Assembly (NCBI GenBank): GCA_021846565.1
Contig: JAJZWS010000002.1
Span: forward strand, 21,612-85,611
DNA from: Bacillota bacterium
GTDB lineage: Bacteria > Bacillota > Sulfobacillia > Sulfobacillales > JAIMBI01
Direction: 5' to 3'
DNA length: 64,000 nucleotides
Each line of letters begins with the position of its first letter. Position 1 is the stretch's first letter. Position numbers and translations under genes: made by a program. Below are positions 1 through 64,000 of this stretch, one piece after another. The notes below the pieces were generated by a model. That model did not search any database, was not told the origin of the DNA, and was given only the letters and a program-made list of their open reading frames with translations.

Positions 1-7755: not shown

Positions 7756-8520
7756 TCATCCCGAGTCCCGGAGGACCGTCGCCAGGAGCACCACCAGGGG
7801 GCCCACAGCACTCAGCCCCGAGTACCAGAGCGATGCCATGGGGTCGCATGCGCAGCGAGGCTCTGCTGCGACGTCTGCGAGCTGGGGGTGTACTGGGTGT
7901 AATACCCCAGCACCATGGGACCGACCGCGCGGGCGGACGGGGGAGGCGTCGGCGATTGGGGCGCGGGACGCTTGGGGGCGGGCGCGGGCGCGGATGCCTG
8001 CGGATTTCCCGGTGCACCCCACGCCGGCGGGGTGTCGCCCAATTGGCGAAGCACCGCGTCACGGGTCCGTTCGTTGACGGCCTCGATGACCACCAGGCGG
8101 TTGCGGCGCTGGAACGCCATGACGGCTTTACCGGTCTCTCGTCAAAAATTCCGTTCGCGGGCCCGGGGTGGTATCCGAGTTGGGTGAGGTCGCGCTGGAG
8201 CGTCTGCACGGCTGGCCCCGCATCCCCCAGCGACAGGCGCGGGGGGCCAGGGCCCCCGAGAGGGGCGTGAACCGCCCGCCTCCCTGGGCATCCTGCTCCC
8301 GCCCGTGCGTGGAGTGAAACCGGACCACTGCGGCTGGTCTGCGCGGTCCTAATCGCCCCTCGACGCCACGCGTCCTGTAGCCGAGATTAGTCAAGGTTGC
8401 GTGCACAATGGCCACCGGGATTCCCCGGCTGCTCGGCGGGTACAGTCCAGCCGCATTCGTCGCGACGGCCGCGGCGGCCATCATGATGCCGGCTGTGGCC
8501 CATCGGACAGGGATTGTCAT
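7756..8520 (-). pseudogene. secreted protein with two peptidoglycan-binding repeats and the start of a GH18-like domain, frameshifted and truncated
   Basis: Signal-like MTIPVRWATAGIMMAAAAVA. PG_binding-type repeats (LTNLGY..GRLGP..AVVRF and LGDAGPAVQTLQRDLTQLGY..GIFDE / GKAVMAFQRRNRL). Then MVLGYYTQY.. The pieces lie in at least three different frames and end before a full catalytic domain. Confidence 0.55.
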
Positions 8521-8900
8521 TAATCCGGGCTGCCCCTTCCAGTGCGAACGGTGATGTGAGTCCGGGGGCGCGCCGGCCAGACGCTCCCCGAGGAAAGCCT
8601 GCACCCAAAGGTTCCTCCGTGTCAGACAGCCCAATGCCGACTGGCAATGTTGGTGAGACTTTGCGCAGGTGCCTGTCCGAGGCGATAAAGGATGCTATAC
8701 CTGTTACCCGGGGAGGACGCCGCTGGGGGACGAGGACGGGTCGTGGGCGCATCGGCCCAGATTCTGGCGCCGGGTCGACCAATGTTGGGGCCCGATGGGG
8801 CGCCACACCAGGGTTTCCTGTACAATCAACGATGCTGTACTATTCGCGGACGGGATCCATCGGGCGCCACGCCACCCACCGGGTGGGGAAGGGAGAACCT

Positions 8901-10874
8901 GTGCGCGACTGGATGCAGCCTTGGACCAGATTCGACATGCACCGCGTGTTGTTTTTGGTCCGCGTGGTGGTCTGGATCGGTGCGGGCTTCTTTGCGTTTG
9001 GCTCGCACGAGGACGGATGGGTGTGGCTCGGGGCGGCCCTCGCGCTGGGTGGCGGCGCCATCGCCGTGCGGGTGTGGGACTACTCCACCTGGAACCGTGC
9101 GGCGATTGGGATGGATGTGGTGGCCATTACCCTGGCGGTGCGTCTGAGTGGGGGCGTGTCCGGCGACACTTGGGTGCTTTACGGCGGGGAGGCGCTGGCA
9201 CTCACCACGTACGGGTCGCTCCGGTGGACCGCCATCGGCAGTGCTGTCATGATTGGCGCTTTCGCGGTGGGCGCCTGGCCGCGCACCGCGAGCGCGGCCT
9301 TTGCCTTTGAAGCCGCCGTGCTCGCGGTGTTCATCCTGAGCGCGGGCATGCTGGGGCGCGGGTTCGTCCTGCAGCAGCAGCATGTGCGCGAGGACCGTCG
9401 CCGCCTGATGCAGTTGGATAATCTGCGCGTGATCCAGGAGAACCTGCTGCGCGAGGCGCCGCTGGAGGTGCTGTTGCAGAATCTGCTGCGGCAGGGCTTG
9501 CAGCTGGTCGGGCTGGACTACGGGTACATCGGCGTGCCGGTGGGGCATGGCCAGATGCAGATGGTGACGCAGTTGGGGTTTCCGGAGCGGGGATCCAACC
9601 GCGCGTGGGACATCGCCACGTCGGAGCCCACCGCGACGGCGGTGCGGGTGGGGGATCTGGTGGTGCACAACGCTGTGGCGGCGGCCGACCTGGACGAGCC
9701 GCATATGGAAGACTTCGGCAGCGTCGCCGTCGCACCGCTGTACGACGGGCGGGCGCTGCTGGGAGTGCTGGCCGTGGGCAGTCCCGAGCCTGACATGATC
9801 ACCGCCGAGGTGGCTCCGCTGGTCACGGCCCTGGGCACGCTGGCAGCGGGTCAGATTCGCTATGACCGTGAGCGGGCGGAGTCCCGCAAGCGCGGCCGGC
9901 TTCTGACGACCCTGGAGCGCGTGGGGCGGCTCATGAACAGCAACCTTCAGATGAAGCTCTTGCTACCCACCCTGCACCAGACGGTCGCTGAGGAACTCCA
10001 GATTGACAGCTTCGTGGTCATGCTGACGATTCCGCACGACCCGGGTCAGGTGTACATGGCGTACCTCTTTGACGACGGCAAGCGCTATCCGTCGGAGGTG
10101 CTGCCGTTACCGGAAACTGGTCCCACGGCCGAAGTGATTCGCTCCGGCGAGGCACGGCGGTTTGAGGGGGTGCCGAGCGGCGCCGGAACCATTGGGTCGT
10201 CGAAGGAAGTGGTGGGCATGCTGGTGGCGCCCTTGCGGCACGAGTCGCGAGTCATTGGCGCGATTAGCGCCCAAAGCTATCGCGCGACCTACGACCAGGA
10301 CCACCTGGACTTTTTATCAGCGGTCGCGAGCCAGGCCGCCATTGCAATTGAAAACGCCCAACTGTACCAGCAGACGGAGGAGATTGCCCTGACCGACCAC
10401 ATGACCGGGCTGGGCAACTCGCGCCGGTTTCAGGCCGCGCTCGGACAGATGCTGGAGCAGGCGGATGCCGAGGAGCATCCGCTGGCCCTCCTGATGATCG
10501 ACTCCGACTCGCTGAAGCGGGTCAACGACCAGCATGGCCACAAGGCCGGCGATGCCCACATTCTGCAGCTGGCGCGCGCGATCAGCGGCAACGTGCGGAA
10601 CGGCGACGTGGCGTGCCGCTATGCGGGCGATGAGTTTGTGGTCATTCTGCCCGAGACGCCGCTGGCCGCAGCCGAACGCGTCGGGGAACGCATTCGGCAA
10701 GCCGTGGCCGAAGGGTTTGTTTGGGACGATGGGGCGCACGTGGCTACCTCGGTCAGCATCGGCGTGGCGCCCTATCTGAACGGCATGACCATGGAAGGCT
10801 TGTTCAGCCGGGCGGACCAGGCGATGTACCGCGCCAAGCAGGGTGGCCGCAATCAGGTCATGGTGATGCAGTAG
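8901..10874 (+). CDS. membrane-anchored diguanylate cyclase-family protein (TM region, two GAF-like domains, GGDEF domain with AGDEF motif)
   Basis: Start GTG at 8901 follows AAGGGAG. Hydrophobic N-terminus. C-terminus has LTGLGNSRRF, LKRVNDQHGHKAGD, RNGD (RxxD I-site) then RYAGDEFVVIL. The ORF-track extension from 8514 is rejected. Confidence 0.85.
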   Translation: MRDWMQPWTRFDMHRVLFLVRVVVWIGAGFFAFGSHEDGWVWLGAALALGGGAIAVRVWDYSTWNRAAIGMDVVAITLAVRLSGGVSGDTWVLYGGEALALTTYGSLRWTAIGSAVMIGAFAVGAWPRTASAAFAFEAAVLAVFILSAGMLGRGFVLQQQHVREDRRRLMQLDNLRVIQENLLREAPLEVLLQNLLRQGLQLVGLDYGYIGVPVGHGQMQMVTQLGFPERGSNRAWDIATSEPTATAVRVGDLVVHNAVAAADLDEPHMEDFGSVAVAPLYDGRALLGVLAVGSPEPDMITAEVAPLVTALGTLAAGQIRYDRERAESRKRGRLLTTLERVGRLMNSNLQMKLLLPTLHQTVAEELQIDSFVVMLTIPHDPGQVYMAYLFDDGKRYPSEVLPLPETGPTAEVIRSGEARRFEGVPSGAGTIGSSKEVVGMLVAPLRHESRVIGAISAQSYRATYDQDHLDFLSAVASQAAIAIENAQLYQQTEEIALTDHMTGLGNSRRFQAALGQMLEQADAEEHPLALLMIDSDSLKRVNDQHGHKAGDAHILQLARAISGNVRNGDVACRYAGDEFVVILPETPLAAAERVGERIRQAVAEGFVWDDGAHVATSVSIGVAPYLNGMTMEGLFSRADQAMYRAKQGGRNQVMVMQ

Positions 10875-11033
10875 GGGCATGGTGCGCCGCGAATATGACT
10901 GGGCGCCTCCTGTCGAAGCACTTCTGAGCAGCTCCCTTGACGGAGACGAAGGGGCCGCCGACTTGCGGGTCGCGCGCCTTGAGACTCGGTTCGTGCCGGT
11001 CTTTATCGTAGACTGGCCGACAGGGGGGATGAC

Positions 11034-12053
11034 ATGGGTGCTCGCTGGCCAACGGTGTCGGTGCTGCTGGTGGGGGCAGGGACGATGGGCCGCGTTCATG
11101 GGGAGGCCTGGGCCCGCATGCAGGAGCGGGGCCGGGGCATCCGGGTGGTGGGGGTCGTGGATCCCGATATCAACGGGTCCCGTCTGGCCGCCGACCTCAA
11201 CGTCTCGCACTGGGCGTCGTGGGAGGACGCGCCACTGGGGGATGTGGATGTGGTGGACGTGGCCAGTCCGACCCCGACGCACGGCGAGTACGTGGAGGCG
11301 GCGGCCGCGGCGGGCAAGGCGGTCCTGTGCGAGAAGCCGCTGGCGCTCACCGTGGATGCGGCCGAGACCATGGCCGCGGCCGTAAGCCGCGCGGGGGTTC
11401 GGCTGGCCGTGGGCCACGTGGTGCGCTTCTTCCCCGCCTATCGCCGCGCCCACGACCTCGTGATGTCGGGGGACATCGGCCCCGTGGCGGTGGCGCGGCT
11501 CTACCGCGGGGGGGCCTTTCCCCGGGGTCACCGCGATTGGTACCAAGACCGTGCGCAGAGCGGGGGCCCGCTGGTGGATCTGTCCCTGCATGACTTTGAC
11601 TTTTTGCTCTGGACCTTTGGCGCGCCGGCCACCGTGTTTGCCCAGGAGATTGACCTGCCGGGGCCCTCGCCGCTGATGTATGCGGCCGCCACCGTGCGGT
11701 TCGAAAGCGGCCTTTTGGCCGAAGTGGTGGGCAGTTGGGCCGGAACCCGCTTCGGGACGCGGTTTGAGCTGGTGGGCACCGACGGCCTATTGGCGCACGA
11801 CAGCTTTAGGGACGAGACCCTGATGCTGTCCCGACGCCAAGGGGTGGACCGGCCTCGGAACGTGGTCGTGCCCAGTGCCGGTCCGGTGGACAATCCGTGG
11901 GACCTGGAACTGACCGACATTGTGGACGCATTGGTCCAGGACCGGCCGTTTGAAGCCAGTGTTCCCGAAGCGATCGCGGCGATTCGCCTCGCCACGGAGG
12001 CCAGGCAGTCGGCGGCCTCGGGCCGTGTGGTGACTTGCGGAGCACCCCAGTGA
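11034..12053 (+). CDS. Gfo/Idh/MocA family oxidoreductase
   Basis: N-terminal Rossmann motif VLLVGAGTMGRVH. Contains EKPLALT, typical of the family. Confidence 0.85.
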   Translation: MGARWPTVSVLLVGAGTMGRVHGEAWARMQERGRGIRVVGVVDPDINGSRLAADLNVSHWASWEDAPLGDVDVVDVASPTPTHGEYVEAAAAAGKAVLCEKPLALTVDAAETMAAAVSRAGVRLAVGHVVRFFPAYRRAHDLVMSGDIGPVAVARLYRGGAFPRGHRDWYQDRAQSGGPLVDLSLHDFDFLLWTFGAPATVFAQEIDLPGPSPLMYAAATVRFESGLLAEVVGSWAGTRFGTRFELVGTDGLLAHDSFRDETLMLSRRQGVDRPRNVVVPSAGPVDNPWDLELTDIVDALVQDRPFEASVPEAIAAIRLATEARQSAASGRVVTCGAPQ

Positions 12054-13069
12054 TCGGCGGTGCCCGGACGTCGGCGGCTCGGATCCGGGTCGGGCTTTTT
12101 TCCGCCGCCCACATGCACTTTGACTCGTATGCGGCCTTGTTGGGCGCCCGGCCGGACGTGGAGCTTGTCGGGGTGACCGACAGCGACGCGGCGCGGGGGC
12201 AGGCGGCGGCTCAGCGGCTGCACCTGCCCTGGGTGGCGCTCCCCGAAACTTTGGTGGCCCGGTCTGAGGTGGCCGTGGTGACCGCGGAAAACGTCCACCA
12301 TCGACGGTACGTGGAGCTGGCGGGGCGGGCAGGCCTGACGGTCCTGTGTGAGAAGCCGCTGGCCACCACGCTGGCGGATGCGGATGCCATGCTGGAAGCC
12401 ACGGCGAGCGGTGGCGGCCATCTGTATGCGGCACTCCCCGTACGCGGGCTGCCGGCGGTGGGCCGCCTCCGGCAGCTCGTGCAGAGCGGGCAGCTGGGCC
12501 GCATTCTGGCGATGGCGGGCAGCAACCACGGGCAGCTGCCGCCAGGGTGGTTCCTGGACCCCGCCCTGTCGGGTGGCGGGGCCGTCATGGATCACGTGAG
12601 CCATGTCGCCGACATGATGCGCTGGGTGCTGGCGGACGAGGTGGCGCGCGTGTACGCCCTGGCGTCCAACCGCATCAACGGTACGGCGGTGGAAGACGCC
12701 GCCCTGATGCAGTTCACGTTTCGCGGGGGGACGGTCGCGACGCTGGATCCCTCGTGGTCGCGCCCTCGGGGATTTCCCACGTGGGGCGACGTGCGGCTGG
12801 ACGTGGTGGGCACCGCCGGCGTGGCGGCGCTGGACCCATGGGCCGAGCAGTTGGAGTGGTTTCGCAGTCGTCCGGCGGTCCACCGGGTGGCACCCTACGG
12901 TCCGGACATGGATGCGCTCCTCATTGATCGCTTTGTCGTCGCGGCGGCTGGCGGACCGGTGGCCCCCGAGTTGGCCACCGGTCAGGACGGCCGCGCCGCA
13001 ACGGCCGTGACGCTGGCTGCGTATGATTCCATAAGATTGGAACGCCCGGTCGACATCGCGGTCGTTTAA
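12035..13069 (+). CDS. Gfo/Idh/MocA family oxidoreductase (second copy; start may be the GTG at 12050)
   Basis: RVGLFSAAHMHFDSY and CEKPLATT. Overlaps the upstream paralogue's stop (GTGA overlap if the start is 12050). Confidence 0.8.
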   Translation: MRSTPVIGGARTSAARIRVGLFSAAHMHFDSYAALLGARPDVELVGVTDSDAARGQAAAQRLHLPWVALPETLVARSEVAVVTAENVHHRRYVELAGRAGLTVLCEKPLATTLADADAMLEATASGGGHLYAALPVRGLPAVGRLRQLVQSGQLGRILAMAGSNHGQLPPGWFLDPALSGGGAVMDHVSHVADMMRWVLADEVARVYALASNRINGTAVEDAALMQFTFRGGTVATLDPSWSRPRGFPTWGDVRLDVVGTAGVAALDPWAEQLEWFRSRPAVHRVAPYGPDMDALLIDRFVVAAAGGPVAPELATGQDGRAATAVTLAAYDSIRLERPVDIAVV

Positions 13070-13094
13070 AAGTCGGCCGAGACCTACGCGACGC

Positions 13095-13124
13095 TTGACG
13101 GCGTAGCTGGCGGCCGGCTATACT
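13095..13124 (+). promoter_or_regulatory. promoter of the tRNA array: TTGACG, 18 nt, TATACT
   Basis: TTGACG at 13095-13100, TATACT at 13119-13124, about 40 nt before the first tRNA. Confidence 0.45.
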
Positions 13125-13165
13125 AGCAAAGCGGTCGGCCGTCTTGTCGTGCCGCGGGGTGATGC

Positions 13166-13241
13166 GGGGATGTAGCTCAGTTGGTAGAGCGCGTGAATGG
13201 CATTCACGAGGTCAGGGGTTCGACCCCCCTCATCTCCACCA
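13166..13241 (+). tRNA. tRNA-Ala (GGC)
   Basis: Hand-folded cloverleaf. Acceptor GGGGATG/CATCTCC includes G3:U70. Anticodon loop ATGGCAT. T-loop TTCGACC. CCA is encoded. Confidence 0.9.
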
Positions 13242-13246
13242 GATTT

Positions 13247-13322
13247 GGCCCCATGGTCTAGAGGCCTAGGACACCACTCTTTCAAGGTGGTAACCCGGGT
13301 TCGAATCCCGGTGGGGCCACCA
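13247..13322 (+). tRNA. tRNA-Glu (UUC)
   Basis: Acceptor GGCCCCA/TGGGGCC. Anticodon loop CTTTCAA. TTCGAAT T-loop. CCA is encoded. Confidence 0.9.
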
Positions 13323-13330
13323 GCTTGTGG

Positions 13331-13407
13331 GGGCCATTAGCTCAGTTGGTTAGAGCATCCGCCTTTTAAGCGGAGTGTCGAAGGTTCGAATCCTTCATGG
13401 CCCACCA
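13331..13407 (+). tRNA. tRNA-Lys (UUU)
   Basis: Acceptor GGGCCAT/ATGGCCC. Anticodon stem TCCGC/GCGGA with loop CTTTTAA. CCA is encoded. Confidence 0.9.
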
Positions 13408-13443
13408 GTCCCGTTTGTGCTAGAATCCAGTTTAGAGCGTCGC

Positions 13444-13519
13444 AGGCCAGTAGCTCCAATGGTAGAGCAGCGGTCTCCAAAACCGCGGGTTGGGGGTTCG
13501 AGTCCCTCCTGGCCTGCCA
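13444..13519 (+). tRNA. tRNA-Trp (CCA)
   Basis: Acceptor AGGCCAG/CTGGCCT. Anticodon stem GCGGT/ACCGC with loop CTCCAAA. CCA is encoded. An extended -10-like TGCTAGAAT lies at 13418-13426 just upstream. Confidence 0.9.
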
Positions 13520-13569
13520 ATTTGTTTCACCGCCCCCGGGCGAGGCGCCCCGATAGGGCAGTTTTTGTG

Positions 13570-13644
<75 letters not shown>

Positions 13645-13664
13645 TGACCTTGAACCAGAGGAGC

Positions 13665-13740
13665 GGGGCGGTAGCTCAGTTGGTAGAGCACCAGCTTTGC
13701 ACGTTGGGGGTCAGGGGTTCGAATCCCCTCCGCTCCACCA
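13665..13740 (+). tRNA. tRNA-Ala (UGC)
   Basis: Acceptor GGGGCGG/CCGCTCC with G3:U70. Anticodon loop TTTGCAC. CCA is encoded. Confidence 0.9.
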
Positions 13741-13750
13741 AAAATTTTGT

Positions 13751-13825
13751 TGGGGAGTCGCCAAGCGGTAAGGCACCGGCCTTTGGAGCCGGCATTCGCA
13801 GGTTCGAATCCTGCCTCCCCAGCCA
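13751..13825 (+). tRNA. tRNA-Pro (UGG)
   Basis: Acceptor TGGGGAG/CTCCCCA. Anticodon stem CCGGC/GCCGG with loop CTTTGGA. CCA is encoded. Confidence 0.85.
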
Positions 13826-13928
13826 ATTCTTTGGGCACCCGGTGGCTCGCCAGCGGCGCCGAAATGTGACCGCATCAGCGGTCGGGCCTGCAAGCCCGGT
13901 GCGGACACTACGATGGACCCGAAAGGCG

Positions 13929-14458
13929 GTGCACGATCCCGACGGCGAGGCGTGGCTTGCCTGCATTGCCGAAGGCGGTCAGGATGCCAGGATGCGGTTT
14001 TACGACCGATGCGTTGGGCGGGTGGCGGCTCTTGTCGGCGCACGACCCCGCCGCAGGTCGGCAGATGAAGTCATTCAAGAGGTGTTCTTGATGGTGGGGC
14101 GGTCTGCGGCCCGTGCTGATGCAGAGCGCTCTGGGGTGGCCACGTGGCGTTTGGTGATGGCCCGGAGCCGATCGGTGGATGTGCTCCGCAGGGCGCGCCG
14201 CACCGCAGCCGGGGATTCGTGGGAGGATGTGGTGGTGCCGCCGACGGCACCGGACGTCAGGAGCAGGATGCCGTCCGCCACGCGGTGGTCGACCTCGCGG
14301 CGCATCAGCGGGAGGCACGCACCATGGTGTACCGGGAAGGCTTGTCGGGTCAGGCGGTGCTGCGCCAGCGGGTGCCGCTGGGCATCCTGAAAACTTGTTG
14401 GCGACTGGGGCTGGCCAAATTGCGGGACGTGCCGGGGGCTGAATCCGATGCATCATGA
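13929..14458 (+). pseudogene. ECF (sigma-70 family) sigma factor, frameshifted between regions 2 and 4
   Basis: Region 2 (DEVIQEVFLMVGRSAA..VATWRLVMARSRSVDVLRR) is in one frame. Region 4 (REARTMVYREGLSGQAV..VPLGILKTCWRLGLAKLRD) is in another. The break is near 14255-14265. Confidence 0.6.
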
Positions 14459-14953
14459 GGCATGCCGCGACAGCCTGCCGCTGTGGGTGGCCGGGGCTCG
14501 CGGGCCGGTGGAAGCCCAGGCTGTGCAACAGCATTTGGCGGCGTGCGGCGCCTGCAGGGTGGAGCGGGGTACCCTCACCACCGCCGTCGATGAGTGTGCC
14601 ACGGCGGCGGCCGCCCCGGATTGAACCGATCATGCGGCCATGCGGGCCGCCTTTCCGGTGGTCGACTGGCGCCCGTGCGACCGCGGGTCCGCTCACGCAC
14701 CTGCGCGGTGCTGTGGGCGGTGGGGTATCGGCTCTCCCATCGTGTGGGTGCGCCGCCTGCCGCCGCTCGCCTCCGGCCAAACCTCCGAGGGCCGGTGGAT
14801 TGTGAACGGCAAGCCGGTGGCGGCCAGCACCTTTGGTCAGGGCCGCATCTGCTGACGCGGCCCCTGGCCGCCCGTGCGTTCGCCATTACGGTGGAACCCA
14901 CGGGCGGCACGAGCCGGCCCCCCACCCCCGTGCTGACCAGTACACCCATATGA
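14448..14953 (+). pseudogene. anti-sigma factor (zf-HC2 N-terminus plus RskA-like C-terminus), fragmented
   Basis: A 58-codon ORF (14448-14624) carries HLAACGAC (H-x3-C-x2-C) and overlaps the sigma gene end. RskA-like pieces (VWVRRLP..GKPVAASTF and FAITVEPTGGTSRPPTPVL) lie in two other frames. Confidence 0.5.
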
Positions 14954-14967
14954 GCAGGAGGTCCTGA

Positions 14968-16074
14968 ATGGCGAATGAACCTGGGGGGCCGCCGCCCGCC
15001 GCCACGCTGATGGCGCTCCGCGAGGAGTGCAACCGCTTTCTGAACGGCCACGGCTACCGCCGGGCTGGGGATTTTCTCGCCATGATTCCCGCCGACGTGG
15101 AGATGGACCGCTACGGACAGGGCGGCGTGGTGGCCGCGTTCGAACAGGAGGTGGCCCGGCTGCTGGGCAAAGAGGCCGCCCTGTTTGTGCCCAGTGGCAC
15201 CATGGCGCAGCAGACCACGCTTCGAGTGCACGCCGACCGGCACGGCCGGCGCGGGGTGGTCTTTCATCCCCACTGCCACTTGGACTGGCACGAAGAGAGG
15301 GGCTACGAGCGGCTCCATCACCTGCATGGCCTGCCAGCCGGCCGCCTGGGTGTGCCCTTAACCCTGGAGGACCTGGAGCAGGTGGCCGAGCCGCCGGCCG
15401 CCCTTCTGCTGGAACTGCCCCAGCGGAACCTGGGGGGGACGCTGCCCAGCTGGGACGCGCTGGTGGCCCAGACCCAGTGGGCTCGTACCCGCGGCGCGGC
15501 GGTGCACATGGATGGCGCTCGCCTTTGGGAGGCGTTGCCCTTTTACGAGCGGTCGGCGTCTCAGGTGGCGGCTCTCTTTGATACGGTCTACGTATCGTTC
15601 TACAAGGGGTTGGGCGGCATCGCGGGGTCGGCGGTGGCGGGGCCGGCCGAGCTCGTGGCGGAGATCGCCCAGTGGCGCACGCGCCACGGCGGACGTCTGG
15701 TGGCGCTTTGGCCCTACGCCGCCGCGGCGCGCAGTGCGCTCGCCCAGCGGCTTTCCAAGATGCCCCAATACTATGCCCATGCGCGAGCTGTGGCTGGCGC
15801 GCTCGAGGGGCTTCCCGGCGTGGAGGTGACGCCCAATCCACCGGTGTCGCCCATGATGCATGTCCTGCTGCCCGGGACGGCGGGCGATCTGGCCACCCGC
15901 GCGGCCGTCCTGGCCGCCCGCGAGCACGTGTGGACGTTTGCCCAGCCGTTCGCCAGCGACTCGCCGCATCGCCAGCGCATTGAGTTTTCGGTGGGCGACG
16001 CCACGCTCGGCTGTGCGCCGAGTGAGGTGCGGCGCTGGTTGGCTGAGCTGGCCGGGCTCCCGCCCGGGGCCTGA
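14968..16074 (+). CDS. threonine aldolase / beta-eliminating lyase family PLP enzyme
   Basis: DRYGQGGVV..FEQEVARLLGKEAALFVPSGTMAQQ. SFYKGLGG provides the candidate PLP lysine. AGGAGG RBS. Confidence 0.8.
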   Translation: MANEPGGPPPAATLMALREECNRFLNGHGYRRAGDFLAMIPADVEMDRYGQGGVVAAFEQEVARLLGKEAALFVPSGTMAQQTTLRVHADRHGRRGVVFHPHCHLDWHEERGYERLHHLHGLPAGRLGVPLTLEDLEQVAEPPAALLLELPQRNLGGTLPSWDALVAQTQWARTRGAAVHMDGARLWEALPFYERSASQVAALFDTVYVSFYKGLGGIAGSAVAGPAELVAEIAQWRTRHGGRLVALWPYAAAARSALAQRLSKMPQYYAHARAVAGALEGLPGVEVTPNPPVSPMMHVLLPGTAGDLATRAAVLAAREHVWTFAQPFASDSPHRQRIEFSVGDATLGCAPSEVRRWLAELAGLPPGA

Positions 16075-16222
16075 CGGTCACCGCCCCGGCCCACCCCCGC
16101 CCGCTGACGGGGGTGAGCTTTGGCTGTCCCCGGGTATCGGGCGCAGACCCACAGGAGCTCGATCCACGTATCCTCCGGCATCCAGCAAGGCGTTCGTCCC
16201 CACGAGAGGGCAGAGGCGAACG

Positions 16223-16895
16223 ATGCGAGACGACACCCGCAGGTGGTTTCGGTGGAGATTGGGGGCGCTCTGGTTGCTGGACGGGGTGCGGCCGCTGTAA
16301 CCGGTCATGTTTGATCGAGCGGTGCCTCGCATGTTTGTGGCCAGCGCAGGCGGCTCCCCGACTTGGGTCGTCGCCCGCGTTGGCTCGGGCTCCTGCGCTG
16401 GCCAATGGCGGCGCCGTGGCGGCGCACGTGGGCATCGGGGTGCTCATCCTGATGCCCAACCGGGTGCGGTGGCAGTGGGGATTGCGGTTCTCCATGGTCT
16501 GGGGGGCCGTGGTGTGGATGTTCGGCGAGGCATTCGGCGGGATCCTGGCACCCGGCGCCAGTGTGTGGACGGGCGCGGCGGGACCCGTGCTGATTTATGT
16601 GCTAGGCGCGTCGCTGCTGCTCTGGCCCGACGCCTGGAAGGAGCGACGGGCAGCCATGCCGCAGCCCACTGTGTTGTCGGATCCCGTGGCACACGTCCGC
16701 GGCCGCGCGGCCGCTGTGGCGGCTGCGGGTGATCCTGAATCGCGTCCCGGCCGGGAGGGAGGCGCGCGCGGCGCGGCATGGGACCCCGGCGAGGCCCCTG
16801 CCACACCGCCAACGGCCGTCCGTCATTCGGGGGAGGGCGTCAGCGGGCCCAGTGCGTGCAGCTGCCGCAACAGCTTCTGGCGAAACGGCAGGTGA
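16223..16895 (+). pseudogene. integral membrane protein with an in-frame TAA and a frameshift
   Basis: MRDDTRRWFRWRLGALWLLDGVRPL, then TAA (16298-16300), then PVMFDRAVPRMFVASAGG continues in the same frame. The hydrophobic remainder (HVGIGVLILMP..MVWGAVVWMFGEAFGG..LIYVLGASLLLWP) is in another frame. Confidence 0.45.
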
Positions 16896-17125
16896 TCCTT
16901 CGCCAGCCGAACCGCGAGTCGGGCCACCAACAACTCTGCCAGATCATTGTTGCTGTCCGGTCCGGATACCAAGAGGTCGGCTGTCATTTCGGCACCCAAA
17001 TCGGCCAGGAGGTCTCGTCCGCGTTCTGAAGCCAGAAACCGATGGAGCATGTCTTCCATCCGTGGCTCCAGGTGTCGAATGACGCGCGCCGCCATGTATC
17101 GTTCGACCCGTTCTGTCGGTCCCAT
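16823..17125 (-). CDS. hypothetical protein (100 aa)
   Basis: MGPTERVERYMAARVIRHLEPRMEDMLHRF... RBS AAAGGGG lies about 8 nt upstream of the ATG at 17125. No family recognised. Confidence 0.45.
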   Translation of the reverse strand: MGPTERVERYMAARVIRHLEPRMEDMLHRFLASERGRDLLADLGAEMTADLLVSGPDSNNDLAELLVARLAVRLAKDHLPFRQKLLRQLHALGPLTPSPE

Positions 17126-17556
17126 TGGGATCGCCCCTTTTGTTTCGCGCCAGCGAGGCGCCTGTCTGCTGTAACGGTACCAGAACGGTGTTCGACACGC
17201 AGGACGCGTCGTACCGCCTTCCCACGCCCGTCTGCTGTCGAGTCCAAGCGTTGGATCAAGCGGGTCCTGATCCAGCGCGGTCTGGCAGGAGTGACGATGG
17301 CGGGCGTTGCTCTGACGATGGCCGCGGCGCCGGGCGTCCAGCAGTTCAAGCAGATGGGGGCCGGCCATTTCAATGACGTCGGTAAACTACGTGGGGGCGA
17401 CCAAAGCCGGCAACAGCGCTGGCCAAAACGCGGCGGTGACGGCACTCGGACAGTAAAAGGCGCAGTTCGTGTTTTTGGCGGGAGCGGATCCGCACGTAAA
17501 CGCGGTCCAGGGCCAAACGCTCCGTGTCGGTTCATGGATGGGTTCGACGCAGATTG

Positions 17557-18074
17557 CAGGCGGAACCACCGTCCACGCGGCACCACCTGAAAGCCCGCTC
17601 GGGCGTAGGCGGCGGCCGGGGCCGGATAGTCCGTCCGCGGTCCCGTGTTGATGAACACCTCGCGACCCCCCCACTGCGCCACGATATCGGACACGGCGCG
17701 CCACAGCGCCCTGGCCAACCCGAGACGCCGGTGCGCGGCCACGACGCCCAGCGGTTCGACTTCGGCCGTAAGGGTCGCGGGATCCCACCAGCCCAGACAC
17801 GACGCGGCCCGCGTGCCGTCCGGGGCCTCGACCACCAGGTCCATCCGCGCATCATAGAGGCAGGTGTGGCGGACGGCGGTGTAATCCGACGCCGTGAACC
17901 GGCTCGTTTGGTCCGGGGATACGTCGGGTGAAACGCGGACCCCCACGGGAGGTCGATCGGCCGCCAGGCCGCCCGGTGCACGTCGACACGGGCCGCGTGC
18001 TCGCCGGGCCCGGTGGGACGCACGCGATAGCCCGGGGGGAGCCCCGGATCTTCACGCTGCGCGCGGCGCATCAT
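17557..18074 (-). pseudogene. GNAT-family N-acetyltransferase, frameshifted
   Basis: The N-terminus (MMRRAQREDPGLPPGYRVRP..HRAAWRP) and the acetyl-CoA-binding core (LGVVAAHRRLGLARALW..AYARAGF) are in different frames, breaking near 17940. No native stop follows the core. Confidence 0.5.
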
Positions 18075-18161
18075 GCCCACCGCGCTGCCCTCTAAGCCCC
18101 GCCGGCTGTCAGGCACAAACTCCGCCGCGGCGGCGGCATCAGCGAGAGCCCGGCCGCCGTC

Positions 18162-18440
18162 TCACACCACGACCGTGGGCAAACTCGACGCTTCGCCTTC
18201 CACGGCCCAGCCAATCAGGTGGGTAGCGACGTCGGGGTGGCTGGGGTCGACCTGCACGGCCCCGGGCTGGCCCCGGCCCATCCCACCACCTGCGCGCCGG
18301 CGCGTGCCACAGCCATCTCGCTGGTGTCGGCAGAACTTCTGCCACGCATCGAGGTGCATCGGCATCCCCCTTGTGCGCCATGCATTCGGCGCGGAGGGTT
18401 GGAATCCGGCCGGCAGTGGGCGCCGGGTGAGTCGCCCCAC
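18162..18440 (-). pseudogene. degraded paralogue of the MbtH-like gene at 19812-20090
   Basis: The C-terminus AVQVDPSHPDVATHLIGWAVEGEASSLPTVVV parallels AVKADPSHPAPADHLLRWAVHTETSGTPALVV. The upstream part (SEMAVARAGAQVVGWAGAS) aligns only in another frame. The shift sits at a G run. Confidence 0.35.
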
Positions 18441-18533
18441 CGCGGAGGGGCCGTGCCGTGGCGGCGTTTCAGTGCCAGGACACGAGCTTGTACCTAAAGG
18501 GCCGACAACCCTCGCGACGCTGCCGACTCAGAT

Positions 18534-19805
18534 TCACGGAGACGGGTTGCGCGGTGCGGACGCCCCCGGGCGATACTCCTGATCCAGCGCGTGATGGGCG
18601 GGAGGGTTGAAGCGGGCAACCAGTGCGACCACGCCAATGGTCCCGAATCCGAGCGCTTGTGCCCACAAGGCGGAAACCGCCCCGAAGCGGTTCATGGCCC
18701 AGCTGCCGAGGAGCAGTCCCAGTGGCACGCTGATGCCGCCTGTCAGCAGGAACAAGGATTGCATGACCCGCCCGACCAGGGGCGCCGGCGCCGTGCGTTG
18801 AACCGAGGACACGATGGGCACCGATAGGACAGTCGTGACAAACCATATAGCGCCGTAGCCAAGAATGGCGACGGGCAGGTCCCGAAAAATCAACGTGAGG
18901 GCCAGAGTCACACCGGACCCCCACGTCCCGATGCGGAGCCAAGTCTGCAAGGTCAGCCGAGGTGCCAGGCGTGTCACGAGCAGACCAGCGCCGACGCTTC
19001 CTAGACCACTCGCGGCCTCGATGAATCCATACCCTTCTGTGCCCAGGTGGAGGACGAGCCGGCTGAACACCAGAGAGAAAATCTGCATCGGCCCGAAGAC
19101 CAGATTCATCGGCGCGATCAGCAGGATGAGCCGACGGAGGTAGCTGTCGCGCCATAGGTAGCGAACGCCCGCGACACTTTCGCGGAGGAAACCCAACAGA
19201 CCCCCCTCGGTATCCGAGCGAACATCCGGCAGCCTCAGGATGGCGAGCACGGCCCCGCTGCACAGGAAGCTCACGCCGTCGACCAGCAGCGCCCCCGCCG
19301 GGGTCAACCACGCGACCAGCAGGCCCCCGACCGCAAAGCTCCCGATGCTGAGACTGGACGTCACGGCGGCCCACAGGCCGTTGGCTCGGGTCAGATGTTC
19401 GGGCGGGACCATGCGCGGAAACACCGATGTGATGGCCGGTGTAAACAGCAGCCCGCCGACCGCGAGGAGTCCCATGACGCCGACGAAAACGCCGGTGACG
19501 GGGTGGTGATCCAACAAGAGAAGGCCAGCGGACAGCACCAAGAGACCCCGTCCGCAATCCACGAACACCAACACCGATTTCTTCGGCCACCGGTCCGCCA
19601 GGGTGGCCAACGGGAGTCCGAAGACGATCGAGGGCAATGATCCCGCCAGGGGGATGAGAGCGGCCAACACGACCGAGTGAGAGGTGGTCAGCACCACCCA
19701 GCTTGTGGCGAGCGTAAAGAGGACATCCCCGACCCGAGATACGATGCGACTCACCAGCAGAGTCGTGAAGCCTCGGGACTCGCGAAGCCACTGCACGCCG
19801 CTCAC
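18534..19805 (-). CDS. MFS transporter (EntS/MFS_3-like)
   Basis: 423 aa, about 12 hydrophobic segments, with LADRWPKK after TM2. The GTG start lies 6 nt after the upstream small gene's stop. Confidence 0.85.
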   Translation of the reverse strand: MSGVQWLRESRGFTTLLVSRIVSRVGDVLFTLATSWVVLTTSHSVVLAALIPLAGSLPSIVFGLPLATLADRWPKKSVLVFVDCGRGLLVLSAGLLLLDHHPVTGVFVGVMGLLAVGGLLFTPAITSVFPRMVPPEHLTRANGLWAAVTSSLSIGSFAVGGLLVAWLTPAGALLVDGVSFLCSGAVLAILRLPDVRSDTEGGLLGFLRESVAGVRYLWRDSYLRRLILLIAPMNLVFGPMQIFSLVFSRLVLHLGTEGYGFIEAASGLGSVGAGLLVTRLAPRLTLQTWLRIGTWGSGVTLALTLIFRDLPVAILGYGAIWFVTTVLSVPIVSSVQRTAPAPLVGRVMQSLFLLTGGISVPLGLLLGSWAMNRFGAVSALWAQALGFGTIGVVALVARFNPPAHHALDQEYRPGASAPRNPSP

Positions 19806-19811
19806 AAGGGA

Positions 19812-20090
19812 TCACACCACGAGCGCCGGCGTACCCGACGTTTCGGTATGGACGGCCCAGCGGAGCAGGTGGTCCGCGGGGGCAGGGTGACTAGGGTCGG
19901 CCTTAACGGCCATCTCGTCCAGGCTGGGCCCGGCCCATCCCCCCCAGCGCTCGCTGTCCCGCGCCACCACGAGTTCGCTGACGAGCGGGCCGATAGCCAT
20001 GGACCAGCCCGGCCCGCCTGGATGGGGGCCGCCTGGCCAGAGGCGACTCGCCAGCTGGCCGTCTCGCTCGTGTCCGCTGGGCTCTGCCAC
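19812..20090 (-). CDS. MbtH-like small protein with a C-terminal extension (tentative)
   Basis: SRLWP..PGGPGW..ERWGGWAGPSLDEMAV follows the MbtH pattern SLWP..PaGW..nWtDmRPkSLrdam, recalled from memory. Start codon uncertain. Confidence 0.45.
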   Translation of the reverse strand: MAEPSGHERDGQLASRLWPGGPHPGGPGWSMAIGPLVSELVVARDSERWGGWAGPSLDEMAVKADPSHPAPADHLLRWAVHTETSGTPALVV

Positions 20091-20094
20091 GACC

Positions 20095-20884
20095 TCATGT
20101 GGACGGGCATCGCCGTCGCACCACCTTCCAGAGGTAGTCGAGGGGGTCGGTCACGTCGAACAGGCCGGCAGTTCCGCGAACCGGCGAATGAGCGGTGCGT
20201 GCCCAGCACATAAAGGGCAAACACGCGGTCGCTGGGCGAAGCCGCGAGGCGAACCAGGTTCGCAAAGATGGTGAGATTCCGGTGGTACCATCCGGCGAGC
20301 CATCCCACCTCCACGGGATCGGCGGGATCGCCCACCAGCTCCAAGACCCCCAGGTACATCCGATGGGGGGATTGTGCCTCCCGAGGGCTGTTCAGCCAGC
20401 GCAAGAGGTCGCGCACGGTCCCCTGCGCGAGGATGCGGCCCATTTCGCTAATGTGGGTCTGACCGATCTGTTGCATGCGCCGGTGGAGGGGCGGCTGGTG
20501 GGCCGCCGCGTACGCCCAAGGGTTCGGAAGGGCCATCCCCGTCGCCGCGGGGTCCTCGTCGTCCCAGTCCACCACCGTGATCCGGGCAACGGATGCCTGG
20601 GCAGCAACCCGGAACCCAAGTGGGTGCCGCTCGTCGCGGGTGAGCGCGAAGGCGCCTGCCTGATACGCGCCGTAGTCCTGCTGCCAGTCGCCGGCCATGC
20701 GCCAGTTGCGCTCGATGGCCACCTGGGAGGGGCGGAACGGGGCCAGCCGTGCGACCACGTGGGCGATTTCTGCCTGCCGACGGTCGGTCAGCACGTCGTC
20801 CGCGTCGAGGTTGAATGCGTCGCGGCCGGGGTTCATCATGTGGTAACTGCCAAGCACCAGCAGCTTGAGCGACTGGTTGTCCGT
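20095..20884 (-). pseudogene. DUF5694-like protein with a lost start codon and two C-terminal frameshifts
   Basis: LLVLGSYHMMNPGRDAFNLDADDVLTDRRQAEI. ACG occupies the RBS-spaced start position (AGGAG + 9 nt). The tail reads correctly (YGAGHAPLIRRFAELPGLFDVTDPLDYL) only if a single G is restored at each of two sites. Confidence 0.55.
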
Positions 20885-21076
20885 TGGGGCTCACTCCTCT
20901 CAGGGCGAGCAAAAAGGCCGTGGCTGGGGGATTCGGCGCGGGGGGATAGAGTCCTGCCGCGCGGGGAGTCGTGTGGTGGTGGCCATTCTGGCGCGCCGCC
21001 ACGCTCCCGGCGCCGACCGGGCCACACCGCGCCGAACTTCTGTCAGCAGCAACGCGAAGGGTGTCGTCACGGACAT

Positions 21077-21896
21077 TACTTCCCCACCCGCGGCTTGACG
21101 GCGCCGCCGCCAAACATCTTGGGCGGGAACACGCCCTCCGCCATCTTCAGAGTTGGCATGGGGCCCATCGGCGTGCCGTTGAGCAACCGGAAACAGCTGA
21201 GAGACCTGGGCAGCCCAGGCCCGTGTGCCGGATACACCGCGCAGGCGAAGTTGTCGAAGCGCGCATCCCGTGTAATACCCGGGCGGTATCGTGGGCGAGG
21301 CGTTCACCACGTGGGACGGCCACCGACGCCAGATGAGGGTGCCTGAGGACCTGGACCGCCTGCACCACGGCTTTCCACATATCAGCCGGCCCACTCGCCG
21401 ACGCCGGCTTGGGTGGTCGGAGCGCGTCCGTCACCCCGTTCGCACCAGACTGTGCCGGGGTCATGGGACTCCCGGGCCACCGTGACGTTCAGCCCGGGGG
21501 CCCGGCGAGACCGCACAAACGACATGGAACGGCTGTAGAACCCTTCGAACCCCGGATCCGGACCGCCGCCAGTGCAGCGCCACCCCATTTTTCGAAAGGT
21601 TGTCGTGTACCACCACGCCACACGCGGCCCAGTGAGCGGAACCACAAACGTGCTGCGACCCTCCAGGCAATAAACCACCCCCGGGATAGGATCGACGTGA
21701 TGTGGGTCTCCGCCGGCGGCTCCACGGATCCGGTGGGAACGGGCAGCGTTTCGGGCAGCACCGGGGGCACCCACGCTGGCGGGCCGGGGGCGGAGGAGCT
21801 GTCCCGGAGCCACACGGCCACCGTGGGGCCGATGGTCGGCGCACCGGCATCCAGCACCCGGGCCGCCAGCGCGACTAGTCGCCTCACGGCGTGCAT
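21077..21896 (-). pseudogene. hypothetical secreted protein split over several frames
   Basis: Protein-like fragments run in series: MHAVRRLVALAARVL.., DPIPGVVYCLEGRSTFVVPLTGPRVAWWYTTTF.., SHVVNASPTIPPGYYTG, ARFDNFACAVYPAHGPG..GGGAVKPRVGK-stop. Each lies in a different frame. Confidence 0.35.
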
Positions 21897-22050
21897 CCGC
21901 CTCTCGCCCCCGGCCTCGCGGTGGAAGTTGCCGCTTAGGCTTCTCAAACGCTGGGCCGTGTCATCTGGCTCCTGTCGCAGCCGTGCTTCACGGACGACGC
22001 AACCGTCGTTGACAGTCTGGCGGCGCCCGGGCTGTTGTGGTACAGTGAAG

Positions 22051-22134
22051 CCACGCTAGGGGAGCCCGATGCCGGGCTGAGAGGCTGGTGCCGACCCTTA
22101 GACCTGATCTGGATAATGCCAGCGTAGGGAAGCG
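22051..22134 (+). promoter_or_regulatory. TPP (THI-box) riboswitch
   Basis: CTAGGGGAGCC..GGCTGAGAGG..ACCCTTAGACCTGATCTGGATAATGCCAGCGTAGGGAAGC matches the THI-box core almost exactly. Confidence 0.9.
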
Positions 22135-22144
22135 GACGGACGAG

Positions 22145-22176
22145 GAGCCGCCGGCTGGCGCGCTCTTTATTGTTTT
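22145..22176 (+). terminator. riboswitch expression-platform intrinsic terminator
   Basis: GAGCCGCC-GGCT-GGCGCGCTC stem (8 bp with one bulge) followed by TTTATTGTTTT. Confidence 0.6.
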
Positions 22177-22214
22177 GCGACTTACCTGGCCACACCGCGT
22201 AAGGAGGCGGTTTT

Positions 22215-23639
22215 GTGGCAGCAGCATCGGGAGATCAAGCGTGGCGCATCGAGCAGAACGGGGCCAATCCGGTTTCGGATGGCGAGCGGCATGCGAGTCC
22301 CGGCAACTTGTTTTGGGTGTGGTTTGCGGCCAATCTGGCCATTGTGGGTCTTGTGCTGGGGGCGGTGGCCATGTCCTACGGACTGTCGCTGGCCCAGGGG
22401 TTTCTGGTGCTGACCGGCGTGGGGTCGTTTGCGCTCATCGGGTACTTTGCCATTCCGGGGACGCGCACGGGGGTTCCGACCATGGTGCTGAGCCGCGCGT
22501 CTTTTGGAACCCGGGGCAACGTGTTTCCCAGCCTGGTGTCGTGGCTGAACCTCGTGGGCTGGGAGACGGTGGTGCTGGTGGTGGCCACGCTGGCCCTGGA
22601 GGCCGCCGGGCACGCTGCCTTTGGGTGGGCGCCCACCTGGCCGGTCGCCGTGGGCTCGCTGGCGCTGGTGATGGGCGTGGCGTTTTCTGTGGCGCTTTTG
22701 GGCCACGCCACACTGGTGCGCGTCCAGACGGCCTTCAGCTATGTTTTTGGCGCCATGACGGTGGTGGTGGCCGCCCTACTGCTGCCACATGTGCAGTGGG
22801 CGGCCCTGGCACGGATTCCGGACGGCCCTTGGCTCACCGGGGTGCTGCCGGCTTTTTCGGTGGTGGTGGCGGGGACGGGACTCTCCTGGGTCAATACCGC
22901 CAGCGACTATACGCGCTATCTGCCCCGAACGACCCCGAGCCGCCGCATTTGGAGCGCTACCACTTGGGGGTCCGTCATTCCCGCCGCGGCGCTCATGCTG
23001 CTGGGCCTCCTGCTTTACGGCGGGCATGCCGGCCTGGCCACCACGGCGAATCCCATTGGGTATTTGCAGACGATGCTGCCCAGTGGGCTCGCGGTGCCCT
23101 ATCTGCTGACGGCGGTGGCCAGCATGGTGACCGGGGACATTCTGGACATCTACTCGTCGGGATTAAGTCTGCTTGCCGCGGAGATTCGCATTCCCCGCTA
23201 CCGGACCGTGTTTGTGGATGCCGTGCTGTCGGTGGCCGGCAGTTTGTACGTCCTGCTGGCGGCCGCCCAGTCGTTCATGGGGACGTTCGAGGCGTTTTTG
23301 AGCCTCTTGGCGGGGGTGCTGGCGCCATGGGCCGGCGTGTTTTTGGTGGATCTGGCGACGCGGCTTAAGCCTGGGGTGGTGGTTGCGGAACTTTATCGTG
23401 GAAGGGCGTCCCTCTACGGCGCGTATCGTATGCCGGCGCTGGTGGCCTGGGGGGCGGGATTGGTCGTGGCGGCGCTTTTCAGTTCCACGACGGTGTATCA
23501 GGGACCGTTGGCCACTGGCGTGTTTCAGGGATCGGACCTGGGCTTTTTGGTGGCGTTTGCGGCGAGCGTCCTGATTTACGGCGGCTGGCCGCGGGGGCAG
23601 CAACCGGAAATGACCGTCGCGTCGGAGCGGTCCACCTAA
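22215..23639 (+). CDS. NCS1-family permease, likely a thiamine-precursor (HMP) transporter, CytX-like
   Basis: 474 aa polytopic protein with NLFWVWFAAN and SRASFGTRGN. First gene after the TPP riboswitch. AAGGAGG RBS. Confidence 0.75.
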   Translation: MAAASGDQAWRIEQNGANPVSDGERHASPGNLFWVWFAANLAIVGLVLGAVAMSYGLSLAQGFLVLTGVGSFALIGYFAIPGTRTGVPTMVLSRASFGTRGNVFPSLVSWLNLVGWETVVLVVATLALEAAGHAAFGWAPTWPVAVGSLALVMGVAFSVALLGHATLVRVQTAFSYVFGAMTVVVAALLLPHVQWAALARIPDGPWLTGVLPAFSVVVAGTGLSWVNTASDYTRYLPRTTPSRRIWSATTWGSVIPAAALMLLGLLLYGGHAGLATTANPIGYLQTMLPSGLAVPYLLTAVASMVTGDILDIYSSGLSLLAAEIRIPRYRTVFVDAVLSVAGSLYVLLAAAQSFMGTFEAFLSLLAGVLAPWAGVFLVDLATRLKPGVVVAELYRGRASLYGAYRMPALVAWGAGLVVAALFSSTTVYQGPLATGVFQGSDLGFLVAFAASVLIYGGWPRGQQPEMTVASERST

Positions 23640-24238
23640 TGCTGGTCGCGGTGTTGGATGTGCCGCGGGCGCCGGCCGACTGGCCCAAAGTCGCCGCGCG
23701 GTGTGCCCCCTGGGTGGATGTGTTCATTCTTCGGGCGAAGACCCAGCCGGCGGCCACACAAAGTGGCTTGGCGACGCGGCTGGTGGAGGCGGTCGGAGGT
23801 CGGCCGGTGCTGGTGGCGGACCGGCTCGACGTGGCCATGGCCCTAGGCGTAGCAGGCGTGCATCTTCCCGACGACGGCCTCGCGCCGTCCGACGCCCGCC
23901 GGCTGTGGCCCAGCGGCGTGGTATCCCGGGCGGTCCACAGCGTCGAGGACGTGGACCGCGCGACGGGTGCCGATTGGCTGGTGTTTGGCCACCTGTTTCC
24001 CACGCGGTCGAAACCAGGGCTCGAGCCCCGGGGGCTGGAATTGGCCGCCCAAGTGGTGCGGCGGTCGCGGATGCCGGTCGTGGGCATTGGGGGGGTGGAT
24101 CCCGCGCGCGCCCGGGCGGTGCACGACGCGGGGTTGGCCGGGGTGGCCGTGGTGGACGCGCTCTGGCTCGCTCCCGACCCGGAGAGCGCGGCGCGCGAGC
24201 TGGCGGCTCCCTGGGTGGCGCACGGTGGCGGAACGTAG
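23639..24238 (+). CDS. thiamine-phosphate synthase family protein (ThiE/TenI)
   Basis: VLVADRLDVAMALGVAGVHL, FGHLFPTRSKPG, PVVGIGGV. The position before thiS-thiG-thiF resembles Bacillus tenI. ThiE versus TenI is not resolved. Confidence 0.75.
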   Translation: MLVAVLDVPRAPADWPKVAARCAPWVDVFILRAKTQPAATQSGLATRLVEAVGGRPVLVADRLDVAMALGVAGVHLPDDGLAPSDARRLWPSGVVSRAVHSVEDVDRATGADWLVFGHLFPTRSKPGLEPRGLELAAQVVRRSRMPVVGIGGVDPARARAVHDAGLAGVAVVDALWLAPDPESAARELAAPWVAHGGGT

Positions 24239-24250
24239 GGAGGTGATGGC

Positions 24251-24451
24251 GTGGAGCTGAAGGTGAACGGCAGTTGGCGAGAAACCCCAGAGCTAGCCAC
24301 ACTTGGGTCACTGCTGACCCACCTGGGGGTCACCCACCAGGCGGTGGGGGTGCTTCAAAACGGCCAGGTGGTCGCTCGCGAGGCGTTTGATCGCGAGCCA
24401 TTGCACAACCGCGACGAGTTGGAAATCGTCCGGTTTGTTGGTGGCGGGTAG
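24251..24451 (+). CDS. thiS: sulfur carrier protein ThiS
   Basis: 66 aa ending in VGGG. GGGAGGTG RBS. Confidence 0.85.
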   Translation: MELKVNGSWRETPELATLGSLLTHLGVTHQAVGVLQNGQVVAREAFDREPLHNRDELEIVRFVGGG

Positions 24452-24471
24452 CGCGACGAAAGGAGAACGAC

Positions 24472-25293
24472 ATGACAGATCAGGAGAGGGCCGGGATGGT
24501 GCCTGGGGACATGGGACCGTGGAGCGTGGGGGGCCAGGCGTTCCGCTCGCGACTCATCGTGGGCACGGGCAAATACGCCACCTGGGACGGGATGCGGGAT
24601 GCCATTCAGGCCTCGGGGACGGAGCTGGTCACCGTGGCGGTGCGGCGGGTGAACATTGATCAGCCGGATGAGCCGTCGTTGCTGGAATACGTGCCCAAAG
24701 GCGTGACGCTGCTGCCCAACACGGCGGGCGCCTACACGGCCGAGGAGGCCGTACTGACGGCGCGGCTGGCCCGGGCGGCCGGCCTCGGCAGCCTGGTCAA
24801 GCTGGAGGTGATTGGCGATGCGGAGCTGTTGTGGCCCGACCCAGTGGCCACGTACGAGGCCACGCGGCAGCTGGTTGACGAGGGGTTCACCGTCATGGTG
24901 TACACCACGCCCGATCCCGTGCTGGCGCGGCGGCTGGCAGAGGCGGGCGCAGCGGCCGTAATGCCGCTGGGCTCACCGATCGGCTCGGGGCAGGGCGTGC
25001 TGGATGTGTCCGCCGTGGCGCTCATCAAGGAGCGGGTCGATGTACCCGTGGTGGTGGACGCGGGCATCGGGAGCCCGGCCGACGCGGCACTGGCCATCGA
25101 GGCCGGCGCGGACGCGGTGCTCATCAACACGGCGATTGCCCAGGCCCAGCATCCGGTGCAGATGGCCCGAGCCATGCGGCTGGCCGTCGACGCGGCAATT
25201 TTGGGCCGCGCCGCCGGGCGCATGGCCCGCCGGGATCGGGCGGTGGCGTCCTCGCCCAACACGGGTGTGGTCACGGTCGCCTCCCCGTCATGA
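24472..25293 (+). CDS. thiG: thiazole synthase
   Basis: SRLIVGTGKY, LLPNTAG, KLEVIGD, MPLGSPIGSGQG, VVVDAGIG. Confidence 0.9.
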   Translation: MTDQERAGMVPGDMGPWSVGGQAFRSRLIVGTGKYATWDGMRDAIQASGTELVTVAVRRVNIDQPDEPSLLEYVPKGVTLLPNTAGAYTAEEAVLTARLARAAGLGSLVKLEVIGDAELLWPDPVATYEATRQLVDEGFTVMVYTTPDPVLARRLAEAGAAAVMPLGSPIGSGQGVLDVSAVALIKERVDVPVVVDAGIGSPADAALAIEAGADAVLINTAIAQAQHPVQMARAMRLAVDAAILGRAAGRMARRDRAVASSPNTGVVTVASPS

Positions 25294-26069
25294 AGGGCGT
25301 GGGCGGCGACCCGGGTTTTCCGGTGGTGCGGGATGTGGACCGGGTACGGCGCCTACTCGCGCTGCCCGACGTGCGGCCCGCCATGCTGGACAAACTGGCG
25401 GGCGCCACGGTGGCCATGGTGGGGATGGGGGGCCTCGGTTGTGGGAGCGCCCCGTACCTGGCGGCGGCCGGGGTGGGCCGCCTCGTCCTCATTGACCCCG
25501 GCCGCGTGGCGGCGACGGACTTGGGGCGGCAGATTCTCTACGGGGCGGCGGACCTAGGTGGGCTCAAGGTGGACGTGGCGGCGGGCCGCCTGGCGCAGCA
25601 GCGTCCCACGCTGTCCATCGTGCGGCACCCGGTGGCCCTCACGGCCGACAATGCGGCCGCGCTCCTCCAGGGCGCGGATGTGGTGGTGGATGGTCTGGAT
25701 GACGGGTCGACCCGCGATGTGCTGAATGCCTGGGCGGTCGGGGGCGGCGCGCCGGTGGTGTTTGGCGGCGCGCTCGGGTACGAGGGCCAGGTGACCGTGG
25801 TGCCGCCCGGGGGTCGGCCTTGTCTGGCGTGCCTGTTCGGCTCGGTGGCGGATGCGTCCGCCGAGTGCAGCGTCGAAGGCGTGCTGGGCCCGCTCGTGGG
25901 AGTGGTAGGATCCCTGCAGGCGGGGGAAGCCCTGAAGTGGATCCTGGGGGTGGGCCACGCGCTCATGGGCCGCCTGTGGCTGGTGGATCTGTTTACCGGG
26001 GCGATGCGCGTGGTGGCGATCCCGGCGCGCCGAGGGTGCCCGGTGTGCGGGGCGGCCGAGGCCCTCTGA
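25290..26069 (+). CDS. thiF: ThiF/MoeB-type adenylyltransferase
   Basis: MVGMGGLGCGSAPYLAAAGVGRLVLID, with CLAC and CPVC pairs. ATGA overlap with thiG. Confidence 0.8.
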   Translation: MKGVGGDPGFPVVRDVDRVRRLLALPDVRPAMLDKLAGATVAMVGMGGLGCGSAPYLAAAGVGRLVLIDPGRVAATDLGRQILYGAADLGGLKVDVAAGRLAQQRPTLSIVRHPVALTADNAAALLQGADVVVDGLDDGSTRDVLNAWAVGGGAPVVFGGALGYEGQVTVVPPGGRPCLACLFGSVADASAECSVEGVLGPLVGVVGSLQAGEALKWILGVGHALMGRLWLVDLFTGAMRVVAIPARRGCPVCGAAEAL

Positions 26070-26106
26070 CGAGAGGCGCCCCAGCGAGGTTGGAGGCGTG
26101 GGGCGC

Positions 26107-27705
26107 ATGGAAAAGGTCCGGATGGCGGAGATCCTAGTGGTGTTTGGCCTCTTTTTTGCCCTCGGGTTGTCGTGGATGGGCATCATGCCACTGTGGCAGG
26201 GCGCCGATGAACCGGCCCACTTTGCCTACGTGCAGTACATGGCCGACCATGTCTTGCCGCCGGTCCAGCACGTGGTGGCACCGGGGCAGCACCCCTGGGA
26301 GTTCAGCGCCTCGCCCGCCGAGACGGTTGCCCTCCAGGCGACCCATCGCAATCGCCTGTTGGCCGGTCCTCAGGGTTGGCTGGCCACAACGCCCAGCGAA
26401 GCCGCTCGGGTGGCCCGCACCGTGAGCCGGGCCAGCGCCGCGGCGGGCGGAGATCGGGCGGGGAGTCAGAACTACGTGGGGATTTATCCGCCTCTCTATT
26501 ATGCGGCGATTGGCCGGACGGCGTCGTGGCTCCATATCCAAAACGTATTTGACCAGGCCTTTATGGCGCGCGGCTTCTCGGCGGGGTTGCTGGGGCTGAC
26601 GGGCATCTTCATCGACCTGGTGGTGGGTTTGGTGATCCCCACGCGGCGCCTGCGCGTCGCGCTCACCGCCGCCTTTGGCCTGCTGTTTCCGACGCTCGGC
26701 ATGCTGGGCGGCACGATTGGGAATGATCTCACGGCCGACGCGGCCAGCCTCGTCGTGTTCTATCTGACGGTGCGGGCCATGACGGCCCAAACCATACGGG
26801 CCGGGACCGCGGCCCTGTTTGGCGCCGTCGCCGGCCTCGTCATCTGGACTAAGGAAGAGGCATATGTGGGGCTGGCGGTGTCCGTGCCCTTTGTGCTGCA
26901 TGCCCTGTGGCGGCGCGTGGGACCGCGCCGGGCTTGGCGCTGGACAGCCGCCGCTGTGGCCATCGGTACGCTCATCGCCGGACCCTGGTTGTGGTTTACG
27001 TGGCACGCCTATCACGCCATCGTACCGCCCCTCACCTATCAAGGGGCGGCGACCGCGCCGCGCACGGTCGCTTGGGTGCTCCACTACCAGTTTTTCAATG
27101 GGGCCTACCTTCGGAATCTGCTGGTGGGCGAGACGGTGTTCGGCATCGTATGGTGGAATCCCTGGTCACTAAACCTGGGAGTGTTCACCGTCATGGCCGT
27201 GACGTACGGCGCGCTCCTGGTCGGCGGATTGGTGGTAGCGGTGAAGCGCCCCGGCTACTGGGTCGCGATTGCCTGGCTGGTCGTGGGACTGGCCGTGCTG
27301 GGCGTCCTGCAAGTGTCCTACGCGGCGGCCACCGGCCTCAGCTTCCTGCAAGGACGTTACTTCTTCTTCCTGCTGGGCCCGTTCTTCTGGCTGGCCGCCC
27401 AAGCGATTCGGCGGATCGCCTGGGTGGCGACTCCCATCCTGCTGGCGGGGGCCGCGACTCTGTCGGGGATGGTGGCCAACGCCACCCTTCAGCGGTTTTA
27501 CCATGCTGGTCTTGCGGCTTATCTGACGGGGCGGACGGTGCCGTTTGGTCCGGCTCGCGCGCTCCTGCTGAGCCGCGTCGCCACAGTGGTGGTCGCGGTG
27601 GCGGTGCTGGCGGTCTTGGGGTCCTTGATCGCGGCCACCGTGCGGCGGAGCAAGGGACGCGTCGCCAATAGTTCTCTCCCCGCCCGAAGCGGCCCGGCTG
27701 GATAA
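26107..27705 (+). CDS. DUF2142-like polytopic membrane protein
   Basis: GADEPAHFAYVQYM near the N-terminus and at least 10 hydrophobic segments. The start is placed at the ATG 10 nt after GGAGG. Confidence 0.6.
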   Translation: MEKVRMAEILVVFGLFFALGLSWMGIMPLWQGADEPAHFAYVQYMADHVLPPVQHVVAPGQHPWEFSASPAETVALQATHRNRLLAGPQGWLATTPSEAARVARTVSRASAAAGGDRAGSQNYVGIYPPLYYAAIGRTASWLHIQNVFDQAFMARGFSAGLLGLTGIFIDLVVGLVIPTRRLRVALTAAFGLLFPTLGMLGGTIGNDLTADAASLVVFYLTVRAMTAQTIRAGTAALFGAVAGLVIWTKEEAYVGLAVSVPFVLHALWRRVGPRRAWRWTAAAVAIGTLIAGPWLWFTWHAYHAIVPPLTYQGAATAPRTVAWVLHYQFFNGAYLRNLLVGETVFGIVWWNPWSLNLGVFTVMAVTYGALLVGGLVVAVKRPGYWVAIAWLVVGLAVLGVLQVSYAAATGLSFLQGRYFFFLLGPFFWLAAQAIRRIAWVATPILLAGAATLSGMVANATLQRFYHAGLAAYLTGRTVPFGPARALLLSRVATVVVAVAVLAVLGSLIAATVRRSKGRVANSSLPARSGPAG

Positions 27706-27774
27706 GTGTTGAGACAATCGGGCGGTCGCTCGCGAGCGCAGGATGCTCGGGGGTGTCACCCGAGTCGGCGGACA

Positions 27775-28863
27775 TCAGTGCGAGCGGTGGAACCGATCCG
27801 GGCGAAACGGCGTGAGATCCACCGACGGCGTCTCGCCGCGCACCAACTCACCGACAAGCTGCGCCGTGAGGGGCGACAGCAGGAGGCCGTTGCGGTAGTG
27901 CCCCGCCGCGATGATGAGACCGCCAATACCGGGCCAGGGGCCCAGCAGCGGGCGGCCGTCGGGTGTGGCCGGTCTAAGCCCGGCCCACGCCCCGTCAAAC
28001 GGCAGTGAGAGCAGTTCGGGGGACATGGACCGGACGACGTCGGCCAGCGCCGCGATGCCGGCAAATGTGACGCGAGCATCGAACCCCGCCGCGGCATCTT
28101 CGGTTGCCCCGACGACCACCTGGCCGTCGCGCTTGGGGGCCAGGTAGCCGGCGGGACCAAAAACCACATGGGGGAAAGGCGGCCGCGCTGCTTTTAGGGC
28201 CAGCGCCTGGCCGCGCACCGGCAGCACGGGCAGCGGCTCGGGGTGGGGCAGCAGTCCCCCCACCCAGGCCCCCGCGGCGAGCACGACGGTACTGGTGGGG
28301 AGCGACTGCCGCGGGGTGTCCACGCCCACCACTCGCCCCTGGTCGACCCGGATGCGCCGCGCTGGCTCGCCCAGTCGGATGTCGACCCCGCGGGCAGCCG
28401 CGCCCTGGGCCAGTGCCGCCACATACGCGGGGCCGCGGATTTGGCCCTCCAGCGGCGACCAGATGGCACAGGGCCAGTTGGGGTCCCGGTCCTCGAGCCA
28501 CTCCACCTCCGGGGAGTATTGGCGCCGCCACGCCAGTGAGGCCTCCAGATCCTCGCGCTCCGCCGCCGCGACCTGCCTCAGGATGCCTGTAGGTTCGAAC
28601 TCCGGGTCAATGGCGCTGTCTTCGCGCAACGCATCCACCCACGCCGGAAACGCGCCCCAACTTTCCCAAAACAGGTGCGTCCGTGGGCCGTCGTCGCGGG
28701 ACTCCACGAGGGGGCCAAGAATTCCCGCGGCCGCCTGCGACGACTGACCCCCCAGCGGTCCCGCATCCAACACCGCCACGTCGATGCCGTCACCTGCAAG
28801 GTGCCACGCGGTTGCCAATCCAATGACACCGGCCCCCACGACCACCACATCCGCCATCGTCAT
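27775..28863 (-). CDS. thiO: FAD-dependent glycine oxidase
   Basis: VVVVGAGVIGLATAW dinucleotide fold and DAO-family layout, convergent with (tail-to-tail to) the thiS-thiG-thiF cluster. AGGAGGAATG start context. Confidence 0.75.
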   Translation of the reverse strand: MTMADVVVVGAGVIGLATAWHLAGDGIDVAVLDAGPLGGQSSQAAAGILGPLVESRDDGPRTHLFWESWGAFPAWVDALREDSAIDPEFEPTGILRQVAAAEREDLEASLAWRRQYSPEVEWLEDRDPNWPCAIWSPLEGQIRGPAYVAALAQGAAARGVDIRLGEPARRIRVDQGRVVGVDTPRQSLPTSTVVLAAGAWVGGLLPHPEPLPVLPVRGQALALKAARPPFPHVVFGPAGYLAPKRDGQVVVGATEDAAAGFDARVTFAGIAALADVVRSMSPELLSLPFDGAWAGLRPATPDGRPLLGPWPGIGGLIIAAGHYRNGLLLSPLTAQLVGELVRGETPSVDLTPFRPDRFHRSH

Positions 28864-29973
28864 TCCTCCTGCGCGCCCAAGCTCAGTCCAAGATCGCGCC
28901 GCCCGGGGCTGCCGTCAAGGTCCGCGCGTCCGCGAGGGCCCCCTGGGGTTACCGTACGGGGCCGCGGCGGTGGGCCTTGCCGGCACCCACGGGTGGTCGC
29001 CGCCGTCCCCAGTCGCGTCAGGCAGGCGTTGTGACCCAGGCTGCTCGGCGGGAGGTCCGGCAGCCACCCGCCTAGGAAGAATGCGGGAGACCGGAGCTCC
29101 CAGGGACGCCCAACCGCTGTCGTCCGTGGCCTGCCACCACGTGACCCAGGCCCGACCGCTCCAGCTCACGGCGTGACAACGGAAAGTCGCCAGCCAGACG
29201 CCAGAGTTGCGGGTTCCGCAACCGGGACCGCTACCGCCGTAAGAGGTTGCCGGCGTCCGTCCACCGATCTACATCCCACAGGATGGAGAGCCGCCGTTGA
29301 ATGGATAGGCAGTTCTTTGGTGGGTCGGCACACGCTTGACCTTCCGTCCGTGGACTAAGACGCCAGGGTCAGTTGCCATGCCCACGCACGCCGCTTGACC
29401 ATCATCGGGAAGGGACGAGACATTCCCAGATCCCGGACGTGCGGCCAGACCTCGTCGATCGTGCGTGCATGCAAATAACGGCGGAAGAACGTCAGGGTGG
29501 CTGCCGTTGATCTGCAGGGGCTGATGCCATCAGACCCAGTCGCGTATCCGTTCTCGATGCCCCTGGGGGCTTCCCACCGAGTCCATTCACCCTTAGGTTA
29601 GTCAACAAAATCTGGTGTCTGCGGGATGTTCGTCGTGAGCCGCCTGGCGCTCAAATCCCGCGACGACGAGGTGACGTGGAGCCCGTGTCAGCGAACCACC
29701 CAACCAGCCAAGACACGTCGAGCCCGGCGATCCATACGGCCAGTCCTGTTTGCACGACGATGGCATGAAGCCGACCCTGGGGCCGTGGGCGCTATACGCC
29801 CGACGATCGCAGCTCGGCACCGGGTCGCGACCCCACGCTTGCCGCGACGGGTGCGGGCCGCCGGTCGTTTGGGGCGACACCGACTCGGCCCAGACGCAGG
29901 AGTTTCGTTGCGTGACGCGAACTTCCCGACTGATCGACGCGGCCGGCGCTGGAGCGGCAAACCGGTGAGGAGG

Positions 29974-30681
29974 ATGCGGGTGGACGTCCAGGTTGGCGTG
30001 GAAGTGGATGACAAAGGGCAGTCCATGGCCTGGGTGGCCGAGCTGCCGGGTTGCTATGCGCGCGGGCGGACGCCCCAGGAGGCGCTGGACAAGGTCCCGC
30101 TGGCGGTCTTTGAGTTTTGTGTGTGGCTTCGAACCCACGGCGAAGAACTGGACGGTCCGGGTGCCGTGTCGCTGTCGCCGCCCGAAACGGTGAGCGTGGG
30201 GTCCGACCTGGGCCAGGCCGAAAGCACCGCGCTGTTTGCGTTTGACCGGATGCCGCCGGCGGGCGCGGCGGCGCTCGCGCTCCGGGCGGCGCAATACGCC
30301 CGTGCCGATCTGTTGGAGATGTTGCCCCGGCTGCACCCGGACATGCTGAACCTCCGGATGGAGGGGGCCAACCGGTCGCTCGTGCAAACGTTGGACCACC
30401 TCATTCTGACGGATGTGTGGTATGCCCTGCGGGCCGCAACACCAGACAACCTGGAGCCGCGAGCGTACCTGCTGTCGGTGCTGCGGGATGCCATCCTGCC
30501 GCTTTTGGCCCAGGCGGTGGACGCGACGGACCCGTCCGTCAGCCAGTATCGCGATCCCAACCAGGCCGAGCCGGATCAGGGGTGGACGCCCTTTAAGGCG
30601 CTCAGACGGCTGGTGTGGCACGACCGGGTGCACTACCGCCAACTGAGCCGCCACAACCAACGGCTGCACGCGGCCCGGTAG
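29974..30681 (+). CDS. HicB-like N-terminal domain fused to a DinB/YfiT-like domain
   Basis: MAWVAELPGCYARGRTPQEALDKV (HicB/UPF0150-type). Then TLDHLILTDVWY and VWHDRVHYRQL (DinB-like His residues). GGTGAGGAGG RBS before the ATG at 29974. Confidence 0.55.
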   Translation: MRVDVQVGVEVDDKGQSMAWVAELPGCYARGRTPQEALDKVPLAVFEFCVWLRTHGEELDGPGAVSLSPPETVSVGSDLGQAESTALFAFDRMPPAGAAALALRAAQYARADLLEMLPRLHPDMLNLRMEGANRSLVQTLDHLILTDVWYALRAATPDNLEPRAYLLSVLRDAILPLLAQAVDATDPSVSQYRDPNQAEPDQGWTPFKALRRLVWHDRVHYRQLSRHNQRLHAAR

Positions 30682-30706
30682 GCTCCTCACCCGTCGAGCG
30701 GGCGAG

Positions 30707-31603
30707 CTACCCGGGCTCGCCCGGGTCAGGGTGCTCTGGACCGACGGCGATCGGGCGATCAGGGTACGAAATCCAATCGCTCCAGCTTCCCGCATACAGG
30801 CGCGCGGGCCGTCCGATGCGCGTCAGCGCCAGCACATTGGGGCAGGCGGTCACGCCCGACCCGCAGTACACCACCGCCGGGGAGTCTGGGAGCGTTGCGA
30901 ATCGGTGTCGGAGCGCACCCGGAGCCAGGTAGCGGCCGTCCGCGCCCTTGATGCGGGTCCATGCGAAGTTTCGGGCACCGGGAATGTGCCCCGCGCGCCG
31001 GTCCAACGGCTCCGTGTCGCCCCGATAGCGCTCTGGCGCGCGGCTGTCGACTAGGTTGCCGGCCTGGGCGGCCGCCTCAACGGCGGCCCGGTCGTGCACC
31101 ACCATCTCTGGACGCACCCGCACGGCGACCTCGACGGGCCGATGCGCGGGCGGATCCCCCGTCATCGGGCCGTGGAGCTGCTGCCACGCCGCCACACCGC
31201 CATCCAGGACCTCGACGGAAGGATAGTCGAGGTAGGTGAGGAGCCACCATGCCCGGGCCGCCATCTCGCCCGCGTCGTCGTACACCACCACCCGGTGCTC
31301 CCGACCCACCCCCAGTTCGCTGAGCCGAGCGGCCAGCCGCGCGGAATAGGGCAACGGATGCCGACCGCCGTGAGGGCCGACCGGTCCGGACAGATCCTTC
31401 TCCAGGTGTAGATAGACGGCGCCGGGCAAATGGCCCGTGCGATAAGCGTCCGGGCCGGCCTCTGGCGCGGCGAGGGAAAATCGGCAATCCACCAGCCGCA
31501 CGTGGGGCTCGTGCACCAGCGGCAAGAGCTCCTCCGGCGCGAGAATCGGATCGGTCGGGCGGTGGGGGACGGAAGTTCGGGTAGCCACGCGGCTCAACTC
31601 CAA
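30707..31603 (-). CDS. tandem-rhodanese sulfurtransferase (thiosulfate/3-mercaptopyruvate type)
   Basis: Two rhodanese domains and the active-site loop VVYCGSGVTA. The start may instead be the GTG at 31588. Confidence 0.85.
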   Translation of the reverse strand: MELSRVATRTSVPHRPTDPILAPEELLPLVHEPHVRLVDCRFSLAAPEAGPDAYRTGHLPGAVYLHLEKDLSGPVGPHGGRHPLPYSARLAARLSELGVGREHRVVVYDDAGEMAARAWWLLTYLDYPSVEVLDGGVAAWQQLHGPMTGDPPAHRPVEVAVRVRPEMVVHDRAAVEAAAQAGNLVDSRAPERYRGDTEPLDRRAGHIPGARNFAWTRIKGADGRYLAPGALRHRFATLPDSPAVVYCGSGVTACPNVLALTRIGRPARLYAGSWSDWISYPDRPIAVGPEHPDPGEPG

Positions 31604-31684
31604 TCGTGCGGGAGAACGCTCCCTTTTCCCTCACCGTATCAGATTTCGTGGGGGGAGGCCGGATGTGCGGATGGCCAGCGCCCG

Positions 31685-32290
31685 ATGGCAAACCCTAAAG
31701 GATTATCCGAGTACTGGCTCGAGGGTGCGGGACCCAAAAGGAGGGTTAGCTTGGGCAACGGAGGGGCGGGTGCTCCCCCGGTCGTGGGGGTGCCGCGCGC
31801 CGCTGCGGCATGGTGGCAGTGGGCCGAGTCGCCGGGGTGGGGGGCCCAAGCGGCCGAGAGCGAAGCGCCCGGCTGGTGCCTCCTGCTGTCGGCTGTCGCG
31901 GCCGGGGCGGTCGCGGGCGGCTGGTCCTCTCCACTGGGCGTGTTAGCCGTCGTCGTGGTGTGGGCCGGGGGCTACGGCCTTGCAGGCCTGTTGGCCTGGG
32001 TCGGACGGGAGTTGGGGGGGCGAGGGTCGGCGCGGGCGCTGGCCGCCGGACTGGCCGTGGCCTCGTGTCCGGCCGTGCTGGCGTTGGCCGCCGCCCGGCT
32101 CGCGGTGTGGCCGCTGGCCACGGGCCTCCTTCTGCTAGCGGGCGTGCGCCTGGGAGTGGAGGTGGGCCGTCAGCATGCGTTTGGCGGGGGACGGGTGGTG
32201 GCAACGCTGGTGCTGGCCGCCGTCGTCACGGTGGCCGGATTGGAAGCGCTGGTGGCGCTGGGCCTCATGATGCACCACGTCGTGGGCTAG
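31685..32290 (+). CDS. hypothetical membrane protein
   Basis: Ala/Gly/Leu-rich hydrophobic segments. Weak RBS context and uncertain start. Confidence 0.35.
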   Translation: MANPKGLSEYWLEGAGPKRRVSLGNGGAGAPPVVGVPRAAAAWWQWAESPGWGAQAAESEAPGWCLLLSAVAAGAVAGGWSSPLGVLAVVVVWAGGYGLAGLLAWVGRELGGRGSARALAAGLAVASCPAVLALAAARLAVWPLATGLLLLAGVRLGVEVGRQHAFGGGRVVATLVLAAVVTVAGLEALVALGLMMHHVVG

Positions 32291-32328
32291 GGGCGAGCCT
32301 GCGCTATCATGACGCGGGGGGATGAGAC

Positions 32329-33354
32329 TTGGCCAAACTGTTTGAACCGTTTCAGCTGAAGAGCCTCTCCCTGCGCAACCGCGTGGTGATGTCGCCGATG
32401 TGCATGTATTCGGTGTGGGCGGAAGACGGGCGGTTGAACGATTTCCACGTGACGCATCTGGTGAGCCGCGCCGTGGGGGGCGCCGGACTCGTGATGGTGG
32501 AAATGACCGACGTTGACCCAGATGGCCGCATCACCGTACGCGATTCCGGCATTTGGGATGACCGGCATCAGGGGGCGTTGGCCGCGATCGGCGAGCAGGT
32601 CCACCATTACGGTGCCGCCTTTGGTGTGCAGATCGCGCATGCAGGGCGCAAGGCGCAGTCCGAAAGTTTGTCTCCGGTGGGGCCGTCCGCGATTCCGTTC
32701 TCCGACCGATATCGGGTGCCGCACGCCCTGACGACGGACGAGGTGCGGCAGATGGTGGACCGATTTCGTGCCGGTGCGGCGCGGGCCGTGGCAGCGGGCG
32801 TCGACGTCATCGAACTGCACGGCGCCCACGGCTATCTGGTGCACCAGTTCATGTCACGGGTGTCGAACCAGCGCGACGACGTCTACGGCGAACCGACCCA
32901 GTTTGGCCGCGAGGTGATAGGCGCTATGCGCTCGGCCATGCCGGTCGGCATGCCGCTCTTTATGCGGGTGTCGGGCACCGAGCACTCGCCCTTGGGTTAT
33001 GGCCTGGATGACCTGGTCACCATGGCACGGGTGTTTCAGGCGGCCGGGGTTGACCTGTTTGATGTGTCCAGCGGAGGGAACCTGCCGGTATCGGTCGCGG
33101 AGTTCCCCGGGTACCAGGTGCCGTACGCCGAAGCCGTGGGACGGAGCACTCGCGCGCCCGTCATGGCCGTCGGGTGCCTGGACGACTACGCGCTGGCCGA
33201 ATCGGTCGTTGCGGAGGGGCGAGCCAACTTGGTGGCCATCGGGCGGGGCATGCTCCGCGACCCGTACTGGGCCAATTCGGCCGCCCTGGCGCTGGGAGAA
33301 CATACGCTCCTGCCCGCCCAGTACCACCGCGCCATTCCGATGGACCGGCGGTAG
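32329..33354 (+). CDS. namA: NADPH dehydrogenase / Old Yellow Enzyme family (YqjM/NamA-like)
   Basis: LRNRVVMSPMCMY, FGVQIAHAGRKA, ELHGAHGYLVHQF. Confidence 0.85.
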   Translation: MAKLFEPFQLKSLSLRNRVVMSPMCMYSVWAEDGRLNDFHVTHLVSRAVGGAGLVMVEMTDVDPDGRITVRDSGIWDDRHQGALAAIGEQVHHYGAAFGVQIAHAGRKAQSESLSPVGPSAIPFSDRYRVPHALTTDEVRQMVDRFRAGAARAVAAGVDVIELHGAHGYLVHQFMSRVSNQRDDVYGEPTQFGREVIGAMRSAMPVGMPLFMRVSGTEHSPLGYGLDDLVTMARVFQAAGVDLFDVSSGGNLPVSVAEFPGYQVPYAEAVGRSTRAPVMAVGCLDDYALAESVVAEGRANLVAIGRGMLRDPYWANSAALALGEHTLLPAQYHRAIPMDRR

Positions 33355-33370
33355 TCGGGGCGTGAGGTCG

Positions 33371-34534
33371 ATGGACCGGAGCGAGCTTTTAGCCCGGCTG
33401 GTGGCCTGGGTGGGCCTCACGGGTCTGCGACGCGAATCTGTGGCCGACACGGTGCGGCGTCTGGGCGCGGTTCAACTGGACCCCGTGCAGGTGGTGGTGC
33501 CGGCCCACCTGTGGACCCTGTCGCTTCGGCGCGGGCCCACGCCGCCCGAGGCACTGAACCGGGCGCTCGCCACGGGGGATTTGCTGGAGGGGTACTGCCA
33601 CGCGCGCGCACTGGTGCATCGCGAGGATGCGGCCGCGTTGGTTCAGGCGTTTCGGCACCACCGGGCGCGGGAGCTGGGACGCCAGTACGGGGTAGCGGGT
33701 GAGATGCGGTCAGCGCTGGCCGTCATGGAGCGGCAGGGGCCTGTGCTGTCGCGGACGCTGGCCAGTACGCGGCGAGTCGTGGCCGGCTGGGACGCACGAG
33801 GGGCCGCTCGCACCAAAGCCACCAGCGCAGCACTGGAACTGTTGTGGTGGGAGGGACGGATTGCGGTTGTGTCACGAGCCGGCGGACAAAAACAGTATGA
33901 CCTCTTGTCCCGCCACCTCCCACAGGTGGACCACCAGATTGAGACGCTTCCCGAAGGCGATGCTGCGCGCGCGGCGGTGCGTCACCAGTATCGGACCATG
34001 GGCATTGTGGGGCCCGGCGGCTCCGGACCACCGTGGAGCGGCAGCGGTGGCCCGGCGCGCAGTACGTGGACCGCGGCGCTCGCGGACGAGGGGGAGCTGG
34101 TCCCTGTGTCTGCGGATGGGAAGGCATACTGGGTGTGGGGTGCGCTCCTGGACGGGGACCCGCCCACGCCTCGGCGGGGATGGCTCCTGGCGCCGTTGGA
34201 CAATCTGCTGTGGCACCGGCCCCGCTTGGAAGCGCTGGCTGGGTTTCACTACCGGTGGGAAATTTACACACCTGCGGCCAAACGACGCGTGGGGCCATAC
34301 AACATGCCCGTTCTGCAGGGTACGCGCTTCTGGGGCGAGGCGGACGCGCGTTGGGAGGAAGGACGGCTCACGACCCGGCTGGTGGCCGGGGGCGCGGATC
34401 CCACGGCAGGCATCCTGCGGGCCGTGGCGGCCGCGGAGGCGCTGTGTGCCCGCCTCAGGGGTATTCCAGGCGCGGATAGCATCCCAGAGGGTGCACCGGC
34501 CCCCGGCCCTGTTGGGTCAGGGCGGCCAGGGTAG
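33371..34534 (+). CDS. YcaQ/DUF1006 winged-helix family protein
   Basis: LGAVQLDPVQVV, ELLWWEGRIAV, FHYRWEIYTPAAKRRVGPYNMPVL. Confidence 0.7.
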   Translation: MDRSELLARLVAWVGLTGLRRESVADTVRRLGAVQLDPVQVVVPAHLWTLSLRRGPTPPEALNRALATGDLLEGYCHARALVHREDAAALVQAFRHHRARELGRQYGVAGEMRSALAVMERQGPVLSRTLASTRRVVAGWDARGAARTKATSAALELLWWEGRIAVVSRAGGQKQYDLLSRHLPQVDHQIETLPEGDAARAAVRHQYRTMGIVGPGGSGPPWSGSGGPARSTWTAALADEGELVPVSADGKAYWVWGALLDGDPPTPRRGWLLAPLDNLLWHRPRLEALAGFHYRWEIYTPAAKRRVGPYNMPVLQGTRFWGEADARWEEGRLTTRLVAGGADPTAGILRAVAAAEALCARLRGIPGADSIPEGAPAPGPVGSGRPG

Positions 34535-35231
34535 CGCGGGCATCCGGTGGGACGTCCACGACCCACAGCCCGCCCGAACCCTTCTCAAGCAGCACACGGC
34601 CGGGCGGCGCGGCCCGGGCGTCGAATCGGTCGGCATGAACCGCCACCGTGACGGTGCGCGGCGATCCGGCCCAGGGGGCACTGCCGACGCGGCCCACCAG
34701 CCAAAACCGGGTGGCGTTGTCGGGATCCGTGGTGATGTGGTCGGCCACGATGTCGAGCCCATAGTGGGCGGCGGCGGCGGGCGGGGCGATGGCGGCGCGA
34801 TGGCGCGGTCCCGCGAGAGCCACGGCCCGTGCGGCGGTGGCCGTGGTGAGAGCCGGGATAGGGGTCAGCTGGTGCCGCGCGAGAAAGGCGTCGCACTGCT
34901 TCAGCGCCTGGGGGTGCGACGTCGCCTCGGTCAGCGAGGCCAGACCAACCCCCGGCTGGGCCAAGAGCGCGTGGGGCACGGGGAGCCACAGGTCGGCCAC
35001 AATGGGCAGGCCCCCCGCCAGTACAGCGCGGATGGCGTCGGGCACGGAGCCAGCGTACCGATTTTCGCAGGGCAACACGCCCCAAGCGGCGGTGCCGTCC
35101 CGGACGGCGTCCACCACGGCGGCAAACCCGGCCACAGCCTGGGTGGGCTGGTGAGGCAGGAAGCGGGCAGCCGCCTGCTCCGCGTAAGCACCGGGGTGGC
35201 CGCTGTAGGCGACCGCGGTCGGCGCGGTCAT
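34455..35231 (-). CDS. pheA: prephenate dehydratase
   Basis: VAYSGHPGAYAEQAA, the layout through GVLPCENRYAGSV, SHPQALKQC, DNATRFWLV. Confidence 0.8.
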   Translation of the reverse strand: MTAPTAVAYSGHPGAYAEQAAARFLPHQPTQAVAGFAAVVDAVRDGTAAWGVLPCENRYAGSVPDAIRAVLAGGLPIVADLWLPVPHALLAQPGVGLASLTEATSHPQALKQCDAFLARHQLTPIPALTTATAARAVALAGPRHRAAIAPPAAAAHYGLDIVADHITTDPDNATRFWLVGRVGSAPWAGSPRTVTVAVHADRFDARAAPPGRVLLEKGSGGLWVVDVPPDARATLAALTQQGRGPVHPLGCYPRLEYP

Positions 35232-35402
35232 GCGGTCTCCCGCAGCGCCGCTCGTCTGGACCCGGGCCCGTCCGCGTACACTGATGTGATCGCCGTGCGT
35301 CTCCTCATGCGCTTATGCTAGCAGAGGTCGCAGGCGCAGGGCGGCCACTCGTGGCCGGGGTTGAGCGGGTATTGTGGTAAGGTGGCGAAGGAGGTGGCGG
35401 CG

Positions 35403-36614
35403 GTGAGCGAAGGCCAGGGGGCACGGCGCCGCCGCGCGGTAAGAAAAGATTACCCCGAGGGGTGGCCCGGGTCAGTTGACGTTCTCATTCTGACGGCGAA
35501 ATACGGCGACGGGCACCTCTCGGCGGCCAAGGCGATTCAGGCGGCCGTCAATCGACTTGTCCCCGGCGCGACGGTGGAATTATTGGACTACTACGGATTT
35601 GTCAGCCCCCGGTTGGACCGGGCCATTCGCTGGGGCTATATGACCTCGGTGCGCAACGCTCCGTGGGCGTACCGCTGGTTTTATCACTCGACCCAGCACA
35701 TTGATCCCAATTCGTCGACCCAGTCGATGCTGAACCGCATCGGCCTCAGGGAGTTTTACCGCGCGGTGGCCCCGAATCCGCCGCGCCTCATCATCTCCAC
35801 CTACCCGACCGCTGCGGGCGTGGTTGCCACCTTAAAAGAGCGGCGGCTGTTGGACGTGGAAAACTTCGTGGTGATGACGGACTATGCCGTGCATTCGCAG
35901 TGGCTGCACCGGGGTGTGGACCGATACTTTGTTGGAGCCGAGGATATGCGGGAGGCCATGGCCTCGCGGGGATTTAATCCGGATGCCATCGATGTGTCCG
36001 GTATCCCGGTGGACCCGCGCTTTCGCCAGCCGGGATCCGACCGCGCCCGGGAACTGGCCGCCCTCGGGTTGGAGGACCAACCGACGGTGCTTTATATGGG
36101 GGGGTCTTACCTAGCCCCGACGCAGTTTCGCGAGGTGCTGGGGGCGCTGGCGGAGCTGCCGGGGCCGGTCAACTTGGTGGTCGTGGGGGGACGGGCGGCC
36201 GCGCGCACGGAAGAGGCGCGCCGGTTCGCCGCTCAGAGCCCGCATCCCACCGTGGCTCTGGGCTACGTCACGAACGTGCCCGACTTAATGGGTGCGGTGG
36301 ACGTGCTGGTCACCAAGGCCGGAGGGCTCACCACCACCGAGGCGTTGTGCCGCGGTCTGCCGATGGTGGTGTACCGGCAAATTCCCGGCCAGGAGGACAG
36401 CAACGCCGAATTTTTGGTGCGGCATGGGGCGGCGGTGGTCACGCGGACGCCAGCGCAGCTGGTGGCGACGCTCACGCGGATCCTGGCCGACCCGGCGGAG
36501 CGCGCGCGGCGGGCAGCCGCGGCGCGTGGACTGGGACTACCGGACGGCGCCTCGCGGGTGGCCGAACGCGTGCGCGAGGTGCTGGAAAGGCGTCGGGTGC
36601 ATGCGGGGGCTTAA
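35403..36614 (+). CDS. GT28-family diacylglycerol glycosyltransferase (MGDG synthase / UgtP-YpfP-like)
   Basis: ILTAKYGDGHLSAAKAI, VVMTDYAVHSQW, LVTKAGGLTTTEAL. AAGGAGGTG RBS before the GTG at 35403. Confidence 0.8.
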   Translation: MSEGQGARRRRAVRKDYPEGWPGSVDVLILTAKYGDGHLSAAKAIQAAVNRLVPGATVELLDYYGFVSPRLDRAIRWGYMTSVRNAPWAYRWFYHSTQHIDPNSSTQSMLNRIGLREFYRAVAPNPPRLIISTYPTAAGVVATLKERRLLDVENFVVMTDYAVHSQWLHRGVDRYFVGAEDMREAMASRGFNPDAIDVSGIPVDPRFRQPGSDRARELAALGLEDQPTVLYMGGSYLAPTQFREVLGALAELPGPVNLVVVGGRAAARTEEARRFAAQSPHPTVALGYVTNVPDLMGAVDVLVTKAGGLTTTEALCRGLPMVVYRQIPGQEDSNAEFLVRHGAAVVTRTPAQLVATLTRILADPAERARRAAAARGLGLPDGASRVAERVREVLERRRVHAGA

Positions 36615-37797
36615 GCACTGGTTCCCGCACGACGTCAACTTGGCGCAGTGGCAGCTGATAGGGATTCTGGGGACGGCCGAGTTTGCGCGGACGGCGCTCG
36701 TGGTGGTGTTGTTGCCGGCGTTTGCCACCGGGCCGCTGGGCTTGTCGCTCACTGTGGTGGGTCTCATGATCTCGGCGCATTACGCCATGGATACGCTGTT
36801 TCGCAGTCCCGCCGGCTGGCTAGTGGACCGCGTAGGCCCGAAGCCAGTGCTGCTGGGGGGCATCGTCATCGAGGTGCTGGCGGTGTTTGGGGCCATGCAC
36901 GCCCATGCCGCCATCACGCTCTTCATCTTCATGGGGCTGTTGGGCGTAGGTACCGCAAGCCACTGGCCGTCGGTGGTGACCGGCACCAACCGCCTGACTC
37001 ACGCGGATCAGCGGGGCACGATGATGGGAGCCGTGTTTGCCGGATGGATTGCGGGGTCCGGCATTGGGCCGGTCGTCGTGAACTTCGCCATCGGCAACTT
37101 CGGCAGCGACGAGCTGGCCTTTATCGTCCTGATTGCGGCGGATCTGGTGGCGCTGGGGCTGGCTTTTTTGGTGCGGGATCATCGTCTGGTGCAGGGTGCC
37201 GCACGGGGGGAGCGGCATCCCAGCCTGCTTTCCGGTCTCAAAGTCATCTGGCCGCTGAAGTCCGTGCTGCCCGGCATGTTTGTACAAACCATGGTGCTGG
37301 GGCTGCTGCTTCCCCTGCTCCAGCCACTGACCCACCGGGTGCTGCATCTGGACCAAGTGCAGTACGCCGTGCTGCTGTTGGGATCGGGCGCGCTCACGGT
37401 GCTGTTGCTGGTGCCCATGGGCCGGGTGGCGGACCGGATGGGGATCAAGGGTCCCCTCATCGGGGGATTCTGGCTGGCGGCGCTGGCGCTCCTGGGCCTC
37501 TCGGCCGTGCGGGAATTTTGGCTCCTGGTGGCGGTGGGCGTGACGCTGGGCTTGGCGTACGCGCTGATCCTGCCGTCGTGGAACGCTTTTTTGGCTCGGC
37601 TGATTCCCTCGGCCCAGGAAGGTCTCCTGTGGGGAGTGTTCATGACCGTCGAGGGCCTCGGCATGACGGTTGGCCCTGCGGTCGGCGCGCGCCTGTTTCA
37701 GCTGTCGATCTATGCCCCGTTTATCTTGGCGGCCGCCATCCTGACGCTCATGAGCGTGTTCTATTGGCTCTATCCCCTGCCGGAGCGTAGGGCGTAG
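36601..37797 (+). CDS. MFS transporter (LtaA-like position)
   Basis: 398 aa, about 12 TM segments. The start overlaps the glycosyltransferase stop by 14 nt. Confidence 0.8.
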   Translation: MRGLKHWFPHDVNLAQWQLIGILGTAEFARTALVVVLLPAFATGPLGLSLTVVGLMISAHYAMDTLFRSPAGWLVDRVGPKPVLLGGIVIEVLAVFGAMHAHAAITLFIFMGLLGVGTASHWPSVVTGTNRLTHADQRGTMMGAVFAGWIAGSGIGPVVVNFAIGNFGSDELAFIVLIAADLVALGLAFLVRDHRLVQGAARGERHPSLLSGLKVIWPLKSVLPGMFVQTMVLGLLLPLLQPLTHRVLHLDQVQYAVLLLGSGALTVLLLVPMGRVADRMGIKGPLIGGFWLAALALLGLSAVREFWLLVAVGVTLGLAYALILPSWNAFLARLIPSAQEGLLWGVFMTVEGLGMTVGPAVGARLFQLSIYAPFILAAAILTLMSVFYWLYPLPERRA

Positions 37798-37799
37798 CC

Positions 37800-39050
37800 A
37801 TGGGGTGGCTGTGGGTGGCGCTGGTCGTCGTGGTGGGGTACTGGCTCGTGCCGGAACTTATCGGGCACCACGGACAGGCGGGCGCCTTTGCGGGGAGCGG
37901 GGCCGAGAACCGGCTGGCCCTCACCTTCGACGACGGTCCCGGGCCGGACACGCTGGCCGTGCTGGACGTGCTGCGCCAGTACGGGGTCTGCGCGACGTTT
38001 TTTGTCGTCGCCGAGGAGGCGGCCCGGTACCCAGCGATCGTCGAGCGCATGGTGGCGGACGGCCACGAGGTGGCTTTGCACGGCTGGCACCACCGGTCGG
38101 CTCTCTTGCTGGCACCGTGGACGACCTGGCGCGAAGTGGCCCGCGGCCGGGCGCTGGTGGCGGCCGCGGCCGGGCGGCCGCCGCGCTTCTATCGGCCCCC
38201 GTGGGGCCACCACAACCTCATCACCTGGCTGGTCCCGGGGCTCTTGGGTCTTCGTCGGGTGCTGTGGTCCATTGCTCCCGACGACTGGCGGTCCGACCGC
38301 TCGCCCGACGCCATCGCGCGGCACGTGGTGCGGTTCGCTCTGCCCGGGGCCGTCGTGGTGCTGCACGATGGCGGGGGGGACCGCACCCGGACGGTGTCCG
38401 CGCTGCCCGCCATGATTCTAGGGCTCCGACGCCTGGGACTGGACCTCGTGCCCCTCGGCGCGCTTGGGGAAGAACGCGCCTGGGTTCGTAAGATATGGGC
38501 ATGGCGCGAGGGAGCCTTCACACGGCGCTATCGCGTGGAGACGGTGGCAGCGCCCGATGGGGGCCCGCCGGTACTGCGGGTGGGTCGCGCGGTGTACCGG
38601 GGCCCCGCCCTCCCGGGGGCGGCGGCAGAGGACCCGTCAATTCGCGCCGGGGCCCCAATGGCGGAAATTCACTTTCAGAACTACACGCTGGGCCAAGCGA
38701 GCGGCGACCGTGCGGGAGGACTGCGCGCCTGGGTGCGCGTGGGCCAGAGCCTGCCCGAGTTGGGCCGGTGGGTGGCCCAGAACACTGCTCTCGCCGACGT
38801 CGCGCTGGTGGGGGGCGTGACGGTGCTGGACGTGGGCCGGGCGGTGGAGCGCCTGGGCTTTCACCGGCGGGAGATGGGGGGGCTCGCCATGCTGCCGATG
38901 CGGCTGTATCTAATATTCCTGATGGTGGTGTTTCACCGCCAGGGGCTCCGGGTGCTGCGGCGCCTTGCGCGGCTGAAACCCGTGCTCATCTACATGACGC
39001 GCCAAGAATTTTTGGCGCGCTATGGGCCCGGGGCACCGAAGCGGGGGTAG
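37800..39050 (+). CDS. polysaccharide deacetylase (NodB domain) with N-terminal TM segment and about 200-aa C-terminal extension
   Basis: LTFDDGPGPDT, HEVALHGWHH, YRPPWG. Starts 2 nt after the MFS stop. The extension ends with a hydrophobic segment (LAMLPMRLYLIFLMVVF). Confidence 0.8.
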   Translation: MGWLWVALVVVVGYWLVPELIGHHGQAGAFAGSGAENRLALTFDDGPGPDTLAVLDVLRQYGVCATFFVVAEEAARYPAIVERMVADGHEVALHGWHHRSALLLAPWTTWREVARGRALVAAAAGRPPRFYRPPWGHHNLITWLVPGLLGLRRVLWSIAPDDWRSDRSPDAIARHVVRFALPGAVVVLHDGGGDRTRTVSALPAMILGLRRLGLDLVPLGALGEERAWVRKIWAWREGAFTRRYRVETVAAPDGGPPVLRVGRAVYRGPALPGAAAEDPSIRAGAPMAEIHFQNYTLGQASGDRAGGLRAWVRVGQSLPELGRWVAQNTALADVALVGGVTVLDVGRAVERLGFHRREMGGLAMLPMRLYLIFLMVVFHRQGLRVLRRLARLKPVLIYMTRQEFLARYGPGAPKRG

Positions 39051-39140
39051 ACCAAGGAGGCAGCGGGCCGGGCGCGGGGTCTGCTACTCTTACGGTAGCG
39101 CGAGTGCGGGTCCGCTCGCCGAAAGGGGTCGACGACACCG

Positions 39141-39590
39141 ATGCAATTGAAGAGTCAGGTGACGATGGCCGCTCCGCCCGCGGTGGTGTACCAGGCGCTG
39201 ACGGCGCCCGAGAGCCTGGTACAAACCATGCCGGGGTTGAAGCAACTGACGCCCGTGGGACCGGGGAAGTACGACGCGGTGCTGGAGCTGGGCATCTCGG
39301 CGGTCCGAGGACGATACGCCGGGACCATGGAGATCCTCAACCCCGATCCTCCCAAGGGCTATCGGCTGGAACTGGACGGCAAGGGCCCGGGCGCCTTCGT
39401 GCACGTGGTGCTGACGGTCGCGATTGCTCCGTCGGACGCGGGCAGCCTGGTCCAGTATGAAGGGGAGGCCCAGGTGGGCGGCACGCTCGCGGGCATCGGG
39501 CAGCGGGTCATGGGAGGCGTCTCGCAGATGCTCCTCACGCAGTTCTTCCAGTCGGTGGGTCGGGCGGCCGAACGCCGGGCCCAGGGATAG
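39141..39590 (+). CDS. coxG: CoxG/SRPBCC family protein
   Basis: 149 aa with PGLKQL..GKYDAVLELGISAVRGRYAGTMEI..GGTLAGIGQRVMGGVSQML. Confidence 0.75.
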   Translation: MQLKSQVTMAAPPAVVYQALTAPESLVQTMPGLKQLTPVGPGKYDAVLELGISAVRGRYAGTMEILNPDPPKGYRLELDGKGPGAFVHVVLTVAIAPSDAGSLVQYEGEAQVGGTLAGIGQRVMGGVSQMLLTQFFQSVGRAAERRAQG

Positions 39591-39594
39591 CCGC

Positions 39595-40614
39595 ATGACC
39601 GGACTGACAGAAGCCCAGCGGATATGGGATGCGGTCCTGGCGGCCGAAGCCCGAGGTCAGCGGGCGCTCCTGGCGGAGATTGTGGCGGTCGTGGGGTCTG
39701 CGTACCGGCGTCCCGGCGCGTTGATGATGATGGCCTCCGATGGCCGCATGGAGGGCACACTGAGCGGAGGGTGTCTCGAGGGGGACCTGTACGTGCGGGC
39801 AGAGCCGCTCTTTGTTGACGCCCCATCGTTCGTCGTGGACTACGATTTAGCCGAGGACGAAATGTGGTCGCTGGGTATCGGATGCAAGGGCGAGATTCGG
39901 GTCTGGGTGCGACGTCCGCCGGATGGGGCTGACCGCGCCCGCTGGGCCAAGGCGCTGGCGACGGGCGGCGTCCTGTACGCACCGCTGCCGCTCGGCGCCG
40001 ACCGGGTGTGGCTGCCGGGCGAGGCCCATCCGGATGGCGAGCTGGGTCAGGCGGTCGCCGCCGCGTGGGAAGGGGCTGAGCCTCGCGTGGTCGAGCCCGG
40101 CGCCTGGTTTGTGCGGGCCTGGCGGCCCGCGCCGCGGCTGGTGGTGGTGGGGGCCGGGCATGACGCGGAGCCCGTGGCGCAGCTGGCCCAGCGCATGGGA
40201 TTTCAGGTGGTGGTGGTCGACCCGCGCGAGGCATTCAACGATGAGCGCCGGTTTCCGGGTGCGCGGCACGTGGTGTTGGAGGCCAGCACCCTCACGGCCC
40301 AGCGATACCCCGAACTGCTGGACGCCCATTGGGTCGTGATGAACCACCACAAGGAGCGTGACGGGGCGGCGCTGCGCGCCGCCCTGGCGATGCGTCCACG
40401 GTTTGTGGGCGCGCTTGGCCCCTGGTCGCGTACGGCCGAGCTTCTGGAGGGGGTGGCTGGCATCGAACGGGTACACGGCCCCCTCGGGCTGGACGTGGGG
40501 GCGGAAACCCCCGATGAGGTGGCCCTCTCGATCGTGGCCGAGTTGATGGCCGCTGACCGGGGCAAGAGCGGTGCCACGCTGAACCGCAGAGACCGGGTGC
40601 ATGCCGTCCGCTGA
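39595..40614 (+). CDS. XdhC/CoxI-family molybdoenzyme maturation protein
   Basis: GSAYRRPGALMM, GTLSGGCLEGD, LVVVGAGHDAEPV, GLDVGAETPDEVALSIVAEL. Confidence 0.8.
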   Translation: MTGLTEAQRIWDAVLAAEARGQRALLAEIVAVVGSAYRRPGALMMMASDGRMEGTLSGGCLEGDLYVRAEPLFVDAPSFVVDYDLAEDEMWSLGIGCKGEIRVWVRRPPDGADRARWAKALATGGVLYAPLPLGADRVWLPGEAHPDGELGQAVAAAWEGAEPRVVEPGAWFVRAWRPAPRLVVVGAGHDAEPVAQLAQRMGFQVVVVDPREAFNDERRFPGARHVVLEASTLTAQRYPELLDAHWVVMNHHKERDGAALRAALAMRPRFVGALGPWSRTAELLEGVAGIERVHGPLGLDVGAETPDEVALSIVAELMAADRGKSGATLNRRDRVHAVR

Positions 40615-41233
40615 GTGGCTGCCGGTGGTGTTGGCGGCGGGACTTTCCCGGCGCATGGGGGCGCCGAAGCTGGCGCTGGCGCACGACGGCGTGTCGGTAC
40701 TGGCGGCCAGCGTGGATGCGGTGCGCCGAGCGACGGGCCAAGCGCCACTGGTGGTCGCGCCAGCCGCCGGCCCGGTTTTTGCTCTCGCCTCCCACTTGGG
40801 GGTGGTGGCGGCGCTGAATCCGGCGCCGGAGCGCGGGCTCTCCGCCTCGCTCGCCATCGCAGCCCGCGCGGCGGGACGGCGCGGCCTGCTGGTGTTTTTG
40901 GGTGACGAGCCCGAGGTGTCTGGGGCGGCCGTGGCCGCCGTGGCGGCGACCGTCGCGCGATGGCCGGAGGCTCAGTTGGTGGTACCCCGGTTTCGGGGCG
41001 ACGTGCCGGGCCACCCGGTGTATGCGGCGCGGAGCCTGTTGGCGGGGGTGGACCGGCTCAGAGGGGATCGGGGGGCCCGGGCACTCGCGGTCGGCCTGCC
41101 ACCGAACCGGGTGCACGCGGTGGCGGTGGACGAGGTGCCGCCAGGGGATCTTGACACGCCAGAGGATTGGGAGCGGTTTCAGCAGCAGCGCTTGGGGGCC
41201 GAGAGAGATCCTTCGGAGCCCGAGCCGAGTTAA
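40601..41233 (+). CDS. MobA/MocA-like nucleotidyltransferase (molybdenum cofactor cytidylyl/guanylyl-transferase)
   Basis: VVLAAGLSRRMGAPKL, FLGDEP. Overlaps the xdhC-like gene by 14 nt. Confidence 0.75.
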   Translation: MPSAEWLPVVLAAGLSRRMGAPKLALAHDGVSVLAASVDAVRRATGQAPLVVAPAAGPVFALASHLGVVAALNPAPERGLSASLAIAARAAGRRGLLVFLGDEPEVSGAAVAAVAATVARWPEAQLVVPRFRGDVPGHPVYAARSLLAGVDRLRGDRGARALAVGLPPNRVHAVAVDEVPPGDLDTPEDWERFQQQRLGAERDPSEPEPS

Positions 41234-41250
41234 TCGGGGAGGCGAATCAC

Positions 41251-43350
41251 GTGGCAGACGACAGCCCCATCACGGCAGCCGGACGGAAACACGAAGTGGA
41301 TCCGGAGTTCAATAGGGACCTCAATCCGGAGTTGGAACAGTTGTTTTCCGGGCGCCTGGCGTGGCGGCCGGACCCCAAGATGGTGCGGCAGGCCAACCTC
41401 ACGCGCTTTCTGGCTACGTGGGAGCTGGCGGACCTGGATGCCTTAAGGCGTCGCGCAGCCGCGCATCCCGAGTGGTTTTGGGACGCGGTGGTGAAAGACA
41501 TCGGGTGGCACTTTGCGAAACCATACGACGAGGTGTTGGATCTGTCGCAGGGAGCACACTGGCCACGATGGTTCACCGGTGGCACCACCAACCTGGCCAG
41601 CACGTGCCTCGACCGCCACGCCACGGGGTCGCTCCGCAACCGTCTGGCGGTGATCTGGGAGGGAGAGGAAGGCGCCGTCGCCAAGCTCACCTACCGGGAG
41701 CTGTACCAGGAGGCCAACCGCCTGGCCAACGCGATGGCGGCTCGAGGGGTCGGGCCCGGCACGGTGGTGGGGCTTTATCTCCCCATGATCCCCGAGGCCG
41801 TCGTGGCCACCTACGCGGTGGCCAAGCTGGGGGCCGCCTACGTGCCCCTGTTTTCCGGCTACGGGGCCGAGGCGTTGGCCACGCGGCTTCAGGACTCGGG
41901 CGCCAGCTGGCTCATCTGCGCCGATGGCTTCCACCGCCGCGGGCGGCGGGTGGACATGAAAAGCGTGGCCGACCAAGCGGTAGCGGAGTGTCCCGGGGTG
42001 GAGCGTGTGCTGGTTGTGAACCGAACGGGAAAGCCCACCCCGATGGCTACCGGCCGCGATCACTGGTGGCACGAGCTGGTCGCCGACGCCGACACCACGC
42101 CGCGGACCGAGGCCGTCGACAGCGAGCATCCCTTCATGGTGATTTACACCTCGGGAACCTCCGGCCGTCCCAAGGGGGCCGTGCACGTCCATCCGGGATT
42201 TCCCCTAAAGGCGGCGCAGGACCTTTTGCACTGCTTTGACCTGAAATCCAGCGACACGCTGTTTTGGTTCACGGACATGGGGTGGATGATGGGACCGTGG
42301 GAAGTGCTGGGCGGAATGGCGCTCGGCGCCACCGTGCTGCTTTACGACGGCAGCCCCGACTACCCCGGACCGGACCGATTGTGGTCGTTGGTGGAGCGGC
42401 ACGGCGTCACGGTGCTGGGGATTTCCCCCACCGCGATTCGCGGACTGATGGCCGCCGGCACGGCCCCCGTGCAGCAGCACGACCGGACCAGCCTGCGCAT
42501 TTTGGGATCCACCGGCGAGCCGTGGACGCCCGAGGCGTGGGAGTGGTTTTTCCAAGTGGTAGGCGGCGCGCGCTGTCCCATCATTAATTACTCGGGCGGC
42601 ACCGAGATTTCCGGCGGCATCTTGTCCGGCTTCCCCACCGAGCCATCGAAGCCGTGCGCGTTTGGGGGTCCGGTGCCAGGGATGGCTGCCGTCATCCTGG
42701 ACGAGGCCGGGAACCCGGCTCCCCCCGGCACCGTGGGCGAACTGGCCCTCACGGCGCCGTGGCCGGGTATGACGCGCGGGTTCTGGAAGGATCCGGCGCG
42801 CTATGAAGACACGTATTGGTCGCGCGTTCCGGACACCTGGGTGCATGGCGACTTTGCCGTGGTGGACCCCGACGGCTTCTGGTACATACTGGGGCGCAGT
42901 GACGACACCATTAAGATGGCGGGCAAGCGCCTGGGCCCGGCCGAAGCCGAGGGGGCGCTGGCCGCGCATTCCGCCGTACGGGAAGCGGCCGCCATCGGGG
43001 TGCCGCATCCCGTCAAAGGTGAGGTGCTGGTCTTGTTCTGTGTGCTGCACGCGGGCCACGCTTGGGACGACCGGCTGGAAGCGGAGTTGTCCGCCACGGT
43101 GGCGGGCCACCTGGGCAAGGCGCTGAAGCCCGACCGCATCCACGCCGTCACGGAATTGCCCAAAACCCGCAACGGCAAGGTGGTGCGGCGCGCGCTCAAA
43201 GCCGCGTATCTGGGACGGGACCCCGGCGACGTGTCCGCCATCGAGAACCTGGGCGCGCTCGACGCCGTCGCCCGGCTGAAGCCGGATGACGGCGCCCGGC
43301 AGATCTCACTCGATGGGGGGAGCCCCGTCGGGGGCGGGGTCGGGGGTTGA
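41251..43350 (+). CDS. AMP-forming acyl-CoA synthetase (acetyl-/acetoacetyl-CoA synthetase-like)
   Basis: YTSGTSGRPKG, YSGGTEISG, GRSDDTIKMAGKRLGPAE, LPKTRNGKVVRR. GGGAGG RBS before the GTG at 41251. Confidence 0.85.
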   Translation: MADDSPITAAGRKHEVDPEFNRDLNPELEQLFSGRLAWRPDPKMVRQANLTRFLATWELADLDALRRRAAAHPEWFWDAVVKDIGWHFAKPYDEVLDLSQGAHWPRWFTGGTTNLASTCLDRHATGSLRNRLAVIWEGEEGAVAKLTYRELYQEANRLANAMAARGVGPGTVVGLYLPMIPEAVVATYAVAKLGAAYVPLFSGYGAEALATRLQDSGASWLICADGFHRRGRRVDMKSVADQAVAECPGVERVLVVNRTGKPTPMATGRDHWWHELVADADTTPRTEAVDSEHPFMVIYTSGTSGRPKGAVHVHPGFPLKAAQDLLHCFDLKSSDTLFWFTDMGWMMGPWEVLGGMALGATVLLYDGSPDYPGPDRLWSLVERHGVTVLGISPTAIRGLMAAGTAPVQQHDRTSLRILGSTGEPWTPEAWEWFFQVVGGARCPIINYSGGTEISGGILSGFPTEPSKPCAFGGPVPGMAAVILDEAGNPAPPGTVGELALTAPWPGMTRGFWKDPARYEDTYWSRVPDTWVHGDFAVVDPDGFWYILGRSDDTIKMAGKRLGPAEAEGALAAHSAVREAAAIGVPHPVKGEVLVLFCVLHAGHAWDDRLEAELSATVAGHLGKALKPDRIHAVTELPKTRNGKVVRRALKAAYLGRDPGDVSAIENLGALDAVARLKPDDGARQISLDGGSPVGGGVGG

Positions 43351-44606
43351 GGGAAGCAATGTCATGAGCGGGCGGCTGCGGAGCAGCAGCAGGCCAGAGA
43401 GCGCCATCCAGATGCCGCCCGCGGCCATAATGACGCCTGCGCCCGCCGTGGTGGCGAGGATTCCGCCGACCAGCGCGGTCGCCGGCGCCGCGGCACCCTC
43501 GACGGTCCCCAGGAGGCCAAACGTGCGGCCCATGAGCGCGGGAGGGACCGACGCCTGAAACAGGGCATTGAACGTGGCGCCGCCCAGCGTCTGCCCAAAC
43601 CCGGCCAGGGCGTACAGCCCCAGGGAGAGGAGGAGCACGTGCGAGAAGCCCAAGGCCGCCATGGCGCACCCCGCCATGGCGGTCGTGGCCAGCATGAGGG
43701 GAGCCATGGCGATCCGACGCGTGGCCCACGCCGTGACCAGCCCCCCGGCGACACTGCCCACAACGGCGCCGGCCTCCACCAATCCCAAGGCCGCCGGTCC
43801 CCCCGGCAGGTTCCGGAACACGACCACAGGCAGCAAGGCCAGCACCGCTCCGCCGCCCATGGTCCCCACACCGGCCCACAGGGCAAGCGTTTTGAGAGCG
43901 GGCTCTAGCCCGATGCCTGCCCAGCCCTCCCGGAGCTCTTGCACAAATTGGCGCTTGGGCGGGTCCCGATCTGTGAGTGACGGGGGGGCGGACGCCGGTG
44001 TGAAACGGAGCATCGCCAGCGCCGCCACCGCCAACACGAACGACCCACGTCAATGAACCCGCTCACCACCGCGCCCACCGCGGCCACCACGACCCCGCCC
44101 ACCGACGCGGCGAAAAAGCCGTTGGCGGACCCCACGGACTGGAATAAGCCGTTGCCCGCGGCCAGCTGGTCGCGGGGCAGGATGCGGCTCATGACGCTGT
44201 GAAAGGCGGGCCGCTCCATCATCGCGGCCGCCGTCAGGGCAAACAGGGCGGCATAAATTGCCCACACGCCCAGCACGTGACGGAAGGCCAGCACCGCCGT
44301 CAGCAGCACCACGCCGGTGCTCACCACGTTCACGCCCATCAGGGTGCGTCGGCGGTCCCAACGGTCGACGTATACGCCAGCCACGGGACCCGAGAGCGTG
44401 ACCGCGAGCCGCTGGGCGACAGAGACGGCCGCCGTATTAAGCGCCGAGTGTGTGTCCTGATACACGAACCACACCAGCGCGATGGAGAAGATGGCGTCGC
44501 CCCAGCTGGAAAGATTCTGTCCCACCATGAGGGTGACGTAGTTCCGGCTGCGCAGAGGGGCCCACAGCGAAGGGCGGCGCCGCTCCGTGCGGTCGTGCTG
44601 GTCCAT
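43306..44606 (-). pseudogene. MFS transporter, single frameshift near 44040-44050
   Basis: The N-terminal half (44606 frame, VDRWDRRRTL) and C-terminal half (44037 frame) are contiguous. Restoring one G after GTGGG rejoins ..SGFIDVGSFVLAVAALAML.. Confidence 0.6.
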
Positions 44607-44661
44607 GGTGCCTCCCGACGGGGTGTTTTACCCCACCCATCGGGAGCGCGGGCGAAAAGGT

Positions 44662-45759
44662 TCAGCGCCGGCGGGCCTGCACCACCGGCGCCTGGGGCAG
44701 GCCCGCGCAGTCGCGCCACACCAGGACCTGACGCCCGTGCACGATGCTGGCGTGATGCGGTTCGGGGTAAGCCTGCTCGACCGCCAGCGTGGCGGGCAGT
44801 TCCACGACCGTCGCGCCGCTGCCGCCGTCGGGATACGAGATGTCCAGCCGGAGCTCAACGTGGTGGCGTCCAATTTCCAGCGCGCCAATGCGCTCGGCAT
44901 CAGCGGCGCGGCCGTGCGTGCGGATGCGGAGCGTGGAGCCGTGGCGCGGATACAAGGCATAGGTCCATAGCGGGGGATTGGCCGACGGGGTGCGGTGGAC
45001 GCGACCCAGGAGGCTTTCTCCGCGCGCATTGCGCAGCAGCGTGATGGCTCCAAAGTCAGCCCGGGCCGATCCATAGGCCGACGACCTCTGGGGTTCGTGC
45101 CGCCAGGGATAATGGCACTGGCAATCCAGTGACACGCCCAGCAGGCTGTCCCACGTGAAGTAGGACAGCTGGAATGGCGCATCGGGGGCCCCCACGGCTG
45201 CCAGCCGATGCCAGGCGGCGCGCTCGCGTCGGCAGGCGGCGCAAGGCACGACGCCCCACACATCGCTGTTGGCGTGGTCGCAGGCCGCATCGTCTCCGCG
45301 GCGCTCGTGGTGCCAGTCGCTGAGCTGCCGCCGGAGCGCCTGACTCTCGTGGTGGAGACGCGACTTAACCGTGCCCAGAGGCAAGCCAAACTGGCGCGCC
45401 AAGTCCGAAAGCGTCCAATCGTCGATGACCCGCCGCCAAACGAGGCTCCCGGCCGCGACGCCGCACTGCTGGAGGAGGTGGCGGGTGAAGTCCGGTTCAT
45501 GGTCGTCGGGTGGGGAAAGGGCCCCCGGATCGGCAGGACTGCCGGCGCGGTGCCAGTCCGCGGCCCGGCGATCCGCCAGGGTGCGGAGATACGCGCGGCG
45601 CTGGCCCCGCTCGCAGTAGTGGGAGCCAGCGGCCCAAAATGAGGCCCAAACCTCCTGCAACACGTCTTCGACCGCTTCGGTCGGGACTCGCTGGCCCACG
45701 TGCCGAGCGAGCCACGGCCCGTCGTCGTGCAGGAGTTGGTCCCAGTCACGTTGGTTCAT
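44662..45759 (-). CDS. ECF sigma factor fused to a Cys/His-containing linker and an unassigned C-terminal domain of about 190 aa
   Basis: Region 2 (VEDVLQEVWASFW..AYLRTLADRRAADWHR). Region 4 (WTLSDLARQFGLPLGTVKSRLHHESQALRRQL). Then CDH-x12-CAAC, and a beta-rich tail with no TM segment. Confidence 0.7.
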   Translation of the reverse strand: MNQRDWDQLLHDDGPWLARHVGQRVPTEAVEDVLQEVWASFWAAGSHYCERGQRRAYLRTLADRRAADWHRAGSPADPGALSPPDDHEPDFTRHLLQQCGVAAGSLVWRRVIDDWTLSDLARQFGLPLGTVKSRLHHESQALRRQLSDWHHERRGDDAACDHANSDVWGVVPCAACRRERAAWHRLAAVGAPDAPFQLSYFTWDSLLGVSLDCQCHYPWRHEPQRSSAYGSARADFGAITLLRNARGESLLGRVHRTPSANPPLWTYALYPRHGSTLRIRTHGRAADAERIGALEIGRHHVELRLDISYPDGGSGATVVELPATLAVEQAYPEPHHASIVHGRQVLVWRDCAGLPQAPVVQARRR

Positions 45760-45801
45760 GGCGGCCTCCCGACGCTTTATGGCAGGCGCCGCCGCCGGTC
45801 G

Positions 45802-46239
45802 TCAGCTGGCGGAAACGGTTACCTCGCGCATGTGGTCGCCGGCCCGCACGGCGTCGACCACGTCAAGCCCATCGACGACCTGGCCAAATACCGTGTGCTT
45901 GCCGTCCAGGTGGGGCTGGGGACTGTGGCAAATGAAAAACTGCGATCCTCCGGTGTCCTTGCCGGCGTGGGCCATCGAGAGGCTGCCCCGCACGTGCTTG
46001 TGGGGGTTGCCGGCCGTTTCGCACTTGATGGTGTAGCCCGGGCCGCCCGTGCCGTCGCCCTTGGGGCACCCGCCCTGAATCACGAAGTTGGGAATGACGC
46101 GGTGAAAGGTCAGCCCGTTGTAGAAGCCGGACTCGGCCAGCTTGGTGAAGTTGGCCACCGTGCCGGGTGCTTCCCCGGGGAACAGCTCCAGCACAATGTC
46201 ACCCTTGTCGGTCGTCATATGAACAGTGGGATTGGCCAT
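45802..46239 (-). CDS. ppiB: cyclophilin-type peptidyl-prolyl isomerase
   Basis: [40 protein letters not shown] lies 9 nt before the ATG at 46239. The ORF-track extension to 46422 is rejected. Confidence 0.9.
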
Positions 46240-46900
46240 GTCAATACACTCCTTTGGGGTCGGCGGCGCGCCGACCCTGCAAAGGCACGGTATCGCACTT
46301 GACCGGCACGGACAAGGGCGGGGGCGTGGCGACACCGCGATCGCGAGGCGTGACTCGCTGGAGGCCGTCCCTGCCCCCGCGTTCCTCGGTAGCCTGATGC
46401 GGGGACGCGAGGAATCCGGCAACCCCCCATTTTCCGGCCATGCGGCATGATCTCCGAGTCCAGGGCGTCTCGGGGGTCACCGTTGGCCGCGTCGTGTGCG
46501 GGCGGCCTACGGGCCGAAGAGGGGGTGGGCGGCGGTCCGGAGCCGGTGCACGCGCTAGAGGCCACCCAATGGGCGATCGAGGTCGTGTCGCTACGGTGGC
46601 GGGTCTGGATGGCCAGGTCCGCTTTTCGGCGTCACTGTGCTGGGCAGGATTGCCGGCGGCTGGGAACCTGCCTCTTGCGGGCTTGATGCCGCCCCCATCG
46701 CCGGCTGACCTCTCGCGAGCGCCATGCAGCCGTCCGGACGTTGGACAGACCCAGGCCCGCATGAAGGGGACCCACGATGAGATCCGGGCGGGAACAGCGC
46801 CAGTGGCTCATCCCCGGAAATCAGTCCACACGCAGGGGGATGTGACGGGAGGGCGGGCAGGGTGGTGCGCACGCCTGCAGGGCGCCACCTGTCGACGCCT

Positions 46901-47314
46901 TTAGGGGTGGTCGTCAGGGGACTGCGCCCCCCGCTTAAGCATCTCGCGGTCGAAGGTATAGACTCGATGATGGGGTAGGTAACTCAACAGGACGCAGTCG
47001 GCCCAGTCCAACCGGCTGGCGGAAAACAGCTGTAGGGCATCCAATGTTGCCTGCCGGTCCGCGACGTCGAGGCCATCCAGCTGCAGAAAGTGCAACAACT
47101 CCTCGGCCACCGCCTGCCGCGTCAGACCGAGGCCGGACGGTGATACCGCGACATACACGACCTCCGACAGCACCACCGGATGGAGGGCGAGACGAACCAG
47201 CCCACGCCGTGCCGCGTCGAAAAGTTGCTCGGCTCCATCCGCCTGTTCGGGCGGCCAACCTTGGAGAAATCGCAAGATGACGTTGGCATCTACGAAGGCA
47301 GTGCCGCCGCCCAT
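46901..47314 (-). CDS. vapC: PIN-domain ribonuclease toxin
   Basis: FVDANVILRF. Acidic residues are spaced as in PIN domains. The start abuts the vapB stop. Confidence 0.8.
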   Translation of the reverse strand: MGGGTAFVDANVILRFLQGWPPEQADGAEQLFDAARRGLVRLALHPVVLSEVVYVAVSPSGLGLTRQAVAEELLHFLQLDGLDVADRQATLDALQLFSASRLDWADCVLLSYLPHHRVYTFDREMLKRGAQSPDDHP

Positions 47315-47569
47315 CTAGTCCTCCTCGCGGTAGTGCGCGGCCCAGTCGCTCGCGCGTTGCTGACGCAGTGGAGCCAAGTCCTCCACGGGAACGGCAGTGC
47401 GCCACACCCCTTTGAAACTGGACAGCGCTCGCTTCCGAATGGGAGTCAGTACAATGTCGTCTCCGCGGAATTCAAATCCCACGCGGTCTCCAGGTTCCAG
47501 GCGCGCCGCCTCCCGAATGGGTTGCGGGATACTAATTTGTCCCTTGGAACTCAACTTGGCGATTAACAT
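47315..47569 (-). CDS. vapB: AbrB/SpoVT-MazE-type antitoxin
   Basis: AKLSSKGQISIPQPIREAARLEPGDRVGFEF. AAGGAGG RBS lies 8 nt before the ATG at 47569. Confidence 0.8.
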   Translation of the reverse strand: MLIAKLSSKGQISIPQPIREAARLEPGDRVGFEFRGDDIVLTPIRKRALSSFKGVWRTAVPVEDLAPLRQQRASDWAAHYREED

Positions 47570-48202
47570 GCGTCTTGGCCTCCTTGAAAGTATCATACCA
47601 CGAGCGCGGGCCGACTCCGCGTGCCAGACCAAGCTCGAGGAAGCATGTTGGAACACGGACGCGGTGCATGGCCGGTGATTCGCTTTTGGGTGACGTGCGA
47701 GCAGGGGGCGTCCGCAAAGACGCGCTACTGAGGCGTCGGCCAGCGAAGACCGCTGCCGTATGCCGTCACCCGCCTAAAGCGCTTGGGCTGTTGGCCCGGA
47801 CCACGGCCTAAAGACAGAAACGTGGCCCGCCACCGGCGGGGCTCAAAAAAACGCGGACCAGGGGCGACCCGTGCTTGGCGTCAGCTGGCCGCCCGACGAT
47901 CTCACGGGCCCCATTTGGTCGCCACCGGCAACCGGGGTATTCAGCGGGCCGCACGTCTGTGAGCGGGGCAGTGGGAAGGTGCGGTTCGGAGGCGCCGTGC
48001 TGGAGACGGCGCGCAGGGCGGGCCGCCGCACCTGGTAGGCGGTGACGGCTATGGGGCCGAGCGAGAGCGGTGTCGCGGCCATTGACGGGACGGCCGAGCG
48101 GACCGTAACGCGGGTGCTGTCGGGTCTGCCGCTGACGAGTTGCGCCCGGCGTGGTTCAGGGACGCCGTGTGAGGGATATCGCGGGCCTCCCCCCGTGGTT
48201 CC

Positions 48203-48556
48203 GTGTTCCTGGCGGCCTTCCCTCCGGAAGCTCGGGTGCCCCCCACCTGCGGCGCTGACCTGGGGTGGACGATGGCGTGCGCGTTTGCCCATCCGGCACA
48301 TGCCGGAGGCATGCAGCGGGACTTGGGGGGAAGATGTGAAACCGTGGCCGACCTGGAGCGGGCCTTTTCGTCCGCGGCGGGTAAGCGGGTGAGCCACTGG
48401 CCCGGCATGTGGTGGGGACTGAGAGCCTTCTACCAGATGGCTGCCCTGGCGGCGTTTCTGGCGCACCCTCCCGAGGGCGGGACCGCCGCGCTGCCCATAA
48501 CCCTCCTGCCGTTCTCGGAGTGGCTGGCGGCGCGGCGCCTGTCGGTCGGTGGTTAG
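48203..48556 (+). CDS. hypothetical protein, possibly the 3' part of a frameshifted gene starting near 48042
   Basis: The C-terminal half looks protein-like (VADLERAFSSAAGKRVSHWPGMWWGLRAFYQMAALAAFL). The upstream ORF at 48042 joins it only through a shift at a C run. Confidence 0.25.
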   Translation: MFLAAFPPEARVPPTCGADLGWTMACAFAHPAHAGGMQRDLGGRCETVADLERAFSSAAGKRVSHWPGMWWGLRAFYQMAALAAFLAHPPEGGTAALPITLLPFSEWLAARRLSVGG

Positions 48557-49728
48557 TAGCCGTTGCCGGGGTAGCTCCACAGATGGTGGCCAATCGGGTT
48601 CTTCGGGTTGCCGGGGGTGATGCCGGCCGGCAGAAAATCGAGCCCGTCGGGGATGTTCAGATAGCCCGGCGCGCTCCCGGGGACGCCCGTGTGGCCGTAC
48701 TGCCACACGATCTTGTTGGTTTTGGGGTCGATGATGAGGACCCGGTCGTTTCGGTCGTCGTTGAGGGCAATCATGCCGTTGGGGAGCTCCACGGCCAGCG
48801 ACGGGTGGTTCAAGGCGGCACTGCCAGAGGTGTAGCGGTATTCCCACAGCACCTGGCCAGTGTGCGGATTCATCTTCACGATGGCGCCGGGCTTGGTGTA
48901 GAACGCCACAATCACGTTGCCGTGGGGCGTGAAGTTGGCGTCCGACGGGTACGAGAGGCCCGCGGGGAAGTGCAGGGTCCAGACGACTTGGCCGCTCTTG
49001 TTGACCAGCACCGCGTCGTTGCCGTTGATCTGGGTGATGAGCGTGCCGCCGTTCGGCGCCGGGAAGTCCCCATTGGGCGCGCCATACGTGGTGGGGGGGT
49101 TCACCGCCTGCACGTCGGTCTGGCCGTATTGTTTGATGATCTGCTTCGTGTTGCGGTTGATGAACAGGATGCGCTGGTTGACGATGTCGGCGACCGTCAC
49201 CACGTCGCCGCCCGGCTTGGAATACAAAAAGGCGTCGTCGGGCGTGTTGAGATATCCGGGCAAAGATCCCGGCACCGCATGGTGACCGTACTCCCAGACA
49301 ACTTTTTTGCTGTTGAAGTTGATGATCGCGATGGTCTGGAAGTTCTCCTCGTTCGTGATGATCTCGTTGAAGTGGGGTCCGAAGAAGGCGTCGTCCGGCT
49401 CGGTGAAGGGCTGATTGGGGGTGGTGCCGGGCGACGGGAACTGCCAGACGATGCGCTTGCCGGGCGTGACGATCAGGATGCGGCTGTTAAAGGAGTCCGC
49501 AATCATCAGGTCGCCTGGCAGGTACGGGTTGGCGTGGTGGCTCTTCCACCCCAGCTTGACGGCCGGGGTGGCTTTCGGCTTGCCGTTGGAGGTAGTCCGG
49601 TTATGCGTCTTGGGATGGGTGAGCGGCTTCGGGGGAGCGGCCTGGTTTAAGCCGCAGGCGCTGAGCGCGAGCGAGAGGAGGCCGGCAGCGGCCAGCAGGC
49701 GGCGTGAGGCGGGACGAAACGCATTCAT
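48553..49728 (-). CDS. lipoprotein with six beta-propeller-like repeats
   Basis: Signal peptide with lipobox LALSAC. A repeated motif (RILIV..KRIVWQFP, KKVVWEYGH, GQVVWTLHFP, GQVLWEYRY, NKIVWQYGH). AGGAGGG RBS before the ATG at 49728. Confidence 0.7.
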   Translation of the reverse strand: MNAFRPASRRLLAAAGLLSLALSACGLNQAAPPKPLTHPKTHNRTTSNGKPKATPAVKLGWKSHHANPYLPGDLMIADSFNSRILIVTPGKRIVWQFPSPGTTPNQPFTEPDDAFFGPHFNEIITNEENFQTIAIINFNSKKVVWEYGHHAVPGSLPGYLNTPDDAFLYSKPGGDVVTVADIVNQRILFINRNTKQIIKQYGQTDVQAVNPPTTYGAPNGDFPAPNGGTLITQINGNDAVLVNKSGQVVWTLHFPAGLSYPSDANFTPHGNVIVAFYTKPGAIVKMNPHTGQVLWEYRYTSGSAALNHPSLAVELPNGMIALNDDRNDRVLIIDPKTNKIVWQYGHTGVPGSAPGYLNIPDGLDFLPAGITPGNPKNPIGHHLWSYPGNGY

Positions 49729-49903
49729 GGACGTACCCTCCTGAATCCGCGGGGGCGAAGCATGGGCCTGGCCGCCGCGTCGTATGGGCGACATGGTACT
49801 GGAGGCGGGGCCATGGGGACAAGTCCCGTACACAGGGCGCGGAGCAGATCCTGGAAACTCGCGGTACAATGCGTCCACACGCGCGAGGGGGCTTTTTCGG
49901 GTG

Positions 49904-50641
49904 ATGGACCGCGAAATGCCGCTGGAAGACCATCTGGCCGAGCTGCGCCACCGGATCTTCATCATGGGCGGCGCGCTCTTGGTGGCATTTATCGGGAGTT
50001 ATTTCGTCGCCCGCCCGGTGCTGATTTGGATGCTGCACACCGTGGGACTGCACCGGGTCATTGTGGTGGGCGTCACCGAAGCGTTCTTCAGCATGCTGAA
50101 GGTGGCCTTCATTTTGGCGGTGGCGGCATCGTCGCCCATCTGGGTGTACCAGATGGCGGCGTTCGTGGTCCCGGGCCTCCTTCCCCACGAGCGGCGCCTC
50201 TTGGCGATCGTGGCCGTACCCGGCCTGCTGCTGTTTGTGGCGGGCCTGGCCGGCGGCTTCTTCCTCATCGTGCCCACCGTGCTGCGCATCATGGCGAGCT
50301 TCACCGGCGGCGCGATTGTCCAGCGCTTCACGCTCTCCAGTGTGTTGGCGTTTATGATTGGACTCACGCTGCCCTTTGGCGTGATTGCCGAACTGCCCCT
50401 GATTGGGGGGGCGCTGTCCCGCATGGGCTTGGTGTCCCCCGCGTGGTATGCGCGTCAGCGCCGCTACGCGATCTTGGTGGCGTTTACCATCGCTGCCATC
50501 CTGGCGCCTCCCGATGCCCTGTCCATGATTCTCATGGCCGTGCCCATCTACCTGGTTTACGAGCTGACGGCGCTGGTGGCGCGGCTCGCGTGGCGTGGCG
50601 GGCCACCAGACGGCCATGCCGAGGGCGGGGCCGCGCGGTAG
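49904..50641 (+). CDS. tatC: twin-arginine translocase subunit TatC
   Basis: MPLEDHLAELRHRI, six hydrophobic segments, FVVPGLLPHERR. The GTG at 49901 is an alternative start. Confidence 0.85.
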   Translation: MDREMPLEDHLAELRHRIFIMGGALLVAFIGSYFVARPVLIWMLHTVGLHRVIVVGVTEAFFSMLKVAFILAVAASSPIWVYQMAAFVVPGLLPHERRLLAIVAVPGLLLFVAGLAGGFFLIVPTVLRIMASFTGGAIVQRFTLSSVLAFMIGLTLPFGVIAELPLIGGALSRMGLVSPAWYARQRRYAILVAFTIAAILAPPDALSMILMAVPIYLVYELTALVARLAWRGGPPDGHAEGGAAR

Positions 50642-50775
50642 GTGGGCGCCTCCCAGGTGGCCGGTCCGCGGCATGAAGTAAAATACGACGTGAGGCGACC
50701 CGGGGCGCCGGGGGTGGCGTGGGCAAACAGCCCGCCACCCGGCGGCGGGCCGGCCGAGTTCGGAGGGGGCAGCGC

Positions 50776-52764
<1,989 letters not shown>

Positions 52765-52779
52765 GCCCGAGGCGCATGA

Positions 52780-52815
52780 GGAGTCGGGGGTGGCCCCGGC
52801 TCCTTGATTTATTTT
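52780..52815 (+). terminator. intrinsic terminator
   Basis: GGAGTCGGGG-gtgg-CCCCGGCTCC (10 bp including one G:U) followed by TTGATTTATTTT. Confidence 0.65.
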
Positions 52816-52887
52816 CGCCGCCCCCCAAAAACCTCTTGACACAGTAGCTAGCCTGCAAGGCCAGCTTGTCAACAGGAGGGTGCTCAC

Positions 52888-53271
52888 ATGGACGTGCTCG
52901 TCTTTATCGGCCGAGTGATTTTCGGTCTGTTTCTCTTGTACTCCGGCGTCAAACACTTCACCGGCTACCAGGGACTGAAGGGGTTTGCGAGCTTCAAGAA
53001 GCTCCCGACCCCGGGAGCCAGCGTCGTGGTGTCGGGGCTGCTGCTGGTGTTTGGTGGGGTCACCGCGCTCGCAGGGTGGCTCTTGCCCTACGGTATGATC
53101 GCGGCCGCGCTGTTCTTGCTGCTGGCCAGCGTCACGTTGCACAATTACTGGGTGGAAACCGACCCTGCGGGTCGATCGGGCCAGCAGGTGAACTTCAACA
53201 AGAATCTCGCCCTCATGGGCGCGGCCTTGGTGTTCGCCCAGATGCCCCTCACCGTGTGGTGGATTCACTGA
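52888..53271 (+). CDS. DoxX-family membrane protein
   Basis: 127 aa, four hydrophobic segments, GRVIFGLFLLYSGVKHF. AGGAGGG RBS. Confidence 0.8.
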   Translation: MDVLVFIGRVIFGLFLLYSGVKHFTGYQGLKGFASFKKLPTPGASVVVSGLLLVFGGVTALAGWLLPYGMIAAALFLLLASVTLHNYWVETDPAGRSGQQVNFNKNLALMGAALVFAQMPLTVWWIH

Positions 53272-53454
53272 CGGCGGCGTGAGCCAACGGGTCACAGGCA
53301 GCGGCGGCCTCGCCGGGAAGCTTCGGGCTCAACCGGTCGAGGCGCCGCGTGCAGCGGTGGACGTCGTCGGCGGAGCGATGATGCCGGCCCCCGGGGTGTG
53401 GACCGGGCCTGGCGAGCAACCGATGAGCAGGGCGTACGGGCGCCCCCGGGGGCG

Positions 53455-53718
53455 TCACGCCAGCGGGTTGTTCATTTCCCGATAGAGAATCCATTGCCCG
53501 GGCCGCTGCACGTACAACTCGAACCAGCGCCCTTCATCAGTGTGGACGACGAGGCGGCGTCGGTGCCGGCGCAACCGCCAGTTGCGGCGATAGTCCGGTT
53601 CACGAACGTCGGACAGCACCTCGGCAATCCGATACTGGCGCTGTCGCCAACGGAACGCGGTAGGCGTTCCGGGGACTCCCCACTCCACCACCACCGGTTC
53701 GCTGATCACACGCTCCAT
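53455..53718 (-). CDS. small basic hypothetical protein (87 aa)
   Basis: FRWRQRQYRIAEVL..WRLRRHRRRLVVHTDEGRWFELY..WILY. GGTGGAG lies before the ATG. Lies downstream of the GNAT gene on the same strand. Confidence 0.5.
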   Translation of the reverse strand: MERVISEPVVVEWGVPGTPTAFRWRQRQYRIAEVLSDVREPDYRRNWRLRRHRRRLVVHTDEGRWFELYVQRPGQWILYREMNNPLA

Positions 53719-53807
53719 GCTCCACCGTCCTATGGTCAGTGGTCAGCCTCCCTGCGCGCGGTGCCCGCGACGGTCGCCCATGGGCAGGTCTGGCGGCCTT
53801 GCCGTGT

Positions 53808-54209
53808 TCACGAGGATTCCGTGAGCCGCAACCCGCTCGGATGACGGACGAATCCCAGTCGTTCGTAAAACGCTTCGCCGCCCGCGACGCTGAACAGCGC
53901 GATGTAGGAAAACCCTCGCCCTAGGAACGGGGCCACCGCCCGCCTTACCAGGGCCGTTCCAATCCCGCGGCGCTGGTGGTCCGGGTGCACGATGACGTCC
54001 CACAGCGTAGCGTAGTACACTCCGTCGGTGGTGACGCGGGTCGTGCCCACCAGATGCTCTCCATCCCACGCCGTCACCACGAGGTTGGAGCCCAGCAGAC
54101 AGCGCATCACGGCTTCCGGATCGCGCCCCTCTGCAAACGGGATCGTGTCCCAGAGCGCCTTGACGGCATCCGGGGTGCGGGGTGGCTCGGTCGACAGCTG
54201 GATGGCCAC
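53808..54209 (-). CDS. GNAT-family N-acetyltransferase
   Basis: VHPDHQRRGIGTALV (acetyl-CoA-binding motif). GGGAGGGG RBS lies 5 nt before the GTG at 54209. Confidence 0.75.
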   Translation of the reverse strand: MAIQLSTEPPRTPDAVKALWDTIPFAEGRDPEAVMRCLLGSNLVVTAWDGEHLVGTTRVTTDGVYYATLWDVIVHPDHQRRGIGTALVRRAVAPFLGRGFSYIALFSVAGGEAFYERLGFVRHPSGLRLTESS

Positions 54210-54399
54210 ACTACCCCTCCCTTGGTTGCTTGATTGCTTGCCTTTGCGTCCGCATTCTCGGGTAGGGCGGTCCTCCGGTGGGGATGGGGCCACGACCGAT
54301 GCCCACCCTGGGGAGCGCTATACTCGTGGCAGCGGAGCGCACCCAGGATGCTGGATGGGCTGTCGCTGTGGTTCGCACTCCCAAGGAGGCTGGTCAGTC

Positions 54400-55359
54400 A
54401 TGGAACCATCGGACGCGGAGACCGCCCAGAAAACGGCCGCCCTCGGGTCCATTGTAACGTTGCAGTCGGCGACCCTCGCACTGACCTTGCTGCCGGAGCG
54501 CGGCGCGCTCGCGTGCTCGCTGGTGCATCGGCCGAGCCAGACGGAGCTCTTGCGGCGGCCAGCCAGTCTGGCCGAGCTGGATGCCGAACCGTTTACCCAC
54601 GGCATTCCGATTCTTTTCCCCGCCGGGCGGATGGCCGGTGCCCAGTGCACGGTGGACGGGCACGCGTTTCATTGGCCCGTCAACGACACCCTGGGCCCGA
54701 ATCATCTGCACGGGTTTTTGTGGAACATCCCCTGGCAGGTGCGGGAGCAAACCGGGCACCGCGTGCGCCTGGAACCCACGGACCGAGGCATGAAAACGGC
54801 GTCCGAGATGTTCGGGGCGGCGTTTAGCGCGCGCATCGTGTACACGCTGGACGACGCGTGCATGGAGTCGCGGCTCACGATCGCCAATCGGTCTCGTCGT
54901 GCGGTTCCCTTTGGGGCCGGGTATCACACGTCCATTGCACTGTCCAAGCCCTGGCTGCTGCAGTTGCCGGTCGGCCGCGAGTGGGAGATGGACCGTGAAA
55001 GTTTGCCCACCGGACACCTTTTGGACGAGCCGGCCACGCTGGTGAACGTGGACCGGGCCCTCTCGGTGCCGGACCTGGTTTCTGACACCTGCTATCGGCC
55101 CGAACCCGGCCCGCCCAACGTGGCACGTCTGTGGGATCCCCAGTCGGGCCTGGCCATCGCGATGGAGGGCGAGGCACCGCTCAGCCAGTGGGTGGTGTAC
55201 CGCCCGAACCTACGGGCCCCCTTTGTGAGTGTGGAACCGGTCACGTGGGTCCACAATGCTCCCAATCTCTCACTGCCGGCGGCACTGACGGGCAACGCTG
55301 CGCTCAAGCCCGGCGAGGAGCGGAGCCTCACGTATCGGTGGACCGTCACGGCATCGTGA
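54400..55359 (+). CDS. aldose 1-epimerase family protein
   Basis: GIPILFPAGRM, NHLHGF, GAGYHT, EPVTW. AAGGAGG RBS. Confidence 0.75.
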   Translation: MEPSDAETAQKTAALGSIVTLQSATLALTLLPERGALACSLVHRPSQTELLRRPASLAELDAEPFTHGIPILFPAGRMAGAQCTVDGHAFHWPVNDTLGPNHLHGFLWNIPWQVREQTGHRVRLEPTDRGMKTASEMFGAAFSARIVYTLDDACMESRLTIANRSRRAVPFGAGYHTSIALSKPWLLQLPVGREWEMDRESLPTGHLLDEPATLVNVDRALSVPDLVSDTCYRPEPGPPNVARLWDPQSGLAIAMEGEAPLSQWVVYRPNLRAPFVSVEPVTWVHNAPNLSLPAALTGNAALKPGEERSLTYRWTVTAS

Positions 55360-56531
55360 CGGGAGGGTTCCATCGCCTGCGGCGTGCGGCCGGGGGCTAC
55401 CCGGCCCCGGTGTGGCGGCTTACCGTGGGCACCGCGCTCCACAGGGGGGTCGTTTTTTGGCCCTTCACCACGCTTAACGTCCATGTGGTGCTGGGCCGCT
55501 CGCCGGCGCTGGCTGGCTTGGTGCTGATGGCGCAGTCGGCCGCCGCCCGATGCTCTGGGGCGTCGGGCTGTCTGTCGCCCTGATGCCGGGCATCGCGCTG
55601 GTGCACGGCTTTTGGTCGTTCGCGGTCCTGGTAGCGCTGTTTGAGTTTACTTCTAGCCTCGTAAGCCCCTCGCTGTATGCCTACGCCGCCACCATCTGGC
55701 CCGAGGGCGGGCGACAAGCTTTCAATGCGCTGTACGTGGCGCGCGACGCCGGCATCGTGTTTGGCACGCTTGCCGGAGGTCTGGTGGCCGCGGTGTCCCG
55801 GCCTCTCACGTTCCTGGCGGCCGCGCTGTTGTTTGTGGCGTTCTGGGTCATGGCGCAGTGGGGATATCGGGGACCCGCCTTCGACCGCGTCCACCACGGT
55901 CCGTCGGCCATGGTTCCGGCACCGCGATCTTTCTGCGGGTCATCCGGTGTGTGGCTCTTGATGGTCGGGCTGGGTCTCGACTGGATGGCGTACACCCAGT
56001 GGCAAACGACGACCGCCGCGTACATGCACCGCGAGGGGTTTTCGCTGCCCGCCTACAGCGTGCTGTGGACGGTAACGGCGTCCTGATTCTCGCGGGCCAG
56101 CCGGTCACCAGCTGGGTCGCCCGCCGATGGCCGGCGGCGCGGCACCAGTTGGTGGTGGGGAGCGGCTTGTTCTGCGCCGCCTATGGCTGGTTGATGCTGT
56201 CGCACGCGTATGCGGGCTACGTGGTGGCTATGGTGCTAGGGACATTTGGTGAGATGCTGGTGTGGCCGGCCGTGGCCAACGCTGCGGCGCAGCTGGCTCC
56301 GGCGGGCCAGGAGGGGCGGTATCAAGGGTGGTGGCTAGCGCCACGTCCGCCGGACGCATGGTGGGATCGGTAGTGGGCGGCCTGCTGGTGGCCGGGGCGG
56401 CCCGGCCCCTCTTTTATGGAAGGATGGTCGGGGCGTACCTGGTGGGCCGGGGGGCGTATTGGCTCTACGGACAGCTGGCGGGACGCCCCACCGCCATGAA
56501 CAGCTCGGGAGCCGCGGCAGCTGGGGGCTGA
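55357..56531 (+). pseudogene. MFS transporter with at least three frameshifts
   Basis: Consecutive hydrophobic MFS-like segments occupy the ORFs starting at 55131, 55550, 55858 and 56262 (all + strand), each in a different frame from the ORF that precedes it. The first break is at a C run near 55545. Confidence 0.55.
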
Positions 56532-56788
56532 GGAGTCGGGCTGGCGGCCCACCGGCCAGCGGCGATACGAGACACGACCGAGCGCCACCCCATCAAGGGA
56601 TCGGAGGGATGCCTACGGGGGGCGGTGCCACGACACCCCACAGGACCCCCCATCCCCTGCTGAACGCGGGCGCGTTCGTCCCGAAGCGGCCGGACGGCGG
56701 CCTCATCACGCGCGCACGAACAGAGTAGTCACACGGATGCTCCCCCGCGTAGCATACAGTCACCGAGTGCACTATCCGGAGGTCGCTT

Positions 56789-57829
56789 ATGGGGGTGGAG
56801 TGTGCGCCCGTTCCTTACGGGGCTCCGCTGGCGGCGGAAGATGTCGTAGGCGGCAGGCAGCCTTGGAGACGATCGAACGCCGGCTGCGTCTGGGATCCAG
56901 GGTCATGGTTCCCGCGCCCCGGCGAACCGGGAAGACGATTGCGGCGGCGGAGGTTCCGCGCCGGTTTATGGTGGGGAGGCGCGCGTGCTCACGGTACGTG
57001 TCGACCTGTTGGCTTGCTCCACGGCCGAAGAATTCGCCGTGAAGCTGACGACGGCGGTCTTGGCCGACCGCCATCGCGCGTTCGGAACGATGACGCTGTC
57101 CGGAGCGGACAGCGAGTGAGTGGCTGGACGAAGCGTTGTCCCTGCCGGAGCGTTTAGCTGCGGCGGCTGCCGCATCGTGGTGCTGGTCGATGAGTTCCAA
57201 AAGGTGGAGCGGCTTGGCGGCGAACGTCTGACGCAGCGCATGCGGGCACACTGCCAGCGTGCGAAGTTGGCCGCCTACCTCTTGCTGGGCCGCTGTCCGA
57301 CGGTGCTGTCTCATCTGTTTGCGGACCGACACGCGGCGCTGTGCCGGTTCGCCGACGCAGTGCCCGTGCGGCCGCCGGAGCCCGAAACCTGGGTGGCGTA
57401 CGTGTCGGCCCGTTGGTGACGGCGGGGTTCGAGATCGCCCCGGCGGCGCGGGGCCTGCTGTTGGACGCGACGGGGGGACATCTCGATGACACGGTCCGCG
57501 CTGCCCATAAGGCATTCTCGCAGGCGCGTGCCCTCGGACGTGGTGAGGTGAAGCTGGACACCGGGCACAGGGCGGCGGACCGTACGACGGAGGGGCTGGC
57601 ACTGGGCTCTTCGCAGTTGAGCGAGGCGGATCGATGCGGGATGTCGAGAGACCGCTTGCGCGAGCTGGCTTACGGCCGGCGCCCCTATGCCGGGGGGCGG
57701 GATCCTTCCACCGTACGCCGGACGTTGGGTCGACTGGTCGCGTGGGCGCGGGTCGTAAGGGAGAGGCGGGCCCAGGACCGGTTTGTCGAGACACTCTTTG
57801 GCCGCGACATCCGCCGTGGATTGGGATGA
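56789..57829 (+). pseudogene. AAA ATPase (PF01637/DUF234-like), multiply frameshifted with an in-frame TGA
   Basis: Walker A (PAPRRTGKT), Walker B region (IVVLVDEFQKV) and later segments are spread over all three frames. GGAGG RBS before the ATG at 56789. Confidence 0.55.
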
Positions 57830-57941
57830 TGGCCGCAGCCAATGGGCTCCGTCCGCCCACGTCACCTTGCCCTGGAGAGGGCCGGCCGATGCCATGGCCA
57901 CTGTGCTATCCTGCACCCAAAGACTTTCGGAGGCGGTTGGC

Positions 57942-58253
57942 ATGCCGGATGACGTCGCGGCCACGGTGGTAAAAAACATCGTCGGTGCATTTCCGGAAGT
58001 GGAGCGCGTGATTCTATTTGGCTCTCGCGCAAGGGGAGATGCGCGCCAGGACAGCGACTGGGATTTTTTAGTCATCATGCCCTCGGCCCTGCGCCCGGTG
58101 GCGCGCGGCGTGTCCGTAAGACGAGTGGCGCGCGTTCCCGGCATCCCGATGGACTTTCTCGTACGAACCCCCGAGGAAGTGCGGGAGGGATTTCCCTTCT
58201 TCGCAGACGACATCGCACGCGAAGGGCGTCTGCTGTATGAACGACCCCGCTGA
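57942..58253 (+). CDS. minimal nucleotidyltransferase (MNT-type antitoxin candidate)
   Basis: VILFGSRARGDARQDSDWDFLV (GS-x10-DxD NTase motif). GGAGG RBS. Confidence 0.8.
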   Translation: MPDDVAATVVKNIVGAFPEVERVILFGSRARGDARQDSDWDFLVIMPSALRPVARGVSVRRVARVPGIPMDFLVRTPEEVREGFPFFADDIAREGRLLYERPR

Positions 58254-58602
58254 GGCGTGGGTGCGCCGCGCGCAGGAAGATTTGGCGGTCGCGCGCCACG
58301 CGAGTCAGTCGGGATGGCATGCCACCGCGTGTTTTCATGCGCAGCAATCCGCCGAGAAGTGGCTGAAGGCGTTGTTGGTTCAGTCGGGCCTCCGGCCCCC
58401 GCGAACCCATGACCTGGGCGTCCTGGCGGATACTCTGGCGGCATTTGTGGCTGTGGACGCGATTCGCGAGGCGGCGCTGGTTCTCACGGAGTACGCGGTG
58501 GACGCACGTTACCCGGGGACGGACGTGGACGCGGACGAGGCGACTCAGGCCGTCGCGTATGCGGAGTGTGTGCAGCGATGGGCGGAGACGACCGGTCTCT
58601 GA
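58237..58602 (+). CDS. HEPN-domain protein (toxin candidate)
   Basis: AEKWLKALL, RPPRTH (Rx4H), DARYPG. Overlaps the MNT gene by 17 nt. Confidence 0.8.
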   Translation: MNDPAEAWVRRAQEDLAVARHASQSGWHATACFHAQQSAEKWLKALLVQSGLRPPRTHDLGVLADTLAAFVAVDAIREAALVLTEYAVDARYPGTDVDADEATQAVAYAECVQRWAETTGL

Positions 58603-58716
58603 CCTAAGGTTTCGTGTGGTTCAACGGGGCGTCCTCGGGCTAAGTCCTTGGTTATCGGCTAGGCCTCGTGCGACGAAAAGCCTCGGCCGATATACTGGAC
58701 CGGGGGGGGGATCGGG

Positions 58717-59379
58717 GTGCAGGACGCCAATCGGCTGCTGGTGGGACTGGCCGCGCTGTTGGTGGGGGCGATGGTGGTCATTCAACTGCGCCTCGAAAGC
58801 GTGGTGCCGACACCTTCCGGCAACCAGCAGCTGTTGAACCTGTTGCACCAGGCGGACGCAAAGAAAGCCACCCTGCAGCGCGAGCTGGGGTCGGCCCAGG
58901 CGCTGTTGAACCAGAAGTTGTCCGAGGCGTCGGCGGCCAAACACCTGGACCAAGAGCTGGTGCAGGCCGAAATGCTGGCGGGCACCATCCCGGTTAGCGG
59001 TCCGGGTGTGGTGGTGCACTGGGGCAACGGCACGGCCCCGTCCGGCTTTCAAATTGCCGACATTGACCTCCTGCTGATGGTCAATGAGCTCCGCGCCTCC
59101 GGGGCGGAGGCCATCGCCATCAACGGGCAGCGCATCACGGCCGAGACCCAAATCCGGTCGGCCAGCAACTATATCTTGATCAACCAGAGCCAGCAGGCCG
59201 CGCCCTTCGTGATTCAAGCGATCGGCCCGCCGCACACCATGCTCCAGGCGCTGGAGCTGCCCGGTGGCCTAGTGGACCAGTCCACCCAGGAGGGCCGCAC
59301 CATTTCCGTGGCCACGGCCAAGCACCTTCAGCTGCCGGCGGTCACGACCGTCTCCACCCAATACAGCCATGCGCCTTAA
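58717..59379 (+). CDS. DUF881-family protein
   Basis: N-terminal TM segment, a coiled region, then VSGPGVVV..DLLLMVNELRASGAEAIAINGQRI. Confidence 0.7.
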   Translation: MQDANRLLVGLAALLVGAMVVIQLRLESVVPTPSGNQQLLNLLHQADAKKATLQRELGSAQALLNQKLSEASAAKHLDQELVQAEMLAGTIPVSGPGVVVHWGNGTAPSGFQIADIDLLLMVNELRASGAEAIAINGQRITAETQIRSASNYILINQSQQAAPFVIQAIGPPHTMLQALELPGGLVDQSTQEGRTISVATAKHLQLPAVTTVSTQYSHAP

Positions 59380-59461
59380 CCTCGGTCGGGGGACGTGGGG
59401 CGATGGCGGCTGGCAGCTGGTGGGCATGATGCCGTGGCGATCTCGAGAAGGGGGAGTGCGT

Positions 59462-64000: not shown

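Follow-up and report, generated by a model that had tools for sequence, protein, structure and literature searches.

A stretch of 64 kb of DNA from an uncultured Thermaerobacter-like bacterium, hereafter referred to as the window, was found to carry disrupted genes at 12 loci, spread from 7.5 to 57.8 kb. Judged from the sequence, these loci are very probably genuine pseudogenes that are fixed in a nearly clonal population and represent accessory genes in the course of inactivation and erosion. They amount to ~8.7 kb of dead DNA and to ~19% of the loci of the window (12/62), and are distributed among four clusters located at 7.5-8.8, 13.9-20.9, 43.3-44.6 and 55.4-57.8 kb (Table 1). The disabling lesions comprise frameshifts, nonsense changes, start loss and truncations, and their number ranges from one to more than 20 per gene, with several in most genes. 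The window, whose G+C content is 67.7%, is matched by contig JAPTVX010000092.1 of the metagenome-assembled genome (MAG) GCA_028065455.1.

The accessory genes have been inactivated and are undergoing erosion, mainly by deletions of 1 nt to ~1.85 kb, to which a nonsense change and a start-codon change are added. The genes affected encode envelope components (a PG-binding GH18 hydrolase, a membrane protein and a secreted protein, the latter together with its sortase), the two members of an ECF sigma/anti-sigma pair, MFS transporters (three), GNAT proteins, a DUF5694 protein and an AAA_22 ATPase. The probable cause would be a relaxed selection on unneeded functions combined with the deletion bias usual in bacteria.

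Table 1. Disrupted loci of the window and lesions that are polymorphic among assemblies.
Feature	Position	Strand	Lesions and remarks
MFS transporter remnant	7498..7736	-	C-terminal ~95 aa of a 466-aa MFS; tblastn with intact L035 ORF
PG_binding_1 + GH18 pseudogene	7758..8825	-	624 aa in relative; many frameshifts
ECF sigma factor pseudogene	13900..14455	+	7-nt deletion ~13937; 25-nt deletion 14256
Anti-sigma pseudogene (zf-HC2 + RskA_C)	14391..14950	+	premature stop 14622; ~170 nt missing 14654-14739; 1-nt deletion 14842
Membrane protein pseudogene	16223..16691	+	TAA 16298-16300; 20-nt deletion 16380; ~340 nt of 3' part deleted at 16645-16697
Secreted repeat protein remnant	17249..17504	+	from a 482-536-aa protein
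388-aa GNAT acetyltransferase pseudogene	17542..18614	-	deletions: 1-nt 17929, 7-nt 18259, 22-nt 17541
Truncated GNAT fragment	19815..20303	-	paralogous to N-terminal part of GNAT gene 17542-18614
DUF5694 pseudogene	20201..20899	-	start ATG to ACG 20882-20884; 1-nt deletions 20209, 20169
MFS_3-type transporter	43309..44627	-	split by 1-nt deletion 44043; N and C halves in two Pfam frames
MFS_1 transporter pseudogene	55401..56486	+	three frameshifts (frames 3, 2, 1, 3); Pfam + tblastn
AAA_22 ATPase pseudogene	56789..57829	+	1-nt deletions 56850, 56976, 57406; 4-nt 57166; ~89-nt near 57105
Polymorphic 2-nt (GA) deletion	19656..19657	-	in two other assemblies; disrupts the MFS gene 18534-19805, which is intact apart from it
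Polymorphic nonsense SNP, dnaE2-like gene	6512	+	GAG to TAG; only in GCA_027419435.1

Packed ORFs and three-frame translations were scanned with Pfam in order to call the reading frames, the GC3 plot being too noisy at a GC3 of ~0.8. The lesions could be mapped at the base level for 11 of the 12 loci. Intact full-length counterparts of nine loci are present in sister-species contigs and were located in L033, L034, L035, L046 and L047, in addition to the proteins P0121 and P0144. In particular, the genes for sigma, anti-sigma, GH18, MFS, GNAT, DUF5694, the secreted protein and the sortase are intact in the MAGs DS3.bin47 (L033 and L035) and WH5.bin24 (L034), where they match Pfam profiles over the full length. 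The relatives used as references are low-coverage MAGs (2.5-4x) in which some genes are themselves broken, for example the beta-eliminating lyase gene, split in L034; as to the direction of change, the two relatives concur at most lesions. The remaining three loci, namely the GNAT fragment and the MFS genes at 43.3 and 55.4 kb, were identified by Pfam, non-syntenic homologues or a paralogue, without an intact syntenic orthologue.

An earlier note on this DNA had listed at least eleven disrupted genes. Ten of the eleven items were confirmed (PG-binding/GH18, ECF sigma, anti-sigma, membrane protein, GNAT, DUF5694, secreted protein, two MFS and the AAA ATPase), and the MFS remnant and the truncated GNAT fragment are two dead loci absent from that list. 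The eleventh item, an MbtH-like copy, was not recovered by regex, tblastn or Pfam scans: no match to MbtH (PF03621) was obtained in the ORFs of coding-like composition throughout the window or in the six frames of 16072-18540, and neither a motif regex nor tblastn with two MbtH sequences gave a significant hit. Neither Pfam nor homology lent support to a decayed TA-like locus claimed at 1589-2290. Pfam scans of 1400-2400, 47560-48560 and 20900-22050 returned nothing, the PIN and Phd genes of L043, used as tblastn queries, revealed no decayed copy in the window, and a search for a second DUF6504 copy gave no hit.

In the first cluster, a deletion of ~1.85 kb at ~7810-7818 removed the remainder of the MFS gene, whose intact L035 counterpart is assigned to MFS_1 by Pfam, and cut off the GH18 domain of the neighboring gene. 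The MFS remnant displays further deletions of 23, 22 and 1 nt relative to both L034 and L035. In the PG_binding_1 + GH18 pseudogene, PG_binding_1 can be followed in one frame up to profile position 28 of 57, its continuation in a second frame being read by eye, and residues 1-363 of L035 match across frames -3, -2 and -3; the intact L035 protein is composed of PG_binding_1 followed by a full-length Glyco_hydro_18. The large deletion apart, the GH18 region lacks ~101 nt and carries ~46 extra nt in comparison with the intact relatives.

The second cluster opens with the sigma/anti-sigma pair. The sigma gene switches from frame 3 to frame 2 against both L033 and L034, and a single frame contains Sigma70_r2 alone, as opposed to r2 and r4_2 in the intact relatives; the L033 anti-sigma protein is intact with zf-HC2 and RskA_C. 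Upstream of the assigned start of the membrane protein gene, a further 1-nt deletion is found at 16190. The stop of this gene at 16298 replaces a glutamine codon (CAA or CAG in relatives). In the secreted protein, an internal deletion of ~1 kb fuses the signal peptide to one repeat, accompanied by a 1-nt insertion at 17382 and an in-frame stop, and a deletion of ~1.43 kb at 17503 also takes the adjoining sortase gene, which is present in both relatives. The GNAT fragment shares 41-47% identity with residues 6-182 of the relatives' GNAT (tblastn), and a self-match of 70% identity links 18162-18323 to 19812-19980. The start codon of the DUF5694 gene, ATG in L034, has become ACG in the window. 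The two substitutions put forward in the earlier note, at 16298 and at 20882-20884, were both verified against relatives. Owing to the 1-nt deletions of the DUF5694 gene, its domain breaks off at profile position 158 of 185, whereas the intact L034 protein covers positions 6-185.

The composition of this cluster raises the possibility of a regulon domino, in which the loss of the ECF sigma/anti-sigma pair silenced nearby sigma-dependent envelope genes (membrane, secreted with sortase, GNAT and DUF5694) that subsequently decayed. Seven dead or deleted genes are located within 7 kb downstream of the dead pair, and these same seven are intact and syntenic in the relatives where the pair is intact. 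The regulon is however putative, the cluster also contains a lyase gene and a small gene that are both intact, and the other three clusters are devoid of such a regulator. A causal chain of this kind is considered unlikely.

The 43.3-kb MFS gene was recognized by homology through Pfam only, and its orthologue on the sister contig L044 has decayed independently. For the MFS_1 pseudogene, the full-length homologues P0144, P0145 and P0147 (410-427 aa) map over four frame segments by tblastn, and fragments of 178 and 102 aa are called in other assemblies. Once its frames are joined, the ATPase is 67% identical to the intact 379-aa protein P0121 over 96% of the length of the latter, and a syntenic intact orthologue is held by L046 and L047. 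A Pfam scan of the frame-joined ATPase gave no match, the intact homologue having been obtained from a large protein database. The 365-aa sigma-like gene at 44662-45759 was considered as a frameshift fusion and rejected, as it forms a single open frame in all assemblies.

Functional split genes have been argued for many annotated pseudogenes (PMC11017572), and the genes described here could in principle still operate, whether by programmed frameshifting, by slippage during transcription or as split products that are active. The single 1-nt deletion of the 43.3-kb MFS gene and the DUF5694 frame, which stays open in the wrong frame and is called at 345 aa, are in line with such an explanation. 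It is nonetheless very improbable, since 10 of the 12 loci have multiple lesions, stops or extensive deletions by which catalytic domains are lost, since the 1-nt deletions lie outside slippery runs and since the 43.3-kb MFS gene shows independent decay in L044. The relatives are unshifted, and several lesions are present per gene. The gene callers deliver the frameshifted frames as fragments here as well, in likeness to the cases of PMC11017572, but unlike the artefactual or bona fide cases of that study the present lesions are reproducible across assemblies, mostly multi-nt or multiple, and domain-removing.

The reproducibility was established with a comparison set of 31 loci from 16 assembly or run accessions (ENA, GenBank, third-party GenBank and Logan), several of which originate from one ENA project and may sample one site. 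All 31 loci are 99.7-100% identical to the window. No indel was observed within 25 nt of any lesion in 3-9 other assemblies; 22 of the 25 lesion sites checked are fully identical in 3-9 assemblies and the other three differ by a SNP in two assemblies. As the lesion surroundings are free of indels in these assemblies, homopolymer error is ruled out as their source. The earlier note had retained as an alternative a homopolymer-prone sequencing that happened to spare the core genes, and had left the decision to independent data: the independent assemblies keep the lesions and thereby refute it.

More generally, an artefactual origin in sequencing or assembly, for example through homopolymer indels with the core genes spared by chance, has a virtually negligible probability. 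A few 1-nt deletions do adjoin short G runs, for instance at 14842 and 16190, and the G run at 58702-58706 varies between assemblies. Against this, indels within 25 nt of the lesions are absent from the assemblies of every dataset, and all assemblies together show only six indel sites, none of them at a window lesion. The indels among the lesions are neither confined to mononucleotide runs nor irreproducible between data sets. The lesions themselves are chiefly deletions of 4-25 nt and of ~90, 170, 340, 1000, 1430 and 1850 nt, together with substitutions and with 1-nt deletions outside runs; few fall in G or C runs, and the earlier placement of the breaks in such runs was mostly wrong.

All 45 intact coding sequences pass the ORF check, and the real genes of the 22-43 kb stretch all align in a single frame and over their full length with L044 and L045. 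Split genes were also sought among the called genes of ~27 kb of flanking DNA (L042 upstream, L001 downstream and L041 as an alternative) and none was seen. The decay is thus concentrated in clusters of accessory genes for the envelope, regulation and transport. One IS110-family element is located at ~2569-4134, and the contigs of five other assemblies end in or just past it, which would fit a repeat.

The cultured Thermaerobacter genomes contain ~2% of pseudogenes and have a G+C content of 72.5-73% (PMC3035304, PMC11008173). At a rate of 2.2%, the probability of observing at least 12 dead loci out of 62 is 1e-8. The density in the window is thus above chance, and what had been described as unusually high may be a local hotspot, as far as the window and its ~27 kb of flanks extend. 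A hotspot, in which a few accessory clusters have decayed in a genome otherwise ordinary (~2% pseudogenes) rather than undergoing whole-genome decay, stands at slightly less than an even chance. The confinement of the lesions to four clusters around a fully intact 22-43 kb region and the flanks without split genes speak in its favor, as do the sister lineages, in which genes at these places are likewise missing or broken. Four separate clusters within 50 kb are however already many, and a wider process is hinted at by polymorphic knock-outs of two further genes and by the lower G+C content relative to the cultured species (PMC3035304, PMC11008173).

A further possibility is an early genome reduction in this lineage, which is considered improbable. 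In that scenario, a near-clonal Thermaerobacter-like population, widespread in space or time (at least 99.7% identical across datasets) and ~5 points below its cultured relatives in G+C, would, following a shift in lifestyle, be losing functions of the envelope, of regulation and of transport; the decay of the neighboring envelope regulon would have been triggered by the death of the ECF sigma/anti-sigma pair, and sister lineages would lose the same genes in parallel.

Pseudogene accumulation in reductive or niche-restricted genome evolution is familiar from Mycobacterium leprae, Shigella, Salmonella Typhi, Yersinia pestis and Sodalis glossinidius. The window resembles genomes of the M. leprae type by its many independent lesions, often several per gene, in accessory genes with housekeeping genes intact, by the proximity of an IS element and by the low diversity of the population. 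It differs from them in belonging to a relative of environmental thermophiles without sign of host restriction, and in that the comparison covers 64 kb and its flanks, the latter of normal appearance. Mira, Ochman and Moran reportedly described in 2001 a deletional bias in the erosion of bacterial pseudogenes, and nearly all the frameshifting lesions of this local sample, when compared with the intact relatives, are likewise deletions, of 1 nt to 1.85 kb. Cultured Thermaerobacter (T. marianensis, PMC3035304; T. composti Ins1, PMC11008173) share with this organism the NCBI genus label on identical proteins, but differ from the window in both pseudogene fraction and G+C content.

What is observed is ordinary gene decay, unusually dense locally: a known phenomenon in a new organism and, as it stands, a well-documented instance of a familiar process. 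The frameshift-rich stretches of this MAG are biology and not error, and annotation pipelines should therefore flag such loci as pseudogenes instead of fragments or hypothetical ORFs. Should the density prove genome-wide, this would be a rare thermophilic Bacillota of free-living type caught in active gene loss, and the intact sister species together with the segregating lesions would constitute a usable natural system in order to date and order pseudogenisation.

The decay is, on the basis of the assemblies compared, still under way, as lesions segregate among them. Since the number of lesions per gene varies and some lesions are polymorphic, inactivation took place at different times and continues. 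Where the GA dinucleotide is deleted, the calls for the MFS gene measure 313 and 367 aa as opposed to 423 aa, and the dnaE2-like gene of L022 is called as two products of 696 and 326 aa. The latter case qualifies the claim that the long core genes stay intact, which holds for the window and is not absolute with a nonsense SNP in one MAG. The reading favored in the earlier note, namely that dispensable genes for transport, regulation and the cell envelope are still decaying, is borne out by the intact sister counterparts, the several lesions in most genes and these additional polymorphic lesions. The SNP density reaches 3.0 per kb in pseudogene DNA versus 1.6 per kb in intact genes, both values being derived from small counts.

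The window carries twelve dead loci, that is, genes disrupted by inactivating changes relative to their relatives, which together make up ~8.7 kb or 14% of its length. As 45 coding sequences were checked and found intact, along with a few small ones, the dead share of loci is ~19%, versus ~2% in cultured Thermaerobacter genomes (48 pseudogenes among 2435 genes, and 54 alongside 2363 genes; PMC3035304, PMC11008173). At a rate of 2.2%, the binomial probability of at least 12 dead loci among 62 is 1e-8. The high density of disrupted genes claimed from the sequence in an earlier note is thus borne out. Two of the loci it named were dropped: no MbtH-like sequence was found by a motif search, tblastn or Pfam scans of selected ORFs throughout the window and of all six frames of 16072-18540, and a decayed toxin-antitoxin (TA)-like locus at 1589-2290 is without support. 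A DinB_2-like protein (29980-30681) displays, by eye and with no database match, an apparent N-terminal HicB/UPF0150-like motif, MAWVAELPGCYARGRTPQEALDKV, which may have been taken for the MbtH-like one.

The G+C content of the window is 67.7% and its Pfam content (TatC, MGDG synthase, YkoP, DUF881, DoxX) is Bacillota-like, not mycobacterial. Contig JAPTVX010000092.1 of the GenBank MAG GCA_028065455.1 is 100% identical to the window over 21 kb, and identical proteins carry the NCBI name 'MAG: ... [Thermaerobacter sp.]'. Exact-protein look-ups returned 31 loci, originating from 8 ENA per-sample assemblies, 6 GenBank MAGs (4 of them third-party) and 3 Logan re-assemblies. These loci span window positions 1034-49590 and 51487-64000 with identities of 99.7-100%, and display only six indel sites (a GA deletion at 19656, a G deletion at 21313, a GT insertion at 46551 and a variable G-run at 58702-58706). 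A more divergent second strain or species from the same ENA project is represented by locus L014 (ERZ27237493), 97.2% identical over 22536-27061; another locus, L043, is 98.9% identical upstream of the window.

Homopolymer-prone sequencing had been put forward as the alternative to gene decay, several breaks being placed in G or C runs. That placement largely did not hold, as the lesions are chiefly deletions and those of 1 nt lie mostly outside runs. None of the inter-assembly indel sites overlaps a lesion, and no indel was found within 25 nt of any of 25 checked lesion coordinates, each covered by 3-9 other assemblies; 22 of these sites are fully identical across assemblies and the other three differ by a SNP in two assemblies. 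A sequencing artefact is therefore excluded. The G-rich run at 58702-58706, at the 5' end of the DUF881 gene, differs by -1, -2 or +5 nt among assemblies, so that the product is called at 220, 238 or 272 aa; the run may be a genuine contingency-type repeat or reflect trouble in assembly.

A single scan of species-representative genomes yielded two sister MAGs, DS3.bin47 (JAJYPH01; contigs L033 and L035) and WH5.bin24 (JAKADP01; contig L034), both syntenic with the window at ~75-92% nucleotide identity. Sister reading frames were compared to the window using tblastn, the indels were listed and the domains of the sister proteins were checked. The resulting dead loci are listed in the table together with neighboring features.

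Dead loci and selected features of the window
Feature	Position	State or remark
MFS remnant		only final ~95 codons left
GH18 gene remnant		initial ~363 codons left
Seven-tRNA cluster	13166-13825	Ala-GGC, Glu, Lys, Trp, Gly, Ala-UGC, Gln
ECF sigma gene		r2 and r4_2 in relatives; 7-nt and 25-nt deletions
zf-HC2/RskA_C anti-sigma gene		stop at 14622; ~170 nt missing; 1-nt deletion
Membrane protein		CAA/CAG to TAA at 16298; 1-nt and 20-nt deletions; ~340 nt lost
Secreted repeat protein		482-536 aa in relatives; 256 nt left
GNAT gene (388 aa)		deletions of 1, 7 and 22 nt
GNAT N-terminal paralogue	19815-20303	truncated
DUF5694 gene		start ATG to ACG; two 1-nt deletions
TPP riboswitch	22048-22147	precedes permease-thi operon
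MFS gene	43309-44627	split by 1-nt deletion at 44043
365-aa open frame	44662-45759 (-)	weak ECF sigma r2/r4 matches in residues 1-150; 200-residue tail without assignment
MFS gene	55401-56486	frames 3, 2, 1, 3 versus full-length 410-427-aa homologues
AAA ATPase		versus sister contigs L046/L047: three 1-nt deletions, one 4-nt, one ~89-nt

Between dnaE and the GGDEF gene, DS3.bin47 encodes a 466-aa MFS protein and a 624-aa PG_binding_1+GH18 protein, whose remnants in the window are fused by a ~1.85 kb deletion and carry many further indels. In one frame, the PG_binding_1 match ends at position 28 of the 57-position profile; the remainder of the domain can be made out by eye in another. The tRNA cluster lies directly upstream of the decayed sigma/anti-sigma cluster and is kept in both sister MAGs. 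The sortase gene found beside the secreted repeat protein is absent from the window, and the DUF5694 domain ends at profile position 158 of 185 owing to the 1-nt deletions. Both substitutions reported earlier, the TAA in the membrane protein gene and the ACG start of DUF5694, were verified against relatives.

The AAA ATPase gave no Pfam match. Once its frames are joined, it is 67% identical to P0121, an intact 379-aa AAA_22 protein, over 96% of the length of the latter, whose context in L046 and L047 (ATPase, HEPN, DUF881) is that of the window. L046 also carries, at 3-200 and ~550 nt upstream of the gene, a duplicate of 65 codons from its 5' end. In the sister contig L044, the orthologue of the MFS gene at 43.3 kb harbors six or more different frameshifting deletions and so decayed independently. 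In another sister contig, L037, the acs-like gene directly adjoins the PPIase, PQQ and TatC genes, versus window 43351-48552; this marks the intervening dead MFS gene, sigma-like gene, PIN/MazE pair and several small ORFs as accessory DNA specific to the lineage. SNPs among assemblies in the sigma-like 365-aa frame (6 non-synonymous, 2 synonymous) suggest weak constraint; those in the MFS gene at 36601-37797 number 4 non-synonymous to 0 synonymous.

The lesions fall into four clusters. Over 22-43 kb, each real gene of L044 and of sister contig L045 maps in a single frame and at full length, the PQQ-repeat gene is intact, and no split-gene fragments are apparent among the genes called in ~27 kb outside the window. 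Relatives display losses of their own at these sites, where L033 has an MFS remnant, the lyase gene of L034 is split and the MFS gene of L044 has decayed. It can therefore safely be stated that, over the window and its ~27 kb flanks, accessory genes decayed in clusters.

Most lesions relative to relatives are deletions, either small (1, 4, 7, 20, 22, 23 and 25 nt) or large (~89, 170, 340, 1000, 1430 and 1850 nt), the others being a 1-nt insertion, two nonsense mutations and one altered start codon; they number from one per gene (MFS, 43.3 kb) to more than 20 (GH18 region). Deletional erosion is classical for bacterial pseudogenes, and the spectrum observed here is of that type. The ongoing decay of dispensable accessory genes favored in the earlier note is supported by knock-outs still polymorphic among assemblies: the GA deletion, present in two assemblies, affects an otherwise intact MFS gene (18534-19805), and a GAG to TAG change is found in the dnaE2-like gene of GCA_027419435.1. 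The top NCBIfam match of this polymerase, 'error-prone DNA polymerase', under the curated cut-off, fits a dispensable gene. SNPs among assemblies comprise 67 synonymous, 43 non-synonymous and 1 nonsense changes, with a density in dead DNA ~2x that in intact genes (small counts). Gene decay of this kind is a well-known phenomenon.

Two further regions vary. Three assemblies are identical up to window 1427 (...GGTTTCGTATAGCGG) and then follow unrelated continuations, namely 1.1 kb of gene-poor DNA and an IS110 element in the window contig, MFS/FxsA/flagellar genes in locus L041 and a Phd/PIN pair in L043. Positions 1428-2568 are present only in the window's own assembly, and the divergence at 1427/1428 is due either to structural variation between strains or to sequences wrongly joined at a repeat. 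The 1.05 kb spacer separating thiO from the DinB-like gene (28922-29968), which gave no gene call, Pfam match or repeat match, corresponds to 1.56 kb of unalignable DNA in L044 and to ~90 nt in L045, and may be another eroded insertion.
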